A DNA stretch of 61,638 bases. Source: an uncultured bacterium. GTDB taxonomy: Bacteria > JAAXHH01. The stretch lies in contig CAJXCW010000002.1 in the NCBI GenBank assembly GCA_913051705.1, forward strand, positions 1 through 61,638. Reading direction: 5' to 3'. Of the stretch, positions 1 to 61,638 are shown in pieces. Made by a program: the position numbers and the translations under genes. Each line of letters opens with the position of its first letter. Position 1 is the stretch's first letter. The notes beneath the pieces were generated by a model. The model worked only from the letters and a program-made list of their open reading frames with translations. It was not told the origin of the DNA and did not search any database.

Positions 1-630
1 CAGATGACTGAGTACAAAATAAAAATCTGTAACCCCCTGGTGGGTCAGGTATTGCCCCACATGCGGAATAAATGGACGATTGCCGTAGGCGATATTGACG
101 CGTCTTCGAATCCACCATAAGCAGATAAGGCCCGGACGGACGTTATATCGTTTGCGGACAGCATGCTCTCGAAGCCTGATTTCACCCGACCCGACCACTC
201 TCGGGCCGATAAACGACATATCTCATTTAAATATGTTTAATAAAGCCGGCAGTCGGTGGACATGCAACCACAGGATAAGACGCCCTATCCCATTGGGGCC
301 CAATGAAATCATATATTCATCAAACGGTTCTCTCCATCGGCCTAATCTTTTGACACGGATCATCGACCCGTCGATCATCTGGTCGATAAGATATAGCAGA
401 ATAAAAAAAGGGAATAACAAAACTTCAACGATAAACGATGATATCCACTCTAATATCCGTTTTCCGCTCGCTACCATTTGAACGAAGACCACCCAGCTTA
501 CACCCTAGATAAATCGGCGAAATTGCAATCGCCATAGTCTCCGTCTGGAAAATCGGCGATAAAGATCCTCTCGAGCCTGCTCGCTTGAAGAAGGCCGAAT
601 TATGCGGGGTGGGGTAGGTTTTGAAGCCAT
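1..630 (-). pseudogene. Degraded sugar transferase (Bac_transf/WcaJ-like), running in frame into a nucleotidyltransferase-like segment; truncated at window edge
   Basis: One frame from ATG 630 gives ...KRILE...RLPALLNIFK*DMSFIGPR...RYNVRPGLICLWWIRRR, then NRPFIPHVGQYLTHQGVTDFYFVLSHL. In-frame stops: TAG 505-507 and TGA 223-225 (the latter at the conserved Gly of GDMS). Confidence 0.7.
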
Positions 631-1029
631 CCGTCCATGTTGTGTCCTGCCAGGGCAGGAACCAGGTCCGTGAGGCTTGATTTAGGAGTAAGATGAGATT
701 GATCAGGTGCCACGCGCAATATATAATCTACTCTTCAAGTTCTATACCGTCAACGCTGAAATCTTATGATAACGTTTTAGGATATGAAGAGTAAATACTA
801 TAATATGGAGGATCTGGAATATCATTTTTGAAATAAATAGCTGATACCGATGATTATGGCATTTTATTCTTTGAATTTATTGAGTATCGTGTTATATATA
901 GGCATCCTGAAGGCCCAATAAAATATTTGACAAATTAACCCAAAATATTTTTTTTACCAAAGCATACAATAATTAGTATTATTCTAAGATTTACCTTGGC
1001 AAAAATAAAATAAAGTGAGGTCATATATC

Positions 1030-1629
1030 ATGTTGAAACGACGTACTTCTATTACCACCGGCACGGTTGCTGAACACTGTGAGGTGACCTACGAAACCGT
1101 AAAGAATTGGATCCGTCAGGATAAATTGCCTGCCTACGAAACCCCGGGAGGCCATCATCGTATCTTAATTCCGGAATTTAGTGAATTTTTGGAACGATAT
1201 GGCATGCCGGTTTACCAGGATCCATCGGCTCAGAAACCGAGAGTTCTTGTAGTAGATGATGATGAGACTTTAACCTCCACCATGGCGGACTATTTTACCA
1301 AAGTAGCAGGTTATGAATGTACCACCGCCTCGGATGGTTATGAGGCAGGCGTTAAGATTGTGGGCTTCGCACCGGACCTTGTTATTCTGGATTTGACTAT
1401 GCCGAATATGAACGGTTTTGAGGTTTGTGAGAAGATAAAGTCTGCTAAAGAAACAAATCACATTCTGGTATTAGCGATTACCGGCCATCCGGAAGATGGT
1501 AATACCGACAGTATTGTCGCTACCGGTGCAGACGAGGTGCTTGTCAAACCGTTCAAAATGAGTGTGTTGCAGGAGATTGTCGAAAAACTTTTCTCAAAGA
1601 AAATAACGCGCCGTCGTACTGCACGGTGA
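1030..1629 (+). CDS. Response regulator with N-terminal excisionase/MerR-type HTH and C-terminal receiver domain
   Basis: TTGTVAEHCEVTYETVKNWI...TPGGHHRI (HTH_17-like). REC motifs VVDDD, LDLTMP, AITG, VKPF. ATG 1030 preferred over GTG 1015. Confidence 0.85.
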   Translation: MLKRRTSITTGTVAEHCEVTYETVKNWIRQDKLPAYETPGGHHRILIPEFSEFLERYGMPVYQDPSAQKPRVLVVDDDETLTSTMADYFTKVAGYECTTASDGYEAGVKIVGFAPDLVILDLTMPNMNGFEVCEKIKSAKETNHILVLAITGHPEDGNTDSIVATGADEVLVKPFKMSVLQEIVEKLFSKKITRRRTAR

Positions 1630-1655
1630 CACATACTTTTAGACCACGTTGTGTG

Positions 1656-1692
1656 AAACCGGCTCCTGGCACTTGGCAGGGGCCGGTTTTTT
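1656..1692 (+). terminator. Intrinsic terminator after the response regulator
   Basis: aaaccggctcctg / caggggccggttt stem followed by a T run. Confidence 0.65.
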
Positions 1693-1702
1693 AGAGGGAA
1701 TA

Positions 1703-2713
1703 ATGGATAATATCGTTGTCCGTACCTGGCGCGGAGAGGTTATAGAAGGGGTCTTTCGGGCCCATATTGCTGTGGTGAATACAGAGGGTCGGTTATTATA
1801 TTCAGTCGGCGATCCATCCTATACAACGTACTGGCGTTCTTCTTCGAAACCGCTTCAGGCATTGCCCCTGATCGAATCAGGAGCGGCAGATGAGTATCAT
1901 TTTACAGAAGAAGAAATCGCGGTCACCTGTGCCTCGCATAGTGGGGAGGATTTTCATACGGATGCGGTCGGTTCCATCTTACATAAGGCCGGTCTGTCCG
2001 AAGATGATTTGCAATGCGGCGCCCATGAGATAGATAGATCCTTGCATCGCCGCGAACTGGCGCCTGAACAACCGCCGCAGCGTATTCATAGCAATTGTTC
2101 GGGCAAACATTCCGGTATGTTGACGACGAGCAAAAATATGGGATGGCCGACGGTCACCTATCGTGACCCCGAACACCCGCTGCAAAGACTGAACCGACAG
2201 AACGTAGCTGAGTTATCGGCCTATCCATCGGAGGACATCAGGATTGGCATTGATGGATGCGGGGTGCCGGTTTTCTCGATGCCGATACAGAACATGGCGC
2301 ACGCTTTTTCAAAGCTCGCAAAACCCGATGGGCTGTCTGATGAACGGGCGCAGGCCCTGTCGCGGCTTCGAGATGCCATGATGACCTATCCTCATATGAT
2401 CGCGGGCTCACGTAGGTTTGATTCCGATCTCATGCGTGAAGCGGACGGGACTGTGGTATGCAAAGGTGGGGCTGCTGCATTGCACTGTCTGGGATTACCG
2501 GATCAGGGTATCGGTATCGCGATTAAAATAGAGGATATGGATGCAAGTATTATTCCAGCTATAGCCATGGCCGTTCTGCGACAGTTGGATGGCCTGACAG
2601 AAGAGGTGGCCTCAAAGCTGGACGGCTATGCCAGCTTCCCCTCGGTGAAAAATACCCGGGACGAGGTGGTAGGCAAGATGGAAATAACTTTGAAGTTAGA
2701 CAAAGTATCTTAA
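1703..2713 (+). CDS. L-asparaginase II (Rhizobium AnsA-type)
   Basis: RSSSKPLQA, CASHSGE, NCSGKHSGM and DGCG motifs. RBS GAGGGA before ATG 1703. Confidence 0.88.
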   Translation: MDNIVVRTWRGEVIEGVFRAHIAVVNTEGRLLYSVGDPSYTTYWRSSSKPLQALPLIESGAADEYHFTEEEIAVTCASHSGEDFHTDAVGSILHKAGLSEDDLQCGAHEIDRSLHRRELAPEQPPQRIHSNCSGKHSGMLTTSKNMGWPTVTYRDPEHPLQRLNRQNVAELSAYPSEDIRIGIDGCGVPVFSMPIQNMAHAFSKLAKPDGLSDERAQALSRLRDAMMTYPHMIAGSRRFDSDLMREADGTVVCKGGAAALHCLGLPDQGIGIAIKIEDMDASIIPAIAMAVLRQLDGLTEEVASKLDGYASFPSVKNTRDEVVGKMEITLKLDKVS

Positions 2714-2716
2714 GGA

Positions 2717-2748
2717 CTGATGTTCCGCTGCTTGCAGCGGAACATCAG
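2717..2748. terminator. 14-bp hairpin between convergent genes
   Basis: ctgatgttccgctg-cttg-cagcggaacatcag, a perfect stem. Confidence 0.65.
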
Positions 2749-3641
2749 CGCGGGTGCTCTGTGGCAACAACGCTTTCCGGCTCCAGATACTGCTCCGGAT
2801 TAACACGCCGGTTATTAATACGTATTTCATAGTGTAAATGATAACCATTCGCCCGGCCAGTCATGCCTACCCGGCCGATAATATCCCCTCTGCTTATCTT
2901 CATGTCAGTATTTACTAGGATAGCGGAAAGATGACCAAATCGTGTCGTCATGCCGTTCTGATGGTCAATGTCAACAAACCGACCGTATCTGACGTCCAAA
3001 CCGGTTTGGATGATGATACCATCAGCAGTTGCCTTAACCGGCGCCCCCGACGGCGCCGCGATGTCAATGCCATTATGCATGCGATATAGATGGGTAAATG
3101 GATCTTTACGCAGACCAAATCGGCTGGTCATAACGCCGGTAACAGGAACTGTAGAAGGAACACCCCTCCAATAGATTTTTATTTCCCGCACCCGTTGCTC
3201 AATATCTTTAAGGCTGGTAATGGATAAATCGGTCTCCCGCTGAAGTGTACTTATCTCATCAGACAATTGTAGGGTACGTACATGGAGTGGCTTAAGATCA
3301 ACGGCTGATTTGAGGGGGCTTAAGGTTCCACCCACTCCCACTTTACGGACATCTGGATGAATCTCCTTGAGACCGGCGATAATCCGGGCATTCTCCTCGC
3401 GCACAATTAAAGTGCGCAGCTGATTCCCCATCCTTAGCTTATGAGACTCCAACTTGTCGAGTTCGGCCAGAATGTTTTGCCGTTCATGGGTCAAATAGTA
3501 CGATTTGATGGCCCAATACATCGGTATGGTGACCAGGCATAATCCGATCATAAATACGGGAATCCAAAACCATCTAATACGCCGGGTATGCCCTCGGAAG
3601 TGGGACACCAAAAGCCACGTTGTCTGAAATCTTTTATGCAA
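2745..3641 (-). CDS. M23 family metallopeptidase (TM segment, coiled coil, M23 domain)
   Basis: HNGID, HLS and YHLHYE zinc motifs; N-terminal hydrophobic segment. Confidence 0.9.
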   Translation of the reverse strand: MHKRFQTTWLLVSHFRGHTRRIRWFWIPVFMIGLCLVTIPMYWAIKSYYLTHERQNILAELDKLESHKLRMGNQLRTLIVREENARIIAGLKEIHPDVRKVGVGGTLSPLKSAVDLKPLHVRTLQLSDEISTLQRETDLSITSLKDIEQRVREIKIYWRGVPSTVPVTGVMTSRFGLRKDPFTHLYRMHNGIDIAAPSGAPVKATADGIIIQTGLDVRYGRFVDIDHQNGMTTRFGHLSAILVNTDMKISRGDIIGRVGMTGRANGYHLHYEIRINNRRVNPEQYLEPESVVATEHPR

Positions 3642-3865
3642 GCCTACTCCCTTAGATTTAATCTACTCTATAAAATAAGCAGATTATTTCAAAATGAAAT
3701 AAAATGAGAAAAACGAAAATAAAGAAATTGAATCGGATGTCAACCTGTTTTTACTGGCCAAAGCGTCCGAGGCAGCGGAGAGGGTGGCGTTCTATAAATA
3801 AAATTATCCCGAGAGGGCTCCCGACATAAAAATTATTCAAATAATATAAAACAGATGAAATATGA

Positions 3866-4786
3866 TTAATCTACGACACGCTGTTCGGGGAAAAAATAAG
3901 AAGTGGGATCGATAACCCGGTCATTCCGATAGACTTCATAGTGAAGATGGTATCCGCTGGCCCGCCCGGTGTTACCTACAAGGCCGATAATATCTCCACG
4001 CTTGAGCCGGGTATATCTTTTAATAGTAATTGCAGACAGGTGACCATATCTCGTTCTGTAACCGTTCTCATGATCTATTTCAACAAATCGGCCGTAATTC
4101 GCATCCACACCAGTATGTATTACTCTACCGTCTGCCGTCGCACGAACTTTTTCACCACGTCGTGCAGCAATATCCAGACCGGCATGCATACGACGTAAGC
4201 CGGTAAAAGGATCATCACGCATCCCGAACAGACTGGAAGTAGGTCCCTGAACGGGTCGCACAGCCGGAATATGACGCCAGTAATCTTTATCCTGCATTGC
4301 TTTCTCTTTAATTGCTCTCAAACTGGCTTGCTCAAGTTGTACTTCATGTAACAAACGGTCCAGATTATTATGAATTTGATTGGCAACAAACGAGGGTGAA
4401 TCGGATTCTTCCGACAGCATCGTCACCTCTTCAGAGCCGCCAACACCCAACTGACGTATGTCTGGATGAATGTCCGGTAAACCTACAATAGTACGGGTCT
4501 CCTGCTCCCGTAGAATTAAGGCCTCCATTTTATCCTGAAACGATTCGCTAAGATGATTTAAAGCCTGAAGGCGACTCGTTAATTGTATATTTTCACGTTC
4601 GAGATTAGCTAGCTTGCCTCCATCAAAAAAGGAGACCACATAGGTAGAACCAATGCTCCAGATGCCAAGAATAAACACAAAGGTCAGCAGAAGACCACAA
4701 CCAACAATGAGCGGACCGCCAAGCTCCTTGACATTGGAATGGCTGTGGGGAATAAGCACAAGCGTGAATCGCCTGCGTAAAGACAT
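3866..4786 (-). CDS. M23 family metallopeptidase, tandem paralog
   Basis: HAGLD, HLS, YHLHYE; same architecture as the neighbouring gene. Confidence 0.9.
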   Translation of the reverse strand: MSLRRRFTLVLIPHSHSNVKELGGPLIVGCGLLLTFVFILGIWSIGSTYVVSFFDGGKLANLERENIQLTSRLQALNHLSESFQDKMEALILREQETRTIVGLPDIHPDIRQLGVGGSEEVTMLSEESDSPSFVANQIHNNLDRLLHEVQLEQASLRAIKEKAMQDKDYWRHIPAVRPVQGPTSSLFGMRDDPFTGLRRMHAGLDIAARRGEKVRATADGRVIHTGVDANYGRFVEIDHENGYRTRYGHLSAITIKRYTRLKRGDIIGLVGNTGRASGYHLHYEVYRNDRVIDPTSYFFPEQRVVD

Positions 4787-4901
4787 ATTTTACTCCATTC
4801 AAAATTTAAAATAACACGATCTAATTGTGAGAAACCAACTCTCATAGTGCGACGAGGTAGACCGATTGGTACAGAGATAAACCGTGGGGAAAGATAAATA
4901 C

Positions 4902-4930
4902 AGGATATGTGGGCAGGGAAGGGCTGTCAA
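4902..4930 (-). promoter_or_regulatory. Sigma-70-type promoter for the M23 gene
   Basis: TTGACA-17 nt-TATCCT on the minus strand. Confidence 0.55.
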
Positions 4931-5038
4931 CATATTTTTCCCTTTTACGTATATATTTTTTAATCCATTGTGAAATAATAGACCGGACTATCTCTATATC
5001 ATCCTATCGAACATGACGTTACGGATTTTGTAATAAAA

Positions 5039-5068
5039 ATAAGCCCCAATAATAAAATCAGGGCTTAT
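5039..5068 (-). terminator. Probable terminator after the sigma factor gene
   Basis: ataagccc...gggcttat inverted repeat followed by a T run on the minus strand. Confidence 0.5.
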
Positions 5069-5097
5069 GATAGCATGTAGTTTTTAAAGATAAAATA

Positions 5098-5964
5098 TTA
5101 GTTCAAATATGCTCTAAGTCTTTGGCTGCGTGAAGTATGTCTGAGTCGTCGGATGGCTTTCTCTTTTATTTGCCGAACACGTTCGCGGGTCAGACCAAAA
5201 CGGGTTCCGATTTCTTCCAGGGTAAAGGAGTGATCCGAATCGATGCCGAAATACAGTGAAATGACCTCCGCTTCACGGTCCGTCAACGATCCGAGCGCTC
5301 TGGCAATTTCATCCCTTAACGAATCTTGCATTAAAGACTCATCCGGTGAATTCTGCATATCGTCTTCAATAATATCCAGAAGCCGCTTATCTTCGCCTGG
5401 TGTAAAAGGGGCGTCGAGGGAGAGATGACGACTTGATATTCGCAAGGTATCCGCTATTTCATGCGTACTCATGTCCAACTCTTGCGCAATCTCATCCGGG
5501 CTTGGTTCTCGTCCGAATTCCTGTTCCAGATCACTTGAAATACGGCCAATTTTGTGTAGTGTACCCACACGATTCAACGGAAGGCGAACGATACGTGACT
5601 GTTCCGCCAGGGCCTGTAGAATGGCCTGCCGAATCCACCAGACGGCATAAGAGATGAATTTGAATCCCTTTGTTTCATCGAATCTTTTAGCAGCTTTGAT
5701 AAGGCCGAGATTGCCTTCATTAATCAGGTCCGTCAGGTAGAGGCCCTGATTTTGATACTGTTTAGCCACACTTACTACAAATCGTAGGTTGGACTTGGTT
5801 AACTGCTCCAAAGCCGCTTGATTCCCTGCACGAACATTACGGGCCAACTCGATCTCTTCGTCTGCTTTTAACAGAGGAACACTTCCAATCTCTTGTAAAT
5901 ATTGATCCAGAGACTGTTCTTCACGCGAATGTGTTCTAACCGTGGTAGTACTCACGCTGTTCAT
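5098..5964 (-). CDS. rpoD: RNA polymerase sigma-70 factor, RpoD/SigA family, short form without region 1.1
   Basis: [59 protein letters not shown] before ATG 5964. Confidence 0.88.
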
Positions 5965-6011
5965 CAACTCCTTAGAATGTATAAAACGATAACGTTCCCC
6001 CAAAAACGGTT

Positions 6012-6500
6012 CTACCTCAAGTTTTCTCGCAAAACTTGTGCCAACTCTTTAATCAGCGTTGTCCTGTTTGCAGTGGAAACTGCACGGCCGTGGATAGAGA
6101 TATCGGGATACTTTCGGGCTAAGCGACGCAATTCTACAACCGTCAGGGGCTCGAGATCCTCTATGGTATATGCCGGTGCTTCTTTTTCATCGCTATAAGA
6201 AGAGGACGTAGACGGATGATTTTTATTTTGTGCAGTGTAGTCAAAAATAGTACTCACCTCGTCATGTGGACGAGGAATAACATGCTGAGCCACTAATTCA
6301 CCTACCTGTTCGGCGGCCGCTGCACCTGCATCTACGGCCGCTTGTACAGCGGCCACATCACCGGTTATTGTAACCGTTACAAGAGCCGCATCTACACGTT
6401 CTGTTCCGAGTAAATGGACCTCCGCCGTCTTTACCGCAGCATCGGCAGCGGTAATCGCCCCTACTAATCCTCTGGTTTCAATCATACCCACTGCTGTCAT
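6012..6500 (-). CDS. BMC-H shell protein with C-terminal extension
   Basis: [22 protein letters not shown]...[10 protein letters not shown]...HVIPRPH, followed by a linker and a helical tail [13 protein letters not shown]...LIKEL. Confidence 0.9.
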
Positions 6501-6513
6501 ATTTTATTCGACC

Positions 6514-6789
6514 TCAAGTCTGGGAAACGGGTAGAATCGCTTCTACATCAGAATGCGGCCTCGCAATGACATGGACGGAAATAACTTCACCAATTCGTTC
6601 GGCGGCCGCCGCGCCGGCATCTGTCGCCGCTTTAACAGCCCCTACATCACCCCGAACCAATACCGTCACATACCCACCGCCGATTTTTTCTTTACCGACC
6701 AGAGTTACTTTTGCAGCTTTTACCATCGCATCTGCTGCTTCTACAGAAGCCACCAATCCTCTGGTTTCAATCATACCTAACGCTTCCAA
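6514..6789 (-). CDS. BMC-H shell protein (EutM/PduA-like)
   Basis: [24 protein letters not shown]...[13 protein letters not shown]...HVIARPH. GAGGAGG RBS before a TTG start. Confidence 0.95.
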
Positions 6790-6844
6790 GATAACACCTC
6801 CTCATAACCCATAATATAAGTTAATTGCCCAAAGACGGCCAAAC

Positions 6845-6873
6845 AGTATATCGGGTACGTATATATTTGTCAA
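6845..6873 (-). promoter_or_regulatory. Near-consensus sigma-70 promoter for BMC-H/BMC-H/rpoD
   Basis: TTGACA-aatatatacgtacccga (17 nt)-TATACT on the minus strand. Confidence 0.7.
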
Positions 6874-6918
6874 CTATAATCTGATGCCGCCCATTCGGAT
6901 ACTCTCTGGTTCAGATCA

Positions 6919-8175
6919 TTACGACAGGGCGACCAAAGTGCCCGAATGATCGAAAGGTAAAGGCGATAAAGACGCCCTTACCTCAAGGTCATCCCGATCG
7001 GCTATTTCGTCCATAAGCGTTTCGGAAATAGCCACTTCACCGAGATGAAGCGTATTTTTTATCCTGACCGCCCGTCCGGATTCCGGGGCTTTCATCCCGA
7101 TCGTTGAGAATGCGGCTTCTATCACTTCGCGATCCGTATCAAAATAGACGGGGATACGCGCTTTTTGCGGTCCCATGCCGGTAATCGAATTAATATAGGT
7201 ATAGTGGTGGTTGATTTGATTAACCAACCGCTGGGTGGTAAAATCTGCCAGACCAACGCCGACGGCATTTCCTTCGCTTTCCGGAGTCAGGCCTCGTACG
7301 ACGATTCTTAATATTTGAGGTGAGACAGGTTCCGGTTCGAAATCCTGCATCCTGCGACCAATAATATTGGTATCCATACCCGTCCCGCTGATATTTTTAC
7401 CCATCTCATCTACAATAAGAACATCTATATCTTCAAACGGCAGCCGTGGCATAAGACGATTGGCTAATTGGAATAGTTCCCTTTCCTTTTGTTCCAGACC
7501 GTCTACCGGGACGCCTACAATATGTGCGGTCTGATCATAGGCATTCTCGATGATAGCCAGGCCGAATGCAACAGGTGTTTTTTTCATTACCACAGCAGAT
7601 ACCGTAGTAATCATATGTTCGAAGCCGTATTCGAAAACCGAGCCATGATAAAAACTGGCCCCTTTCTGCTTCCCCAGTCCTATCGCCATCATTTTCATCA
7701 ATCCACTGCCTATATCCCCCGCAAAATCCGTATGTGGTTTGATGCGGTTCACAATAACGATATGGTCTGCACTAAGGGCATTGCGATCGATATATACAGG
7801 TAACCCATCGCCCGTCTCACCGATGAGCTCCGGTTCGATATCAGACCGAATAGGGCAACTCATGGTCGCCTCGGAAATACCGTAGTTATTGAGGACACGT
7901 AACTGGCCGTCGGATGTGGCTCCGCCATGACTGCCCATAGCCGGGACAATAAATGGCTTCATGCCTTCATTATGCAAGGCGTCTACCGTATGTTTTATGA
8001 TAGTCGCTATATGCATGATGCCGCGGCTGCCTGCCGCCACAGCGACGGAAGCGCCCGAAGACATCCCGGCTTGATCAATCATCCGGGCGACTTCCGCTTC
8101 CGTTGTGATGCCGATATCTTCTACTACAGGCGCCTCGAATCGTTGATGAACCTGCACAAATTTTGGTAGTTTCAT
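6919..8175 (-). CDS. Lactate racemase (LarA/DUF2088)-superfamily protein
   Basis: GSRGI, PAMGSHGGAT, NRIKPHTDF, SGLMKMMAIGLGK, GKNISGTGMD motifs. Confidence 0.7.
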   Translation of the reverse strand: MKLPKFVQVHQRFEAPVVEDIGITTEAEVARMIDQAGMSSGASVAVAAGSRGIMHIATIIKHTVDALHNEGMKPFIVPAMGSHGGATSDGQLRVLNNYGISEATMSCPIRSDIEPELIGETGDGLPVYIDRNALSADHIVIVNRIKPHTDFAGDIGSGLMKMMAIGLGKQKGASFYHGSVFEYGFEHMITTVSAVVMKKTPVAFGLAIIENAYDQTAHIVGVPVDGLEQKERELFQLANRLMPRLPFEDIDVLIVDEMGKNISGTGMDTNIIGRRMQDFEPEPVSPQILRIVVRGLTPESEGNAVGVGLADFTTQRLVNQINHHYTYINSITGMGPQKARIPVYFDTDREVIEAAFSTIGMKAPESGRAVRIKNTLHLGEVAISETLMDEIADRDDLEVRASLSPLPFDHSGTLVALS

Positions 8176-8190
8176 AACCACACCCCTGTT

Positions 8191-8224
8191 ATAGTAGGCG
8201 CACGGCGCGCCATGCGCCTACTAT
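8191..8224. repeat. GTAG-type REP-like palindrome
   Basis: atagtaggcgca-N10-tgcgcctactat, perfect 12-bp arms between two genes. Confidence 0.6.
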
Positions 8225-9594
8225 TAGATCCCGCCAATGAATCGGCAGTTATTCAAGATCCCTTTAGGATCAAATTTATTTTTAAGCATCCGCATGATCG
8301 GCAAATCATCGCGAACAGGCCCCCAGACCTCTACGCGACTTTTCAAGGCCGCCGGCGCATGCTCAACGACTAGGGAGCCACCGCTTTCTACTGCTGCCTG
8401 TTGAAGGTCATTGATCATGCCGGCCAGGATGTCTAAATGGGGCTCTTCGAACGGAACTTCCTGATAAAAAACAAAGGACATATGCCCACTGCTGAAGTGA
8501 GCAAGCATGCCACACCCGATGGATGATTTCTGACAACGGTTTTCTGCCAGTTGATACAGGTTTCCGATCTGCTCCGGGGTAACGCTCGCGCGGCAGGTGA
8601 TGCCGGGCATCATATCACTTGAGACCACCTGCCCGGTTGGGAAAGACCGAAGTAATTTGAGCGCAATCTGATACCGTTCGTCTTCCATATGGACAATCTG
8701 GCCAGCGCCCATCTCTTGAAAAAGTCTTTCGCATGCCTCTACCTGCCATTTGACGGTTTCTTCCTGTCCCATAATGCCCGCAATAATTGGAAAGCCTGCA
8801 TCGATTGAATTCCCTCCGACCTGCCGGGATAGAAGGGCTATCAGTACGGGATTGGCTAATTCAATAAAGGTCGGCATCACATCGGATTCGAGCAATTTAA
8901 ATGCCGTGTCCATTACCGTGTAAATAGAAGGCAAAAGACCGATAATAATATGACCGATTTCCGGAAGAGGTTGCAGCTTGAGCGTGATTTCCGCCATGAT
9001 GCCCAGGGTGCCTAAAGAACCGATGTACATCTTATTCAGATCATATCCGGCAACATTCTTTACGACTTTACCCCCTGATTTTACTATAGTGCCGTCTGCC
9101 TGAACTACGCGCAACCCGATTACGATGTCACGGGCCGTACCGAAGGTCATGCGCAACAGGCCACTGGCGTTCGTAGCAAGTATTCCGCCTAATGTACATG
9201 TTTCTCCATGCGGCGGATCGAGCGGCCAGTATTGACCTTGTGAACCTAAGTGCGATTGAAGGTCCGACAGACGAATACCGGCTTGAACGGTGATCGCTTG
9301 ATCTGCTGGCTCATATTCAAGGACCTGGTTCATTCTATCAAGTTGAACGATAATATCTGCTCTGGTCGGCGGTAAACCGATATCCATCTTGGTACCACTG
9401 CCCCACGGAATAATTCCGTAATCGTACTCTGAAGCCAGTTGAACCACGGCGGCAAGAGACGCTATGCTGTCAGGGGATACAACCACCTCAGGTGTTATAC
9501 CATCAATGGCATATTGAGCCAGAGTATCCTCTCCAGCAGGATTATAATCGGTGATAATCTCTTTAAGGCGCTTATGTAGCACTTCGCTTGGCAT
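8224..9594 (-). CDS. glcE: FAD-binding oxidoreductase, GlcE-like
   Basis: PWGSGTK, PLDPP, GGKVVKNVAGYDL, GSLGTLG, KFDPKGILN; lies next to a glcD-like gene. Confidence 0.75.
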   Translation of the reverse strand: MPSEVLHKRLKEIITDYNPAGEDTLAQYAIDGITPEVVVSPDSIASLAAVVQLASEYDYGIIPWGSGTKMDIGLPPTRADIIVQLDRMNQVLEYEPADQAITVQAGIRLSDLQSHLGSQGQYWPLDPPHGETCTLGGILATNASGLLRMTFGTARDIVIGLRVVQADGTIVKSGGKVVKNVAGYDLNKMYIGSLGTLGIMAEITLKLQPLPEIGHIIIGLLPSIYTVMDTAFKLLESDVMPTFIELANPVLIALLSRQVGGNSIDAGFPIIAGIMGQEETVKWQVEACERLFQEMGAGQIVHMEDERYQIALKLLRSFPTGQVVSSDMMPGITCRASVTPEQIGNLYQLAENRCQKSSIGCGMLAHFSSGHMSFVFYQEVPFEEPHLDILAGMINDLQQAAVESGGSLVVEHAPAALKSRVEVWGPVRDDLPIMRMLKNKFDPKGILNNCRFIGGI

Positions 9595-9621
9595 GCAGAA
9601 TTCCTTATTTAATTTGCTCTT

Positions 9622-11064
9622 CTACAACGCCGCCTGACGCTTCGTTCGCTTGAGTTCTATCGTACCGCAACCGATGCACGAACGATTCGTGGGAAACATT
9701 TTTCCCGGATTGCTGATATTGGATGGATCGAAGACCTGCTTAACGCTTTCCATGGCCGCGATGTCCTGCTTGGAAAAAATAAGCGGCATGAGGTCCACCT
9801 TTTCATAACCGATACCATGTTCCCCCGTGATAGATCCCCCTAAATCGACACAGGCCCTCAAAATTTCATCCCCGGCAGCGACCGTCCTTGCCGCTTGTTC
9901 AGAATCTCTGTCATCATAGGCGATGCAGGGATGGATATTGCCATCCCCGGCATGGAAGACATTGCCGATCAACAGATCATATTTCTTCCCGGTTTTTTCG
10001 ATAATACGCATAATGTCGGGTAGTTTGGTTCGAGGAACCACGCCATCCTGTACATAATAACTAGGGCTTAAACGGCCCATGGCGCCGAATGCCCGTTTAC
10101 GACTCATCCAGAGCAGAGCTCGTTCTTTATCATCTTTAGCGGATTGAATATCCCGGGCGTTATTTTCCTGGCATACTTCTATAATACGCTCGGCCTGCGT
10201 CTCAAGGCCGGCTTCCAGACCTTCAATTTCAATAATTAAAACCGCCTCAGCATCCAGGGGAAAACCGAAATGAAAAGCTTCCTCCACAGCGCCTATAACG
10301 ACTTTATCCAACATCTCAAGAGCATCCGGCACAATACCTCGGGCGATAATACCTGCGACCGTATTTGACGCATCCTCAATCCGATCGAAGACCGCCAGGA
10401 AGGTCTTCCATGTTTGAGGCGATCTGGTGAGTTTGACCCAGGCACGCGTCACGATACCGAGCATACCTTCCGAGCCGATCAGGATGCCACGGAGGTCGTA
10501 GCCGGGAGAATCGTACGTTTTGCCGCCGAACCAGATGATCTGGCCGTCGGGGAGCACCACTTCCACGCCGAGCGTATGGTTGGTCGTTACGCCGGATTTC
10601 AGCGTATGCGGCCCGCCCGAATTCTCCGCGATATTACCGCCAATCGTACAGGCATACTGACTGGACGGATCCGGAACAAAATAGTATCCCTTATCGGCGA
10701 CTGCTTTCGATAAATGTAAATTGACCACGCCGGCTTCTACCAGCGCCCGCTGATTTTTTATATCGATCTCAACAATATGGTTCATCCTGGTCAGCGTAAT
10801 CATCACACCGCCTTCCGGAGATAAAGTCCCTCCACTGAGGCCGGTACCGGCACCCCGGGCCACAAAGGGGATATTCTCCTGGTGCAGTAGCTTTACCACG
10901 GCAGATACCTGTTCTACCGAAGTGGGTAAGACAACCGCATGCGGCGTGTTTCTATCTATAGTCAACCCATCACATTCATAGACAATCAATTCATCAGGCG
11001 CATCCACCACGCCGTCACGTCCCATAATATCGACCAGAGCTGAAATAAGCTGTTCTTTATTCAT
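9622..11064 (-). CDS. glcD: FAD-linked 2-hydroxyacid oxidase, GlcD (glycolate/D-lactate dehydrogenase)
   Basis: ARGAGTGLSGG, PDPSSQYACTIGGN, GSEGMLG, HAGDGNIHP, GEHGIG, NPGK. Start at MNKEQ (11064). Confidence 0.85.
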   Translation of the reverse strand: MNKEQLISALVDIMGRDGVVDAPDELIVYECDGLTIDRNTPHAVVLPTSVEQVSAVVKLLHQENIPFVARGAGTGLSGGTLSPEGGVMITLTRMNHIVEIDIKNQRALVEAGVVNLHLSKAVADKGYYFVPDPSSQYACTIGGNIAENSGGPHTLKSGVTTNHTLGVEVVLPDGQIIWFGGKTYDSPGYDLRGILIGSEGMLGIVTRAWVKLTRSPQTWKTFLAVFDRIEDASNTVAGIIARGIVPDALEMLDKVVIGAVEEAFHFGFPLDAEAVLIIEIEGLEAGLETQAERIIEVCQENNARDIQSAKDDKERALLWMSRKRAFGAMGRLSPSYYVQDGVVPRTKLPDIMRIIEKTGKKYDLLIGNVFHAGDGNIHPCIAYDDRDSEQAARTVAAGDEILRACVDLGGSITGEHGIGYEKVDLMPLIFSKQDIAAMESVKQVFDPSNISNPGKMFPTNRSCIGCGTIELKRTKRQAAL

Positions 11065-11090
11065 GTCTTTCCCTAAGCTCTTCCTCATTC

Positions 11091-11651
11091 TTACCGGCTC
11101 GACGATCTGATCAACTCCATAAATTCCATCCGGGTACGCCGATCCTTTCTGAAGCCGCCGAGCATCGCGCTGGTTTTGGTTTTGGAGTGCTGCTTTTCGA
11201 CACCGCGCATCATCATACACAAATGTTCCGCTTCCATGACGACAGCCACACCCCGGGGGTTGAGTTGTTCCTGAATGGTTTGCGCGATCTGATTGGTTAG
11301 TCGTTCCTGCAATTGAAGTCTGCGGGCAAACACATCAACAATACGCGGAATTTTCCCCAGGCCGATAATTTTTCCATCAGGAATATAAGCCACATGACAC
11401 TGACCGAAGAACGGTAATAAATGGTGCTCACACAAGGAATAAAATTCAATGTTCTGCACCGATACCATCTCATCATAGTCCTCTTCATAGATAGCGCCAT
11501 TTATAATGGTTTCAATATCCTGGCTGTAGCCCTGGGTGAGAAATCGCAATGACTGGGCTACACGAAGCGGTGTCCTCTGCAGCCCTTCACGATCCGGATC
11601 TTCACCGACTTCTGTAAGCAGGGATTTGGTCAAACCAACAATAGAATCCAT
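11091..11651 (-). CDS. folE: GTP cyclohydrolase I
   Basis: [41 protein letters not shown]. Confidence 0.95.
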
Positions 11652-11655
11652 ATAT

Positions 11656-12480
11656 TTATAACTCCTGCTCTCCATAATATTCGAAGGAATTGTTAGAGGT
11701 TTCGACCAACCGGATTTTATAGAGCGTCGGTTGGGTGAAATGGGGCGACAGACGGTTCCAGATTACACGCGCGAATTCCTCAGATGTAGGATTGACTTCT
11801 CTGAATTCTTCTAAATCCATATTGAGATTTTTATGGTCATACCGGTCGACAACCTCCCGTTGAATGAGCTCGTCCAGCAAACCCATATCAATGACCATGC
11901 CCGTCCTTTTATCGAGGGGACCACAAACCGTTACCTCCAACTCGTAGTTGTGACCATGTCCGTTCGGATTATTGCACTTACCAAAAATGCGGGCGTTTTC
12001 CTCATCACTTAATACCTGACTATGCAGCCTGTGAGCGGCGTTGAATTCAACTCGTCTGGTGACGTAGATCATCGTGTCGTCTCCAATATACTCTATTGAA
12101 CGTGTACGGCTTTCATAAATATTCAAACGAGCCAGTTCGCATTGCGTTAACATGGGGACCAGGCGATGCCATAAAGCCCGAGTCAAGCGTTCTGTCGTCG
12201 GCTCTTGCCCTTGAAAAAGGTCACCATTATCATTTAAATGAGTCATGTCCAACGGCGTGACCACCGTTCTCAGCAGCTGTTTAACATCTGCCAGATTGAC
12301 TACAATACCTGTCGAAGAATTAATTGATCCCTTGACCGTGGCTTCACAAATATAATCATGCCCATGTCCTGTGCCAACAGCACAATGGCCATATACATAT
12401 CGATTCTGATCGTCGGACCAATCCGGGTTCCGACAGACGTGTGCTGCTGAAAATATGATTTTCCGGGTTAAGAACATCAT
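11656..12480 (-). CDS. Tandem two-domain 6-pyruvoyl-tetrahydropterin synthase (PTPS-II type motifs)
   Basis: Two repeats: FSAAH...[11 protein letters not shown]...PTTE and FNAAHRL...[11 protein letters not shown]...PTSE. Confidence 0.85.
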
Positions 12481-12491
12481 GGTCAGCCTGT

Positions 12492-12534
12492 AGGAACAGG
12501 GATTAAATAAGTGTGCTGTTTTATCCCTGTTCCT
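12492..12534. terminator. Inverted repeat between the ABC permease and PTPS genes
   Basis: aggaacagggat ... atccctgttcct, 12-bp arms. Confidence 0.45.
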
Positions 12535-13460
12535 TAATCCCTTCTATATGCTTGCGCCATGGCGGCCGGATACCGGGCATGTCCTGCAAAAAATATTAAC
12601 ACCAACAACGTCAATACATAGGGCAGCATGAGAAAAAGCTGATACGGTATAGACGTACCGATCGCCTGGAATTGAAACTGAACAGCATTGGCTATGCCAA
12701 AAAGTAACGCGGCGCCCATGGCACCAACCGGATGCCAGCGACCGATGATGACGATGGCCAGAACGATAAAACCTCGCCCGGCAGACATTCCTTCAATAAA
12801 GGTATTGGCGTGTGCCAGAGAAAGATAACTCCCGGCGGCGCCTGTCAAAATACCACATGCCAGAATACAACCATGCCGTACCCGATTCACAGGTATGCCT
12901 GCTGCATCAGCGGCCATAGGTGACTCTCCGACGGCACGGATAGACAGGCCCAGGGTAGTATAAAACAACAACCAGACCGCCACAGGTACCAGAAGAAAAC
13001 CAAGGTATACCGGCGCCGTATGTCCTGACAGGATATTCCCGATAAGAGGGATCTGATCTATTAAGGGGATATCGATCGGTTCAAATGTCTGCACCGTCAG
13101 GGCGGTTCCGGTTATACCGAAAATCTGCCGATAGAATACGCCTGTAAGTCCCAATGCCAACAGATTGAGCGCCGCTCCCATCACCACCTGGTCACTACCC
13201 AGATAGACCGTCACCAAACTGAACAAACCGGCAAGTAGAAACCCGGCGCCCATACCGACCAGGAGCCCTATCCAGGGACTGCCGGTAAAGTAAGAACCTA
13301 ACATCCCGCCCAGGGCGCCGGTCAGCATCATACCCTCCAGCCCAATATTAATAACTCCGGATCGCTCAGCAAAGATTTCACCGATCGATGTCATGACCAG
13401 CGGCGTGGCCATTTTGATCCCGGAGCGGATAAGGCTGATGATCAGGATAGCAAGGTCCAT
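12534..13460 (-). CDS. ABC transporter permease (nucleoside/BMP-associated)
   Basis: GEIFAERSGVINIGLEG, GLSIRAVGE, GRGFIVLA; highly hydrophobic. Confidence 0.9.
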   Translation of the reverse strand: MDLAILIISLIRSGIKMATPLVMTSIGEIFAERSGVINIGLEGMMLTGALGGMLGSYFTGSPWIGLLVGMGAGFLLAGLFSLVTVYLGSDQVVMGAALNLLALGLTGVFYRQIFGITGTALTVQTFEPIDIPLIDQIPLIGNILSGHTAPVYLGFLLVPVAVWLLFYTTLGLSIRAVGESPMAADAAGIPVNRVRHGCILACGILTGAAGSYLSLAHANTFIEGMSAGRGFIVLAIVIIGRWHPVGAMGAALLFGIANAVQFQFQAIGTSIPYQLFLMLPYVLTLLVLIFFAGHARYPAAMAQAYRRD

Positions 13461-13521
13461 ATATTACCAACTTGTCAGGTAACTACAATGTAACTCAAAT
13501 TTACGCATCATGCATCATATT

Positions 13522-14565
13522 TTAGATCTTACGTTTCACCCAGTACCTGCTCACTGCCGTACCCACAAGCACAAATAATAAAATTAAAGCCTGAATGACG
13601 TAAACCAGAACAGCTGATACATTCGCTTCTCTCTGCATGGCATTGGCGCCGGTTTCCAGCACACCGAACAGGATCGCTGACAGGACCACACCGCCAGGGT
13701 GCAAGCGGCCCAGAAGCGCGACGGCGATGCCTGTATAGCCATATCCCCCGCCAAACTGATCATAGAGCCGGTAGGTCACACCGGTTAATTCTATGGCCCC
13801 TGCCAGACCGGCCACACCGCCGCTCAAACACATGGTCATGATGATCGTCTTCGAGACAGGAATACCAGCAGCCCGTGCGGCGACCGCATTCATACCTACG
13901 GCCCGAATACGATAGCCGATAACCGTCCGGAACAGCAATATATATACAAGAATACCAATAATAAGGGCGACCAGGATGCCACTATGCAAACGGGTCGGTG
14001 GAAACCATCGTGTAAGTCGTAGGGACGCCGTCACCGGGTCTGTCTGCGGAAACTGCCCGGCTTCTTCCATTAGCGGCCCATGAACAGCAAAACTGACCAT
14101 CTGAATGGCAATGAAATTCAACATGATGGTGCTGATGACCTCCTGCACCTGTCTGTTGACTTTAAGGATACCGGCGACCGCCCCCCAGAGTGCCCCGGCA
14201 AACACACCTGAAAACAGGATCATCGGCCAGGCCAGGTAAGGCGTCCATCCAATGAAGAAAGGGGCCGTCCAGGCGGTCATTAAGGCCCCGATGAGGAACT
14301 GACCTTCAACCCCGATATTCCAGAATCCGCATCGGAAGGCCAGCATGACGGCCAGACCACTTAATAGCAAAGGACAGCTTCGGATACCGGTTTCCGCGAG
14401 ACTGTAGGCATTGCCGAATGCGCCGTTAAATAAAGCCGTCAGGGCTCTTAAAGCGTCGTAACCCGCTACTTGAATAAGAAGGCCACTTGTAATAAATGCG
14501 CCGAAAATGGCGATCAGGGGTATGGCAATACCCGCTGCCTGTTGTCGTCTGTCGGGCCACGCCAC
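13522..14565 (-). CDS. ABC transporter permease (nucleoside/BMP-associated)
   Basis: FWNIGVEGQ, EVISTIMLN, GYRIRAVG, GYGYTGIAVALLG. Confidence 0.9.
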   Translation of the reverse strand: MAWPDRRQQAAGIAIPLIAIFGAFITSGLLIQVAGYDALRALTALFNGAFGNAYSLAETGIRSCPLLLSGLAVMLAFRCGFWNIGVEGQFLIGALMTAWTAPFFIGWTPYLAWPMILFSGVFAGALWGAVAGILKVNRQVQEVISTIMLNFIAIQMVSFAVHGPLMEEAGQFPQTDPVTASLRLTRWFPPTRLHSGILVALIIGILVYILLFRTVIGYRIRAVGMNAVAARAAGIPVSKTIIMTMCLSGGVAGLAGAIELTGVTYRLYDQFGGGYGYTGIAVALLGRLHPGGVVLSAILFGVLETGANAMQREANVSAVLVYVIQALILLFVLVGTAVSRYWVKRKI

Positions 14566-16062
14566 TTAAGCTGCCCCCGCCATCAACCTGCCGATCTTCT
14601 CTCGAGAGGTATCTGGAGACACCAGGCCGACAATTCGGCCCTCAAACATAATCGCGATACGATCACTCAACAGAAAAATTTCATCCAATTCCGTTGAAAT
14701 TAAAAGGATGCCCGCGCCTTCTGATCGACGGGTCAGGAGTTCCTGATGTATTTCTTCAGACGCATTGATATCAACGCCACGCGTAGGGTTGAAAACGACA
14801 AGGATGTCTTTTGGTTCGGCCAGCGTCCGGGCGAATATGAGCTTTTGCTGATTCCCGCCGGAAAGGGTTGCCGCTGGTAGTTCGGCATGTCGAACACGAA
14901 TATCAAATTGTTTGATCAAACGGTGCACATCTGTTCGGATACGTCGAAAGTCCAGAAAACCAAATCGGCTGTATCTGTTCAGCCGATCTTCACTCAAGAT
15001 CAGATTTTCTTCAACCGAGAAATCTAAAATCAGACCGGTGCCATGCCTGTCTTGCGGAATTTGAGCCAGGCCCAGATTGGAAATATCCCGGACGGACAAC
15101 CCGGTAATATCATGCGCCCCTATCTTGATAGCGCCCGAGGCAACGCGTCGAAGACCGCACAGCGATTCCGCCAGTTCCTTTTGTCCGTTGCCATCTACCC
15201 CAGCAATACCCAGTATCTCTCCCGATTTGAGCTGTAAGGAAAGATCTCTCACCGCCCATTGTCCTCGATCGTCCTGTATATCGATATGATCGACCGTCAG
15301 CGCAGTTCGGGAAGAAGAAACAGGCGGTTTTATATTGGGACGTTTTATCTCACGGCCAATCATCAGGCGTGTCAAATTGGAAAGAGAGGCGGAGGATGTT
15401 TCCATAGAACCGGCCACACGACCATAACGAAGCACGGTAATCCGATCACTGATCGCCATGGCTTCACGCAGTTTATGCGTAATAAATACGATCGTATGAC
15501 CGGCATCCCGAAAACGGGTGAGGATCGTGAATAATTCTTCCACTTCCTGGGGGGTTAATACCGCTGTCGGCTCGTCGAGGATTAATGTTCTTGCGCCCTG
15601 CCTTAGGGTTTTTAAAATCTCAACACGTTGCTGGGTTCCTACAGATAACTGCCGGACAAGCACATCCGGTTCCACCTCGAACCCATGCTGGTGAGAAAAT
15701 AAACGGATGTCATCTGAGGCCTGTTTACGATTCAGTCGCCATCGATCCGACCGTTTTTCGCCGAGAATCAGATTCTCCATCACGGTCAGGGTCGGCACCA
15801 ATGAAAAATGTTGATGAATCATGCCGATCCCCAGCCCGATTGCATCCCTGGGCGATTGAATCCGCCTAACCTTATGATTAATACTGATTGACCCGCTATC
15901 CACCTGCGTCATGCCGTACAGCACATTCATAAGGGTTGTTTTGCCGGCGCCGTTTTCGCCCAGCAGGGCGTGTATTTCTCCCGGTCGCAGCGTTAAATTA
16001 ACGCCGTCAACCGCATAAGCGCCGTCAAATTGTTTACGGATATTTTGAAGTTCGATATGCAT
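14566..16062 (-). CDS. ABC transporter ATP-binding protein (two NBDs, sugar/nucleoside type)
   Basis: GENGAGKT, LSVGTQQRVE, LDEPT, LSGGNQQK. Confidence 0.92.
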   Translation of the reverse strand: MHIELQNIRKQFDGAYAVDGVNLTLRPGEIHALLGENGAGKTTLMNVLYGMTQVDSGSISINHKVRRIQSPRDAIGLGIGMIHQHFSLVPTLTVMENLILGEKRSDRWRLNRKQASDDIRLFSHQHGFEVEPDVLVRQLSVGTQQRVEILKTLRQGARTLILDEPTAVLTPQEVEELFTILTRFRDAGHTIVFITHKLREAMAISDRITVLRYGRVAGSMETSSASLSNLTRLMIGREIKRPNIKPPVSSSRTALTVDHIDIQDDRGQWAVRDLSLQLKSGEILGIAGVDGNGQKELAESLCGLRRVASGAIKIGAHDITGLSVRDISNLGLAQIPQDRHGTGLILDFSVEENLILSEDRLNRYSRFGFLDFRRIRTDVHRLIKQFDIRVRHAELPAATLSGGNQQKLIFARTLAEPKDILVVFNPTRGVDINASEEIHQELLTRRSEGAGILLISTELDEIFLLSDRIAIMFEGRIVGLVSPDTSREKIGRLMAGAA

Positions 16063-16358
16063 ATCGGCAAGACGGAGGAAGGGGAATAACACACGGCATG
16101 GATGCAAGATACCAGATCCGGCTAGTGCACGTCGGTGGAAGTATTGCTACATTTCAACAAAGCCTGTCATTCCCCCAGGCTTATGCGGAAATCCATTATT
16201 GGCCTGAGAAATGTCTTGTTGTTTCCGCCGCAAGGCAATAGATAGCAATTTCTATGATGACTGTATAATGGGGATGACGGTTTTATGACCTGGTCAGCCT
16301 TGCTTATCTAAAACGGTTAGGTAGCAGATAGGAGTATCACATCCTGCACCCTGTTTTT

Positions 16359-17336
16359 TCAAAACCCCTTCGGTACGACCAATTCACCTGTCAATATCTG
16401 CTGCCTGGCCGTCTCGATGAAGGCCCATACTTCTTCGGGAATACGATTTCTCAGGGCTGGATTGATATTCAGACTGACCACATTTTCTTTCATACCTAAA
16501 CGGCGTATCGACGCCTTAAAGACACCTGCTTTGACTTCTTGAGCAACCGTCAGCATGGCATTGGGGATACTTAAGACAGCACTGGCCAGGATCACATTCG
16601 GGGCAATGGCATTTTGATCTTTATTCGAGCCGAAGACAAAAACGCCTTTCCGCTCCTGAACGGCATGAAAGACACCGAGTCCAGCCGCATCCGCATTATG
16701 AAAAATAAAATCGACACCTTGATCAATGAGTGCCAGAGTCGCTTCCTTAGCTGCGCCGATGTCTTCCCAGTTACCGATGTACGAAGCCACGAATTGGATA
16801 TCCGGATTGACCGACACCGCACCGGCTCTGAACGCATCAAAACTGCTCTTTACGGACGGAATTTCGACGCCGCCCACCGCACCGATTTTACGGGTTTTGG
16901 TTTGTTTAGCGGACAGCATACCTAATAGAAACGTGGCCTGTTCGATCTCGAAAACCACCGGAGCGACGTTGTCTCGTACGGTGGTACCGGATGTCGTAAT
17001 AAATACCGTTTGGGGGAAGTCCGGCGCAACGGCTGCTGCTGCGTCCTGAAATTCAAAGCCATGGCCGAAAATAAGATGATAGCCGCCGCTGGCGTAATCC
17101 CGAAATCCCTGCTCGAATTCCGCCGGTGTTTTGGTCTCGACCTGACTGATAACGGCGTCTAACTCTTTTTTAATCAGTACCAACCCCTCATAAGCGCCTG
17201 CATTCCAGCCGGCGTCACTCACCGGGCCTGGCGTAAGCAGGCCGACCTTAAACGCATCCTGATTTATTTCTTCTCTCGGGCCGCAAGCCGATACCAAACA
17301 GACCAGCAGGACAAATAATATACGGTTATAATTCAT
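16359..17336 (-). CDS. BMP family ABC substrate-binding lipoprotein (nucleoside-binding type)
   Basis: Lipobox VSAC; GPVSDAGWN, GHGFEF, GNWED. Confidence 0.88.
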   Translation of the reverse strand: MNYNRILFVLLVCLVSACGPREEINQDAFKVGLLTPGPVSDAGWNAGAYEGLVLIKKELDAVISQVETKTPAEFEQGFRDYASGGYHLIFGHGFEFQDAAAAVAPDFPQTVFITTSGTTVRDNVAPVVFEIEQATFLLGMLSAKQTKTRKIGAVGGVEIPSVKSSFDAFRAGAVSVNPDIQFVASYIGNWEDIGAAKEATLALIDQGVDFIFHNADAAGLGVFHAVQERKGVFVFGSNKDQNAIAPNVILASAVLSIPNAMLTVAQEVKAGVFKASIRRLGMKENVVSLNINPALRNRIPEEVWAFIETARQQILTGELVVPKGF

Positions 17337-17351
17337 TGTCCACTTACCTGA

Positions 17352-18323
17352 TCACAACGCCGAAACAGCTACCTTGGTTACGGCTTCGACCGCCTCTTCT
17401 ATCGATCCTTTAAATACCACACCGGATGCATTTCTGTGGCCACCGCCGCCAAAGCTGCCGGCGATCTGATTGACATCCTTGCTACCTCGGGAACGTAAAC
17501 TGATGCGAACGGTCCCTTCATTGGTCCCAACAAAAATGATGCCGATTTCCACCCCGGAAATAGTCATGGTGGTATCGACAAATCCGCTCGTGTCTTCCGG
17601 CAGTGCCCCGGTCTTTTCAATCATGGAGGGGGCAACGGTAAGCCAGGCGACCTGCCCGTTTCCGGCGAACTGTATATTGGAGATAACCTGTCCCATCAGC
17701 CGGGTTCGCGCTTCGGAATTCTGATTGTAGACCAGATCATAAACCTGCGCAGGATTCACGCCGTGGTCAAGTAGCCTGGCTGTAATATCATGGGCATGGG
17801 GCGAGGTGCTGGCAAAGCGAAATGATCCAGTGTCGGTCAAAATACCCGTATACAGAGCGTCTGCTGCCCGTTTGGTCATGGAACCGCCCAGCGTGTCAAT
17901 CAGATTATAAATCAGTTCTGACGTTGAGGAGGCCTCTGTCTGTATAACGGAATGCGGTGTAATTAATTCTCTGTAGGGATGGTGGTCAATGACTGCTTTT
18001 ACCGCCTGACCGTGTTGTATCGGTTCCCCTAATTGTCCTAACCGCTCCCAACTATTGACATCCACGATAAAAACAGCATCTACAGCCGTAATTTGATTTA
18101 AATCCGCCTCGTCTACCGGCGCCATCATCTCCCGGTCAGGATCCAACCATTGATAGGCCATCGGTACCGCATCGCTCATCGCGACAACCGCCTCTTTTCC
18201 CTGCGCCTTCAAAAACTCACACAGCGCCAGCGCTGATCCAATCGAATCACCGTCGGGATTGACATGGCTGGTTATGGCAAATGACTGACTGGTATCAATA
18301 ACATGTTTTACATCATCCCACAT
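17352..18323 (-). CDS. nrnA: DHH/DHHA1 oligoribonuclease / PAP phosphatase
   Basis: HVNPDGDSIGS, IDHH, TDTGSF, SLRS, GGGGH. Confidence 0.88.
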   Translation of the reverse strand: MWDDVKHVIDTSQSFAITSHVNPDGDSIGSALALCEFLKAQGKEAVVAMSDAVPMAYQWLDPDREMMAPVDEADLNQITAVDAVFIVDVNSWERLGQLGEPIQHGQAVKAVIDHHPYRELITPHSVIQTEASSTSELIYNLIDTLGGSMTKRAADALYTGILTDTGSFRFASTSPHAHDITARLLDHGVNPAQVYDLVYNQNSEARTRLMGQVISNIQFAGNGQVAWLTVAPSMIEKTGALPEDTSGFVDTTMTISGVEIGIIFVGTNEGTVRISLRSRGSKDVNQIAGSFGGGGHRNASGVVFKGSIEEAVEAVTKVAVSAL

Positions 18324-18420
18324 AACAGACCTTCCATAGTTGCATAGTCCCTGCAATCCAGCTTCTCGGACACCCTCTCAGGGAACCAAATGGAATCATA
18401 ATCTATTTCAAAAGTCACAA

Positions 18421-18450
18421 ATAATACCGTCCAGACCCCTCTCATGTCAA
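18421..18450 (-). promoter_or_regulatory. Sigma-70-type promoter for nrnA and the ABC genes
   Basis: TTGACA-18 nt-TATTAT on the minus strand. Confidence 0.5.
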
Positions 18451-18536
18451 GTCTTATTTTGTGGGTAACTTGATGAGGTTGTTCGGAATAAGTGATTGAT
18501 AAATCTGAAAAAAACCACATCGCCTATGAGTTGGAA

Positions 18537-18565
18537 TTGACAGACGGATCATGAAGGCCTATTGT
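18537..18565 (+). promoter_or_regulatory. Sigma-70-type promoter for the DUF2064/selA-like pair
   Basis: TTGACA-17 nt-TATTGT. Confidence 0.55.
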
Positions 18566-18606
18566 AATGCGTATTTTAAATCTTTTTTCTCCAGGAGTCC
18601 TCATAC

Positions 18607-19320
18607 TTGAACGCCCTTGTGATATTCATGAAAGCGCCTCGTTCCGGTGCCGTAAAAACGCGGATGATACCCTGGTTGTCGCCCGAAGAGGCCGCAGATC
18701 TATATTGTGCGTTGATACAAGATACAGCCGCAATAGCAAGTCAGGTAGCCGGCGCGACAACACACATCGCCTTTACCCCCGCAGACGCTCAGCCTGTACT
18801 CCGGGAGTTGATAGATGATGAGACGATACAATGGTTTCTGCAACAGGGCGATGATTTGGGGGATCGCCTTAAGCTTGCGTTTCAGAAGATATTCCACGAG
18901 GGGTGGGAAAGGGCGGTTATCATCGGCAGCGATAGTCCTTTATTGCCTCCCGGTTATATCGAACAGGCGTTCGACGCCCTTAATTCCGTAGATGTCGTAT
19001 TGGGGCCGGCGACAGATGGCGGATACTATCTTATCGGGCTTGCACGGAGCGCGCGTGTACTTTCGTGTTACCACCATATATTTGATCATATTACCTGGAG
19101 TACCGAAAAGGTATATGAACAAACGGTACAGGCCATCCGGCAGTACGACTTATCCCAATCAGACCTGAATACCTGGGGAGACGTAGATCAAAAGGCAGAT
19201 CTCATCCGTATTGCGGTTGAAATACAGATCCTGAGAGAACAGGGTGAAAAGATATTGGGTTCGAATACAGAGCAAATACTTAAGGTGTTACAAACAAAAT
19301 TAAAATTGGTGATTGAGTGA
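18607..19320 (+). CDS. DUF2064 / TIGR04282-family GT-A-fold transferase
   Basis: FMKAPRSGAVKTRM, QQGDDLGDRL, IGSDSP, LGPATDGGYYLIG, ITWST, DVD. Confidence 0.85.
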   Translation: MNALVIFMKAPRSGAVKTRMIPWLSPEEAADLYCALIQDTAAIASQVAGATTHIAFTPADAQPVLRELIDDETIQWFLQQGDDLGDRLKLAFQKIFHEGWERAVIIGSDSPLLPPGYIEQAFDALNSVDVVLGPATDGGYYLIGLARSARVLSCYHHIFDHITWSTEKVYEQTVQAIRQYDLSQSDLNTWGDVDQKADLIRIAVEIQILREQGEKILGSNTEQILKVLQTKLKLVIE

Positions 19321-19418
19321 TTGAGAGGCTGTCTCTCAATTTGATTTGCTCATCTGCTCATTTGTTTTATTCAATCACCTATCACTCAATCACCAATCAC
19401 CAATCACCAATCACCAAT
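19305..19418. repeat. Short tandem repeats (CAATCAC x4) with an inverted arm
   Basis: attggtgattgagtgat (19305-) pairs with atcactcaatcaccaat (19381-). CAATCAC x4 at 19387-19414 runs into the next ATG. Confidence 0.75.
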
Positions 19419-20772
19419 GGACCTTCAATCCCGCCTGGCCGCCTTACCCGCTGTGCATATCCTGCAACGCCATCCAGCTATTCATACGATGGCGTCGTCG
19501 TATCCGAGCGCACAAATCGTTGCGGCTATCCGGGAGATTCTACAGGAAGCCAGAGAAACCCTTCGGAACCAGACAAATGAGCCGGTATCTCCATTACAAT
19601 TTGAAGCGGATACGTTGGTTGAACGGGTGATAGATCGGTTAGAATGCGAGCGGATGCCCGGCTATCGGCCCGTTATCAATGGTTCGGGGATCCTGTTTCA
19701 TCCCGATGCCGGAGAGGCCCCAATAGGAGAACCGGTCCGCTCTACTATGGCGCATATGCTGATATCGACTATCTGCGATGACCTGGATCAAGTAGAAAAG
19801 GAAATATGTACCCTGACCGGTGCGGAAGATGCGGTCATCGTAACTTCCGCGCAGGCGGCCTTTTTCCTTATGATGAAAGTCTTATGTGACGGGAAGGATG
19901 TCGTTGTTGCACGCAGCCATTTAGGGATGAGAGAAAACGGTTTTCGTCCTATACAAGCCATGGCCCATGCCGGCGCCCGTGTTATTGAAATCGGTGCGAC
20001 AAATAAAACACATCCGGAGGACTATCAGGCCGCCATCGGAGAGCAAACGGGTGCGATAGGCGTTATACGACCTACAACCTATGCGTTACGAGGTTTTACC
20101 CAGGACGTTGCTCTACAGGAACTGGTTCAGCTTGGGGCTGCGGTGGGTGTGCCTGTCGTTTATGATGCCGGTTATACCACACTGAAACCTTTGCCTGAAG
20201 GCTTATGGCAGCCGTCCATTTCCCTCACCGAGGCGGTCCGTTACGGCGTGTCGGTAACCATTGTTCGAGCGGATGGACTCATAGGTGGCCCTGCCTGCGG
20301 TCTGATTATCGGATGTAATGAAGTACTGGATAAAGTCCGACGCCATGCTTTAATGCCCATGCTGACGCCCAGTCCGTTGTTGCGTGCAGGACTGAAGGTC
20401 AGGATGTCGGATCTGAAAGGGGCGACAGATGATTTCGAAGGCCATCCCGCAGCCTATATGCTGACCGTTTCCCTGGAAACCATCCGACAACGAGCCGATA
20501 CACTCTGTGCAGGTCTTAAAGCTGGCGAATCAGTAGAGATTATTGAGCGTCCTGCTTTTCTAACACCATATAAATTACCTGCTGAATCGTTGCCGAGTTG
20601 TGCCCTGTCTTTCCGACCGCCACACGACGCTCCGGAGACGGTTCTGGCACGATGGCGTAACCGGTCGCCTGCTTTGCTGGGCATACATGATGGAGATCGG
20701 ATTCTGCTTGATATGAGGGGTATCAAAAATGAGCAGATAGAGATGGTCGCCCAAATCGTAAATGATGGTTAA
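19417..20772 (+). CDS. SelA-like (Sec synthase family) protein, degenerate active site
   Basis: RPVINGSG, EIGATNKTH, RGFT, LDMR align with SelA, but the SGDKLLGGP motif reads RADGLIGGP. Confidence 0.75.
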   Translation: MDLQSRLAALPAVHILQRHPAIHTMASSYPSAQIVAAIREILQEARETLRNQTNEPVSPLQFEADTLVERVIDRLECERMPGYRPVINGSGILFHPDAGEAPIGEPVRSTMAHMLISTICDDLDQVEKEICTLTGAEDAVIVTSAQAAFFLMMKVLCDGKDVVVARSHLGMRENGFRPIQAMAHAGARVIEIGATNKTHPEDYQAAIGEQTGAIGVIRPTTYALRGFTQDVALQELVQLGAAVGVPVVYDAGYTTLKPLPEGLWQPSISLTEAVRYGVSVTIVRADGLIGGPACGLIIGCNEVLDKVRRHALMPMLTPSPLLRAGLKVRMSDLKGATDDFEGHPAAYMLTVSLETIRQRADTLCAGLKAGESVEIIERPAFLTPYKLPAESLPSCALSFRPPHDAPETVLARWRNRSPALLGIHDGDRILLDMRGIKNEQIEMVAQIVNDG

Positions 20773-20813
20773 GATTTTAAGTGTATTTTATTTTTCATTC
20801 AGATCGAAATCTC

Positions 20814-20842
20814 TTGTGCAAATATACTATCTTCAGTATATT
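20814..20842 (+). promoter_or_regulatory. Promoter of the core BMC locus with an overlapping palindrome
   Basis: TTGTGC-17 nt-TATATT; AATATACT-N6-AGTATATT inverted repeat at 20821-20842. Confidence 0.5.
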
Positions 20843-20960
20843 AGGGTCTTGTATTTCTTCAGAAATCTGTACTTTGCCAGCGCGATTGCATGGCATTTTT
20901 CGTAATAATATCGTATATCACTCTCTGGACGGTTGTCCAATTCTGTGGGGATGTGTCTTT

Positions 20961-21791
20961 ATGAATTTGCAGCAGGCCAAAGCGGATATTATCCATGTCG
21001 GCAAACGTATGTATGACCGGGGATACGTGGCCTCGAACGACGGAAACATCAGTGTCCGCCTGTCCGAGGATCGTCTTCTGGTTACGATAACCGGCGTGAG
21101 CAAAGGGTTTTTGACCTCCGAGCAACTGGTCGTTATCGATTATGACGGCAATCTGGTGTCGGGACGCAACAAACCGTCATCGGAAATAAAAATGCATCTG
21201 ATGGTATATCAGGAACGGCCGGATATACATGCGGTAGCCCACGCCCATCCGCCGACCGCCACGGGCTTTTCTGTAGCGGGCATCCCTTTGACGGAATGTC
21301 TGCTGCCCGAGGTGATTGTTGCGCTCGGTTCGATTCCTATTATCGAATACGGAACGCCCGGAGGGATGGAACTGGTAGAGCCTATTCGTAAAAATGTTCA
21401 TGATTATGATGCCTTCTTACTTGAGAACCATGGCGCCTTGACTATCGGCCCTAATGTGATTAATGCCTATCACAAAATGGAAACGATGGAACATTTTGCC
21501 AAGATCTATCTGGTCGCCCGGATGCTTGGCAATGTGAATACGATCGGGGATGAGGATGTGGGTAAATTACTCAATCTCAGGGAAAGATTTGGTGTAACGA
21601 CCCAGGCCGTATGCCAGCTCGATTTACAGGAGAAGAAGGCTCAACCATCTCCGGTACAACCGAGTGCATCAAATTCAACCGGTAACGTTTCGCAGGAGGA
21701 ACTGGTTCAGCGTATTACGCGTGAGGTCGTAAGCCGGCTAAGCGGGACCGACAGTGAGGACAGTCAGGCGCGCATTATTCCGGTGAAATGA
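20961..21791 (+). CDS. Class II aldolase (FucA-like) with C-terminal encapsulation peptide
   Basis: NDGNISVR, PSSE, AHAHPP, LENHG. Low-complexity linker then amphipathic QEELVQRITREVVSRL. Confidence 0.9.
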   Translation: MNLQQAKADIIHVGKRMYDRGYVASNDGNISVRLSEDRLLVTITGVSKGFLTSEQLVVIDYDGNLVSGRNKPSSEIKMHLMVYQERPDIHAVAHAHPPTATGFSVAGIPLTECLLPEVIVALGSIPIIEYGTPGGMELVEPIRKNVHDYDAFLLENHGALTIGPNVINAYHKMETMEHFAKIYLVARMLGNVNTIGDEDVGKLLNLRERFGVTTQAVCQLDLQEKKAQPSPVQPSASNSTGNVSQEELVQRITREVVSRLSGTDSEDSQARIIPVK

Positions 21792-21798
21792 TCTGAAC

Positions 21799-23001
21799 AT
21801 GAACATCCTGATTGCTAACATCGGTAGTACATCGTTCAAATTTCAGCTCTTTGACAGTGCATCCCTTCAAGAACTGGCCCGAGGGCGACTGGAACGCATC
21901 GGCAGTGAAACCGCCCCGGTTCAATTCCATGTGGTAGGCAAGGAAGAGGTCGAGCAATCGGTTGCGTTGCCCGATTTCGGTTCAGCCATCCTTCATAGTA
22001 TACAGTTATTGACAGACCCGGATATCGGCGTGATTCACCATCTGTCTGAGATCGCTGCCGTAGGATTCAAGCCGGTCCATGCCCTTCATATCACTGGATG
22101 CCGGTTGTTTACAGACGATATTCTGGACGTGATGGAAGAGGCTGTGCCCCTCGCTCCAGCTCATAACCCGCCGTATATTGCAGCGGTGCGGCTGTATCGG
22201 GAATTATTGCCGGGTCTTCCTCTATACGGACTGTTCGAGCCGACATTTCATCAAACGATGCCGGATTATGCTACCATGTACGGCATCCCTTACGATTGGA
22301 TAGAGCGGTACGGTTTGCGTCGCTATGGCTTTCACGGAGCGTCTCACCAGCACATAGCAGAACGGACGCCGGTGTTCCTGGGATGTCCGTCCGAATCGCT
22401 GAAAATAGTGTCCTGCCATTTAGGTGGCAGCTCATCAATTTGCGCGATCGACGGAGGTAAATCAATCGATACCAGCATGGGCTTGACCCCGCAATCCGGC
22501 TTGATGCAATCCACTCGAACCGGTGATTTGGATCCATTTGCTGTTATGGACATGCTGGACCGGGAACAGATGACCACAGATGAAATGCGGACGGTGCTAT
22601 GTAAACAGAGCGGCCTGAAAGGGCTTTCCGGTATTGACAGTGGGGATATGCGGGATATTCTGGATGCTCAAAAAGAGGGTAATGAGCGCGCGGCACTGGC
22701 GGTAGATGCTTATGTATATGATATAAAAAAATACATTGGCGCCTATGCAGCAGCGATGAACGGTCTGGATGTCATCGTCTTTACCGGAGGAATCGGCGAG
22801 CGAAGCGTTGAGATCCGCGCCAGGGTTTGTGAAGGGCTGACTTTTCTGGGGATCATCCTTGACCCTGCCCGGAATAAGCGAAAAGAGAGCGAAATGATTA
22901 TATCATCGGATGAGGCGAAGACCATCGCAGCGGTTATCATAGCCAACGAAGAGCGAATCATCGTTCGCGAAGTCGTGAATGTCATAGAAAAAATGACCTG
23001 A
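21799..23001 (+). CDS. ackA: Acetate/acyl kinase (BMC-associated)
   Basis: NIGSTSFKF, APAHNP, YGFHGASH, CHLGG, TRTGDLDP, GGIGE, NEE. Confidence 0.92.
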   Translation: MNILIANIGSTSFKFQLFDSASLQELARGRLERIGSETAPVQFHVVGKEEVEQSVALPDFGSAILHSIQLLTDPDIGVIHHLSEIAAVGFKPVHALHITGCRLFTDDILDVMEEAVPLAPAHNPPYIAAVRLYRELLPGLPLYGLFEPTFHQTMPDYATMYGIPYDWIERYGLRRYGFHGASHQHIAERTPVFLGCPSESLKIVSCHLGGSSSICAIDGGKSIDTSMGLTPQSGLMQSTRTGDLDPFAVMDMLDREQMTTDEMRTVLCKQSGLKGLSGIDSGDMRDILDAQKEGNERAALAVDAYVYDIKKYIGAYAAAMNGLDVIVFTGGIGERSVEIRARVCEGLTFLGIILDPARNKRKESEMIISSDEAKTIAAVIIANEERIIVREVVNVIEKMT

Positions 23002-23087
23002 TACAAAATTTTAACGCCTATGGGAATGACAGGCGAGTTTTCACAGTTTATACTGTCCAAACCTTAGCAAAGTATAATAACAAACCA

Positions 23088-23810
23088 ATGAATTATCGCG
23101 ACAGACCATGTTCCATATGTGAAGATTGCCGGTTATGTGAAGCGGTGACGGCTCCATCTGATGAAGAGCGGATCGTGTCTGTGGTTCGAAATACGGTTTT
23201 TCGGGTATTGGATCAGCAGGCGATAACACCTTCCGGGTTTGAATTGACCGTCGGGGTTTCCGCGCGTCATTTACATATAACAGAGGAAGATCTGGCCGTG
23301 ATATACGGTCAGGGCCATTCGTTGACGTCGATGCGTGATCTGGCCGGTCCGGGAGAATTTGCTGCCGAAGAAACCGTCACGCTGGTCGGACCTAATATGC
23401 GTGCTATTCAGGGGATACGTATTCTGGGCCCCTGCAGATCTCAGACACAGGTCGAACTTGCACCGACAGATGGCGTCTTCCTCGGTATGGCTTTACCCAT
23501 GAGAGCCTCCGGCGATGTGGCTGGAACGGCTGCCGCGACGATTATCGGACCTGGGGGTTCCCTGTATTTGAAAGAGGGGGCTATCCGCGCAGACCGCCAT
23601 ATTCATATCTCGCCGGAAGAAGCCGCCCGATACGGCGTCTCTGATGGACAACATATCAAGGTGGAGGTGGCCGGTCCGGCAGGATTAACTTTTAATCAGG
23701 TCCGTATACGATTCAGTGAGAAATTTTCACCGCCGGCTATGCATATTGATACAGACGATGGCAACGCGGCAAGCGTGCGCTGCGGCGATACGGTAAGGGC
23801 CTTATTGTAA
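23088..23810 (+). CDS. pduL: PduL-type phosphate acyltransferase with Cys-rich N-terminus and encapsulation peptide
   Basis: VSARHLHI, RILGPCR..TQVE, DRHIHIS, MHIDTDDGNA. N-terminal CSICEDCRLC and EERIVSVVRNTVFRVL. Confidence 0.9.
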   Translation: MNYRDRPCSICEDCRLCEAVTAPSDEERIVSVVRNTVFRVLDQQAITPSGFELTVGVSARHLHITEEDLAVIYGQGHSLTSMRDLAGPGEFAAEETVTLVGPNMRAIQGIRILGPCRSQTQVELAPTDGVFLGMALPMRASGDVAGTAAATIIGPGGSLYLKEGAIRADRHIHISPEEAARYGVSDGQHIKVEVAGPAGLTFNQVRIRFSEKFSPPAMHIDTDDGNAASVRCGDTVRALL

Positions 23811-23916
23811 CCTGTTTGAAATAATACGGTTGCTTTTGCTGGCTTTTTTAATACATTCATTACTTTCTGCCCTGGCTGGACAGGCTGAAGGGGCATCTCG
23901 TTAGAAAGGAATAAGC

Positions 23917-24183
23917 ATGGACGCATTGGGTATGATAGAAACCAGAGGGCTGGTCGCTTTGATCGAAGCTGCTGATGCGATGGCAAAAGCAGCTGAGGTG
24001 AAGTTGATCAAGCACGAAAAAATCGGTGCCGGGTATGTCACCATTATGTGCCGGGGCGATGTAGCGGCCGTTAAGGCGGCCATCGATGCCGGGCAGGCCG
24101 CCGCCGAACGCATCGGCGAAGTCATTTCCACACACGTGATCCCACGTCCTCATTCTGATGTGGACGATGTCCTGTTGAAGTAA
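23917..24183 (+). CDS. BMC-H shell protein
   Basis: [25 protein letters not shown]...GDVAAVKAA...HVIPRPH; RBS AAGGA. Confidence 0.95.
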
Positions 24184-24277
24184 AAACGGCCAGGCAATGG
24201 AAGTCACCTTTGGTGCCTTCGAGCCCTTCGGGGTTTGCCCATTTGTAATTTGCTCATTTCCATTCCGTGGAGGTATC

Positions 24278-24589
24278 GTGGAACTCGGTCGGATCTCCGG
24301 TACGATCGTAGCTACCCAGAAGAACGAACGGTTGTCCGGGTTCAAGCTGCTTGTCGTGGATCTAATGAAAATGGACGGTGTAAAGACCGGCACAAATTTG
24401 GTCGCCCTGGATACCGTAGGCGCCGGCTCGGGAGAAATAGTGATCATCGTACGAGGCAGTTCTGCGCGTCAGGCTGAAGGCATGGCGGCGATACCAGTTG
24501 ATGCGACGATCATTGCTATTGTGGATTCGATTGAAATGGAAGGAAAGATCCGCTACCGGAAATCAGATGATTCCTGGCGTGACGGTTAA
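24278..24589 (+). CDS. BMC-P vertex protein (EutN/CcmL)
   Basis: GRISGTIVATQK...VALDTVGAGSGE...GSSAR...PVDATIIAIVD; GGAGG before GTG 24278. Confidence 0.92.
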   Translation: MELGRISGTIVATQKNERLSGFKLLVVDLMKMDGVKTGTNLVALDTVGAGSGEIVIIVRGSSARQAEGMAAIPVDATIIAIVDSIEMEGKIRYRKSDDSWRDG

Positions 24590-24695
24590 TGAAAAGAACA
24601 GCAAAGCAAATTTCAAATAATTACTTTCGGAGATAGCTTGCGATATTTCTCGCAAGAGGTGACTCGGTAGTTTTACGGGAAATCTCCAATAGGGA

Positions 24696-26132
24696 GTGGT
24701 CGTGAATATTGACGAACGTCAGATCCAGGCTATTGTACAACAGGTCCTTGTTGAGTTGGGCGGACAGTCTGGAAATCAGAGAAGTCGTAGCGGTTCAGGC
24801 GGACAATATGGTCTGTTTACTCGAATCGATGATGCAATCCAGGCGGCTGAACACGCGTTTGTACAACTTCAGGACATATCGTTGGAAACGCGTGGGAAGA
24901 TGATCGATGCTATGCGTGAGGTCATCCTGGATAATGCCGATCTGCTGGCCAGGATGGGGGTGGAGGAGACAAAGCTTGGTGATGTCGGAGATAAGGTCAA
25001 CAAGCATATCGTCGCCGCTTCAAAAACACCTGGTCTGGAAGATATCAAACCCGAAGCGATCACCGGTGATCATGGACTGACGATTACAGAATTCGCGCCC
25101 TACGGGGTCATCGGCTCCATCACTCCGATGACCAATCCGTCTGAAACCATTATTAATAATGGACTTATTATGATCGCGGCCGGCAACGCGGTGGTATTCA
25201 ATGCGCATCCCAGTGCCAAAAAAGTCACAATGAAGGCGGTCGAGCTTATTAATCAAGCCATTGTGAAGGCAGGCGGTCCGGATAATCTATTGACGGGCGT
25301 CGTAGAGCCGACGCTTGAAACGGCGGGTGCGTTGATGAATGACCCGCGCGTCCGTGTTCTGGGGGTCACCGGTGGCCCCGGCGTTGTAAAAGCCGCCATG
25401 AGCAGTGGCAAAAAGGTGATCGCTGCCGGTCCAGGGAACCCGCCCGTGGTGGTCGACGAAACCGCGGATCTGGAAAAAGCGGCGCGGTCCATTGTAGATG
25501 GCGCTACGCTGGATAACAATATCTGCTGTATTTGTGAAAAGGAAATCATCGCCGTAGAATCCATTGTAGATGACCTCAAACGCCATATGAAGGCCTACAA
25601 AACGGTCGAACTGACAGGTACGCAGATTGAAGAAGTAACCAATCTGGTGTTTGATCAGTGGCGTGGGGTAGGATGTAAGGATGCGGTTCTCAATCGTCAT
25701 TTTGTCGGTAAATCGGCACTGGCTATTCTCAGTGAACTGGGCATACATGCCCCGGCTGATACACGAATGATTCTTGTAGAAACGCCGGCAGATCATCCGC
25801 TGGTGTGGAAAGAACAGATGATGCCTGTGATCCCGTTGGTACGCATGCCGAACGTAGATGCGGCGATTGACTTTGCAAAAGAGGTGGAACAGGGATGTTA
25901 TCATACGGCGGTGATGCACTCACGAAATGTAGAGAATTTGAGCCGTATGGCCCGATTGATAAACACCACCATTTTTGTAAAGAATGGGCCTTCTTATGCC
26001 GGGTTAGGTTTCGGCGGCGAGGGACCGACGGCTTGGACCCTGGCCAGTCCGACCGGCGAAGGACCCACCACACCACGCACCTTCACCCGGCCAAGACGAT
26101 GCGTCCTGGTAGATGCATTCCGTATCGTTTGA
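24696..26132 (+). CDS. eutE: CoA-acylating aldehyde dehydrogenase (EutE/PduP) with N-terminal encapsulation peptide
   Basis: TPMTNPSET, TGGPGVV, AGPGNPP, NNICCICEKE, HTAVMHS, PTGEG. N-terminal ERQIQAIVQQVLVEL. Confidence 0.92.
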   Translation: MVVNIDERQIQAIVQQVLVELGGQSGNQRSRSGSGGQYGLFTRIDDAIQAAEHAFVQLQDISLETRGKMIDAMREVILDNADLLARMGVEETKLGDVGDKVNKHIVAASKTPGLEDIKPEAITGDHGLTITEFAPYGVIGSITPMTNPSETIINNGLIMIAAGNAVVFNAHPSAKKVTMKAVELINQAIVKAGGPDNLLTGVVEPTLETAGALMNDPRVRVLGVTGGPGVVKAAMSSGKKVIAAGPGNPPVVVDETADLEKAARSIVDGATLDNNICCICEKEIIAVESIVDDLKRHMKAYKTVELTGTQIEEVTNLVFDQWRGVGCKDAVLNRHFVGKSALAILSELGIHAPADTRMILVETPADHPLVWKEQMMPVIPLVRMPNVDAAIDFAKEVEQGCYHTAVMHSRNVENLSRMARLINTTIFVKNGPSYAGLGFGGEGPTAWTLASPTGEGPTTPRTFTRPRRCVLVDAFRIV

Positions 26133-26154
26133 TCTGGTTCATTAGAGATACGAC

Positions 26155-26233
26155 TTCGTAGTTTCGTAGGTAGATGACTCCCTGCGGGGGCACATCGATT
26201 GCTTCGTAATTCGTAGTTTCGTCGCTCCGTAGT
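26155..26233. repeat. Degenerate TTCGTAGT tandem units inside the BMC operon
   Basis: ttcgtagt-ttcgtagg ... ttcgtaat-tcgtagt-ttcgtcgc-tccgtagt. Confidence 0.55.
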
Positions 26234-26248
26234 TTTTAAAGGACGCCT

Positions 26249-26548
26249 GTGGATCTGGAACGCCTGATTGCGCTTATCGTAAAAACAGTGGTCGAAGAAC
26301 TTGTGCGGCAGGACGTTATTCGCTTAGACCATACCGGGGTTACTCTTTCTCAGGGGCAGGGAAAGACGGTCTCCTCCACAGTGTCGAATCGATCACCCGG
26401 CCGGGTTGTGTCTGCTCAAATGATTCTGGATGCGGCTAAGACGGGTGTTACAACCTATGAGGCTCCTGCCCATGCGTTGATTACGCCGCTCGCTGCAGAG
26501 GTCGCCCGCGAAAAGGGGATCAAGATCATAAGTGCGGATACGGGGTAA
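26249..26548 (+). CDS. Small BMC-associated protein with N-terminal encapsulation peptide
   Basis: LERLIALIVKTVVEELV amphipathic helix; C-terminal LITPLAAEVAREKGIKI motif; sits between the AldDH and BMC-P genes. Confidence 0.75.
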   Translation: MDLERLIALIVKTVVEELVRQDVIRLDHTGVTLSQGQGKTVSSTVSNRSPGRVVSAQMILDAAKTGVTTYEAPAHALITPLAAEVAREKGIKIISADTG

Positions 26549-26552
26549 CCTG

Positions 26553-26831
26553 ATGCGATTAGGACGGATTATCGGTAAGATGTGGGCGACGGCCAAGGTG
26601 GAGAGCCTGAAAGGGATACGGTTTCATGTGATGCAGCCGCTGGATCACCATAGTAAACCGGAAGGGAAACCGATTGTTGCGATAGATGCCATAGGCGCCG
26701 GCGAAGGGGAAATGGTGTTCTGGGTCGGCGGCGGCGATGCGATCCTGGCGATACCTGACAGAACACTGCCCTCCGATGCATCCATTATAGGCATTGTGGA
26801 CCAGTTGAATACAGCGGAAAGCAATCTATGA
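26553..26831 (+). CDS. BMC-P vertex protein (EutN/CcmL)
   Basis: MRLGRIIGKMWATAK...VAIDAIGAGEGE...DASIIGIVD. Confidence 0.9.
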   Translation: MRLGRIIGKMWATAKVESLKGIRFHVMQPLDHHSKPEGKPIVAIDAIGAGEGEMVFWVGGGDAILAIPDRTLPSDASIIGIVDQLNTAESNL

Positions 26832-27103
26832 TTATCGGTCTTGTCGTGGGTAATGTCGTATCGACAGTTAAACATTCCTTGTATCGAGGCAAAAAAATTT
26901 TACTGGTTCAGCCCTACGGTTCCAGCCAGAAGCCGAAAGGGAATACGATGGTGGCCGTTGATACCGTAGGCGCTGGCATTGGAGAGATGGTGTTGGTCGC
27001 AGCAGAAGGAAGAGCCGCCAGTGAAATATTGGACGTCCCCCGTGGACCGGTCCGTTCAATCATCGTAGGTATTATAGATGCCATTCAGACAGATGAAGAG
27101 TAA
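26828..27103 (+). CDS. BMC-P vertex protein (EutN/CcmL)
   Basis: MIIGLVVGNVVSTVKH...VAVDTVGAGIGE...IVGIID. Confidence 0.9.
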   Translation: MIIGLVVGNVVSTVKHSLYRGKKILLVQPYGSSQKPKGNTMVAVDTVGAGIGEMVLVAAEGRAASEILDVPRGPVRSIIVGIIDAIQTDEE

Positions 27104-27152
27104 TGATATACGTTTCTAACAAATATGGTTCCTAGTAAAATGAGGATGTATT

Positions 27153-27455
27153 ATGACAACAACCCGGAAAGACCTGGTCAACGAAATCAGTGAAGCACTC
27201 AGGTTGAAAAAAACACAGATTTATCCGATTATCGATACGCTGTTCGATATCATGCGCGATAATCTTGTAGAAGGCAACCGAATTGAAATCAGGGGGTTCG
27301 GCGCTCTGGAAATCAAAGATACCAAACCAAAACCGGCCGCGCGGAATCCGCGGACTGGAGATACCATTGAGGTTCCTGCTCGTCGTAAAGCAAAATTCAA
27401 ACCCGGTAAGATTCTGAAAGAAGCCTTACGGGCACAGAGAGAAAAAATGGGGTAA
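27153..27455 (+). CDS. HU/IHF family DNA-binding protein
   Basis: IEIRGFG, ARNPRTG, FKPGKILK. Confidence 0.92.
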   Translation: MTTTRKDLVNEISEALRLKKTQIYPIIDTLFDIMRDNLVEGNRIEIRGFGALEIKDTKPKPAARNPRTGDTIEVPARRKAKFKPGKILKEALRAQREKMG

Positions 27456-27464
27456 TGTAAGGAG

Positions 27465-28487
27465 ATGGATAAAATCTATCCGGTCGGAAAATTACCCACG
27501 GAAGACCTTGATCGCATTCTGCAAACTTATGCTTCCGGAACAGATGACAGAGTGCTTGTCGGACCCGGCGTCGGGCAAGATGCTGCAGTCATCTCATTCG
27601 GCGCTCAGGTTCTGGTGGCAAAAACAGATCCAATTACGTTTGCTACCGATCAGATAGGATGGTATGCCGTACACATCAATGCCAATGACATCGCTGCGAT
27701 GGGCGCCGTGCCCAAATGGTTTCTGGCCACGATCCTGCTCCCCGAAGGAAAAACGACGCCGGTGATGATTGACCAGATTTTCGCCGGTCTATCAGAAGCC
27801 TGCGATGAACTCAAGATCACCTTATGCGGTGGCCATACGGAAGTTACCCATGGTCTCGACCGACCTGTAATCGTCGGCCAAATGCTTGGTGAAGCGGCGT
27901 CCGATCAGTTTGTATCCGCCGGCGATGCGCAAATAGGAGATCAAATTATACTCACCAAAGGCATCGCAATCGAAGCCACCGCGCTCATTGCCATTGAAAA
28001 AAGTGATACATTAAAAAACACATTTTCTGAAGACTTCTTAGACACTTGTCGTCAATACTTAAAATACCCTGGTCTCAGCGTTGTAAAAGATGCACACATT
28101 GCGATGGAAACAGGTGGTGTGCACGCCATGCATGATCCTACCGAAGGCGGATTGGCGACGGGATTGCGCGAAATCGCTATGGCAGCAAAAGTTGGTCTCC
28201 TGATCGAAGGAGATCAGTTACCCGTGCTACCGGAACCTGATGCGCTTTGCCGCCATTATCATCTTGATCCCATGGGGACGATTGCCTCCGGCGCACTCGT
28301 TATGACGGTAGATTCGGCTTATTCCTCTCAAATTATAAACCGGTTGGCCGCGGCGGATATTTCTGCTACGGTCATTGGTCTCGTCCAACCCCCGGAATTC
28401 GGACTCCAAATACGACGACGCGGAACACTAGGCCCTTTACCGACGTTTAATCGAGATGAAATCGGAAAAATTTTTGAAGCAGAATAA
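27465..28487 (+). CDS. AIR synthase (PurM/HypE-like) family protein
   Basis: GQDAAV, TDPIT, NANDIA, GGHTEVT, MHDPTEGGL. Confidence 0.82.
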   Translation: MDKIYPVGKLPTEDLDRILQTYASGTDDRVLVGPGVGQDAAVISFGAQVLVAKTDPITFATDQIGWYAVHINANDIAAMGAVPKWFLATILLPEGKTTPVMIDQIFAGLSEACDELKITLCGGHTEVTHGLDRPVIVGQMLGEAASDQFVSAGDAQIGDQIILTKGIAIEATALIAIEKSDTLKNTFSEDFLDTCRQYLKYPGLSVVKDAHIAMETGGVHAMHDPTEGGLATGLREIAMAAKVGLLIEGDQLPVLPEPDALCRHYHLDPMGTIASGALVMTVDSAYSSQIINRLAAADISATVIGLVQPPEFGLQIRRRGTLGPLPTFNRDEIGKIFEAE

Positions 28488-28513
28488 TCATTGGATCGTC
28501 GGGTAAAAAAAAC

Positions 28514-28542
28514 TTGCCATCATCAAGGAGGCTGGTTAGATT
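28514..28542 (+). promoter_or_regulatory. Sigma-70-type promoter for smg-topA
   Basis: TTGCCA-17 nt-TAGATT. Confidence 0.5.
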
Positions 28543-28634
28543 GCGTGTCGCAAGATCTATGACTGGAAAGGCTCGAAGACTTTCATCATCATCGGTTTTA
28601 TTGATTATGAAATTTGCGTTTTGAGGAGACACCC

Positions 28635-29105
28635 ATGGAAAAGGTGATGGAAATTATCGTTCTCCTGATGAAGCATATGCAGGACGAACAGGGACGTTTT
28701 AATGATATTGCTGATGTCTCCCAAACGCTTGTCGGATCTGGCTATACGCAACAGGAGGTCAATACTGCTTTTGCCTGGCTTTTTGAACGGATGCAAGCAC
28801 AGGCAGAGACGATCGTGGATCCGGCAAAACCATTACGGCACAAGCCAAACCGTATCTTGCATACCATTGAACAATTGATTATCAGTCCTGCAGCTTATGG
28901 ATACCTGATAGAACTCCGTGCACTGGGACTTACCGATGACGTCCAAACGGAACTAATCATCGAACGTGCGATGCTCACAGGAGCACGTTCGATTACTAAG
29001 GATGATATTAAAGCGATTGCAGCTTCGATTTTGCTGGACCCGGAATCTGGACAGAATGCGATCTGGCTGCAGGATGATATGGATGAAAATACGTTATTAA
29101 ATTAA
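28635..29105 (+). CDS. smg: DUF494 (Smg) family protein
   Basis: GYTQQEVNTAFAWL, RILH..E, GYLIEL..LGL; upstream of topA; GAGGAG RBS. Confidence 0.75.
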   Translation: MEKVMEIIVLLMKHMQDEQGRFNDIADVSQTLVGSGYTQQEVNTAFAWLFERMQAQAETIVDPAKPLRHKPNRILHTIEQLIISPAAYGYLIELRALGLTDDVQTELIIERAMLTGARSITKDDIKAIAASILLDPESGQNAIWLQDDMDENTLLN

Positions 29106-29158
29106 TACAGTATTATACATCCATCACATCCAAAAACTTTTGATATTTATATACACAT

Positions 29159-31411
29159 ATGCCCAAATCACTCGTTATTGTTGAATCCCCTGCTAAAGCC
29201 AAAACCATAAAAAAATTCCTGGGTAAAGATTTCGATATCAAAGCCTCGGTAGGTCATGTTCGCGACTTACCTCAAAAGGGGCTGGGGGTCGATATTCATA
29301 ACAAATTCAAGCCCGAATATGTAACGATTAGTGGAAAAGAAAAGGTGCTGAAGGAGCTGCGCAGTGCGGCAAAGGAGGCTGACCATATATACCTTGCAAC
29401 AGATCCGGACCGTGAAGGAGAAGCGATCGCTTGGCATGTGGCAAGTCAGCTGGGTAAAAACAAAAATATTGGCCGTGTTCTATTCCACGAAATCACTCCT
29501 CACGCCGTCCGGACAGCTATCCAGAATCCTATCCCGATAGATATGCAGAAAGTGAACGCCCAGCAGGCCAGACGCGTCATGGATCGCATTGTAGGCTATC
29601 AGGTCAGCCCGTTTCTCTGGAAAACGATTGCCGGCGGATTAAGCGCAGGACGGGTCCAGTCGGTCACCTTACGGCTGATATGTGAACGGGAAGAGGAAAT
29701 AAACAAGTTTGTCACAGAAGAGTACTGGTCTATAATGGCCTTAGTGCAAGGGGATCAGGGGGGGCCATTCCCGGTTAAGTTAATCCGTATCGAGGATAAA
29801 AAAGTCGCCATCTCCGATGAAGCGGCAGCGCATGCCCTGGTTAATGATATCCGGTCGAAGCCTTTTATCGTCTCCAGCATCAAAAAGAAAGGCATGAAAA
29901 GGAATCCTGGCCCGCCGTTTATTACCAGTACGCTTCAACAGGATGCAGCACGCCGTCTGCGATTTTCTGCACAAAAGACCATGATGATTGCCCAGCAACT
30001 TTATGAGGGGCTTGACATAGGAGACGAGGGGAGTATCGGCTTAATCACCTATATGCGTACGGATTCTACACGCATTGCCGATGAGGCGATAAATGACGTA
30101 CGAGAATATATTGAGAAGGAATATGGTTCAGACTATGTGCCTGCCAAACCCCGTCGATATAAAACGAAAGCGGGGGCTCAGGACGCGCATGAAGCCATCC
30201 GACCTACGGCAATGAATCGTGCGCCCCAAAAGGTGAAGACCTTTCTAACCTCAGACCAGTATAAGTTGTATGAACTGATATGGTGCCGGTTCGTCGCGTC
30301 ACAAATGAAGTCTGCGCTGTTCGATGTAACTACGGTAGATGTTATGGCTGGTGAATATCTGTTCCGTGTAACAGGTTCTACCCCCAAATTCACCGGTTTC
30401 CTCAAAGTGTATGGGGAAACGGTGGATGAGGATGCCGAGCAAGAAGAGAACAGCTCTATTCCCCCGCTTAAGGAAAAAGAAACGCTGGCGTTACAGGACT
30501 TACAGTCAAAACAGCATTTCACACAGCCACCGCCGCGGTATACCGAAGCCTCACTTATTAAAGAGCTGGAAGCCAAACAGATCGGCCGTCCGAGCACCTA
30601 TGCGCAAATTATCAGTACGTTGCGCAAGCGGAAGTACGTGACCATAAAAAGAAGCCGATTTACACCGTCCGATCTGGGAAATGCGGTCAACTTCATTCTT
30701 GTATCCGCATTTCCGGATCTTTTTGACGTCGCGTTTACGGCCAAAATGGAAGATGCGCTCGATCAAATAGAAACAGGTAATCTCGAATGGGTCAGTATTT
30801 TATCGGAATTCTACCATCCCTTCAGCGAACGACTTCAAGAAGTGAATGCCCAGCGTACGGAATTGAAGAAGTCCCTCACCGAAAAAACAGATGAGGCCTG
30901 TGAAAAATGCGGTAAGCTTTTGGTGATCCGATGGGGACGTAACGGGCGTTTTCTGGCCTGTTCCGGATATCCTTCCTGTAAAAACACCAAACCGCTTGAA
31001 GCGGCTGATCCGGAAATTCAGCAGTCAAACGAAGTGTGTGATACCTGCGGCGAACCGATGGTAGTAAAGAAAGGTCGATATGGCGCCTTTTTAGCTTGTA
31101 GCGCCTACCCCGAATGTAAACGAACACGACCGATCAACCTTGGAATCTTATGTCCTGAAGAGGGATGCAAAGGCTATTTGACGCGCCGCCGCTCACAACG
31201 GGGCAGGACGTTTTACGGATGCAGCAACTATCCGGATTGTAAGTTTGTCGTTTGGGATCCTCCTGTTAATCAGGCCTGTCCCTCATGCCAGTTTCCAGTG
31301 ATGGTGGAGAAGTCGGATAAATCCGGTGACACATCATTAAAATGTCCACGGTGTAACCATCTTATGAAACAGATCAGCGATGAGGTGTCGGTCGAATCAG
31401 CATCAACTTGA
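29159..31411 (+). CDS. topA: DNA topoisomerase I
   Basis: VIVESPAKAK, ATDPDREGE, SAGRVQS, ITYMRTDS, C-terminal zinc ribbons. Confidence 0.97.
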   Translation: MPKSLVIVESPAKAKTIKKFLGKDFDIKASVGHVRDLPQKGLGVDIHNKFKPEYVTISGKEKVLKELRSAAKEADHIYLATDPDREGEAIAWHVASQLGKNKNIGRVLFHEITPHAVRTAIQNPIPIDMQKVNAQQARRVMDRIVGYQVSPFLWKTIAGGLSAGRVQSVTLRLICEREEEINKFVTEEYWSIMALVQGDQGGPFPVKLIRIEDKKVAISDEAAAHALVNDIRSKPFIVSSIKKKGMKRNPGPPFITSTLQQDAARRLRFSAQKTMMIAQQLYEGLDIGDEGSIGLITYMRTDSTRIADEAINDVREYIEKEYGSDYVPAKPRRYKTKAGAQDAHEAIRPTAMNRAPQKVKTFLTSDQYKLYELIWCRFVASQMKSALFDVTTVDVMAGEYLFRVTGSTPKFTGFLKVYGETVDEDAEQEENSSIPPLKEKETLALQDLQSKQHFTQPPPRYTEASLIKELEAKQIGRPSTYAQIISTLRKRKYVTIKRSRFTPSDLGNAVNFILVSAFPDLFDVAFTAKMEDALDQIETGNLEWVSILSEFYHPFSERLQEVNAQRTELKKSLTEKTDEACEKCGKLLVIRWGRNGRFLACSGYPSCKNTKPLEAADPEIQQSNEVCDTCGEPMVVKKGRYGAFLACSAYPECKRTRPINLGILCPEEGCKGYLTRRRSQRGRTFYGCSNYPDCKFVVWDPPVNQACPSCQFPVMVEKSDKSGDTSLKCPRCNHLMKQISDEVSVESAST

Positions 31412-31468
31412 TAAAATCAATGGGGATGAACAGATCACGGATGCGTTACAATCTGTAATGGACATACC

Positions 31469-32377
31469 ATGGATGCGTTGATTGAATGTTTTCTGGATCA
31501 CTTGCATATTGAGCGTAATTATTCTGCTCATACCCGAGCTGCCTACAGCCTGGATCTTCGGCAATTTCTGACCTTTCTGCAGGAGCGTCTGCCGGAGGCC
31601 GAGGCCATCGAGCCTACCCGGATCAATAAATCTATTATTCGAGCCTTCTTAGGCCACCTGCATCAAAATGGGTATGCTCGGCGTACCATCGCCCGACGGT
31701 TTGCCGCCTTGCGGTCTTTTTTTCATTACCTTTGCCGTGAAGGACTCATGGCCGTCAATCCTACCTTATATCTTACCACACCGAAATGGGATCAGCGGCT
31801 ACCGCGTTTTTTAGATCAATCTCAAATAGAGGCCTTGCTTGAAAAGCCTGACCGCTCTGAGATGTTGGGGATGCGGGATGCGGCGATGCTGGAGTTACTG
31901 TACGGTACGGGCATGCGTCTGTCGGAATTGGTGGGGCTGAATGTCCGATCCATCGATCTGATTGAAGAACGGATCAGGGTGATAGGCAAAGGGGATAAAG
32001 AGCGTATCATTCCCCTTGGAGGACATGCTCTGGCAGGTTTGAAAGCGTACTTTAAAGTCCGACCGCGGCTATTAAGAAAGACCAATCAGAACAAAATTCG
32101 AGAGGATGCCTTATTCGTCAATCAAAGGGGCCAACGCCTGACAGGTCGGGGGGTACAGATGATCCTGGCCCGGTATGGACTGGAAATTGGCCAGAAACGC
32201 TTGACGCCGCATATGCTCCGGCACACGGTCGCCACGCATTTACTGGACGCAGGCGCTGATTTAATGGCGGTTAAGGAACTATTGGGACACGAACGCCTGT
32301 CCACCACCCAGATCTATACCCATGTCGCCCTCGATCGGCTAAAAAAGACATACGAAAAAGCGCACCCCCGTGCCTGA
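31469..32377 (+). CDS. xerC: Tyrosine recombinase XerC
   Basis: GMRLSE, GKGDKER, HMLRH, LLGH, TTQIY; topA-xerC-hslVU context. Confidence 0.9.
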
Positions 32378-32397
32378 TCAGGATCCTCGATATAAAT

Positions 32398-32937
32398 ATG
32401 ACACCTATACGATCAACAACAATTCTCGGTGTGCGAGATGATAAAAAAGTCGTGCTTGGTGGTGATGGCCAGGTCTCTCTGGGGGATACCGTGATGAAGC
32501 AGTCGGCGAACAAAATTCGGCGTATGTACGATGACCGGATTCTGGCCGGATTCGCCGGAGCCGCAGCGGATGGATTGACCTTGTTTACCTTATTCGAATC
32601 CAAACTCGATGAGTATCGTGGTAATCTGGTCCGTGCCGTGGTCGAATTCACCAAAGACTGGCGGTCAGACCGCTATCTGCGACAGTTGGAGGCCTTGCTC
32701 GTCGTTATGGACACCCAGTATTCATTCGTCGTGTCGGGCAATGGAGATATTATAGAGCCGGATGATGGGATCACCGCCATAGGATCAGGCGGCCCGTACG
32801 CGCTGGCCGCCGCCCGTGGTTTAATAACCCATTCCGAGCTTGATGCCCGGCAGATCGTAGAAGCGTCACTGTCTATCGCGGCGTCAATCTGTGTATATAC
32901 CAATGACCAACTTACAATAGAAGAATTGTCGATCTGA
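32398..32937 (+). CDS. hslV: ATP-dependent protease subunit HslV
   Basis: STTIL, GDGQV, GFAG, IGSGG, CVYTN. Confidence 0.96.
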
Positions 32938-33017
32938 ATCGATACGCAGAAGCCGCGTAACATCAGTATGCTTTGTTATTGGTTCATTGTTTTTGGAAAA
33001 GACAGGTAACACCCTCG

Positions 33018-34349
33018 ATGCAAGATTTGACTCCAAAACAAATAGTTGCTGCATTGGACCACTATATTATTGGCCAGGATAAAGCCAAGCGGGCGGTGGC
33101 GATTGCCTTGCGAAACCGATGGCGCCGCCGCCAGGTCCCTTCAGATATGCGCGATGAGATTATGCCCAATAATATCATTATGATTGGCCCTACAGGTGTC
33201 GGCAAAACGGAAATAGCACGTCGCCTGGCCGATCTGGCGCATGCGCCCTTCTTGAAGGTGGAAGCCTCAAAATTCACGGAAGTAGGTTACGTTGGTCGAG
33301 ACGTGGAATCCATGATTCGGGATTTGACGGATCTGGCGGTCAGCAAAGTTAAAGAAGAAAAGACCTTAGCCGTACAGGCTGATGCGATAGCGATGGCTGA
33401 AGAACGCTTGCTGGATCTGTTATTGACCCCGTTGGAAAGCGATATGGAAGGTCAGGAGGACCGGTGGGAGAGGACAAGGGCGAAACTACGGGGTCGGCTT
33501 CAAAAAGGTGAACTGGATGATCAGATGGTCGAACTGGAAACTTCTTCTGAACAGACTCCGATGATCGAGGTTATCTCACCCATGGGCCTGGAAGATATGG
33601 GGGTTAATATACAGGAAATGTTCGGCGGGCTGTTGCCGAAACGTACCAAGCAACGCCGTGTTAATGTCGTAGAAGCTCAGAGGATTCTTACACAGGAAGA
33701 AGCCCAGAAGTTAATCGATTTTGATGATGTCGTCGCCGAAGCTGTCCAACGGGTAGAAATATCGGGCATCGTGTTTTTGGATGAAATCGACAAAATCGCC
33801 GGTGGTGAACACAGAACCGGGAACCCGGATATATCCCGTGAAGGGGTACAGAGAGACCTGTTACCCATTGTCGAAGGATCAAATGTAATGACCAAGTACG
33901 GTATGGTGCGTACGGATCATATCCTGTTTATCGCAGCTGGCGCCTTTCATGTTGCTAAACCATCTGATTTGATCCCGGAATTACAGGGCCGCTTTCCTAT
34001 TCGGGTGGAACTCGATCCATTAACCAGAGAAGATTTCACCCGTATTCTTATCGAACCGCAAAATGCGTTACTCAAACAGTATATAGAATTACTGAAGCCG
34101 GAAGGGGTCAAAATATCCTTTACCAGAGGGGCGATTGAAGAAATTGCCGAAACCGCTACCGTTGTTAACGAACAGGCCCAGAACATCGGCGCTCGTCGTT
34201 TACATACCATCATGACGACCCTGCTTGAAGATCTGTTGTTCGAGGTTCCTGATGCCTCAATATCTTCCAAACGTATTACCCGCGCTCATGTGCGTGAAAA
34301 GCTTCAAGATATTGTCTCAGACGAAGATCTCAGCAGGTATATCTTATAA
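33018..34349 (+). CDS. hslU: ATP-dependent protease ATPase HslU
   Basis: [30 protein letters not shown]. Confidence 0.97.
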
Positions 34350-34376
34350 TAAGAATCAGCTCCCTTAATCTATTCT

Positions 34377-36104
34377 ATGCTGCTCCCCGCACGCCGTACT
34401 CCGCACGCCGCATTTCAATACTGCCTATTCCTCCTGCTGATCCTGGTAACCTGTGCTCAGGAAGTCGCCCCTCCCGGTGGTCCGCCCGATACCTTTGCTC
34501 CGTATGTAGTTAATATTATGCCGCCTGACGGAACCATCCGGGTCGCTACCGACACCTCACCGGTGATTACCTTTAACGAGCGTATAGATCTCAGATCGCT
34601 CGATGATGCCGTCTTTATTGTGCCGTTGATCCCGTTTAAATTTAAATCAAACTGGGATGGCAACGAGATTACGATTGAGTTTGAAGAATCGCTTCAGCAG
34701 GACAAAACGTATGTGATCACAATCGGTACCACTGTGCGCGATCTCCGTAACAACCGTTTGACCTCTGCCGTGGTGTATGCTTTTTCTACCGGAGCTCTAA
34801 TAGATCAGGGAGAGATAAACGGTATGGTCGTCATGAACCAGCGTCCTGCAGTCGGTGCCTTTATGTGGGCCTACAATATTCGGATGAAACCTTCTCCCGA
34901 TCCGGCCGAAATCCCCCCGGATTATATTGTACAGACCGGGGAGGACGGTTTTTTTCGTTTTACCAATCTATCCCTGGAAACCTACCGGGTCTTCGCGTTC
35001 AGAGACCAGGGAAGAGATCGTCGATATGATATCAGCCGGGATCCGTTGGGGGTACCCACAAGGGATGTGATCCTGTCGGAGGAGGAGATCTCGAGCAGTC
35101 CGCTCTGGTTTCAACTGGCGGTTCGGGACACCGTGGCTATGTATGTGAGTACCACGCGCGCTGTTCATAATCGGCAGGTCAGTATTCGGTTGAGTAAAGC
35201 GGCAGATGCCGAAACGGCAGCAGATACCGATAATTATAGCATAGTCGATACGGAAAGTGGTGATACGCTGGAAGTTCTGACCGCCTATCGGGATATGCCG
35301 GATTCGACATCGATCACGGTATTAACGGCGCCTCAAACATCGGGAAGGTCCTATAGCCTGACCTTATTAAACCTCCGAGATTATGAAGGGGGATTAATCT
35401 ACACGACCGGTAATACGACCAGTTTTATCGGTTCTTCCAGAGAGGACACCGCCCCGCCCGAACTAAAGACGATATGGCCGGCCAACCGCGCCCGGGATGT
35501 GCCGTTACGACCGGATATTCGTTTTACTTTTAACGAACCTGTCACGATGGAAGATAATGCGGTTACCCTGGTCGATACTTCAGATCAGATCGTTGCGGGC
35601 ACGCTTCAATGGACCTCTCCCACGATAGCCGTTCTGCGTCCAGACAGAATCCTGGTTTCGAATATGCAATATACCATCCATATTCTTATTAATCGGATTC
35701 ATGACCTGGCAGATCAACAGCTTCAAAACTTGAACAGTGAATCGGATTCAATCAGCTATCTGTTTTCTACCGTTGATCCCAATGAATACGGGATGATATC
35801 CGGATTAATAGCGGATGAGGATTCTACCGCGACGGGATCGATCAACATTTCAATTTCTAATATATCGAATAGAAACAATACGTATCAGACACGGATTCCC
35901 TCTCCCGGTTCCTATCGCTTTGATGAACTCCTGCCGGGCCGTTACACCGTGTACGCGTATAGGGACGCAAATCAAAACGGTCGATTCGATTTCGGCGCTG
36001 TAGTCCCCTTTACACCGGCAGAACGCGCCATCGTTTATCCGGATACCATACCGGTACGGTCAGGCTGGGAATCGGAAGGTATCGACCTGAGGATCAGGCC
36101 GTGA
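34377..36104 (+). CDS. Ig-like (Big_5) domain lipoprotein
   Basis: Signal ending in VTC; PPGGPPD, repeated FNE Ig-like units, DANQNGRFD. Confidence 0.75.
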   Translation: MLLPARRTPHAAFQYCLFLLLILVTCAQEVAPPGGPPDTFAPYVVNIMPPDGTIRVATDTSPVITFNERIDLRSLDDAVFIVPLIPFKFKSNWDGNEITIEFEESLQQDKTYVITIGTTVRDLRNNRLTSAVVYAFSTGALIDQGEINGMVVMNQRPAVGAFMWAYNIRMKPSPDPAEIPPDYIVQTGEDGFFRFTNLSLETYRVFAFRDQGRDRRYDISRDPLGVPTRDVILSEEEISSSPLWFQLAVRDTVAMYVSTTRAVHNRQVSIRLSKAADAETAADTDNYSIVDTESGDTLEVLTAYRDMPDSTSITVLTAPQTSGRSYSLTLLNLRDYEGGLIYTTGNTTSFIGSSREDTAPPELKTIWPANRARDVPLRPDIRFTFNEPVTMEDNAVTLVDTSDQIVAGTLQWTSPTIAVLRPDRILVSNMQYTIHILINRIHDLADQQLQNLNSESDSISYLFSTVDPNEYGMISGLIADEDSTATGSINISISNISNRNNTYQTRIPSPGSYRFDELLPGRYTVYAYRDANQNGRFDFGAVVPFTPAERAIVYPDTIPVRSGWESEGIDLRIRP

Positions 36105-36127
36105 CTGTGGCCATATTTACGCATGTC

Positions 36128-36156
36128 TTGACAGTTTTTAAAATGGCATTTATAGA
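36128..36156 (+). promoter_or_regulatory. Sigma-70-type promoter
   Basis: TTGACA-17 nt-TATAGA. Confidence 0.45.
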
Positions 36157-36304
36157 TTATGGTTATTATAATAGATAGTCATAGATGATTACGGGGTCTT
36201 TTGAATAAAGAGGCGATAACCATTGTAAATTCCAAAGTCCCCTTTTATAATTTTGCTGCAGAGGATGTTGTATTTTTAGGGATGCAGGTTACCAGGAGAA
36301 TGTA

Positions 36305-37162
36305 ATGAGTATTTCGCTTCAGGAGACTGTGGAGACGTTAGAATCTCAGGGCATCGTAACCGTGGAGGGAATATTTTCCGAGCGGGAGACAGCCGACTTC
36401 CGCCGTTTGCTGGACCAGACCATTGAAGAGGCTTCTCAAGTAGAGGTCTATAAGGGACGGCCGACGGACAAGTTACTTGGCAAATCAAAAGATACCGTCT
36501 GGCTTCTCTGGGAGCTCTACGGGGTTTGTGAGGGAGGGTTGCACTATACCCGCCATCCCGCTATTGTACAGGTTCTGGAAGAGGCGTTTGGAGAGCCGGT
36601 TATACAGGCCAGTATAGGAACGATGTTCGATAAGGTGGCCGGCGGAGATGCTGCAATCGGTTGGCATCAGGACAATTTTTTTATCGTCAATCCACCGGAA
36701 GGAGAAGAGGAGAATCTGGATAAATACTGGCATCAATTCGGCCATGTGCATGTTCGTCCGGCAGAAATTGATTGGCGTGAAGATTATTTGAAGAAGACCA
36801 TTATTGTCCGCATAAATGTCGATCCTCAGACCGTCGAGAACGGTGCCATGGCTGTGATACCGGGATCATATCAGGAGGGTCCTTTAGAATTACGAGAGGA
36901 TGGCGAAGCGTACATCAAACAACATGAATCAGAGGCTGTGGTTTGTACCGCAGGGGAAGGCAGTGTGTCCTTTTACTTCCCGGGTATGCTCCATAGTTCA
37001 TTCCCGAGCGTGGCGCCGGTAGGTACCCATCGGCGGGCAGCCGCTCACAGGGTTCGCGCAGCCAGTTTACAGCTCCCCGGATGGAAATGGCCCACCGATT
37101 GGGAAGGTGGTATCCATCAGATCAAAGCGGAATCCGGTTTCGACCTGAATCCTTTTATGTAA
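36305..37162 (+). CDS. Phytanoyl-CoA dioxygenase (PhyH) family 2OG-Fe(II) oxygenase
   Basis: WHQD, ENGAMAVIPGS, LHSS, RRA. Confidence 0.8.
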   Translation: MSISLQETVETLESQGIVTVEGIFSERETADFRRLLDQTIEEASQVEVYKGRPTDKLLGKSKDTVWLLWELYGVCEGGLHYTRHPAIVQVLEEAFGEPVIQASIGTMFDKVAGGDAAIGWHQDNFFIVNPPEGEEENLDKYWHQFGHVHVRPAEIDWREDYLKKTIIVRINVDPQTVENGAMAVIPGSYQEGPLELREDGEAYIKQHESEAVVCTAGEGSVSFYFPGMLHSSFPSVAPVGTHRRAAAHRVRAASLQLPGWKWPTDWEGGIHQIKAESGFDLNPFM

Positions 37163-37187
37163 TAGACATATCTTAATCGTACAAAAC

Positions 37188-37228
37188 ACAAATGACCGGT
37201 GCTTTAACTACCGGTCATTTGTTGTTTT
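37188..37228. terminator. Terminator between convergent genes
   Basis: acaaatgaccggt-N9-accggtcatttgt with T-rich flanks. Confidence 0.7.
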
Positions 37229-37253
37229 CACCTTCCACCCATCCTTCCGTCCC

Positions 37254-38969
37254 TTATTTTCTGTCCCCTACCTCATCATGCCGACCGACGTAAAGTGCCG
37301 CAAAGGAAGGCGCAAAACCTGACCAGCGGCGATCCCCATATTTATTCAGGTCTATCCCTTTTACCCATGGTTTACTGAGGCTTGCATTAACCAGATTATA
37401 TAAAAACACACCGGCAGTCTGCTGCGCCAGAATCTCCTCCGCCTCTTGATACATACCCACTCGTTTTCTGTCATCAAATTCCTGGGCCGCGTTGTCCACC
37501 AGTCGGTCGAAGACGTCATGCTGCCAATCCTGCCGTCCGGCGCCCGTAGATTGGGACCGCCAGGGCACGGCGATCATATCACTCGGATCCGGGTAATCCA
37601 TGTTGAACCAGAGAAATCCCCATGGAATCTCGTGATTCCGCATGAAGGCGTTGAATGCATTGGTAGATTGCTGGCGTATCTTCATATTGATATTAAGATG
37701 CTCTTTGAGCATTTCCTGAATCGCTACGACCACATTCCATTCATCCGTTGTAGGGGGCTCTCCACGGACCCATAATTCTAAGGAAGGTAATCCTTTCCCA
37801 TCAGGATATCCGGCCTCCGTAAGTAATTGCCGGGCTTGCTCGGGATCAAATTTCTGGTGTGGTTGGAGACGATCAACCTGGTAGCCGGGAAAGCCTTTCG
37901 GCAGCATCCCGTACGCAGGCGTGGCCGCGCCTCCGAGTACGATATTGCAGATGGATTCCCGATCAATAGCGTGTGCTATGGCCTGACGTAGTTTGATATT
38001 GTTGAACGGCGGCCTGGTCGTCTGGAAAATCGTGTAGTAGGTACCGAAGTTTGGAAAAGTAATCAATTCCTGACTGAGCACCGGATCGATTTTGGCGCGT
38101 TGTAAATCCGGCCCGCTTATGCCGATACGATCGAATTCATTGTTCTCATAGGCCGGTAATCCACGCCAGCCGGGCAGGTTGAATTCGAAATCCAGTCTTT
38201 CAAGGTACCCTTTTAAGGGCCCATTATAATACGGATTCAACGTATACGTCATACGAATGCTTTTATCCCAGGTTCCAAGTTGCCAGGTTGAGTTGGAGAC
38301 GCAGTATTCGGGATTCGTCCAGCGCACCCCATATTTTTCCACCTGCCACCTGGGTGCCGGTACAGATGTAAAAAAGGCAAGAATATAGGGCAAAAAGGAG
38401 CAGGGCTCTTCCGTCTCTATCTGAAGTGTCTGGTCATTGATCGCTTTAACACCGATGGTCATTGGATCACTGGTCTGCCCCGTATTTATGGCCTTAGCAC
38501 CTTTAATGGGATAGTAGAAGTAGGCAAATATATTACCGGATGTCGGATTGATCAAACGTCGGAACGACCACTCAAAATCATGGGCGGTGACCGGGCGGCC
38601 ATCACTCCATTTTGCGCCCGGTCGTATCTTGAACGTCCAGGTTTTTTTGTCTTCTCCTACGCTCCAGGATTCTGCCGCTGCCGGTTTCAATTCCAGGTTG
38701 TCGTCAAAGACCACAAGCTGCTCGAACAGAAACGCATTGAACTGGGCGTCGAACAGCGAGATGCCCACATCCAGCGTCGAGGGCTCGATCATGTTAAGGC
38801 GTAAATATTGCTGATCTAACGACGCGGCATCATCCGGCAGCTCTTTACCGACGGTGTTGATCCTGGATGTCGAGACTGCTGTTGACCCTGGCTGCTCTGA
38901 TGGCGTTCCGCAGGCGGCAGTTGTTAATACAATGAAACATAATCCGGCGGCTACAGATTTCAATATCAT
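37254..38969 (-). CDS. Peptide ABC transporter substrate-binding lipoprotein (OppA family), stand-alone
   Basis: Lipobox AAC; AESW, WSDGRPVTAHDF, RQAIAHAIDR, DYPDP. Confidence 0.88.
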   Translation of the reverse strand: MILKSVAAGLCFIVLTTAACGTPSEQPGSTAVSTSRINTVGKELPDDAASLDQQYLRLNMIEPSTLDVGISLFDAQFNAFLFEQLVVFDDNLELKPAAAESWSVGEDKKTWTFKIRPGAKWSDGRPVTAHDFEWSFRRLINPTSGNIFAYFYYPIKGAKAINTGQTSDPMTIGVKAINDQTLQIETEEPCSFLPYILAFFTSVPAPRWQVEKYGVRWTNPEYCVSNSTWQLGTWDKSIRMTYTLNPYYNGPLKGYLERLDFEFNLPGWRGLPAYENNEFDRIGISGPDLQRAKIDPVLSQELITFPNFGTYYTIFQTTRPPFNNIKLRQAIAHAIDRESICNIVLGGAATPAYGMLPKGFPGYQVDRLQPHQKFDPEQARQLLTEAGYPDGKGLPSLELWVRGEPPTTDEWNVVVAIQEMLKEHLNINMKIRQQSTNAFNAFMRNHEIPWGFLWFNMDYPDPSDMIAVPWRSQSTGAGRQDWQHDVFDRLVDNAAQEFDDRKRVGMYQEAEEILAQQTAGVFLYNLVNASLSKPWVKGIDLNKYGDRRWSGFAPSFAALYVGRHDEVGDRK

Positions 38970-38991
38970 ATTAATCCTGCATAGTTGTGAT

Positions 38992-39022
38992 CCGTAGGGG
39001 CGCAAAATATTGCGCGCTACGG
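38992..39022. repeat. GTAG-type REP-like palindrome
   Basis: ccgtaggggcgca-aaatat-tgcgcgctacgg. Confidence 0.55.
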
Positions 39023-39031
39023 TAACCTATT

Positions 39032-40033
39032 TTATTCGTCCGAAAATGCCGCATCGAATGCGACGTAGGATGAGGGAAAATCTACGGCATTGGTAAACGC
39101 ACAGGCCTCTTCTGCGCCATGTTCGCGGTCCATACCGCCATCTTCCCACTCAATCGAAAGCGGACCGTTATATCCGATTTCATTCAAAGCCCGGATGATC
39201 TCTTCGAAATCGATACTGCCGCGGCCGAGAGACCGGAAGTCCCAGAAACGGTCTGTATCACCGAAATTGGTATGGCCGCCGAATACGCCAGCCCGGGTGG
39301 GCTTGTCGGACCACCATACATCTTTCATATGAACATGATAAATACGATCGCGGAAGGTACGGATGAAGGCGACATAATCTACGCCTTGATAACCGAAATG
39401 GCTCGGATCGTAGTTGAATCCGAATGTGTCCCGACCATCCAGCGCATCGATCGCCCGTTGGGCAGAAGAAATATCAAATGCGATTTCTGTCGGATGAACT
39501 TCCAGCCCGAATTTGACGCCTACCTCATCGAAGACATCCAGGATCGGATGCCAGCGGCTGGCGAAATCGGCATAGCCTGCATCGATAGAAGAGGGATCGA
39601 CGGGTGGGAAAGAGTATAACATATGCCAGATCGACGAGCCGGTGAACCCGTTGACCACGCTGAGACCCATATTCGCCGCGGCTCTTGCTGTCAGTTTCAT
39701 CTCTTCCGCTGCACGCTGTCTAACGCCTTCCGGTTCACCGTCACCCCAGACATGGGGCGACAGAATAGCCTGATGCCGCCCATCAATATTATCACAAACC
39801 GCTTGGCCGACCAGGTGATTGCTGATGGAGAAAAGCTGTAAATTATATTTAGAGAGCAGGGCGTGGCGGTCATCACAATAAGCCTGGCTTTCTGCGCCTT
39901 GCTGTACATCGAAATGGTCTCCCCAACAGGCAAGCTCCAGACCGTCGAATCCCCAACTGGCCGCTTTTTTCGCCAGTGTTTCCAGGGTCAGGTCCGCCCA
40001 TTGACCGGTAAAAAGAGTTACGGGACGGGACAT
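39032..40033 (-). CDS. Sugar phosphate isomerase/epimerase (AP_endonuc_2 TIM barrel)
   Basis: [35 protein letters not shown]. Confidence 0.88.
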
Positions 40034-40052
40034 GGTGTGCTCCTTTCATCTT

Positions 40053-41225
40053 TTATAAGTCCGCTACCTTAATCCATGATTTATTTTCTGCTGAGATCGA
40101 CACAGCCTCCAGTACGGCCTGATCCTTGACCCCTTCATCGAAGTCGGGATGCAGGTTGTCGTCCGCACCGCCGATGGCCTGCATGAGATCGTATACTTCG
40201 TGAATGAACGTGTGTTCCCAACCGATGATGTGCCCGGGTGGCCACCAGTGGTCCATGTAGGGATGGACGCCTTCATTCACTATAATTTCACGAAAACCCT
40301 GGATATGATCTTCATCTTCCCGGTTGTAGTACTGCAACTCATTCATCTTTTCGAGGTTAAAGGCGATGGAGCCTTTGCTGCCATTGATTTCGAAACGATT
40401 GCCATTTCGTCGGCCGCCTGCAAAACGGGTGGCTTCGAACGTACCGACAGCACCATTTTCAAACCGGGCAAGGAACAGGGTGGTGTCATCCACGGTGACC
40501 TGCCCCATCTGACTTGATCCGCCGGTTGAAGCACCTAAAGCAGCATCAATTTCTTCCGCTATCGGACGTTCCTTGATAAACGTTTCCTGCATCCCTGATA
40601 CTTCAGAAATATCGCCCACCAGATAACGGGCCAGATCGATGATATGGGCATTTAAATCACCATGCGGACCTGAGCCGGCTTTTTCCTTCTGGAGGCGCCA
40701 GACGAGCGGAAAGTCCGGGTCCATAATCCAGTCTTGCAGATAGACGGCTCGCCAGTGATAAATGTCGCCGATACGTCCTTCTTCGATGAGTTTCTTGGCC
40801 AGAGCGACCGCCGGGACACGGCGATAGTTGTAGGCGACCATGCTCTTGACACCGGCGTTCCGAACGGCGTCGGCCATGGCGCGGGCTTCAGCCAGGTTGT
40901 TGGCCAGCGGCTTTTCGCAGAATACGTGTTTGCCCGCTTCCGCCGCCGCGATGGCGATCTCCGCATGTGAATCGCCCGGCGTCGAAACATCGACCAGATG
41001 GATATCATCCCGACCGATAAGCGTCTTCCAGTCGGTCTCATAGCTTTGCCAGCCGAAGGTCTTCGCCGCATCACTGACATTGGCTTCATTGCGACCACAG
41101 ATAGCCTTCATCACCGGATAAGCCGCTGCTTCCGGGAAGAAGAACGACATGTCTTTAAACGCATGGCTGTGGACTTTCCCCATAAAGGAATAACCAATCA
41201 GCCCTACATTGACCTCTTGAGGCAT
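40053..41225 (-). CDS. Gfo/Idh/MocA family NAD-dependent oxidoreductase
   Basis: GLIGYSFMGKVH, CEKPLA, NYRR, YLQDW, GDLNAHIID. Confidence 0.9.
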   Translation of the reverse strand: MPQEVNVGLIGYSFMGKVHSHAFKDMSFFFPEAAAYPVMKAICGRNEANVSDAAKTFGWQSYETDWKTLIGRDDIHLVDVSTPGDSHAEIAIAAAEAGKHVFCEKPLANNLAEARAMADAVRNAGVKSMVAYNYRRVPAVALAKKLIEEGRIGDIYHWRAVYLQDWIMDPDFPLVWRLQKEKAGSGPHGDLNAHIIDLARYLVGDISEVSGMQETFIKERPIAEEIDAALGASTGGSSQMGQVTVDDTTLFLARFENGAVGTFEATRFAGGRRNGNRFEINGSKGSIAFNLEKMNELQYYNREDEDHIQGFREIIVNEGVHPYMDHWWPPGHIIGWEHTFIHEVYDLMQAIGGADDNLHPDFDEGVKDQAVLEAVSISAENKSWIKVADL

Positions 41226-41248
41226 TATAGATCTCCTTTTAACAGCTT

Positions 41249-42847
41249 CTACGGTTCCAATTTTTCTTCCACATAGGATTTCAGTTCATTGATCGGTAGC
41301 CGTTCCTGAGCCATTGTATCCCGATCGCGAATGGTCACCGTTTGATCATCGAGCGATTGGAAATCCACCGTAACACAGAAGGGCGTGCCGATTTCATCCT
41401 GTCGCCGATATAATTTACCGATGGCGCCGGTATCATCATAGACGGTCCTGATTTTACCGCCGGTCTGAAGTGTTTTGCGAATCTGTTTCGCCGTAGCCAC
41501 CAAATTTTCATCCGTACGTTTGAGTGGGAAGACGGCCACCTTCACTGGGGCCAGATGGGGTCTGAGATGCAAGACCGTCCGGTAATGATCATTGATCACC
41601 TTCTGTGACTGGTTTCGAAGTTTTTTTCCTTGCTGAATCCGGTCTGCACCCTGCATGGCCAGTAGCGCTTCGATACGCGGCATGGTTTCCTGGAGTTCTT
41701 TTGAGATCGATTCACCGAAAGCCAACAGCGCCTCCTGCACCTCTGAATTCATTTTGGTATTCTTAGCGACGGCTGCGTTAAACGCTTCCAGTTCTTTAGA
41801 TACCATAGAGAGTTTATCATCAGAAGGCGGTTTAACCATCGGTTCGTCATAGGCTTCGGATAGAACAGCCAATAGGCAGCGCCCGACACCAGCGGAGGGT
41901 TCGATGACAAAAGGGATAAGGTGCTTATTGGTCTGCGGATCAAAATAGGACAATCGGGTGGTACTATCCGGATTGTCCATGACTTTGGCCTTTAAGTCAT
42001 ACTGTTCCTGATAACGCGTGTGTGATCCGAGGTCGAAATCCGTCCGGCTGGCGATCCCCTCAATTTCCTCATATCCCAAGGTCGGATACCGATACATCAG
42101 ATCGTAGGTTTTCTTCGAGTAGTGTGCCAGATCTTTTTTAGGGACATCGTATATTTGGATATGATCCCGACTGACGCCGATATGCTGATACCAGGATAAA
42201 CGGTCGTGAAGCCAGCGCTCATGCCATTCATCCTCCGTCCCCGGATAGACAAAGTACTCGATTTCCATCATGTCGAATTCGCGGACGCGGAACAGAAAGT
42301 TCCGAGGATTTATTTCGTTACGGAACCCTTTACCGATCTGGGCAATACCAAATGGCAGCTTGCGGGCTGTCGTGGTCAGGACATTGTTGAAATTGACAAA
42401 AATGCCCTGCGCCGTCTCGGGGCGTAAATACGCAAAGGAATTTTCGTCTGCTACAGGTCCCATTTGGGTTTTAAACATCAGATTGAAAGGTCGAGGTTCA
42501 GTTAGCTTTTTCGAGCCGCAATCCGGACAGGTATCCCCGATCTGATCGGCACGCCAGCGGGCGTTGCAGTCGCGGCAGTCCACAAGCGGATCTACGAAGG
42601 TCTCCTCATGTCCCGAATATTTCCATGTAAGCGGATTCATCAGAGTCGCACTGTCGAGACCCTCCATATCATCTCGCTCATAGACATTGGTGCGCCACCA
42701 GGAGTTGATCAGATTATTTTTCAATTCAACGCCGACGGGGCCGTAATCATAAAGGCCCTGGAGGCCCCCGTAAATTTCGGAACCCGGATAAATGATACCT
42801 CTGCGTTTACAGAGGGAGATAAGCTGTTCTAAAGATACGGCCGCCAC
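41249..42847 (-). CDS. glyQS: Glycine--tRNA ligase (alpha2 type) with internal insertion
   Basis: LCKRRG, YDYGP, LRPETAQG, FRNEI, EPSAG, IGKLYRRQDEIGTP. Confidence 0.95.
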   Translation of the reverse strand: MAAVSLEQLISLCKRRGIIYPGSEIYGGLQGLYDYGPVGVELKNNLINSWWRTNVYERDDMEGLDSATLMNPLTWKYSGHEETFVDPLVDCRDCNARWRADQIGDTCPDCGSKKLTEPRPFNLMFKTQMGPVADENSFAYLRPETAQGIFVNFNNVLTTTARKLPFGIAQIGKGFRNEINPRNFLFRVREFDMMEIEYFVYPGTEDEWHERWLHDRLSWYQHIGVSRDHIQIYDVPKKDLAHYSKKTYDLMYRYPTLGYEEIEGIASRTDFDLGSHTRYQEQYDLKAKVMDNPDSTTRLSYFDPQTNKHLIPFVIEPSAGVGRCLLAVLSEAYDEPMVKPPSDDKLSMVSKELEAFNAAVAKNTKMNSEVQEALLAFGESISKELQETMPRIEALLAMQGADRIQQGKKLRNQSQKVINDHYRTVLHLRPHLAPVKVAVFPLKRTDENLVATAKQIRKTLQTGGKIRTVYDDTGAIGKLYRRQDEIGTPFCVTVDFQSLDDQTVTIRDRDTMAQERLPINELKSYVEEKLEP

Positions 42848-42936
42848 GGCAGACCTTTCTGTTACGATGCTGGATTCAGAGGACCATCATTGAAATAATA
42901 GGAGAGGATTTAAAACCTCGAAAAAAAATATGTCCT

Positions 42937-43027
42937 AGCATAATGAAAACGGCTTGGTCTGTCAACCTTAAAGACGACCAGTGTATGTGGGAATTAGATT
43001 GACATATCCCGGGTATTGATCCATTGT
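42937..43027. promoter_or_regulatory. Divergent sigma-70-type promoters (glyQS / gcvT-like)
   Basis: Minus strand: TTGACA-17-TATGCT (42965-42937). Plus strand: TTGACA-17-CATTGT (42999-43027). Confidence 0.5.
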
Positions 43028-43126
43028 AATATGGATAAAGGAATAATCACGTTTACAAAAATAGTTGTTGAGAAACAAGCCTGATCATCTGCCGGCAAGT
43101 TTGAGTCAAAACATAAGGAAAACACC

Positions 43127-44209
43127 ATGTTACAATCTCCTATAGAACACACGGGCGCTAATCTGGTTTTTGCCGAGTATGACGGTTGGACTTTCCCGTT
43201 GCATTACGGTAATGTGAGGGCTGAATATCAAGCCGCACGATCATCGGTTGGCATCAGCAATCTTTCTCATCGCGGGAAACTTCGTATGACCGGTAAGGAT
43301 CGACAAGCGTTTTTACACCGGATTGTCACCAACGAGATTAACGGTCTGGTCGTCGGTCAGACCGTCTATGCCTGCATGCTCACGCCCCAGGGCAAAATTA
43401 TATCGGATATGACGGTGTATCTCCGAGAGGACGACATCCTGTTCGATCTGGAGCCGGGGATGACCGCCTCGCTGATCGAAACTATGGACCGTTACGCGTT
43501 AATCGATGATGTGGAGATGACAGATGTAACAGAACAGTACGGGTTGATCGGGATTCACGGACCTCGATCGAACGAACTTCTTAATATGCTTACGAGTGAC
43601 TTCGCAGGGATTGAACCGTCCCGGCATCTTTCGGTAGATCGGCACGGTACGCAGCTGTTTATTGCCCGGTCATATCGCACAGGTGGGCAGGATTACGATC
43701 TTTATGTGCCGATGGACCATGTTTCAGATGTCTGGCAGGCGTTGATAAGGCAAGGCGCTGAATTGGACCTTGCCTGCGTCGGCGCCGAGACTTTGGAGAT
43801 CTTACGCGTTGAGGCGGGCATCCCACGTTATGGTGCCGAGTTGGATGACCGGATTATTCCCAATGAAGCCGTCAAGGACCGGGCCGTCAGTTTTAACAAA
43901 GGATGTTATATCGGTCAGGAACCCGTCGTTATGATGGAGCACCGGGGCCGTCCGAATCGCTTACTTACCGGCCTTAAAATAGACGGAGAAAGATTGCCGG
44001 AGAGAAATACCATCCTGAAAAAAGAGGATAAAGAGGCAGGGTGGATCACCTCCGCTGTCCATGGCCAGGCCGATGACGGTATCATCGCCATGGGTTTCGT
44101 CCGCCGAAGATATTTGAATATCGGAGATCGTTTAACGGTGGAGATGGATGGGGTACCAACCGAAGCGGAAATTGTAGACTTGCCGTTTTGTAAAGGTAAA
44201 CTTCCCTGA
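43127..44209 (+). CDS. GcvT/YgfZ family folate-binding protein
   Basis: LTPQGK, GPRS, LRVEAG, KGCYIGQE (YgfZ signature). Confidence 0.88.
   Translation: MLQSPIEHTGANLVFAEYDGWTFPLHYGNVRAEYQAARSSVGISNLSHRGKLRMTGKDRQAFLHRIVTNEINGLVVGQTVYACMLTPQGKIISDMTVYLREDDILFDLEPGMTASLIETMDRYALIDDVEMTDVTEQYGLIGIHGPRSNELLNMLTSDFAGIEPSRHLSVDRHGTQLFIARSYRTGGQDYDLYVPMDHVSDVWQALIRQGAELDLACVGAETLEILRVEAGIPRYGAELDDRIIPNEAVKDRAVSFNKGCYIGQEPVVMMEHRGRPNRLLTGLKIDGERLPERNTILKKEDKEAGWITSAVHGQADDGIIAMGFVRRRYLNIGDRLTVEMDGVPTEAEIVDLPFCKGKLP
44033..44187 (+). repeat. 155-bp direct repeat, copy 1 (3' end of the gcvT/ygfZ-like gene)
   Basis: gaggcagggtggatcacc...gtagacttgccgtt, identical to 45029-45183. Confidence 0.95.
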
Positions 44210-44267
44210 TAAAAGGTCCTAAGCAAGCTTTTTGAAATGTTTACTTGTTCCGAGGAGATGTCAACCT

Positions 44268-45002
44268 TTGCTTAGATTATTGAAACTGGCTTTGCTTCGT
44301 TTTCGATCACCAGAAGCTTACCGAAGAATGCAAATTCACATTGCAGAAAAATCAATTGCTGAACTGAAACTAAAAGGGATCGATTTTGCGTCTGCTAAAG
44401 TCTTGGAGTTGGGTGCAGGCGGAGGCGGTTATTCAATAGTCTTAAATCGAGAGGCACATCATTTTACAGCTTCCGACTTGCAGAAAGATACGCGGATGGA
44501 TAAATTTGGCATTCCTTTCAAACGGGTCGATGTCTTAGAGCCTTTCCCGTTTCAAAATAATGTATTTGACTTGATTTATTGCAGTAGTGTTATTGAACAT
44601 GTTGCTAACCCGAACAATCTACTAAAGGAATCCTGGCGTGTGCTAAAACCAGGAGGAGTTTTCTTTCTTTCTTTCCCCCCCTTTTATTCGTTCGCATTAA
44701 TAGGTGGACATCAATTCAAGCCCTTTCACTTTTTAGGGGAGCGATTAGCTGTTCGCCTTACCAATCTTATTCATCGTTCTAATTATCAGGATTATGCTTC
44801 TTCGTCTGGGTCATTGGAACTTTATCCACTTACTATTGACAAAGTAAAGCATCTTATCATAGCCCATCAGTTCCGGATTCTGGACATGTTCACTCGTATG
44901 AGTCCAATTAATACTTGTCGCCTGCCAGGATTTCTCAAGGACCTTATGACCTGGCATGTATGCTATTTGAGTCAAAAGCCTGGGGATTTCACAGTGAGTT
45001 AA
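44268..45002 (+). CDS. Class I SAM-dependent methyltransferase
   Basis: VLELGAGGG, FDLIYCSSVIEHV, RVLKPGG. GAGGAG before TTG 44268; start uncertain. Confidence 0.82.
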   Translation: MLRLLKLALLRFRSPEAYRRMQIHIAEKSIAELKLKGIDFASAKVLELGAGGGGYSIVLNREAHHFTASDLQKDTRMDKFGIPFKRVDVLEPFPFQNNVFDLIYCSSVIEHVANPNNLLKESWRVLKPGGVFFLSFPPFYSFALIGGHQFKPFHFLGERLAVRLTNLIHRSNYQDYASSSGSLELYPLTIDKVKHLIIAHQFRILDMFTRMSPINTCRLPGFLKDLMTWHVCYLSQKPGDFTVS

Positions 45003-45028
45003 TTAGCAACCATAGTAAGTATGACCAG

Positions 45029-45183
45029 GAGGCAGGGTGGATCACCTCCGCTGTCCATGGCCAGGCCGATGACGGTATCATCGCCATGGGTTTCGTCCGC
45101 CGAAGATATTTGAATATCGGAGATCGTTTAACGGTGGAGATGGATGGGGTACCAACCGAAGCGGAAATTGTAGACTTGCCGTT
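45029..45183 (+). repeat. 155-bp direct repeat, copy 2 (orphan gcvT 3' fragment ending LPFYNNG*)
   Basis: Identical to 44033-44187, offset by 996 bp. Confidence 0.95.
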
Positions 45184-45242
45184 CTATAATAATGGGTAAA
45201 GATACCTACCAAAAAGTGAGGGGTACAGGATACAAAGCGCGA

Positions 45243-45497
45243 CTACCACATACTCAACGCCATCTTTATAGTCTGCCAGCCGACACGAAGTCGCTCCTGA
45301 TTGGTTTTGCGTTCGGATGGTTTGATAAAAAGAGATATAACCCATTTGGCCATCCGAAGCGTGACTTCTACAACCGTTAACAGTCTCATGACAAAAAATC
45401 CCCATCGGCTATAGTGTTTTTTGAAAACATAGAGTTCGCTGAAATAACCAGTCTGAATCAGATGGGTGGCGTCACGGGGGCGGGCATAATACCAATG
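45243..45497 (-). pseudogene. Detached C-terminal part of the GT2 gene at 46271-46948
   Basis: HWYYARP...YFSELYVFKKHY...; parallels the YYQSICAYLYKHH tail of the intact GT2 paralog; no start or RBS of its own. Confidence 0.7.
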
Positions 45498-45560
45498 GGT
45501 GTAGGGTAAGCATAATATTTTAATTTTTTTCAGGAAAATATTTAGAGGTAATACGTCAAC

Positions 45561-46250
45561 GTGGAAATAAATAGTCACATTTGGAAAACTTTGCTAATTA
45601 TTATAGGCTTTCCAATATTGTATATGATCTTTGGAATGACCCCCATTGCAACAGAACTTTTTGCAGAGAAAAATTTAGATTACTACATTCCATTTTGGGG
45701 TGGTATAATCATTTTGCATTGGGTTTCTGTATTTGTAGTTACGCAATTGTTAAAAAGTCAAGGTAAAACGCTTGCAGACATAGGGTATAAACTTTCAAGA
45801 AAAGGAACTTTACGTTTTATAGGCGGTTACGTTTTAGTTGCTTTACTTGTATTGGTAGGTGTAGAAGTAATACTTAGTAATGTTGAATTGGATAGTTCTC
45901 AATTTGGAAGTATCTCTAGTTTAATTCCAAAAACGACATCTCACAGAATATTCTTTATTCTTCTTGTCTTTTCAACGGGCTTTTGCGAGGAAATAGTTTA
46001 TAGAGGATTTGCTATCACCCAACTTGAAAAAATTGGATTAAATAAATGGATAGCATTAACAATTGCAGCTTTTATATTTGTTGGAATTCATGGAGGTAAC
46101 GCATATTCTAACAGGTTTTTATTTCTATTTGGAGGTGGTGTAATGTTTGGATTGGTTTTTCTTTTCAGCAAGAGATTATTGCCCTCCATTCTGATACATT
46201 TGGCTATTAATTTATCTGCAATGATGGCAATTTTTCAATTAATCAAATAG
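45561..46250 (+). CDS. CPBP (CAAX protease/Abi) family intramembrane metalloprotease, AT-rich insert
   Basis: CEEIVYRGF, FVGIH, HLAIN motifs; many TM helices; visibly more AT-rich than its flanks. Confidence 0.85.
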   Translation: MEINSHIWKTLLIIIGFPILYMIFGMTPIATELFAEKNLDYYIPFWGGIIILHWVSVFVVTQLLKSQGKTLADIGYKLSRKGTLRFIGGYVLVALLVLVGVEVILSNVELDSSQFGSISSLIPKTTSHRIFFILLVFSTGFCEEIVYRGFAITQLEKIGLNKWIALTIAAFIFVGIHGGNAYSNRFLFLFGGGVMFGLVFLFSKRLLPSILIHLAINLSAMMAIFQLIK

Positions 46251-46270
46251 AAAACGTTCTATATCATCAG

Positions 46271-46948
46271 CTAGTGAATGGCCTGTGCCTGGGGGATATA
46301 ATATATTTTCCAACCACCTTTTTTAATCCTTAAACACCACTCTACATCATCATAAAATCGTTTTAGATTTTCATCCAATCCACCCACCTGATCATACGTC
46401 GCACGCCGTACCATCAGACAGGCATCAGGCATATCATCAACTTCCTCAACGACATTATAATTTCTATAGGTCTTATGGAAATAATCGCTCGGCGAAACAA
46501 GATGGATTCTGAATCGATCTTTTATCACCGAGCCCAACGTCGGGAAACGGCGCCCACAAGGTTGCAGCGTTCCATCCGGGTTTAATATTTTAGCTCCGAC
46601 CATACCGGTTTCTGGATGTGCTTCCATGAATTCGTAAAGCGTATCTATAGCACCCGGCTTTGGGAGAACATCCGCACTTAATTGAAGAATATACCGTCCT
46701 TTCGCCTGAACGAAGGCCATATTAAACCCTCTGGCGATACCGACGGGACCAGGGTTTTCCGAGAAAATCACATCCGGAAAACGTGAGACGACGACCTCCG
46801 CCGTCCCATCTCCGGAATAATCATTGACTACAATGACTTCGTAAGAGACCGTGGGGGGAGAGGCATAAACAGAGTCCAAACATTGAATTAGAAGATCACA
46901 CGCTTTATAGCTGGTTATGCAGATAGAAATATCACACTGAGAAGACAT
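46271..46948 (-). pseudogene. Family 2 glycosyltransferase, 5' part, cut off after ...IPQAQAIH
   Basis: GT2 motifs (VVNDYSGDG, GGLDE, DDVEWC); stop at the point where the paralog continues with a C-terminal helix region. Confidence 0.75.
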
Positions 46949-46963
46949 TAAGGAACCTTATTA

Positions 46964-47899
46964 TTAATTTGTTTTTAATAACGATGCCATCCCGCGTCGT
47001 AGAAGTTGCATAGGCTTCACAAAACCGTAATAGCAAACCCGATAAGCAACAAGAGAAATCGCGCCATGATGTTTATATAAATAGGCGCATATACTCTGAT
47101 AGTACAACTGCTCACGATCGGTTCTCAGGCTGCTGCTGCCCTCGCCGATGTGTACAATGGCAGAGGCCGGTGTATAATAGACACGCCAGCCGGCCTGATA
47201 GAAACGGTAGCACCAGTCCGTTTCTTCCATATACATGAAAAATTGTTCATCAAAAACACCGACTTCCTCGATCGCTTGCCGCCGTACACACATAAAAGCA
47301 CCGGTAACCTGGGCAACAATTTGTTCCTGCTCCGGATTGTAGCCTGTCCAGACACATCGTTGAATGAGCCTGTTATTCGGAAATAAACGACTTAAACCGG
47401 TCAGCGTGACCAGATCATTTAAGAGCAGTACGTTGAGACTGGGATATCGGTCCCCATAAGAAATACGGATTTGGTCCCTTGTATCTGATTCATAGACCTT
47501 TCCTGTAGCCACAGCGGCATCCTGATGGGCGTCCATAAAGGCGACCATGTTGTCGAAGGTCTCATCCAGAACAAGGGTATCCGGATTTAAGAATAGATAA
47601 TAACGTCCGAATCCTGCGGGGATTGCCTGGTTATTAGCGCGGCCAAATCCCCTGTTATCCATATTTCGAATCAGCTGTATCTGAGGATAGGAAATTTCCA
47701 CCTTCTCCGCACTGCCGTCGTTGGAGTTATTATCAACTACAATGATCTCCAGGGTGGACTGACAGGGCGTAGAAAATATGGAATCGAGACATTTACTCAA
47801 TAGATCATAGCTGTTCCAATTCACAATACAGACGGTCAGGTCCGGCGGAGACACCGCAGGCGAATCGGATAAATGAGGGGATGTAAGGCGGTGTCCCAT
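46964..47899 (-). CDS. Family 2 glycosyltransferase
   Basis: IVNWN, VDNNSNDGS, GFGRANN, LNPD, FDEQFFMYMEETDWC. Confidence 0.9.
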   Translation of the reverse strand: MGHRLTSPHLSDSPAVSPPDLTVCIVNWNSYDLLSKCLDSIFSTPCQSTLEIIVVDNNSNDGSAEKVEISYPQIQLIRNMDNRGFGRANNQAIPAGFGRYYLFLNPDTLVLDETFDNMVAFMDAHQDAAVATGKVYESDTRDQIRISYGDRYPSLNVLLLNDLVTLTGLSRLFPNNRLIQRCVWTGYNPEQEQIVAQVTGAFMCVRRQAIEEVGVFDEQFFMYMEETDWCYRFYQAGWRVYYTPASAIVHIGEGSSSLRTDREQLYYQSICAYLYKHHGAISLVAYRVCYYGFVKPMQLLRRGMASLLKTN

Positions 47900-48144
47900 A
47901 ATTATTTCAGAGGCGTCTGTGGAAAAAGAGGTAACCAATTGGAAGGACCTGTATATGGGGTTACCTGGAAATACACGGGGATGCAATCCGCACATAAAAT
48001 AGAATAGCGCAATATGGGTGTCAAGCCTTATGTCGGCTTGGAGCTTGTCCGAATAAGTCCTTAATAGTCTTGACAACAGGTCTGAGTTCTCTATAGATAG
48101 ACAGGATGTAACGCATGCCATATCAATAAACAGGAGCTCTTTGT

Positions 48145-49152
48145 ATGCCCTTTTCGTTGTCTTCCCCGCTCGACATGCATATCCACTTTCGAGAAGGCGA
48201 TATGCTCAAGCTGGTCGCCCCGCTCAGTGCAAAAACTTTTGCCGGTGGCGTCATCATGCCAAATCTGGTCCCGCCGGTAGACCATATAAGTCGTTTGATT
48301 ATCTACGAAGAAGAAATAAACAAGGCCATTATCGGCCATGGTTTTCAGCCTTACATGGCGTTGTTTATGAGGTCTTATACGGAAGAAGAATTGGCGCCGA
48401 TAAAAGATCGTATTATTGGGATAAAACTATATCCTGCCGGAGTGACGACCCATAGCGATCAGGGGATAAAACGGATTGAAGATATCAACCGTACCCTTGC
48501 AATCATGCAGGATATCGACATCCCTTTGCTCGTGCATGGTGAAACTACCGGTTTTGTTATGGATAGGGAACGGGAGTTCATATCGATCTATGAACGGCTT
48601 GCCAGGCAGTTCCCCCGATTGACGATCATTATGGAGCATATTACAACAAAGGAGGCGGTGGATATGCTCGACAGGTACGAGAATCTCCACGCGACCGTAA
48701 CGCTTCAACACCTTATTATTACTCTGGATGATGTCGTCGGTGGTTTGCTCGCTCCACATCTGTTTTGTAAACCTATCGCCAAGCGACCCGAGGATAGAGC
48801 AGCCCTTTTGCATATTGCGCTTAAGGCACATCCGAAGTTAATGTTCGGCAGTGATTCGGCGCCCCATCCGGTCAGTAAAAAAGAATGCTGCGGTTGTGCT
48901 GCCGGCGTGTTTACCGCTCCGATTGCGCTGCAAATGCTGGTTGAACTCTTTGAGGATCATGACGCGTTGGAGAACCTGCAAGCGTTCGTATCCGACAATG
49001 CAAAACGAATTTACGAGATTACGCCGCCGGAAAAGACCGTGGTATTTGAAAAGACAGGAGATGTTATTCCGGATAAATATGGTGACGTGGTACCGATCTA
49101 TCCCGGGCGGAAGCTGGCATGGAATGTGAAAGTTGAGGGAGAGATTTGGTGA
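48145..49152 (+). CDS. pyrC: Dihydroorotase (homodimeric type)
   Basis: DMHIHFR, MPNL, KLYPAG, VHGE, EHITT, CKP, GSDSAPH. Confidence 0.93.
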
Positions 49153-49225
49153 TTTGGTGATTTGGTGATTCGCTTTAGCTTTCTTTTTTCCAATCACTCA
49201 ATCACTTAATTACTCAATCACCAAT
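49143..49225. repeat. Inverted 8-mer tandem repeats between convergent genes
   Basis: GATTTGGT x3 facing caatcact/caatcacc units; shares ctcaatcaccaat with the site near 19385. Confidence 0.75.
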
Positions 49226-50401
49226 TTACTCTTCCACCCATATGGGATTGGATATAATCCATAATCTGGCCTCTTCACTACCGAAAAGCCGGGGCCGGAC
49301 CTGGTACGCTTCCGCATGATAGACGCCTGGTTCAGATAGGTCATAGACCATGTCTTGAGCGGATACCTCGACGATCTGCTGACCGTTTCGATATAACCTG
49401 ACAAGCACTGCTCCGGAAGAAGGGGCCTTGACACGTACTTGGGATCCTTGTTGAAAAACCACATGGCTCCCCATGTTGAAGGACGTGTCATCAACCTGTA
49501 ATTCGAAATCGAATTGAGACGCTTTCTCATAGCCGTCGACCGCAATATAGCACTGCCCGTTTCGCAAGGCATCAAGAATCTGTTGCCGGTCTGGGACTTC
49601 CGCACCGGATAAGGCGGAATCCAATACGACATACGTTCGCAATAAACCGAACATACGCGCGTAGGATGGGAATTGTAAGATCTGATCTCCCCATAGCGGT
49701 ATACGGGCATGCGCGTCCACGCTACCGATACCCACGAGATGCTGCTGCTGCGCCAGTGTTTGCCACCGGTTAATCGCTTCATCCGGTCGATCGATCAGGC
49801 TATTCAACGCTCCCTCCGGCATAAACCATAAAAATAGAAGAACGCGTATCCATTCAAGCGGGTGGTCGTCACGCCATGCCGTGTCCGCATTCAATATTTC
49901 GATGCCATGAACAGGGCGAACCGACCAGGCTGTCCAGGGACGTCGACCTGCCGGATGGGCAAGAATGGCAAGACCACCTGCTGAATCGATGGAGTCGAGT
50001 AAGGCCGGTAATCCTTCATTCCCTTGTTGTTCCACATGATGGTCCAGGCCCAGGGCCAGTAAATGGCCTGCGCTGGTATTGACTTCTTCACCGATAAGGA
50101 CCAGAAGGTCGTTATGATACCCCTGGTAGCCGTCTATCAGCGGTTGTAAGGTACTATGGTCGGTCATCACAAGAAAATCCAGATCCGCAGTGTGCGCTGC
50201 CCGGATAATTTGTTCTATGGTGCCGCTCCCATCGGAATAACGGGAATGTACATGAATAACCCCGGCATATCGGACGGATTTTTGAGTGGTAGACTTGAGA
50301 TCAGGTCGAGGCTGCTCATACCAGATCGTCATCATCGAATCGGCAACCCACACAAGAATGACAAGGGCTCCGATGATCTTTAAGACGTTTCCGATTTTCA
50401 T
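49226..50401 (-). CDS. PHP-domain metallohydrolase, membrane-anchored
   Basis: HVHSRYSDG, TDH, GEE, AHP, DAH, SNPIW. Confidence 0.8.
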   Translation of the reverse strand: MKIGNVLKIIGALVILVWVADSMMTIWYEQPRPDLKSTTQKSVRYAGVIHVHSRYSDGSGTIEQIIRAAHTADLDFLVMTDHSTLQPLIDGYQGYHNDLLVLIGEEVNTSAGHLLALGLDHHVEQQGNEGLPALLDSIDSAGGLAILAHPAGRRPWTAWSVRPVHGIEILNADTAWRDDHPLEWIRVLLFLWFMPEGALNSLIDRPDEAINRWQTLAQQQHLVGIGSVDAHARIPLWGDQILQFPSYARMFGLLRTYVVLDSALSGAEVPDRQQILDALRNGQCYIAVDGYEKASQFDFELQVDDTSFNMGSHVVFQQGSQVRVKAPSSGAVLVRLYRNGQQIVEVSAQDMVYDLSEPGVYHAEAYQVRPRLFGSEEARLWIISNPIWVEE

Positions 50402-50415
50402 CCACGGTCCCTAAG

Positions 50416-50790
50416 CTAATAATTGCTCCAGAAAGCCTGTTCTATATGTGTAATGTGAGGAGGAGTCTGATCCAGCATAATGCCAATGACATCAAACCGG
50501 CAAGGCGAGTCGAATAACTGATGGTCCTGTAGATAGCGTTGGGCGGCGCGGGCGATACGCTGTTGTTTTCGAGGATGTACCCAGGTTTCCGGCGGACCGA
50601 ATTGCTTTCCGCGTCCTGATTTCACTTCAACAAAGACGATCTCTTCACCGTAGCGAGCGATGATATCAATTTCTCCACGACTGATCGTATCTCGGAAGTT
50701 CTTTATAAGAATGGTGTACCCATTCTGACGAAGATGTCTGACGGCGATCATCTCGCCGCGCGTCCCGCGGTCCCGCGTGGATTCAGGCAT
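50416..50790 (-). CDS. yraN: YraN family endonuclease
   Basis: GEIDII, FVEVK, RFDV. Confidence 0.9.
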   Translation of the reverse strand: MPESTRDRGTRGEMIAVRHLRQNGYTILIKNFRDTISRGEIDIIARYGEEIVFVEVKSGRGKQFGPPETWVHPRKQQRIARAAQRYLQDHQLFDSPCRFDVIGIMLDQTPPHITHIEQAFWSNY

Positions 50791-50824
50791 GATGATGGTT
50801 CGGGAGGTTATATTGCGATTGTAA

Positions 50825-51472
50825 TCAGGTTTTATCGGAGGGGCGCTGCCATCGAAACGACCGCCTATGAATCGGACACATGCCGAATGTTTTCAGCGCA
50901 TCCAGATGCTTGGCGGTGCCGTAACCTTTATGTTTGGCAAAACCGTATTCCGGATATTCTTGATCATAGGACACCATAATTCGGTCACGTGTAACTTTAG
51001 CGATGATGGAAGCCGCCGCAATCGACAGACTTTTAGCGTCTCCGCCCACAACAGTTGTCTGCTCGCCTGGCCAATCAATGGTATCGATCCCGTCTATCAA
51101 GAGATGTTCGGGCGGAGAGGGTAACGTATCAACGGCTTCACGCATAGCCAGAAGATTAGCCTGCCGAATATTCTTTTGATCAATGACATCCGGGGCGGAG
51201 CGTCCCACGCCGACACCGGTTGCAGCGTAGGTAATAACGGAAAACAAGCGCTCGCGCTCAGCGGGTCTTAATCGTTTGGAGTCGTTCAATCCGCCTATCA
51301 ATATCTGACCAGGCAGGACCACGGCTGCTGCGATAACAGGCCCGGCCAGCGCCCCCCGTCCAGCTTCATCTATACCGGCGATGTGGGTATACCCGTTGCC
51401 CCAAAGGACATTCTCCAATGCACACATCGCACGCAGCCGTAATTGTTCTGACGCGCTCAAGGCCCGACTCAA
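50825..51472 (-). CDS. rnhB: Ribonuclease HII
   Basis: GIDEAGRG, DSK, IDG, AASIIAKVTRD, HKGYGT. Confidence 0.95.
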   Translation of the reverse strand: MSRALSASEQLRLRAMCALENVLWGNGYTHIAGIDEAGRGALAGPVIAAAVVLPGQILIGGLNDSKRLRPAERERLFSVITYAATGVGVGRSAPDVIDQKNIRQANLLAMREAVDTLPSPPEHLLIDGIDTIDWPGEQTTVVGGDAKSLSIAAASIIAKVTRDRIMVSYDQEYPEYGFAKHKGYGTAKHLDALKTFGMCPIHRRSFRWQRPSDKT

Positions 51473-51813
51473 TTGCGTCTTTCTGCGATACGTGCCTTCT
51501 TACCCTTTAGGCCCCTTAAATAAAGAATGCGAGATTGGCGTACTTTACCGCGCCTGATAATCTCTACCTTATTTATGGATGGGGAATGTATGGGAAAAAT
51601 ACGCTCGACGCCTATGCCATGCGAAATTTTGCGTACAATAAAGGTGGCGTTGATGCCAGAGCCGGCATGCTGAATTACTACGCCCTGATATATCTGAATA
51701 CGTTCTTTTTCACCTTCACGGACCTTTACTTCGACTTTGACCGTATCTCCGGGGCGGAAATCGGGAAGATCTGTCCTCAATTGTTCATTGCCGATAGAGT
51801 CGAGTACGTTCAT
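51469..51813 (-). CDS. rplS: 50S ribosomal protein L19
   Basis: FRPGDTV, KERIQ, GVERIFP, GKKARI. Confidence 0.97.
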   Translation of the reverse strand: MNVLDSIGNEQLRTDLPDFRPGDTVKVEVKVREGEKERIQIYQGVVIQHAGSGINATFIVRKISHGIGVERIFPIHSPSINKVEIIRRGKVRQSRILYLRGLKGKKARIAERRN

Positions 51814-51851
51814 GATACTATCCTGTCCTTTCGCTGAAAACGAAAGATCGA

Positions 51852-52610
51852 TTATCCGTCGTTTTCCTGCTGCAAGATATCTAAAAAAACATCATCTTCT
51901 TTAGATAGATTAACATCTTTCAATAATTCCGGCCGACGTTGCCATGTCGTCTTTAAAGATTCTTCACGTCGCCAGCGCTCTATTCGTTCATGATGGCCGG
52001 ATAACAGAACTTCCGGCACATCCCAATTTTCATACTGCTCAGGTCGTGTGTAGTATGGGCAATCCAGCAGCCCTTCATAAAATGAGTCTGTCACAGCAGA
52101 CTCGATATCACCCAGTACACCAGGAATCAAGCGAATGACCGCATCTGCAATCATCATGGCCGGTAACTCACCCCCGGTGACGACAAAGTCTCCAATCGAA
52201 TACTCCTCGGTATCAAGACCGTGGATGACTCGCTCATCGACCCCCTTGTAGTGCCCGCAAATGAGTATCAACTGGTCCAGCTCTGTAAAATCTCTGGCCG
52301 TTTCCTGTAAAAACGGCTTCCCGCGCGCAGACAACAGCACACACCGAGAAAGACCGTCAGAAGGGATTTGATCTCGAATGAATCTCACACCACGAAATAT
52401 AGGCTCCGGTTTGAGTACCATACCGGAACCGCCACCGTAAGCATACGCATCAATGGTCTTGTGCCGATCGATGGTAAATGCCCTCAGGTCATGAATGAAG
52501 ATATCCACCAGATCCCGTTCATGAGCAAGGCGGATGATACTCTCATTAAACGGTCCGGTAAACATACCCGGAAAAGCAGTCAGCATATCGATGCGCATTT
52601 CCTGGCTCAC
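51852..52610 (-). CDS. trmD: tRNA (guanine37-N1)-methyltransferase
   Basis: YGGGSGM, ICGHYKGVDER, SIGDFVVTGGE, YTRP. Confidence 0.95.
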   Translation of the reverse strand: MSQEMRIDMLTAFPGMFTGPFNESIIRLAHERDLVDIFIHDLRAFTIDRHKTIDAYAYGGGSGMVLKPEPIFRGVRFIRDQIPSDGLSRCVLLSARGKPFLQETARDFTELDQLILICGHYKGVDERVIHGLDTEEYSIGDFVVTGGELPAMMIADAVIRLIPGVLGDIESAVTDSFYEGLLDCPYYTRPEQYENWDVPEVLLSGHHERIERWRREESLKTTWQRRPELLKDVNLSKEDDVFLDILQQENDG

Positions 52611-52618
52611 TTGTTGTC

Positions 52619-53131
52619 TTACACTATTAAACCGGGTATCAGACGAATAACGATCCGTTCTTCTTCCGGTGAGATCTTAAGTACGATATCTTGAATGGCC
52701 GGAACCAACAGCTCTCCGGCCGGTGTATCTACCACAATGATATCATTGGCCGGCATGGATATAACCTCACGGACGACACCAATGGCTTCTTCCTCTTCCG
52801 AGACGACTTTGCTGCCGATCATCTCGAATACGTAAAAGGTACCCTCCGGCAATGGAGCCGCCTGGGTAAGAGGAACCTGAAGGTAAGCGCCACGTAATCT
52901 GGCTACCTCTTCCGGGGTATCTATCCCCTTGAATTTCATCAGCAGCGTATCGCGATCAGGACGACAGGTTTCAATGTCGTGCGTTTCACGATGGCCATCT
53001 TGAAATTCAATGTTTATCTGATTTAAATCCGTGAACCGATCCGGCGCATCCGAAAGCGACTGGACACGTAAATAGCCTTGAAGGCCATGCGGTTTCCGGA
53101 TAAATCCAATATTAACCCATTCTGCATTCAA
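52619..53131 (-). CDS. rimM: Ribosome maturation factor RimM
   Basis: KPHGLQG, LPEGTFY, LLVPA; located between rpsP and trmD. Confidence 0.92.
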   Translation of the reverse strand: MNAEWVNIGFIRKPHGLQGYLRVQSLSDAPDRFTDLNQINIEFQDGHRETHDIETCRPDRDTLLMKFKGIDTPEEVARLRGAYLQVPLTQAAPLPEGTFYVFEMIGSKVVSEEEEAIGVVREVISMPANDIIVVDTPAGELLVPAIQDIVLKISPEEERIVIRLIPGLIV

Positions 53132-53147
53132 AATATCTGATCCGGTA

Positions 53148-53459
53148 TTATTCTGTGGCCGTCTCTTCTACAGCCGTCTCTTCTGTGGCTGTCTCGGTCT
53201 GATCCTCTCCACGCCATTTAGCGAGGATACCGGTTTTTGCCAGAAGTGACCGGACTGTTTCACTCGGTTGGGCGCCGCGATTCAACCAGGAAACGGCCCG
53301 ATCTACATCAACCTCTAATTGTACAGGTTCGATGGGACTATAATAACCTAGACTCTCGATATATTGACCGCGGGGTTGATAAGCGGCGTGTGCCACGACA
53401 ATACGATAAAACGGTCGTTTTTTCGCTCCCGACCGACGGAGCCGAATGACTACAGCCAT
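53148..53459 (-). CDS. rpsP: 30S ribosomal protein S16
   Basis: IRLRRSGAKKRPFYRIVV, GAQPSETV. Confidence 0.96.
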   Translation of the reverse strand: MAVVIRLRRSGAKKRPFYRIVVAHAAYQPRGQYIESLGYYSPIEPVQLEVDVDRAVSWLNRGAQPSETVRSLLAKTGILAKWRGEDQTETATEETAVEETATE

Positions 53460-53511
53460 GAGTCCTCTCCTTGGATAAGTAATGATAATTTGTCCATTGA
53501 AACTTGCCTAT

Positions 53512-54843
53512 TTAAAACGGCATCATTCCTTGGCCCAGTTTGCCCAGTTTACCTGAACGATTGAACTGCTTCATCATTTTTTGCATCATATTAAATTGTT
53601 TGAGTAGCTGATTCACCTCCTGTACGGTCGTCCCGCTGCCTCGGGCGATACGCCGTCGTCTGCTACCGTTGATAATATTGGGACGCTGTCGTTCGTTTCT
53701 GGTCATGGAATTTAAGATGGCTTCCATATGCCCGATAGCGTTTTCGTCCATATCGACATTTTTAAGCGCTTTTTTATTAACGCCAGGCATCATTTCCAGC
53801 AATTCCTGCATCGACCCCATTTTACTCACCTGTTGAAGCTGCGTGCGAAAGTCTTCGAGGTCGAATGACTGCTTACGTAATTTCTCCTCTAATTTCTGCG
53901 CCTCTTCCATATCGATGGTTGCATGAGCGCGCTCGACAAGCGAGACGACATCTCCCATACCCAGAATACGGGAGGCCATGCGGTCCGGATGAAAGGGTTC
54001 TAGCGCCTCCATCTTTTCGCCGACCCCTATGAACTTGATCGGCTTCTGAGTGACATGACGAATCGATAAGGCAGCTCCACCTCGGGCATCGCCATCCATC
54101 TTGGTCAGAATGCATCCATCAATGGATAGCTGCTGATTAAATGTTTCCGCCACATTGACAGCATCCTGCCCCGTCATACCATCCACTACTAATAATATCT
54201 CATGCGGATGCACCGCGTTCTGTATTCTGCCCAGTTCCTGCATCATCTCGTCGTCGATGTGCAAACGGCCCGCTGTATCTATAATAACTACGTCATGATA
54301 CTGTTGAGCGGCCTGGACCGTGGCTACTGTACAAATGGTCACCGGGTCTTTGCTGCCCTTTATTGTAAAAACCGGTACGTCAATCTGCTCGCCAAGGACC
54401 TGGAGCTGCTGGATGGCGGCAGGACGGTAAACATCTGCGGCCACCAGTATGGGGCGACGTCCTTCCTTATGCAACATACGGGCAAGCTTGCCGGAGGCCG
54501 TCGTTTTACCGGAGCCCTGCAATCCAACCATCATAATGATCGTCGGTGGCGTTTCGACTAATGAGATGCCGACCGCCTGTTCGCCCATCAAGGCAATCAG
54601 CTCTTCATGAACGGCGCCGATCATCTGCTGCCCCGGCGTCAGACTTTTCAACACCCCCTGGCCTAAGGCCTTTTCTTTAACCCTGTCAATAAACTCCCGC
54701 GCCACACGAAAGTTGACGTCGGCTTCCAACAAGGCACGCCGGACCTGGCGGAGGCTGTCATCAATATTCTTTTCAGTTAGTTTGCCCTGGCCTCGGAGGG
54801 TTTTTAACACACCCTCCATACGACTGGATAGTTGTTCAAACAC
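53512..54843 (-). CDS. ffh: Signal recognition particle protein
   Basis: GLQGSGKTT, DTAGR, TKMD, RILGMGD, RIARGSG; GTG start at 54843. Confidence 0.97.
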   Translation of the reverse strand: MFEQLSSRMEGVLKTLRGQGKLTEKNIDDSLRQVRRALLEADVNFRVAREFIDRVKEKALGQGVLKSLTPGQQMIGAVHEELIALMGEQAVGISLVETPPTIIMMVGLQGSGKTTASGKLARMLHKEGRRPILVAADVYRPAAIQQLQVLGEQIDVPVFTIKGSKDPVTICTVATVQAAQQYHDVVIIDTAGRLHIDDEMMQELGRIQNAVHPHEILLVVDGMTGQDAVNVAETFNQQLSIDGCILTKMDGDARGGAALSIRHVTQKPIKFIGVGEKMEALEPFHPDRMASRILGMGDVVSLVERAHATIDMEEAQKLEEKLRKQSFDLEDFRTQLQQVSKMGSMQELLEMMPGVNKKALKNVDMDENAIGHMEAILNSMTRNERQRPNIINGSRRRRIARGSGTTVQEVNQLLKQFNMMQKMMKQFNRSGKLGKLGQGMMPF

Positions 54844-54859
54844 AAAAGTCTCCGATTGC

Positions 54860-56209
54860 TTATCCGGTTTTTCGTAACCGCACCGCAAAACTGCCGTCTA
54901 TACCATGCCGGGATGGTAACGTCCTTACAATCCCTTGCGTATCCATGACATCCGATAATTCAGAAGGCCAGTTGGCAGGTTTTTCAACTTCAAACTCCGA
55001 ATGACGTTTACAAAAATATTCCAGTACATCTTCATTTTCTTCCGTTTCGATAGAACAGGTACTGTAAACGAGTGTTCCTCCGGTTTTGACCAAATAGGCG
55101 CTACTGTCAAGGAGCGCTTTCTGTACACGCTGAACGGCCGGAATGTCTTCCGGCTGTCGCCGCCAGCGCAGGTCCGCCCGACGTGCTATGGTACCCATGC
55201 CGGAACAGGGCGCATCGACAAGCACGCGGTCCGCCTGGATATTTAAACCTGGTCTACATCCATCCATAGCGATCACCGATACATTTTCCAATTGTAACCG
55301 CTGACAATGTGCTCGAACACGCCTTAAACGCTTCGGGGCAAAGTCGCAGGCGATTATACGACCCTGGTCCTGCTGCAAGTGCGATATATAGGTCGTCTTT
55401 CCTCCTGGGGCGGAACATACATCTATGATGGTCTCACCAGGTTGCGGATCGAGGAGACGCACAGCCAGACCTGAGCTCTCGTCCTGAACCTGAAATAATC
55501 CCTCGGTATAACCGGATAACAGCTTAATATCACCGGTGTTCCGAATAGTTAAATAATCTTTAAGCCCATGACAGACTGCTACTTGGACGCCATCCAATAT
55601 AAGTAATTCAGTTAATTTTTCCGTAGATATTTTTTGTATATTAACCCGGATGACTACCGGCGGCGTTCTATTACCGGCTTCCAACAGCGCTACCGCCTGT
55701 TGATGACCATACCGCGCGACCCATCGTTGGACAATCCATTCCGGATATGAATGAATCAGACTCATGTCCTTAATAGCGTCCCCTGTTTGATCAGGATGCT
55801 GAAGTTGCCGTCGCTGTCGTATAACAGACCGTAGTACGGCATTCGTCAAACCGACCGTGCCCTTATGGCCATAGCGTTTGGCCAGTTTCACGGCTTCATC
55901 TGTCGCTGCGGCATCCGGCACCTGATCCATCATCATAAGCTGATACACGCCCATGCGTAATATATTACGAATCCATGGTGTCAACGAATAAGTACCACGA
56001 CGGATCAACTGATCCAGAACCCAGTCCAGACGCTTCCGCCAGCGAACCGTGCCGTAAACCAACTCCGTTGCCAACGACCTGTTGCGTCCATCGAATGCAA
56101 CCTGTTTAAACAGATCACTGAGCGCATCGCGTACAAAAAGCCCTTCTGTATCAAATTGGTACAATGCCCTCAACGCCACCTCACGAATAGAGGGACCGGC
56201 CGCTCCCAT
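54860..56209 (-). CDS. rsmB: 16S rRNA m5C967 methyltransferase
   Basis: NusB-like N-terminus; QDESS, CSAPGGKT, DAPCSG, YSTCS, ENE. Confidence 0.93.
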   Translation of the reverse strand: MGAAGPSIREVALRALYQFDTEGLFVRDALSDLFKQVAFDGRNRSLATELVYGTVRWRKRLDWVLDQLIRRGTYSLTPWIRNILRMGVYQLMMMDQVPDAAATDEAVKLAKRYGHKGTVGLTNAVLRSVIRQRRQLQHPDQTGDAIKDMSLIHSYPEWIVQRWVARYGHQQAVALLEAGNRTPPVVIRVNIQKISTEKLTELLILDGVQVAVCHGLKDYLTIRNTGDIKLLSGYTEGLFQVQDESSGLAVRLLDPQPGETIIDVCSAPGGKTTYISHLQQDQGRIIACDFAPKRLRRVRAHCQRLQLENVSVIAMDGCRPGLNIQADRVLVDAPCSGMGTIARRADLRWRRQPEDIPAVQRVQKALLDSSAYLVKTGGTLVYSTCSIETEENEDVLEYFCKRHSEFEVEKPANWPSELSDVMDTQGIVRTLPSRHGIDGSFAVRLRKTG

Positions 56210-56249
56210 AAAATACCACCACCGAATTTATTTATCACTAACGTACCAA

Positions 56250-56946
56250 TTAATCCCTGTCCCGCTGCATCACATCCCGAAGTATCTGGACCAGTGCTGT
56301 GCCCGCTGTGGTTGCGTACGCCCAAGCGGCGGCATGTAATACTTTTCTTGCTTCTAACAACTCATCTTCCTGAAGAACAGTTTCCGACCGCAGTAACCCC
56401 AGCGCTTTCCGGCTTGCGTTGACTTCAATCGGTAACGTCAGCCATGAGCATCCAACCGGCCAGAGCACGATAATAACTCCGAAGGATGTCATCGCTTGCC
56501 ATTGAGAAAGCAAACCGACAAACAGCATCACGCCAGGCAGAACCGCCCCCCAACTTGCCAGCTGCATTAAAAAAATCGCCATATGAGGATTCAACAACGT
56601 AATGCCGGGATGCTGATCTGTATGATAGGCCTGCAACACATGGCCTACTTCGTGCGCTGCAATGCCTGCCGCAGCTATCCAAGTCGAATGGAAATTTTCA
56701 CTCGACAGCCTTATCGTAGACGACGTGACATCATATCCATCTACAAACAACCCTTAGTACTTCTTTGACCTTAACCTGTGATAGGCCTACTTTGTCCAGC
56801 AACAAACGAGCGACCTGAGTGCCTGTCAATCCGCACACCGCCGGATGGTCGCGAAAACGACGATAGGTGTATACCGTGTACAGGTGTGATCCTGCAATAA
56901 CTGCCAATACTGGAAATAACACCAAAGATATCCATATGTTTGCCAC
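56250..56946 (-). pseudogene. YugP-like neutral zinc metallopeptidase split by a frameshift
   Basis: 5' frame gives GLTGTQVARLLLD...VKEV; 3' frame gives GLFVDGYD..IRLS..AAHEVGH..TLPIEVNAS..AAAWAY. Frames offset near 56755. Confidence 0.75.
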
Positions 56947-56947
56947 A

Positions 56948-57919
56948 TCAGGTTGCCTCTATGGATGCCGGTGTATGTTCGACGCCAAACCGCTCACCGG
57001 GTTTGGGTCGATATCCACGGACGAATTCAGCTGTGCTTATTCTTTTGCGTCCTTCGGGCTGCACGGTGACCAATTTTAGATGACCATCCCCCGTCTGTAC
57101 AATGATACCATCCTGTTTATCAGCCGCGATAATCCCTCCGGGCATACTACCCGACTCAACTTCCGGTTGATCCGTCAATTGACTTTGTATCAGCCTGATT
57201 GTCCTGTCATGCCAGGTTGTATAGGCCATAGGGAACGGATTCAAACCCCTTATATGGTTGTGAATGGCCTGTGCCGTCTGGGACCAGTCGATCCGCGCGT
57301 CTGCCCTGGACAATTTGGGTGCCGCAGAAGAAGCGCCGGACTGCGGTTGCGGACGTGCTTGTCCTGTAGCAATCAACTCTATCGTTTCCGTCAACACGTC
57401 TGCGCCGACAATCGCCAGGCGATCATGCAACGATCCTGTCGTTTCATCTGGACATACAGGTACTTTTTTCTGGCAAAGTATATCGCCGGTATCCATATGA
57501 CGATCAATGAGAAAAGTCGTCACACCGGTCTCTAATTCGCCATTCATTATGGCCCAGTGAATCGGTGCCGCACCGCGGTAAGCCGGCAGCAACGAAGCGT
57601 GCAGATTGATCGAACCTTTGGGCGGCATCATCAAGATCGAAACAGGCAACATCCGAAATGCGACCACGACGAACATATCAGCCAGGAAATTTGCCAGATC
57701 CTTCTTAAATAATGGATCTCGAAGCCGTTCCGGCTGTAAGACCGGGAGGCCATACTCGATCGTTACCTGCTTTACAGGAGACGAAACGATCTTTAGCCCC
57801 CTGCCTTTTGGGCGGTCCGGTTGCGTCACCACACCGACCACTTCATGGTCAGGATGTTGAATCAACCTGTGTAAACTCGATACAGCAAAATCCGGCGTAC
57901 CCATAAATACAAGACGCAT
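56948..57919 (-). CDS. fmt: Methionyl-tRNA formyltransferase
   Basis: FMGTPDFA, TQPDRPKGRG, NLHASLLP, MDTGD. Confidence 0.96.
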   Translation of the reverse strand: MRLVFMGTPDFAVSSLHRLIQHPDHEVVGVVTQPDRPKGRGLKIVSSPVKQVTIEYGLPVLQPERLRDPLFKKDLANFLADMFVVVAFRMLPVSILMMPPKGSINLHASLLPAYRGAAPIHWAIMNGELETGVTTFLIDRHMDTGDILCQKKVPVCPDETTGSLHDRLAIVGADVLTETIELIATGQARPQPQSGASSAAPKLSRADARIDWSQTAQAIHNHIRGLNPFPMAYTTWHDRTIRLIQSQLTDQPEVESGSMPGGIIAADKQDGIIVQTGDGHLKLVTVQPEGRKRISTAEFVRGYRPKPGERFGVEHTPASIEAT

Positions 57920-57950
57920 AAAATTCAGATACAGAACACCGTATCTTTTT

Positions 57951-58517
57951 TCATCTCTCCTCTAGTTCTTCTTCCGTACTTTTCTTCAATTTGCGTAATT
58001 TCCCCTGGATAAACCGAAGGCGAAATTTGCTAAGCCGGTCTATAAACAGAATACCGTCCAGATGATCCACTTCATGTATAAGCGCACGAGCCAGTATGCC
58101 GGAGCCTTCGATTTCGATCGGATTGCTATCCAGATCCTGAGCTTCCACGCGGATCATGTTTGGACGCGTCACTTTGTCATACAGATCCGGAAAACTCAGA
58201 CATCCTTCCTCCCCAACCTGCTCGCCTTCCTGTTTGATGACCCGTGGATTAATGAGGGCAATCTGGGAAGGCTCACCCTCTTTGATAGAGCCAATCCGAT
58301 CTATAATTGATTCCGGTTCCATTACGCTGAGGTCTATGATAAATAAACGGATGGTTTCCCCGACCTGAGGGGCTGCCAGGCCGATCCCTTGTGCATCAAT
58401 CATGGTATCGATCATATCTTCCGCCAGACTCCGGATCTCAGGTGTCGTCGCTTCGATAAGCTGCGATGTTTCACGAAGGGCAGGATCCCCGTATTTACGA
58501 ATGGGCCTAACGGCCAT
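57951..58517 (-). CDS. def: Peptide deformylase
   Basis: GIGLAAPQ, EGCLS, HEVDHLDG. Confidence 0.96.
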   Translation of the reverse strand: MAVRPIRKYGDPALRETSQLIEATTPEIRSLAEDMIDTMIDAQGIGLAAPQVGETIRLFIIDLSVMEPESIIDRIGSIKEGEPSQIALINPRVIKQEGEQVGEEGCLSFPDLYDKVTRPNMIRVEAQDLDSNPIEIEGSGILARALIHEVDHLDGILFIDRLSKFRLRFIQGKLRKLKKSTEEELEER

Positions 58518-58520
58518 AGC

Positions 58521-58865
58521 TTATTCCTTCAATTCTTTAGCGCCCTTTTTGCTGCTCATAACGCGTGAAATGGAACTGCGTTGTACCTCGAGCTTTACAT
58601 TATCCGCCACACGTACCGTAACCACATCCGCCTTGAGTCCTGAAATAGTGCCGATAATACCGCCCTGCGTAACCACTTTATCGCCATTCTGCAAATCATC
58701 CAACATATGTTGCTGATCTCGCTGCCGTTTTTGCTGCGGCCGAATCAACAGCAGATACATGATGAGAAACATTAATATAAAAGGTGCCATCGAGATAAGA
58801 AACGACGGGCCGTCACCGCCGTCACCGCCGGCAGATGGTCCCATGGCAAATGCATCTTGGATCAC
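58521..58865 (-). CDS. yajC: Preprotein translocase subunit YajC
   Basis: YLLLIRPQQK, GDKVVTQGGIIG. Confidence 0.95.
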   Translation of the reverse strand: MIQDAFAMGPSAGGDGGDGPSFLISMAPFILMFLIMYLLLIRPQQKRQRDQQHMLDDLQNGDKVVTQGGIIGTISGLKADVVTVRVADNVKLEVQRSSISRVMSSKKGAKELKE

Positions 58866-60010
58866 TGGTCACACTCCTTGCGATTCTTTTCCGTCCTGTA
58901 TCGCATTAAAAATTGTTCACTCCATTTGACAAACCGGCCTTCTGAAATGGCTTTTCGCATCTGTCCTGCCAGGCCGACAAAGAAATATATATTGTGCAAT
59001 GTACCCATACGCGGACCGAGCATTTCACCGGTATGGTAAAGATGCCGCAGGTACGCTTTGCTGAATGTTCGGCACGCATAACAGGAGCACGTTTCATCAA
59101 GTGGGGCCGGATCTTCCTTGAATCGGGCGTTGTTAATATTGATCCGACCATTTTGTGTATACAATGCCCCGTTACGGCCTTCCCGGCTTGGAATCACACA
59201 ATCAAACATATCCAGACCGCGACCTACTGCATCTATCAAATCCTCTGGCGTGCCGGCGCCCATCAGATAGCGCGGCTGATCTTCCGGCAAACAGGCCAGC
59301 GTCAAGTCGATCAATCCGCCCATCGTTGATTTGGGCTCGCCGATCGACAGCCCGCCGATCGCATACCCGTCAAACGCCATATCAACGAGTGCTTGAGCAT
59401 TTTCGACTCTTAAATCTTCATACGTACTTCCCTGAACAATACCGAACAGGGCCTGAGGATGTCTGCCTCTGCCTTCCAGCTCTGAAAACCGCTGTTTGGA
59501 TCGCATCGCCCAGCGCAACGTCATCGCCTGAGATTTTTCAGCGTACTCATAGGCACATGGATACGGCGTACATTCATCCAGCGGCATAATAATATCAGCG
59601 CCTAAAGCGGTTTCGACTTCCATGACAGATTCAGGCGTAAACAAATGCCGCGCCCCATCAATATGCGACTGAAAGGTGACGCCTTCTTCCTTGATCGTTT
59701 TGAGATCCGACAAACTGAAAACCTGGTATCCTCCACTATCTGTTAAAATGGGATGCGGCCAGTTCATAAAACCGTGTAATCCCCCCATCCTGTGAATCAA
59801 TTCATGCCCGGGACGGAGAAACAGATGATACGTATTCCCCAGCATGATCTTCGTACCGGCTGCTACCAGATCTTCCGGCGTCAAAGTTTTTACCGTGGCC
59901 TGCGTGCCTACAGGCATAAATACCGGTGTATCAATGTCACCATGCGGTGTGGAGATGCGTCCAAACCGGGCCTTCGACCCCGGATCTTTACTGATAAGTT
60001 CAAATGTCAT
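58862..60010 (-). CDS. tgt: tRNA-guanine transglycosylase
   Basis: TPVFMPVGT, TDSGGYQV, GGLSIGE, DMFDCV, CSCYAC...HN. Confidence 0.96.
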   Translation of the reverse strand: MTFELISKDPGSKARFGRISTPHGDIDTPVFMPVGTQATVKTLTPEDLVAAGTKIMLGNTYHLFLRPGHELIHRMGGLHGFMNWPHPILTDSGGYQVFSLSDLKTIKEEGVTFQSHIDGARHLFTPESVMEVETALGADIIMPLDECTPYPCAYEYAEKSQAMTLRWAMRSKQRFSELEGRGRHPQALFGIVQGSTYEDLRVENAQALVDMAFDGYAIGGLSIGEPKSTMGGLIDLTLACLPEDQPRYLMGAGTPEDLIDAVGRGLDMFDCVIPSREGRNGALYTQNGRININNARFKEDPAPLDETCSCYACRTFSKAYLRHLYHTGEMLGPRMGTLHNIYFFVGLAGQMRKAISEGRFVKWSEQFLMRYRTEKNRKECDQ

Positions 60011-60013
60011 AAA

Positions 60014-60090
60014 AGTTCCGAGTTCCAAGTTCCGAATTCCGAGTAGGTATCATTTTATCACATTCCACTCGGAACTCGGAACTTGGAACT
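60014..60090. repeat. Inverted heptamer tandem repeats (AGTTCCG-type)
   Basis: agttccaagttccgaattccgagt (60021-60044) pairs with actcggaactcggaacttggaact (60067-60090), one mismatch. Confidence 0.8.
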
Positions 60091-61465
60091 ATCCTACCAC
60101 CTCCAACGCCTCCAGCGCTTCATAGATCCCATTGACGCCTATGACCTCCATCCCGTCGATTTGTCCGAGACCTTTCATATTTCGATTTGAGATCACACAA
60201 CGAGAAAATCCAAGCTTTTGCGCTTCACCGAGGCGTTTTTCTATCTGACCAACCCCACGTATTTCACCGCCCAGTCCGACTTCACCGATGACGACATCTT
60301 TCTGGTTGACGGCCACATCCCGTAGACTGGAGACGATAGCCGCCGCCACGCCAAGATCCACGGAAGGCTCATCCAGATGGATGCCGCCGGCCACATTCAC
60401 AAACACATCCTGCGTACCCAGATGCATCCCTGATCGTTTTTCCAGCACCGCAAGCAAGAGAGCGACTCGTCTGCTCTCTATTCCGGTCGAAACCCGTTGC
60501 GGCATCCCGTAGTTAGCTGGTGTGACCAGGGCTTGCAGCTCGACCAGCAGAGGGCGCGTGCCTTCTATGCTGCAAACGACAACCGAACCGGATACACCGG
60601 CAGGACGTTCAGCTAAAAACAGCTCGGAGGGGTTTTTAACTTCGATCAATCCTTTCTCCTGCATCTCGAAAATACCGATTTCATTGGTCGAACCGAATCG
60701 ATTCTTAACGGCCCTCAAAATTCGATAGGTTTGATGCCGCTCCCCTTCAAAATACAAGACGGTATCTACAATATGCTCCAGGGCACGAGGACCGGCGATT
60801 GCACCGTCTTTGGTCACATGGCCGATCAGAAATGCCGATACATTTTTTGTTTTGGCAAGTTGGGTTACCCTGGCGGCACACTCCCTGACCTGACTGATAC
60901 TACCCGGTGCGCTTTCTATCGAAGGCAGATAGATCGTCTGAATAGAATCCAGGACAACAACCTTCGGCTTTAATTGTTCAATATGATGTAAAATCTCTTC
61001 CAAATTAGTTTCGCACAGCAGATACAGGTTTTCGCCCACCGCATCGAGCCGGTCTGCGCGTATTCGGATCTGTTTGGACGACTCCTCACCTGAGACATAC
61101 AACACCGGTCCCACAACAGAACCAAGCCGGTCGATGACCTGGAGCATTAACGTGGATTTTCCGATACCGGGATCACCGCCGATCAACACCACAGAGCCCT
61201 GAACAACCCCACCGCCCAACACCAGGTCGAACTCACCGATTTGTGTAACAAACCGATGATCATTCGAAGTATCGATCTCGGTAATGCGCGAAACCTGATC
61301 TGTTGATCCGGTTAAGGTCTGGCCGCCGTTCCGATTCTGCGTGACCTGTTCCTCTGCAAACGTATTCCAGTGGCCGCAATCAGTACATTTACCCTGCCAC
61401 TTCGGCGAGGTGCTGCCGCACTCCTGACACACGTACTGCCTTTTTGTTTTGACCATCTTTGCCAT
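60089..61465 (-). CDS. radA: DNA repair protein RadA/Sms
   Basis: CQECG...CTDC, GDPGIGKST, KNRFG, GEVGLGGE. Confidence 0.97.
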   Translation of the reverse strand: MAKMVKTKRQYVCQECGSTSPKWQGKCTDCGHWNTFAEEQVTQNRNGGQTLTGSTDQVSRITEIDTSNDHRFVTQIGEFDLVLGGGVVQGSVVLIGGDPGIGKSTLMLQVIDRLGSVVGPVLYVSGEESSKQIRIRADRLDAVGENLYLLCETNLEEILHHIEQLKPKVVVLDSIQTIYLPSIESAPGSISQVRECAARVTQLAKTKNVSAFLIGHVTKDGAIAGPRALEHIVDTVLYFEGERHQTYRILRAVKNRFGSTNEIGIFEMQEKGLIEVKNPSELFLAERPAGVSGSVVVCSIEGTRPLLVELQALVTPANYGMPQRVSTGIESRRVALLLAVLEKRSGMHLGTQDVFVNVAGGIHLDEPSVDLGVAAAIVSSLRDVAVNQKDVVIGEVGLGGEIRGVGQIEKRLGEAQKLGFSRCVISNRNMKGLGQIDGMEVIGVNGIYEALEALEVVG

Positions 61466-61581
61466 AATCGTTATTTGTTGCTGGATGCTGCTACGCGTCA
61501 TCGAAAGTAAGGAGCGCCTCTTTGAGGCATCATTTGAATGCGCTCCGCTTCGCTCGCTGTACTTTTTGTTGATTTTAATCC

Positions 61582-61638
61582 CTATTCCAGCGACTTGATC
61601 GGCCCGTCACCTTTACCCAGAATAAACTGCTGAACCAG
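61582..61638 (-). CDS. C-terminal end of a probable MlaF/Ttg2A-type ABC ATPase (partial)
   Basis: LVQQFILGKGDGPIKSLE* resembles the VxQFxxGxxxGP tail of this family; only 19 codons visible. Confidence 0.5.
   Translation of the reverse strand: MVQQFILGKGDGPIKSLE

Follow-up and report, generated by a model that had tools for sequence, protein, structure and literature searches.

The closest described counterpart of the locus analysed here is the PVM microcompartment, the fucose/rhamnose organelle of the Planctomycetes and Verrucomicrobia (PMC4207490; PMC8217296). In the description given by Axen 2014, PVM loci include a DeoR regulator and an Ldh/Mdh-pfam gene as the presumed NAD+ recycler (PMC4207490). 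Two such loci from Verrucomicrobiia genomes, L150 and L154, were used as references; the Verrucomicrobiia gene order is DeoR, then PduL-H-H-AckA-H-P-AldDH-P-P-aldolase (H and P denoting BMC-H and BMC-P shell genes). Other described systems bear on parts of the locus. BMC-H proteins with C-terminal tails are known (EutK, PduK and CmcE), the EutK tail being a nucleic-acid-binding fold (PMC12058022). Beta-carboxysomes have shell genes at satellite loci that are separately regulated (PMC5853843), and an association with COG0277 (GlcD-type) dehydrogenases has been reported for 5 of 25 groups of LarA homologues (Desguin 2020; PMC7583248).

The window (the whole stretch of DNA analysed, 61,638 nucleotides) has the same parts as the two Verrucomicrobiia loci, in agreement with a preliminary description of it as a PVM-type aldolase metabolosome. 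We estimate a probability of about 0.6 that it encodes all of a PVM-type metabolosome, in two loci separated by 14 kb and serving a rhamnose pathway, with glcD-glcE-larA as an independent cytosolic neighbour. The organelle would then be of a known type, found in a marine bacterium, and what is new would be minor architectural variations.

The core operon lies on the forward strand. As signature enzyme it encodes a class II aldolase (positions 20961-21791; PF00596, 1.2e-48), which ends in a linker of about 65 residues and an encapsulation peptide (EP; motif at approximately 21696-21740). A genome-wide profile search found no other PF00596 match. The aldolase gene is followed by those for AckA, an acetate/acyl kinase devoid of an EP (21799-23001; PF00871, 4.4e-112), a PduL-type phosphotransacylase with an EP motif at its N-terminus (23088-23810; PF06130, 1.7e-64), a BMC-H (23917-24183; PF00936, 6.3e-30) and a first BMC-P (24197-24589; PF03319, 4.5e-28). 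The true start of this BMC-P gene is probably internal, the Pfam match beginning only at residue 29. Next come a CoA-acylating aldehyde dehydrogenase, AldDH (24696-26132; PF00171), again with an N-terminal EP motif and scoring 653.5 bits on model NF011927 (cut-off 403), a small EP-tagged protein of 99 amino acids with no Pfam family (26249-26548), and the second and third BMC-P (26532-26831 and 26828-27103; PF03319, 1.2e-26 and 2.2e-26). The positions claimed earlier for these genes, and for those on the satellite side, all agreed with the Pfam annotation.

The four proposed EPs follow one pattern of 15 residues, E[RE]x[IV]xx[IV]xxxV[LFVI]xxL. Among 20107 stop-to-stop ORFs of at least 80 amino acids in the whole assembly, exactly four proteins match it, and these are the proposed four. 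Among NCBIfam models, the 99-residue protein weakly matches the C-terminal part of TIGR02536 (eut_hyp). Jackhmmer identified its orthologues in three genomes (G001, G025 and G026) and a match to the aldolase ORF of L150 (E = 7e-17). The region matched in L150, the N-terminal 45 residues or so, was read from the ORF sequence, the jackhmmer output carrying no alignment coordinates. Judged by this match, the protein corresponds to the N-terminal domain fused in Verrucomicrobiia PVM aldolases, here encoded as a free-standing copy.

The resemblance to PVM loci thus covers the enzymes (a class II aldolase tagged at its C-terminus, AldDH and PduL each with an EP, and AckA in the same locus) and the shell, which has a triplet of BMC-P genes and three of BMC-H but lacks BMC-T. 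The same three H and three P genes occur in L150 and L154, the block H-P-AldDH-P-P is common to all three loci, and rhamnose genes co-distribute with the organelle (see below). It departs from PVM as described in having two of its three BMC-H genes 14 kb away and an otherwise rearranged gene order. It has no in-locus DeoR, present beside the Verrucomicrobiia locus, and no in-locus Ldh/Mdh gene, although L150 showed none either by tblastn and partial Pfam annotation. The aldolase N-terminal domain is a separate EP-tagged protein, and one BMC-H bears a helix-extended-helix tail. Identity to the Verrucomicrobiia PVM counterparts is 41-47% for AldDH, PduL and AckA but only 32% for the aldolase, and a genome search for the fucose isomerase FucI found none. 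The preliminary description had named a gene-for-gene match to a described type as evidence against its proposal; what emerged is a match that is nearly part for part, with some variation in architecture.

The inventory of shell genes was confirmed for the whole genome, which has three PF00936 matches, all single-domain (BMC-H), and three full PF03319 matches (BMC-P) plus one fragment; the reported lack of BMC-T therefore holds genome-wide. The enzymes said to be missing from the window are indeed encoded elsewhere or were not found. Iron-dependent alcohol dehydrogenase matches fall on contigs C43 (a FucO-like enzyme), C74, C152, C291 and C35, the sole Ldh_1_N match (Ldh/Mdh) falls on C77, and no PFL-like glycyl-radical enzyme was found genome-wide. 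The two Verrucomicrobiia loci likewise have no in-locus alcohol dehydrogenase. Neither RuBisCO nor a B12-dependent diol dehydratase was detected among the window genes scanned (which, outside positions 3866-31411, comprised 20 of 35 further ORFs of at least 110 amino acids). The statement that the window contains no regulator has to be narrowed: no DeoR was seen among the ORFs scanned, but the satellite BMC-H pair is directly followed by a sigma-70-family gene (5098-6003), and positions 1015-1629 encode a response regulator.

The satellite pair is on the reverse strand, 14.2 kb from the aldolase gene (26 kb in genome G026), and encodes BMC-H proteins of 162 (6012-6500; PF00936, 2.7e-27) and 91 amino acids (6514-6789; PF00936, 8.7e-29). 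Orthologues of the shorter one, 84-90% identical and in the same position, are found in G001, G025, G026 and G027. The longer one has a C-terminal helix-extended-helix tail of about 55 residues, retained in the same four genomes and also on the lone BMC-H of G045. The tail modelled alone reached an AF2 pLDDT of 86; among PDB shapes, SAP domains and the N-terminal domain of Rho came nearest (TMq 0.56-0.70), with all Foldseek E-values above 1. Its 40-70-residue class of extension recalls EutK, PduK and CmcE; no Pfam family, however, matched it at E values up to 1, not even EutK_C (PF16365), and its predicted likeness to Rho N-terminal and SAP folds is without statistical support. The available evidence supports the idea that the two H genes kept in-locus by canonical PVM systems are provided here by the pair. 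In the gap between larA and the pair lies a sigma-70-type promoter-like element (6845-6873, reverse strand), TTGACA-17-TATACT, which agrees with the consensus at 11 of 12 positions, no site within 5000-12600 matching better. The five BMC-bearing genomes of the order share the -35 sequence TTGACAA without change and also keep the -10 (TTGACAA-17-TATAnT), the rest of the gap being unalignable. From this consensus match we infer a putative promoter of the pair's own. Relocation of shell genes to a satellite locus parallels the situation described for beta-carboxysomes, separate regulation being suggested here by the putative promoter element.

Rhamnose genes accompany the organelle. RhaA (668 bits, contig C160) occurs in four of the order's five BMC-bearing genomes, the remaining one being 83% complete, and a RhaB-like gene (536.5 bits, cut-off 527.95; contig C135) occurs in all five; neither is found in any of the 23 BMC-less genomes. 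Because RhaA and RhaB co-distribute with the microcompartment, and because the aldolase is the only class II aldolase, rhamnose is a likely substrate. The pathway that we infer, with its substrates, direction of flux and mode of NAD+ recycling, would begin with isomerisation of L-rhamnose by RhaA and phosphorylation of the product by RhaB. L-fucose might also be used, by a route unproven here. Within a shell of three BMC-H and three BMC-P, devoid of BMC-T and drawing two of its BMC-H from the satellite site with its own putative promoter, the EP-tagged aldolase would cleave the ketose-1-phosphate, giving DHAP and L-lactaldehyde. AldDH, also EP-tagged, would convert the latter to lactyl-CoA and the EP-tagged PduL would yield lactyl-phosphate, from which AckA, having no EP, would form lactate and ATP.

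The genes upstream of the satellite pair, on the same strand, begin with larA (6919-8181), encoding a LarA homologue of NCBIfam group 22, a predicted nickel-pincer-cofactor isomerase. Its Lar_N domain (PF09861) scores 30.1 bits (cut-off 23.3) and the whole protein 523 bits (cut-off 400) on NF052515, the group 22 model, which names no substrate. Equivalents of LarA His108, His174, Lys184 and His200 align with chain 9eia_A in a weak alignment (phmmer E = 0.72); these we take to be the two catalytic histidines, the cofactor-tethering lysine and the nickel-ligand histidine. The cofactor genes are all in the genome: LarB (302 bits, cut-off 175), LarC (211.6, cut-off 90) and LarE (329.7, cut-off 150). 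The protein therefore belongs with the LarA superfamily, as first suggested, although its distance from characterised LarA is very large. The two genes before it encode adjacent proteins with FAD_binding_4 and FAD-oxidase_C domains, a GlcE-like subunit of 456 residues (8224-9594, reverse strand) and a GlcD-family 2-hydroxyacid dehydrogenase (9622 to about 11061, reverse strand; FAD-oxidase_C, 2.3e-64). The start of the latter is uncertain, the longest ORF extending to 11220 and overlapping folE. Their earlier naming as GlcD and GlcE stands at the level of the GlcD family of FAD-linked oxidases, but both fall below the NCBIfam glycolate-oxidase cut-offs: the first is close to GlcD (503.5 bits, cut-off 567.9) and the second reaches 153.9 bits with the GlcE model (cut-off 284). 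The operon differs from GlcDEF in having a full-length, GlcD-like second subunit and no GlcF. There is no CCG-domain gene in the window; genome matches lie on C159, C56, C18 and C294, that on C159 being a GlcF-like double-CCG protein. Further upstream, and co-directional, are folE and a tandem-domain PTPS/QueD-like gene (11091-12480, reverse strand), in an order also kept in the BMC-less genus.

In the model put forward initially, L-lactate leaves the shell, the LarA homologue racemises it and GlcDE oxidises D-lactate to pyruvate, so that the satellite BMC-H genes and glcD-glcE-larA form one unit of an oxidation-only metabolosome. Several observations are compatible with such coupling: the four LarA residues and the three cofactor proteins are all there, the locus has no alcohol dehydrogenase and the EP pattern finds no tagged one in the assembly, and the BMC-less genus retains both the aldolase and glcDE-larA. 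In other phyla, group-22 homologues adjoin genes for GlcD/GlcF-like and LUD-domain (lactate-utilisation-type) proteins, as would suit a racemase working with a D-dehydrogenase, as well as TRAP transporter and 2-oxoacid:ferredoxin oxidoreductase genes. The predicted coupling was nevertheless not supported. The module is present in all 23 sister-genus genomes lacking any BMC domain, RhaA and RhaB, with a clean absence of the BMC-H pair there; the pair is preceded by its own conserved promoter-like element; GlcD, GlcE and the LarA-like protein have neither extra termini nor an EP motif; and outside the order no BMC-H was found within the fetched flanks of 55 group-22 loci, 37 of the 55 genomes having no BMC domain at all. 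Because of these four properties the glcD-glcE-larA genes look like an independent operon rather than part of the organelle. In addition, L-lactate is already covered in this genome by LutABC and an LldD-like FMN dehydrogenase, and the remoteness of group 22 from characterised lactate racemases argues against the assumed reaction. The separation of larA/glcDE from BMC genes in relatives, foreseen in the preliminary description as speaking against it, was found outside the order and only in part within it. We consider the coupled arrangement unlikely. In each of the order's five BMC-bearing genomes, larA is directly followed downstream by the BMC-H pair, which is co-directional with it. This adjacency is also what coupling predicts; the five genomes are kin and share one ancestral arrangement, which counts as a single event. 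On the reading we prefer, a PVM-type organelle beside an independent neighbour, glcD-glcE-larA would be a cytosolic 2-hydroxyacid module in which the product of a nickel-pincer racemase or epimerase is passed to a D-specific FAD dehydrogenase. Lactate made by the organelle may pass through this module, which would not be dedicated to the organelle.

A more elaborate version, confined to the BMC-bearing lineages, would make the satellite unit a purpose-built exit route, the tailed BMC-H displaying a SAP/HeH-like domain outside the shell and the group-22 LarA and GlcDE taking L-lactate via D-lactate to pyruvate. It would imply a PVM metabolosome running oxidatively, without the propanediol branch; we find this decidedly doubtful.

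The aldolase itself raises another question. Of 22 loci in the BMC-less genus, which has neither RhaA nor RhaB, 21 keep it, at 68-76% identity, and it therefore has some role besides rhamnose cleavage. It also falls below every NCBIfam equivalog cut-off, including those for FucA and RhaD (best scores, OtnC 139 bits and FucA 128 bits). These facts, together with the lack of FucI in that genus and the presence of an MtnA-like IF-2B isomerase in all 28 genomes of the order, could mean that the main aldehyde is not lactaldehyde. An Ald2/DrdA-like aldolase of a DHAP shunt would act on 5-deoxyribulose-1-phosphate or methylthioribulose-1-phosphate, and the shell would confine acetaldehyde or methylthioacetaldehyde. 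However, the microcompartment tracks RhaA and RhaB, while MtnA is universal in the order, and the parts list agrees with PVM. The 21 orthologues from the BMC-less genus stop right after the catalytic domain, the EP tail being confined to genomes in which BMC and rhamnose genes occur. A shunt of this kind is accordingly given little credence, and lactaldehyde from rhamnose remains the favoured aldehyde.

That the satellite pair lies outside this organelle's shell, as a remnant or in the service of another structure, might be suggested by the 14 kb distance, the separate promoter-like element and the unusual tail, but is very improbable given that without the pair only one BMC-H would be left in the genome (against three in the PVM loci examined), that both genes are intact in all five BMC-bearing genomes and lost along with the core genes in all 23 BMC-less ones, and that RNA-library contigs cover the pair in 4/4 runs. 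A small BMC-H tree (30 rows) came out unresolved. The contigs just mentioned, from four metatranscriptome runs in four studies and with a likeness of 95-99% or more, cover core-operon genes as well as the satellite pair in every run. Against the separate-operon reading, one RNA-library contig from a divergent strain spans the BMC-H genes and the intergenic gap and extends into larA.

The microcompartment (BMC) genes of the window lie in two groups, placed as in the preliminary description. The core string is on the + strand, where the aldolase gene (20961-21791) is followed, up to position 27103, by genes for AckA, PduL, BMC-H, BMC-P, AldDH, a 99-aa protein and two further BMC-P proteins. On the - strand, GlcD-like, GlcE-like and LarA-like genes are followed by a pair of BMC-H genes, at 6514-6789 and 6012-6500. 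In the whole assembly (405 contigs, 97% complete, 5.7% contamination), BMC-H is matched three times, always as a single domain, and BMC-P three times in full; all six matches fall inside the window. There is no BMC-T, which extends to the entire genome an absence first remarked in the window. A fourth EutN/BMC-P fragment (contig C240, 31-138; L183) is cut by the end of its 8.5-kb contig; it could be an additional vertex gene, belong to a second locus or stem from contamination, estimated at 5.7%.

For comparison, the BMC loci of two Verrucomicrobiia genomes and one Pirellulaceae genome were reached through their LarA homologues. In the Verrucomicrobiia loci the order is DeoR, then PduL-H-H-AckA-H-P-AldDH-P-P-aldolase (H and P standing for BMC-H and BMC-P). 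The accessible text of Axen 2014 (PMC4207490) gives the layout of the Planctomycetes-Verrucomicrobia (PVM) type as a PF00596 aldolase, acetate kinase, a DeoR regulator and P genes outnumbering H genes; that of Sutter 2021 (PMC8217296) counts 285 PVM representatives. The window carries the same parts as the Verrucomicrobiia loci (aldolase, AckA, PduL, AldDH, three H and three P) and shares with them the H-P-AldDH-P-P block, but two of its H genes sit 14 kb off. Identity to the Verrucomicrobiia proteins is 41-47% for AldDH, PduL and AckA and 32% for the aldolase. The proposal of a PVM-like aldolase metabolosome is thus borne out by the parts list and the common block: the organelle is of the PVM type, occurs in a new lineage and departs from the type by its split locus and by minor variations in architecture. 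A rhamnose/fucose organelle of this type is now placed in an uncultivated marine lineage, whose nearest public MAGs are variously labelled Latescibacterota, Gemmatimonadota and Zixibacteria. BMCs in Latescibacteria were reported earlier, according to the portions available of Youssef 2015. A BMC-H tree (30 rows, 82 columns), made to compare the satellite pair with the neighbouring H-H genes of canonical PVM loci, had support on only 4 of 27 inner branches; only the clade of tailed BMC-H proteins stands out in it.

One 15-residue pattern is common to the four encapsulation peptides (EPs) and matches those four only among 20107 ORFs of at least 80 aa; a looser pattern gave three extra terminal matches (C125, C138 and C221; 151-252 aa) among 6090 ORFs of at least 150 aa. 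The 99-aa protein (26249-26548) belongs to no Pfam family, and a relaxed Pfam scan at E up to 1 returned nothing meaningful. By jackhmmer it matched the ORF of a Verrucomicrobiia PVM aldolase (L150, 7396-8508) with an E value of 7e-17. That ORF has 352 aa versus 276 aa for the window's aldolase and, as read from its sequence, the match covers its N-terminal ~45 residues. A weak match to the C-terminus of TIGR02536 (eut_hyp) was also obtained, and orthologues of the 99-aa protein are present in all three relatives with the region available. From these alignments, the protein is predicted to be a small BMC-associated domain that exists both fused, as the N-terminus of PVM aldolases, and free, standing alone here as an EP-tagged protein.

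Five of the 28 genomes of the order carry BMC genes (G000, the genome holding the window, and G001, G025, G026 and G027). No BMC domain was found in any of the 23 genomes of the sister genus, many of which are closed chromosomes of 3.7-4.0 Mb and whose MAG names in many cases point to a sponge or coral as the source. The sister-genus neighbourhood reads AIRS-HU-aldolase-SelA-like-DUF2064, then DHH-PTPS-FolE-GlcD-GlcE-LarA-sigma, in 21 of 22 loci, the remaining one (L076) having no aldolase. Absent from these loci (L058-L081, set against window positions 18607-28487) are AckA, PduL, AldDH, the 99-aa protein, the six shell genes and an ABC transporter. In all 21 sister-genus aldolases the sequence stops just past the catalytic domain and the ~65-residue tail of linker and EP is lacking; this loss of the tail where the BMC is absent supports a putative role of the aldolase C-terminus in targeting. 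Retention of the enzyme, on the other hand, shows that the aldolase has a function independent of the BMC. The sister genus thus amounts to a natural loss experiment in which the organelle and the rhamnose genes are gone and the signature enzyme is kept but de-targeted. Between the DHH gene and DUF2064 in the window (18357-18606), divergent strong promoter-like matches are seen, the one on the - strand agreeing at 11 of 12 positions and the one on the + strand at 10 of 12, suggesting that the core operon may begin at DUF2064/SelA-like rather than at the aldolase gene.

The genome has no class II aldolase besides that of the window. It also encodes RhaA on C160 (at 668 bits) and a rhamnulokinase on C135 (at 536.5 bits versus a cut-off of 527.95). 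Among the BMC-bearing genomes of the order, RhaA was found in four of five, the one without a match being 83% complete (G025), and a RhaB-like gene in all five; both were missing from all 23 genomes of the BMC-less genus. As the genomes are kin, this co-distribution reflects one or few events and carries no statistic. Neither a fucose isomerase nor a PFL-like enzyme was found. Together, the single class II aldolase and the presence and co-distribution of RhaA and RhaB make rhamnose, converted to lactaldehyde, the best-supported predicted input of the organelle. A minor but possible rival is that the organelle aldolase works in a DHAP shunt: all 28 genomes of the order encode an MtnA-like isomerase, and the persistence of the aldolase without the BMC points the same way.

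As to NAD+ recycling, the reported lack of an alcohol dehydrogenase held for both locus and window, and none was detected in the examined Verrucomicrobiia PVM loci by tblastn and partial Pfam annotation. C43 encodes a FucO-like Fe-ADH whose score on the lactaldehyde-reductase model, 307 bits, falls short of the cut-off (523); BMC-less genomes carry orthologues of it as well. The score class of a second Fe-ADH, on C74, has matches only in the BMC-bearing genomes G000, G001, G026 and G027. An EP motif was not seen on this protein, which may be a candidate for the reductive step that the locus lacks. The C74 gene (8243-9487; L181) encodes about 35 extra N-terminal residues. These observations are compatible with the oxidation-only metabolosome of the preliminary description and also with one that has a reductive branch.

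The preliminary description further proposed that L-lactate leaving the organelle is racemised by the LarA-like protein and oxidised by GlcD-GlcE. This coupling is not supported. The BMC-H pair does follow larA, co-directionally, in all five BMC-bearing genomes, so that the adjacency itself stands; yet all 23 BMC-less genomes keep the whole module, and outside the order none of 55 distant loci has a BMC-H gene in the fetched flanks, 37 of those 55 genomes (1 of 5 in one set, 36 of 50 in the other) being devoid of any BMC domain. The 130-bp gap between larA and the BMC-H pair contains the region's best sigma-70-like match, of which, across the five genomes, the -35 element is invariant and the -10 conserved while the remainder of the gap is not alignable. 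GlcD, GlcE and LarA bear no EP motif, and LarA and GlcE show no extra termini when aligned to BMC-less orthologues. In PVM-bearing genomes of other phyla (G041, G043 and G044) the LarA homologue and the BMC locus are on different contigs, and in the Latescibacterota genome G045 the LarA homologue and the BMC genes are more than 1 Mb apart on the same chromosome. Finally, LutABC (C18) and an LldD-like FMN dehydrogenase (C5) already serve L-lactate in the window's genome. We conclude that the adjacency of larA and the BMC-H genes is inherited synteny, and the tempting link between the organelle and a nickel-pincer racemase operon is removed as unsupported, even if organelle lactate may pass through the module. 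In the available passages of a paper that came up for lactate racemase together with bacterial microcompartments, the racemase had no connection with the BMC. A Desulfarculia genome (G061; L193-L195) was rejected as a BMC-linked case: its group-22 cluster (GlcD-GlcE-GlcF-like-LarA) lies ~25 kb from a BMC locus with AldDH and PduL and, by tblastn, without aldolase, a distance probably due to chance.

Taken by itself, the module has a coherent reading. The LarA-like protein falls in NCBIfam NF052515 (nickel pincer cofactor-dependent isomerase, group 22) with 523 bits versus a cut-off of 400. In a weak alignment to solved LarA (E 0.72), it has counterparts of both catalytic His residues, of the tethering Lys and of the His that binds Ni. 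LarB, LarC and LarE, for which a genome search had been advised, were all found above cut-offs. GlcD and GlcE are FAD-linked oxidases scoring under the curated glycolate-oxidase cut-offs, and there is no GlcF in their operon. The distant group-22 set comprised 55 loci from other phyla, with homologues of 41-55% identity; neighbours include GlcD-like genes (7 loci), Fe-ADH (6), TRAP transporters (5), aldehyde:ferredoxin oxidoreductases (4), LUD-domain proteins (3), 2-oxoacid:ferredoxin oxidoreductases (3) and a GlcF-like gene. COG0277 dehydrogenases occur near five groups of LarA homologues, according to the available text of Desguin 2020 (PMC7583248). From these contexts, a racemase or epimerase supplying a D-specific FAD dehydrogenase for 2-hydroxyacid use would be a reasonable reading, and one open to assay. 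The genes for a tandem-domain PTPS/QueD-like protein, FolE, GlcD, GlcE and LarA are closely packed and point the same way (8224-12480), with folE overlapping the longest glcD ORF; their order is kept across the order, BMC-less genus included.

Of the words sampled from the core operon, half or more were present in 13 DNA-type runs from nine studies. Apart from one run with a coded organism, these are all metagenomes of marine or seawater origin, and the source sample may be among them. For six runs of RNA libraries, likewise from six studies, the share of words was 0.20-0.48. In all four of the six that were mapped, contigs covered the satellite BMC-H pair, aldolase, AckA, PduL, BMC-H/P and AldDH, mostly with 95-99% or more likeness to the window; DNA carry-over is possible in such contigs, genes cannot be ranked by them and holes prove nothing. 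Coverage of glcDE-larA and of the transporter genes varies in depth from place to place and was not used to judge co-expression. Two RNA contigs, from two studies, have their ends a little upstream of where BMC-H starts (6793 and 6816); as these ends differ, they were not counted as evidence.

The 162-aa satellite BMC-H has a conserved C-terminal tail (window 6012-6179). Its predicted structure is helix-extended-helix (pLDDT 86). A relaxed Pfam scan of the tail at E up to 1 returned nothing meaningful, and the full-length protein retrieved only BMC-H structures in fold searches. Among PDB shapes the tail came nearest to the Rho N-terminal domain (TMq 0.70) and to SAP domains (TMq 0.56-0.60), with E above 1 in every case, so that the likeness is geometric only. 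Tailed BMC-H proteins are known (EutK, PduK and CmcE), the tail of EutK being a nucleic-acid-binding fold as described in the accessible part of PMC12058022. The tail of the satellite protein is also present in G001, G025, G026 and G027 and in a lone BMC-H of Latescibacterota G045 (L142, 1264-1740), indicating that a tailed BMC-H subfamily recurs in these phyla.
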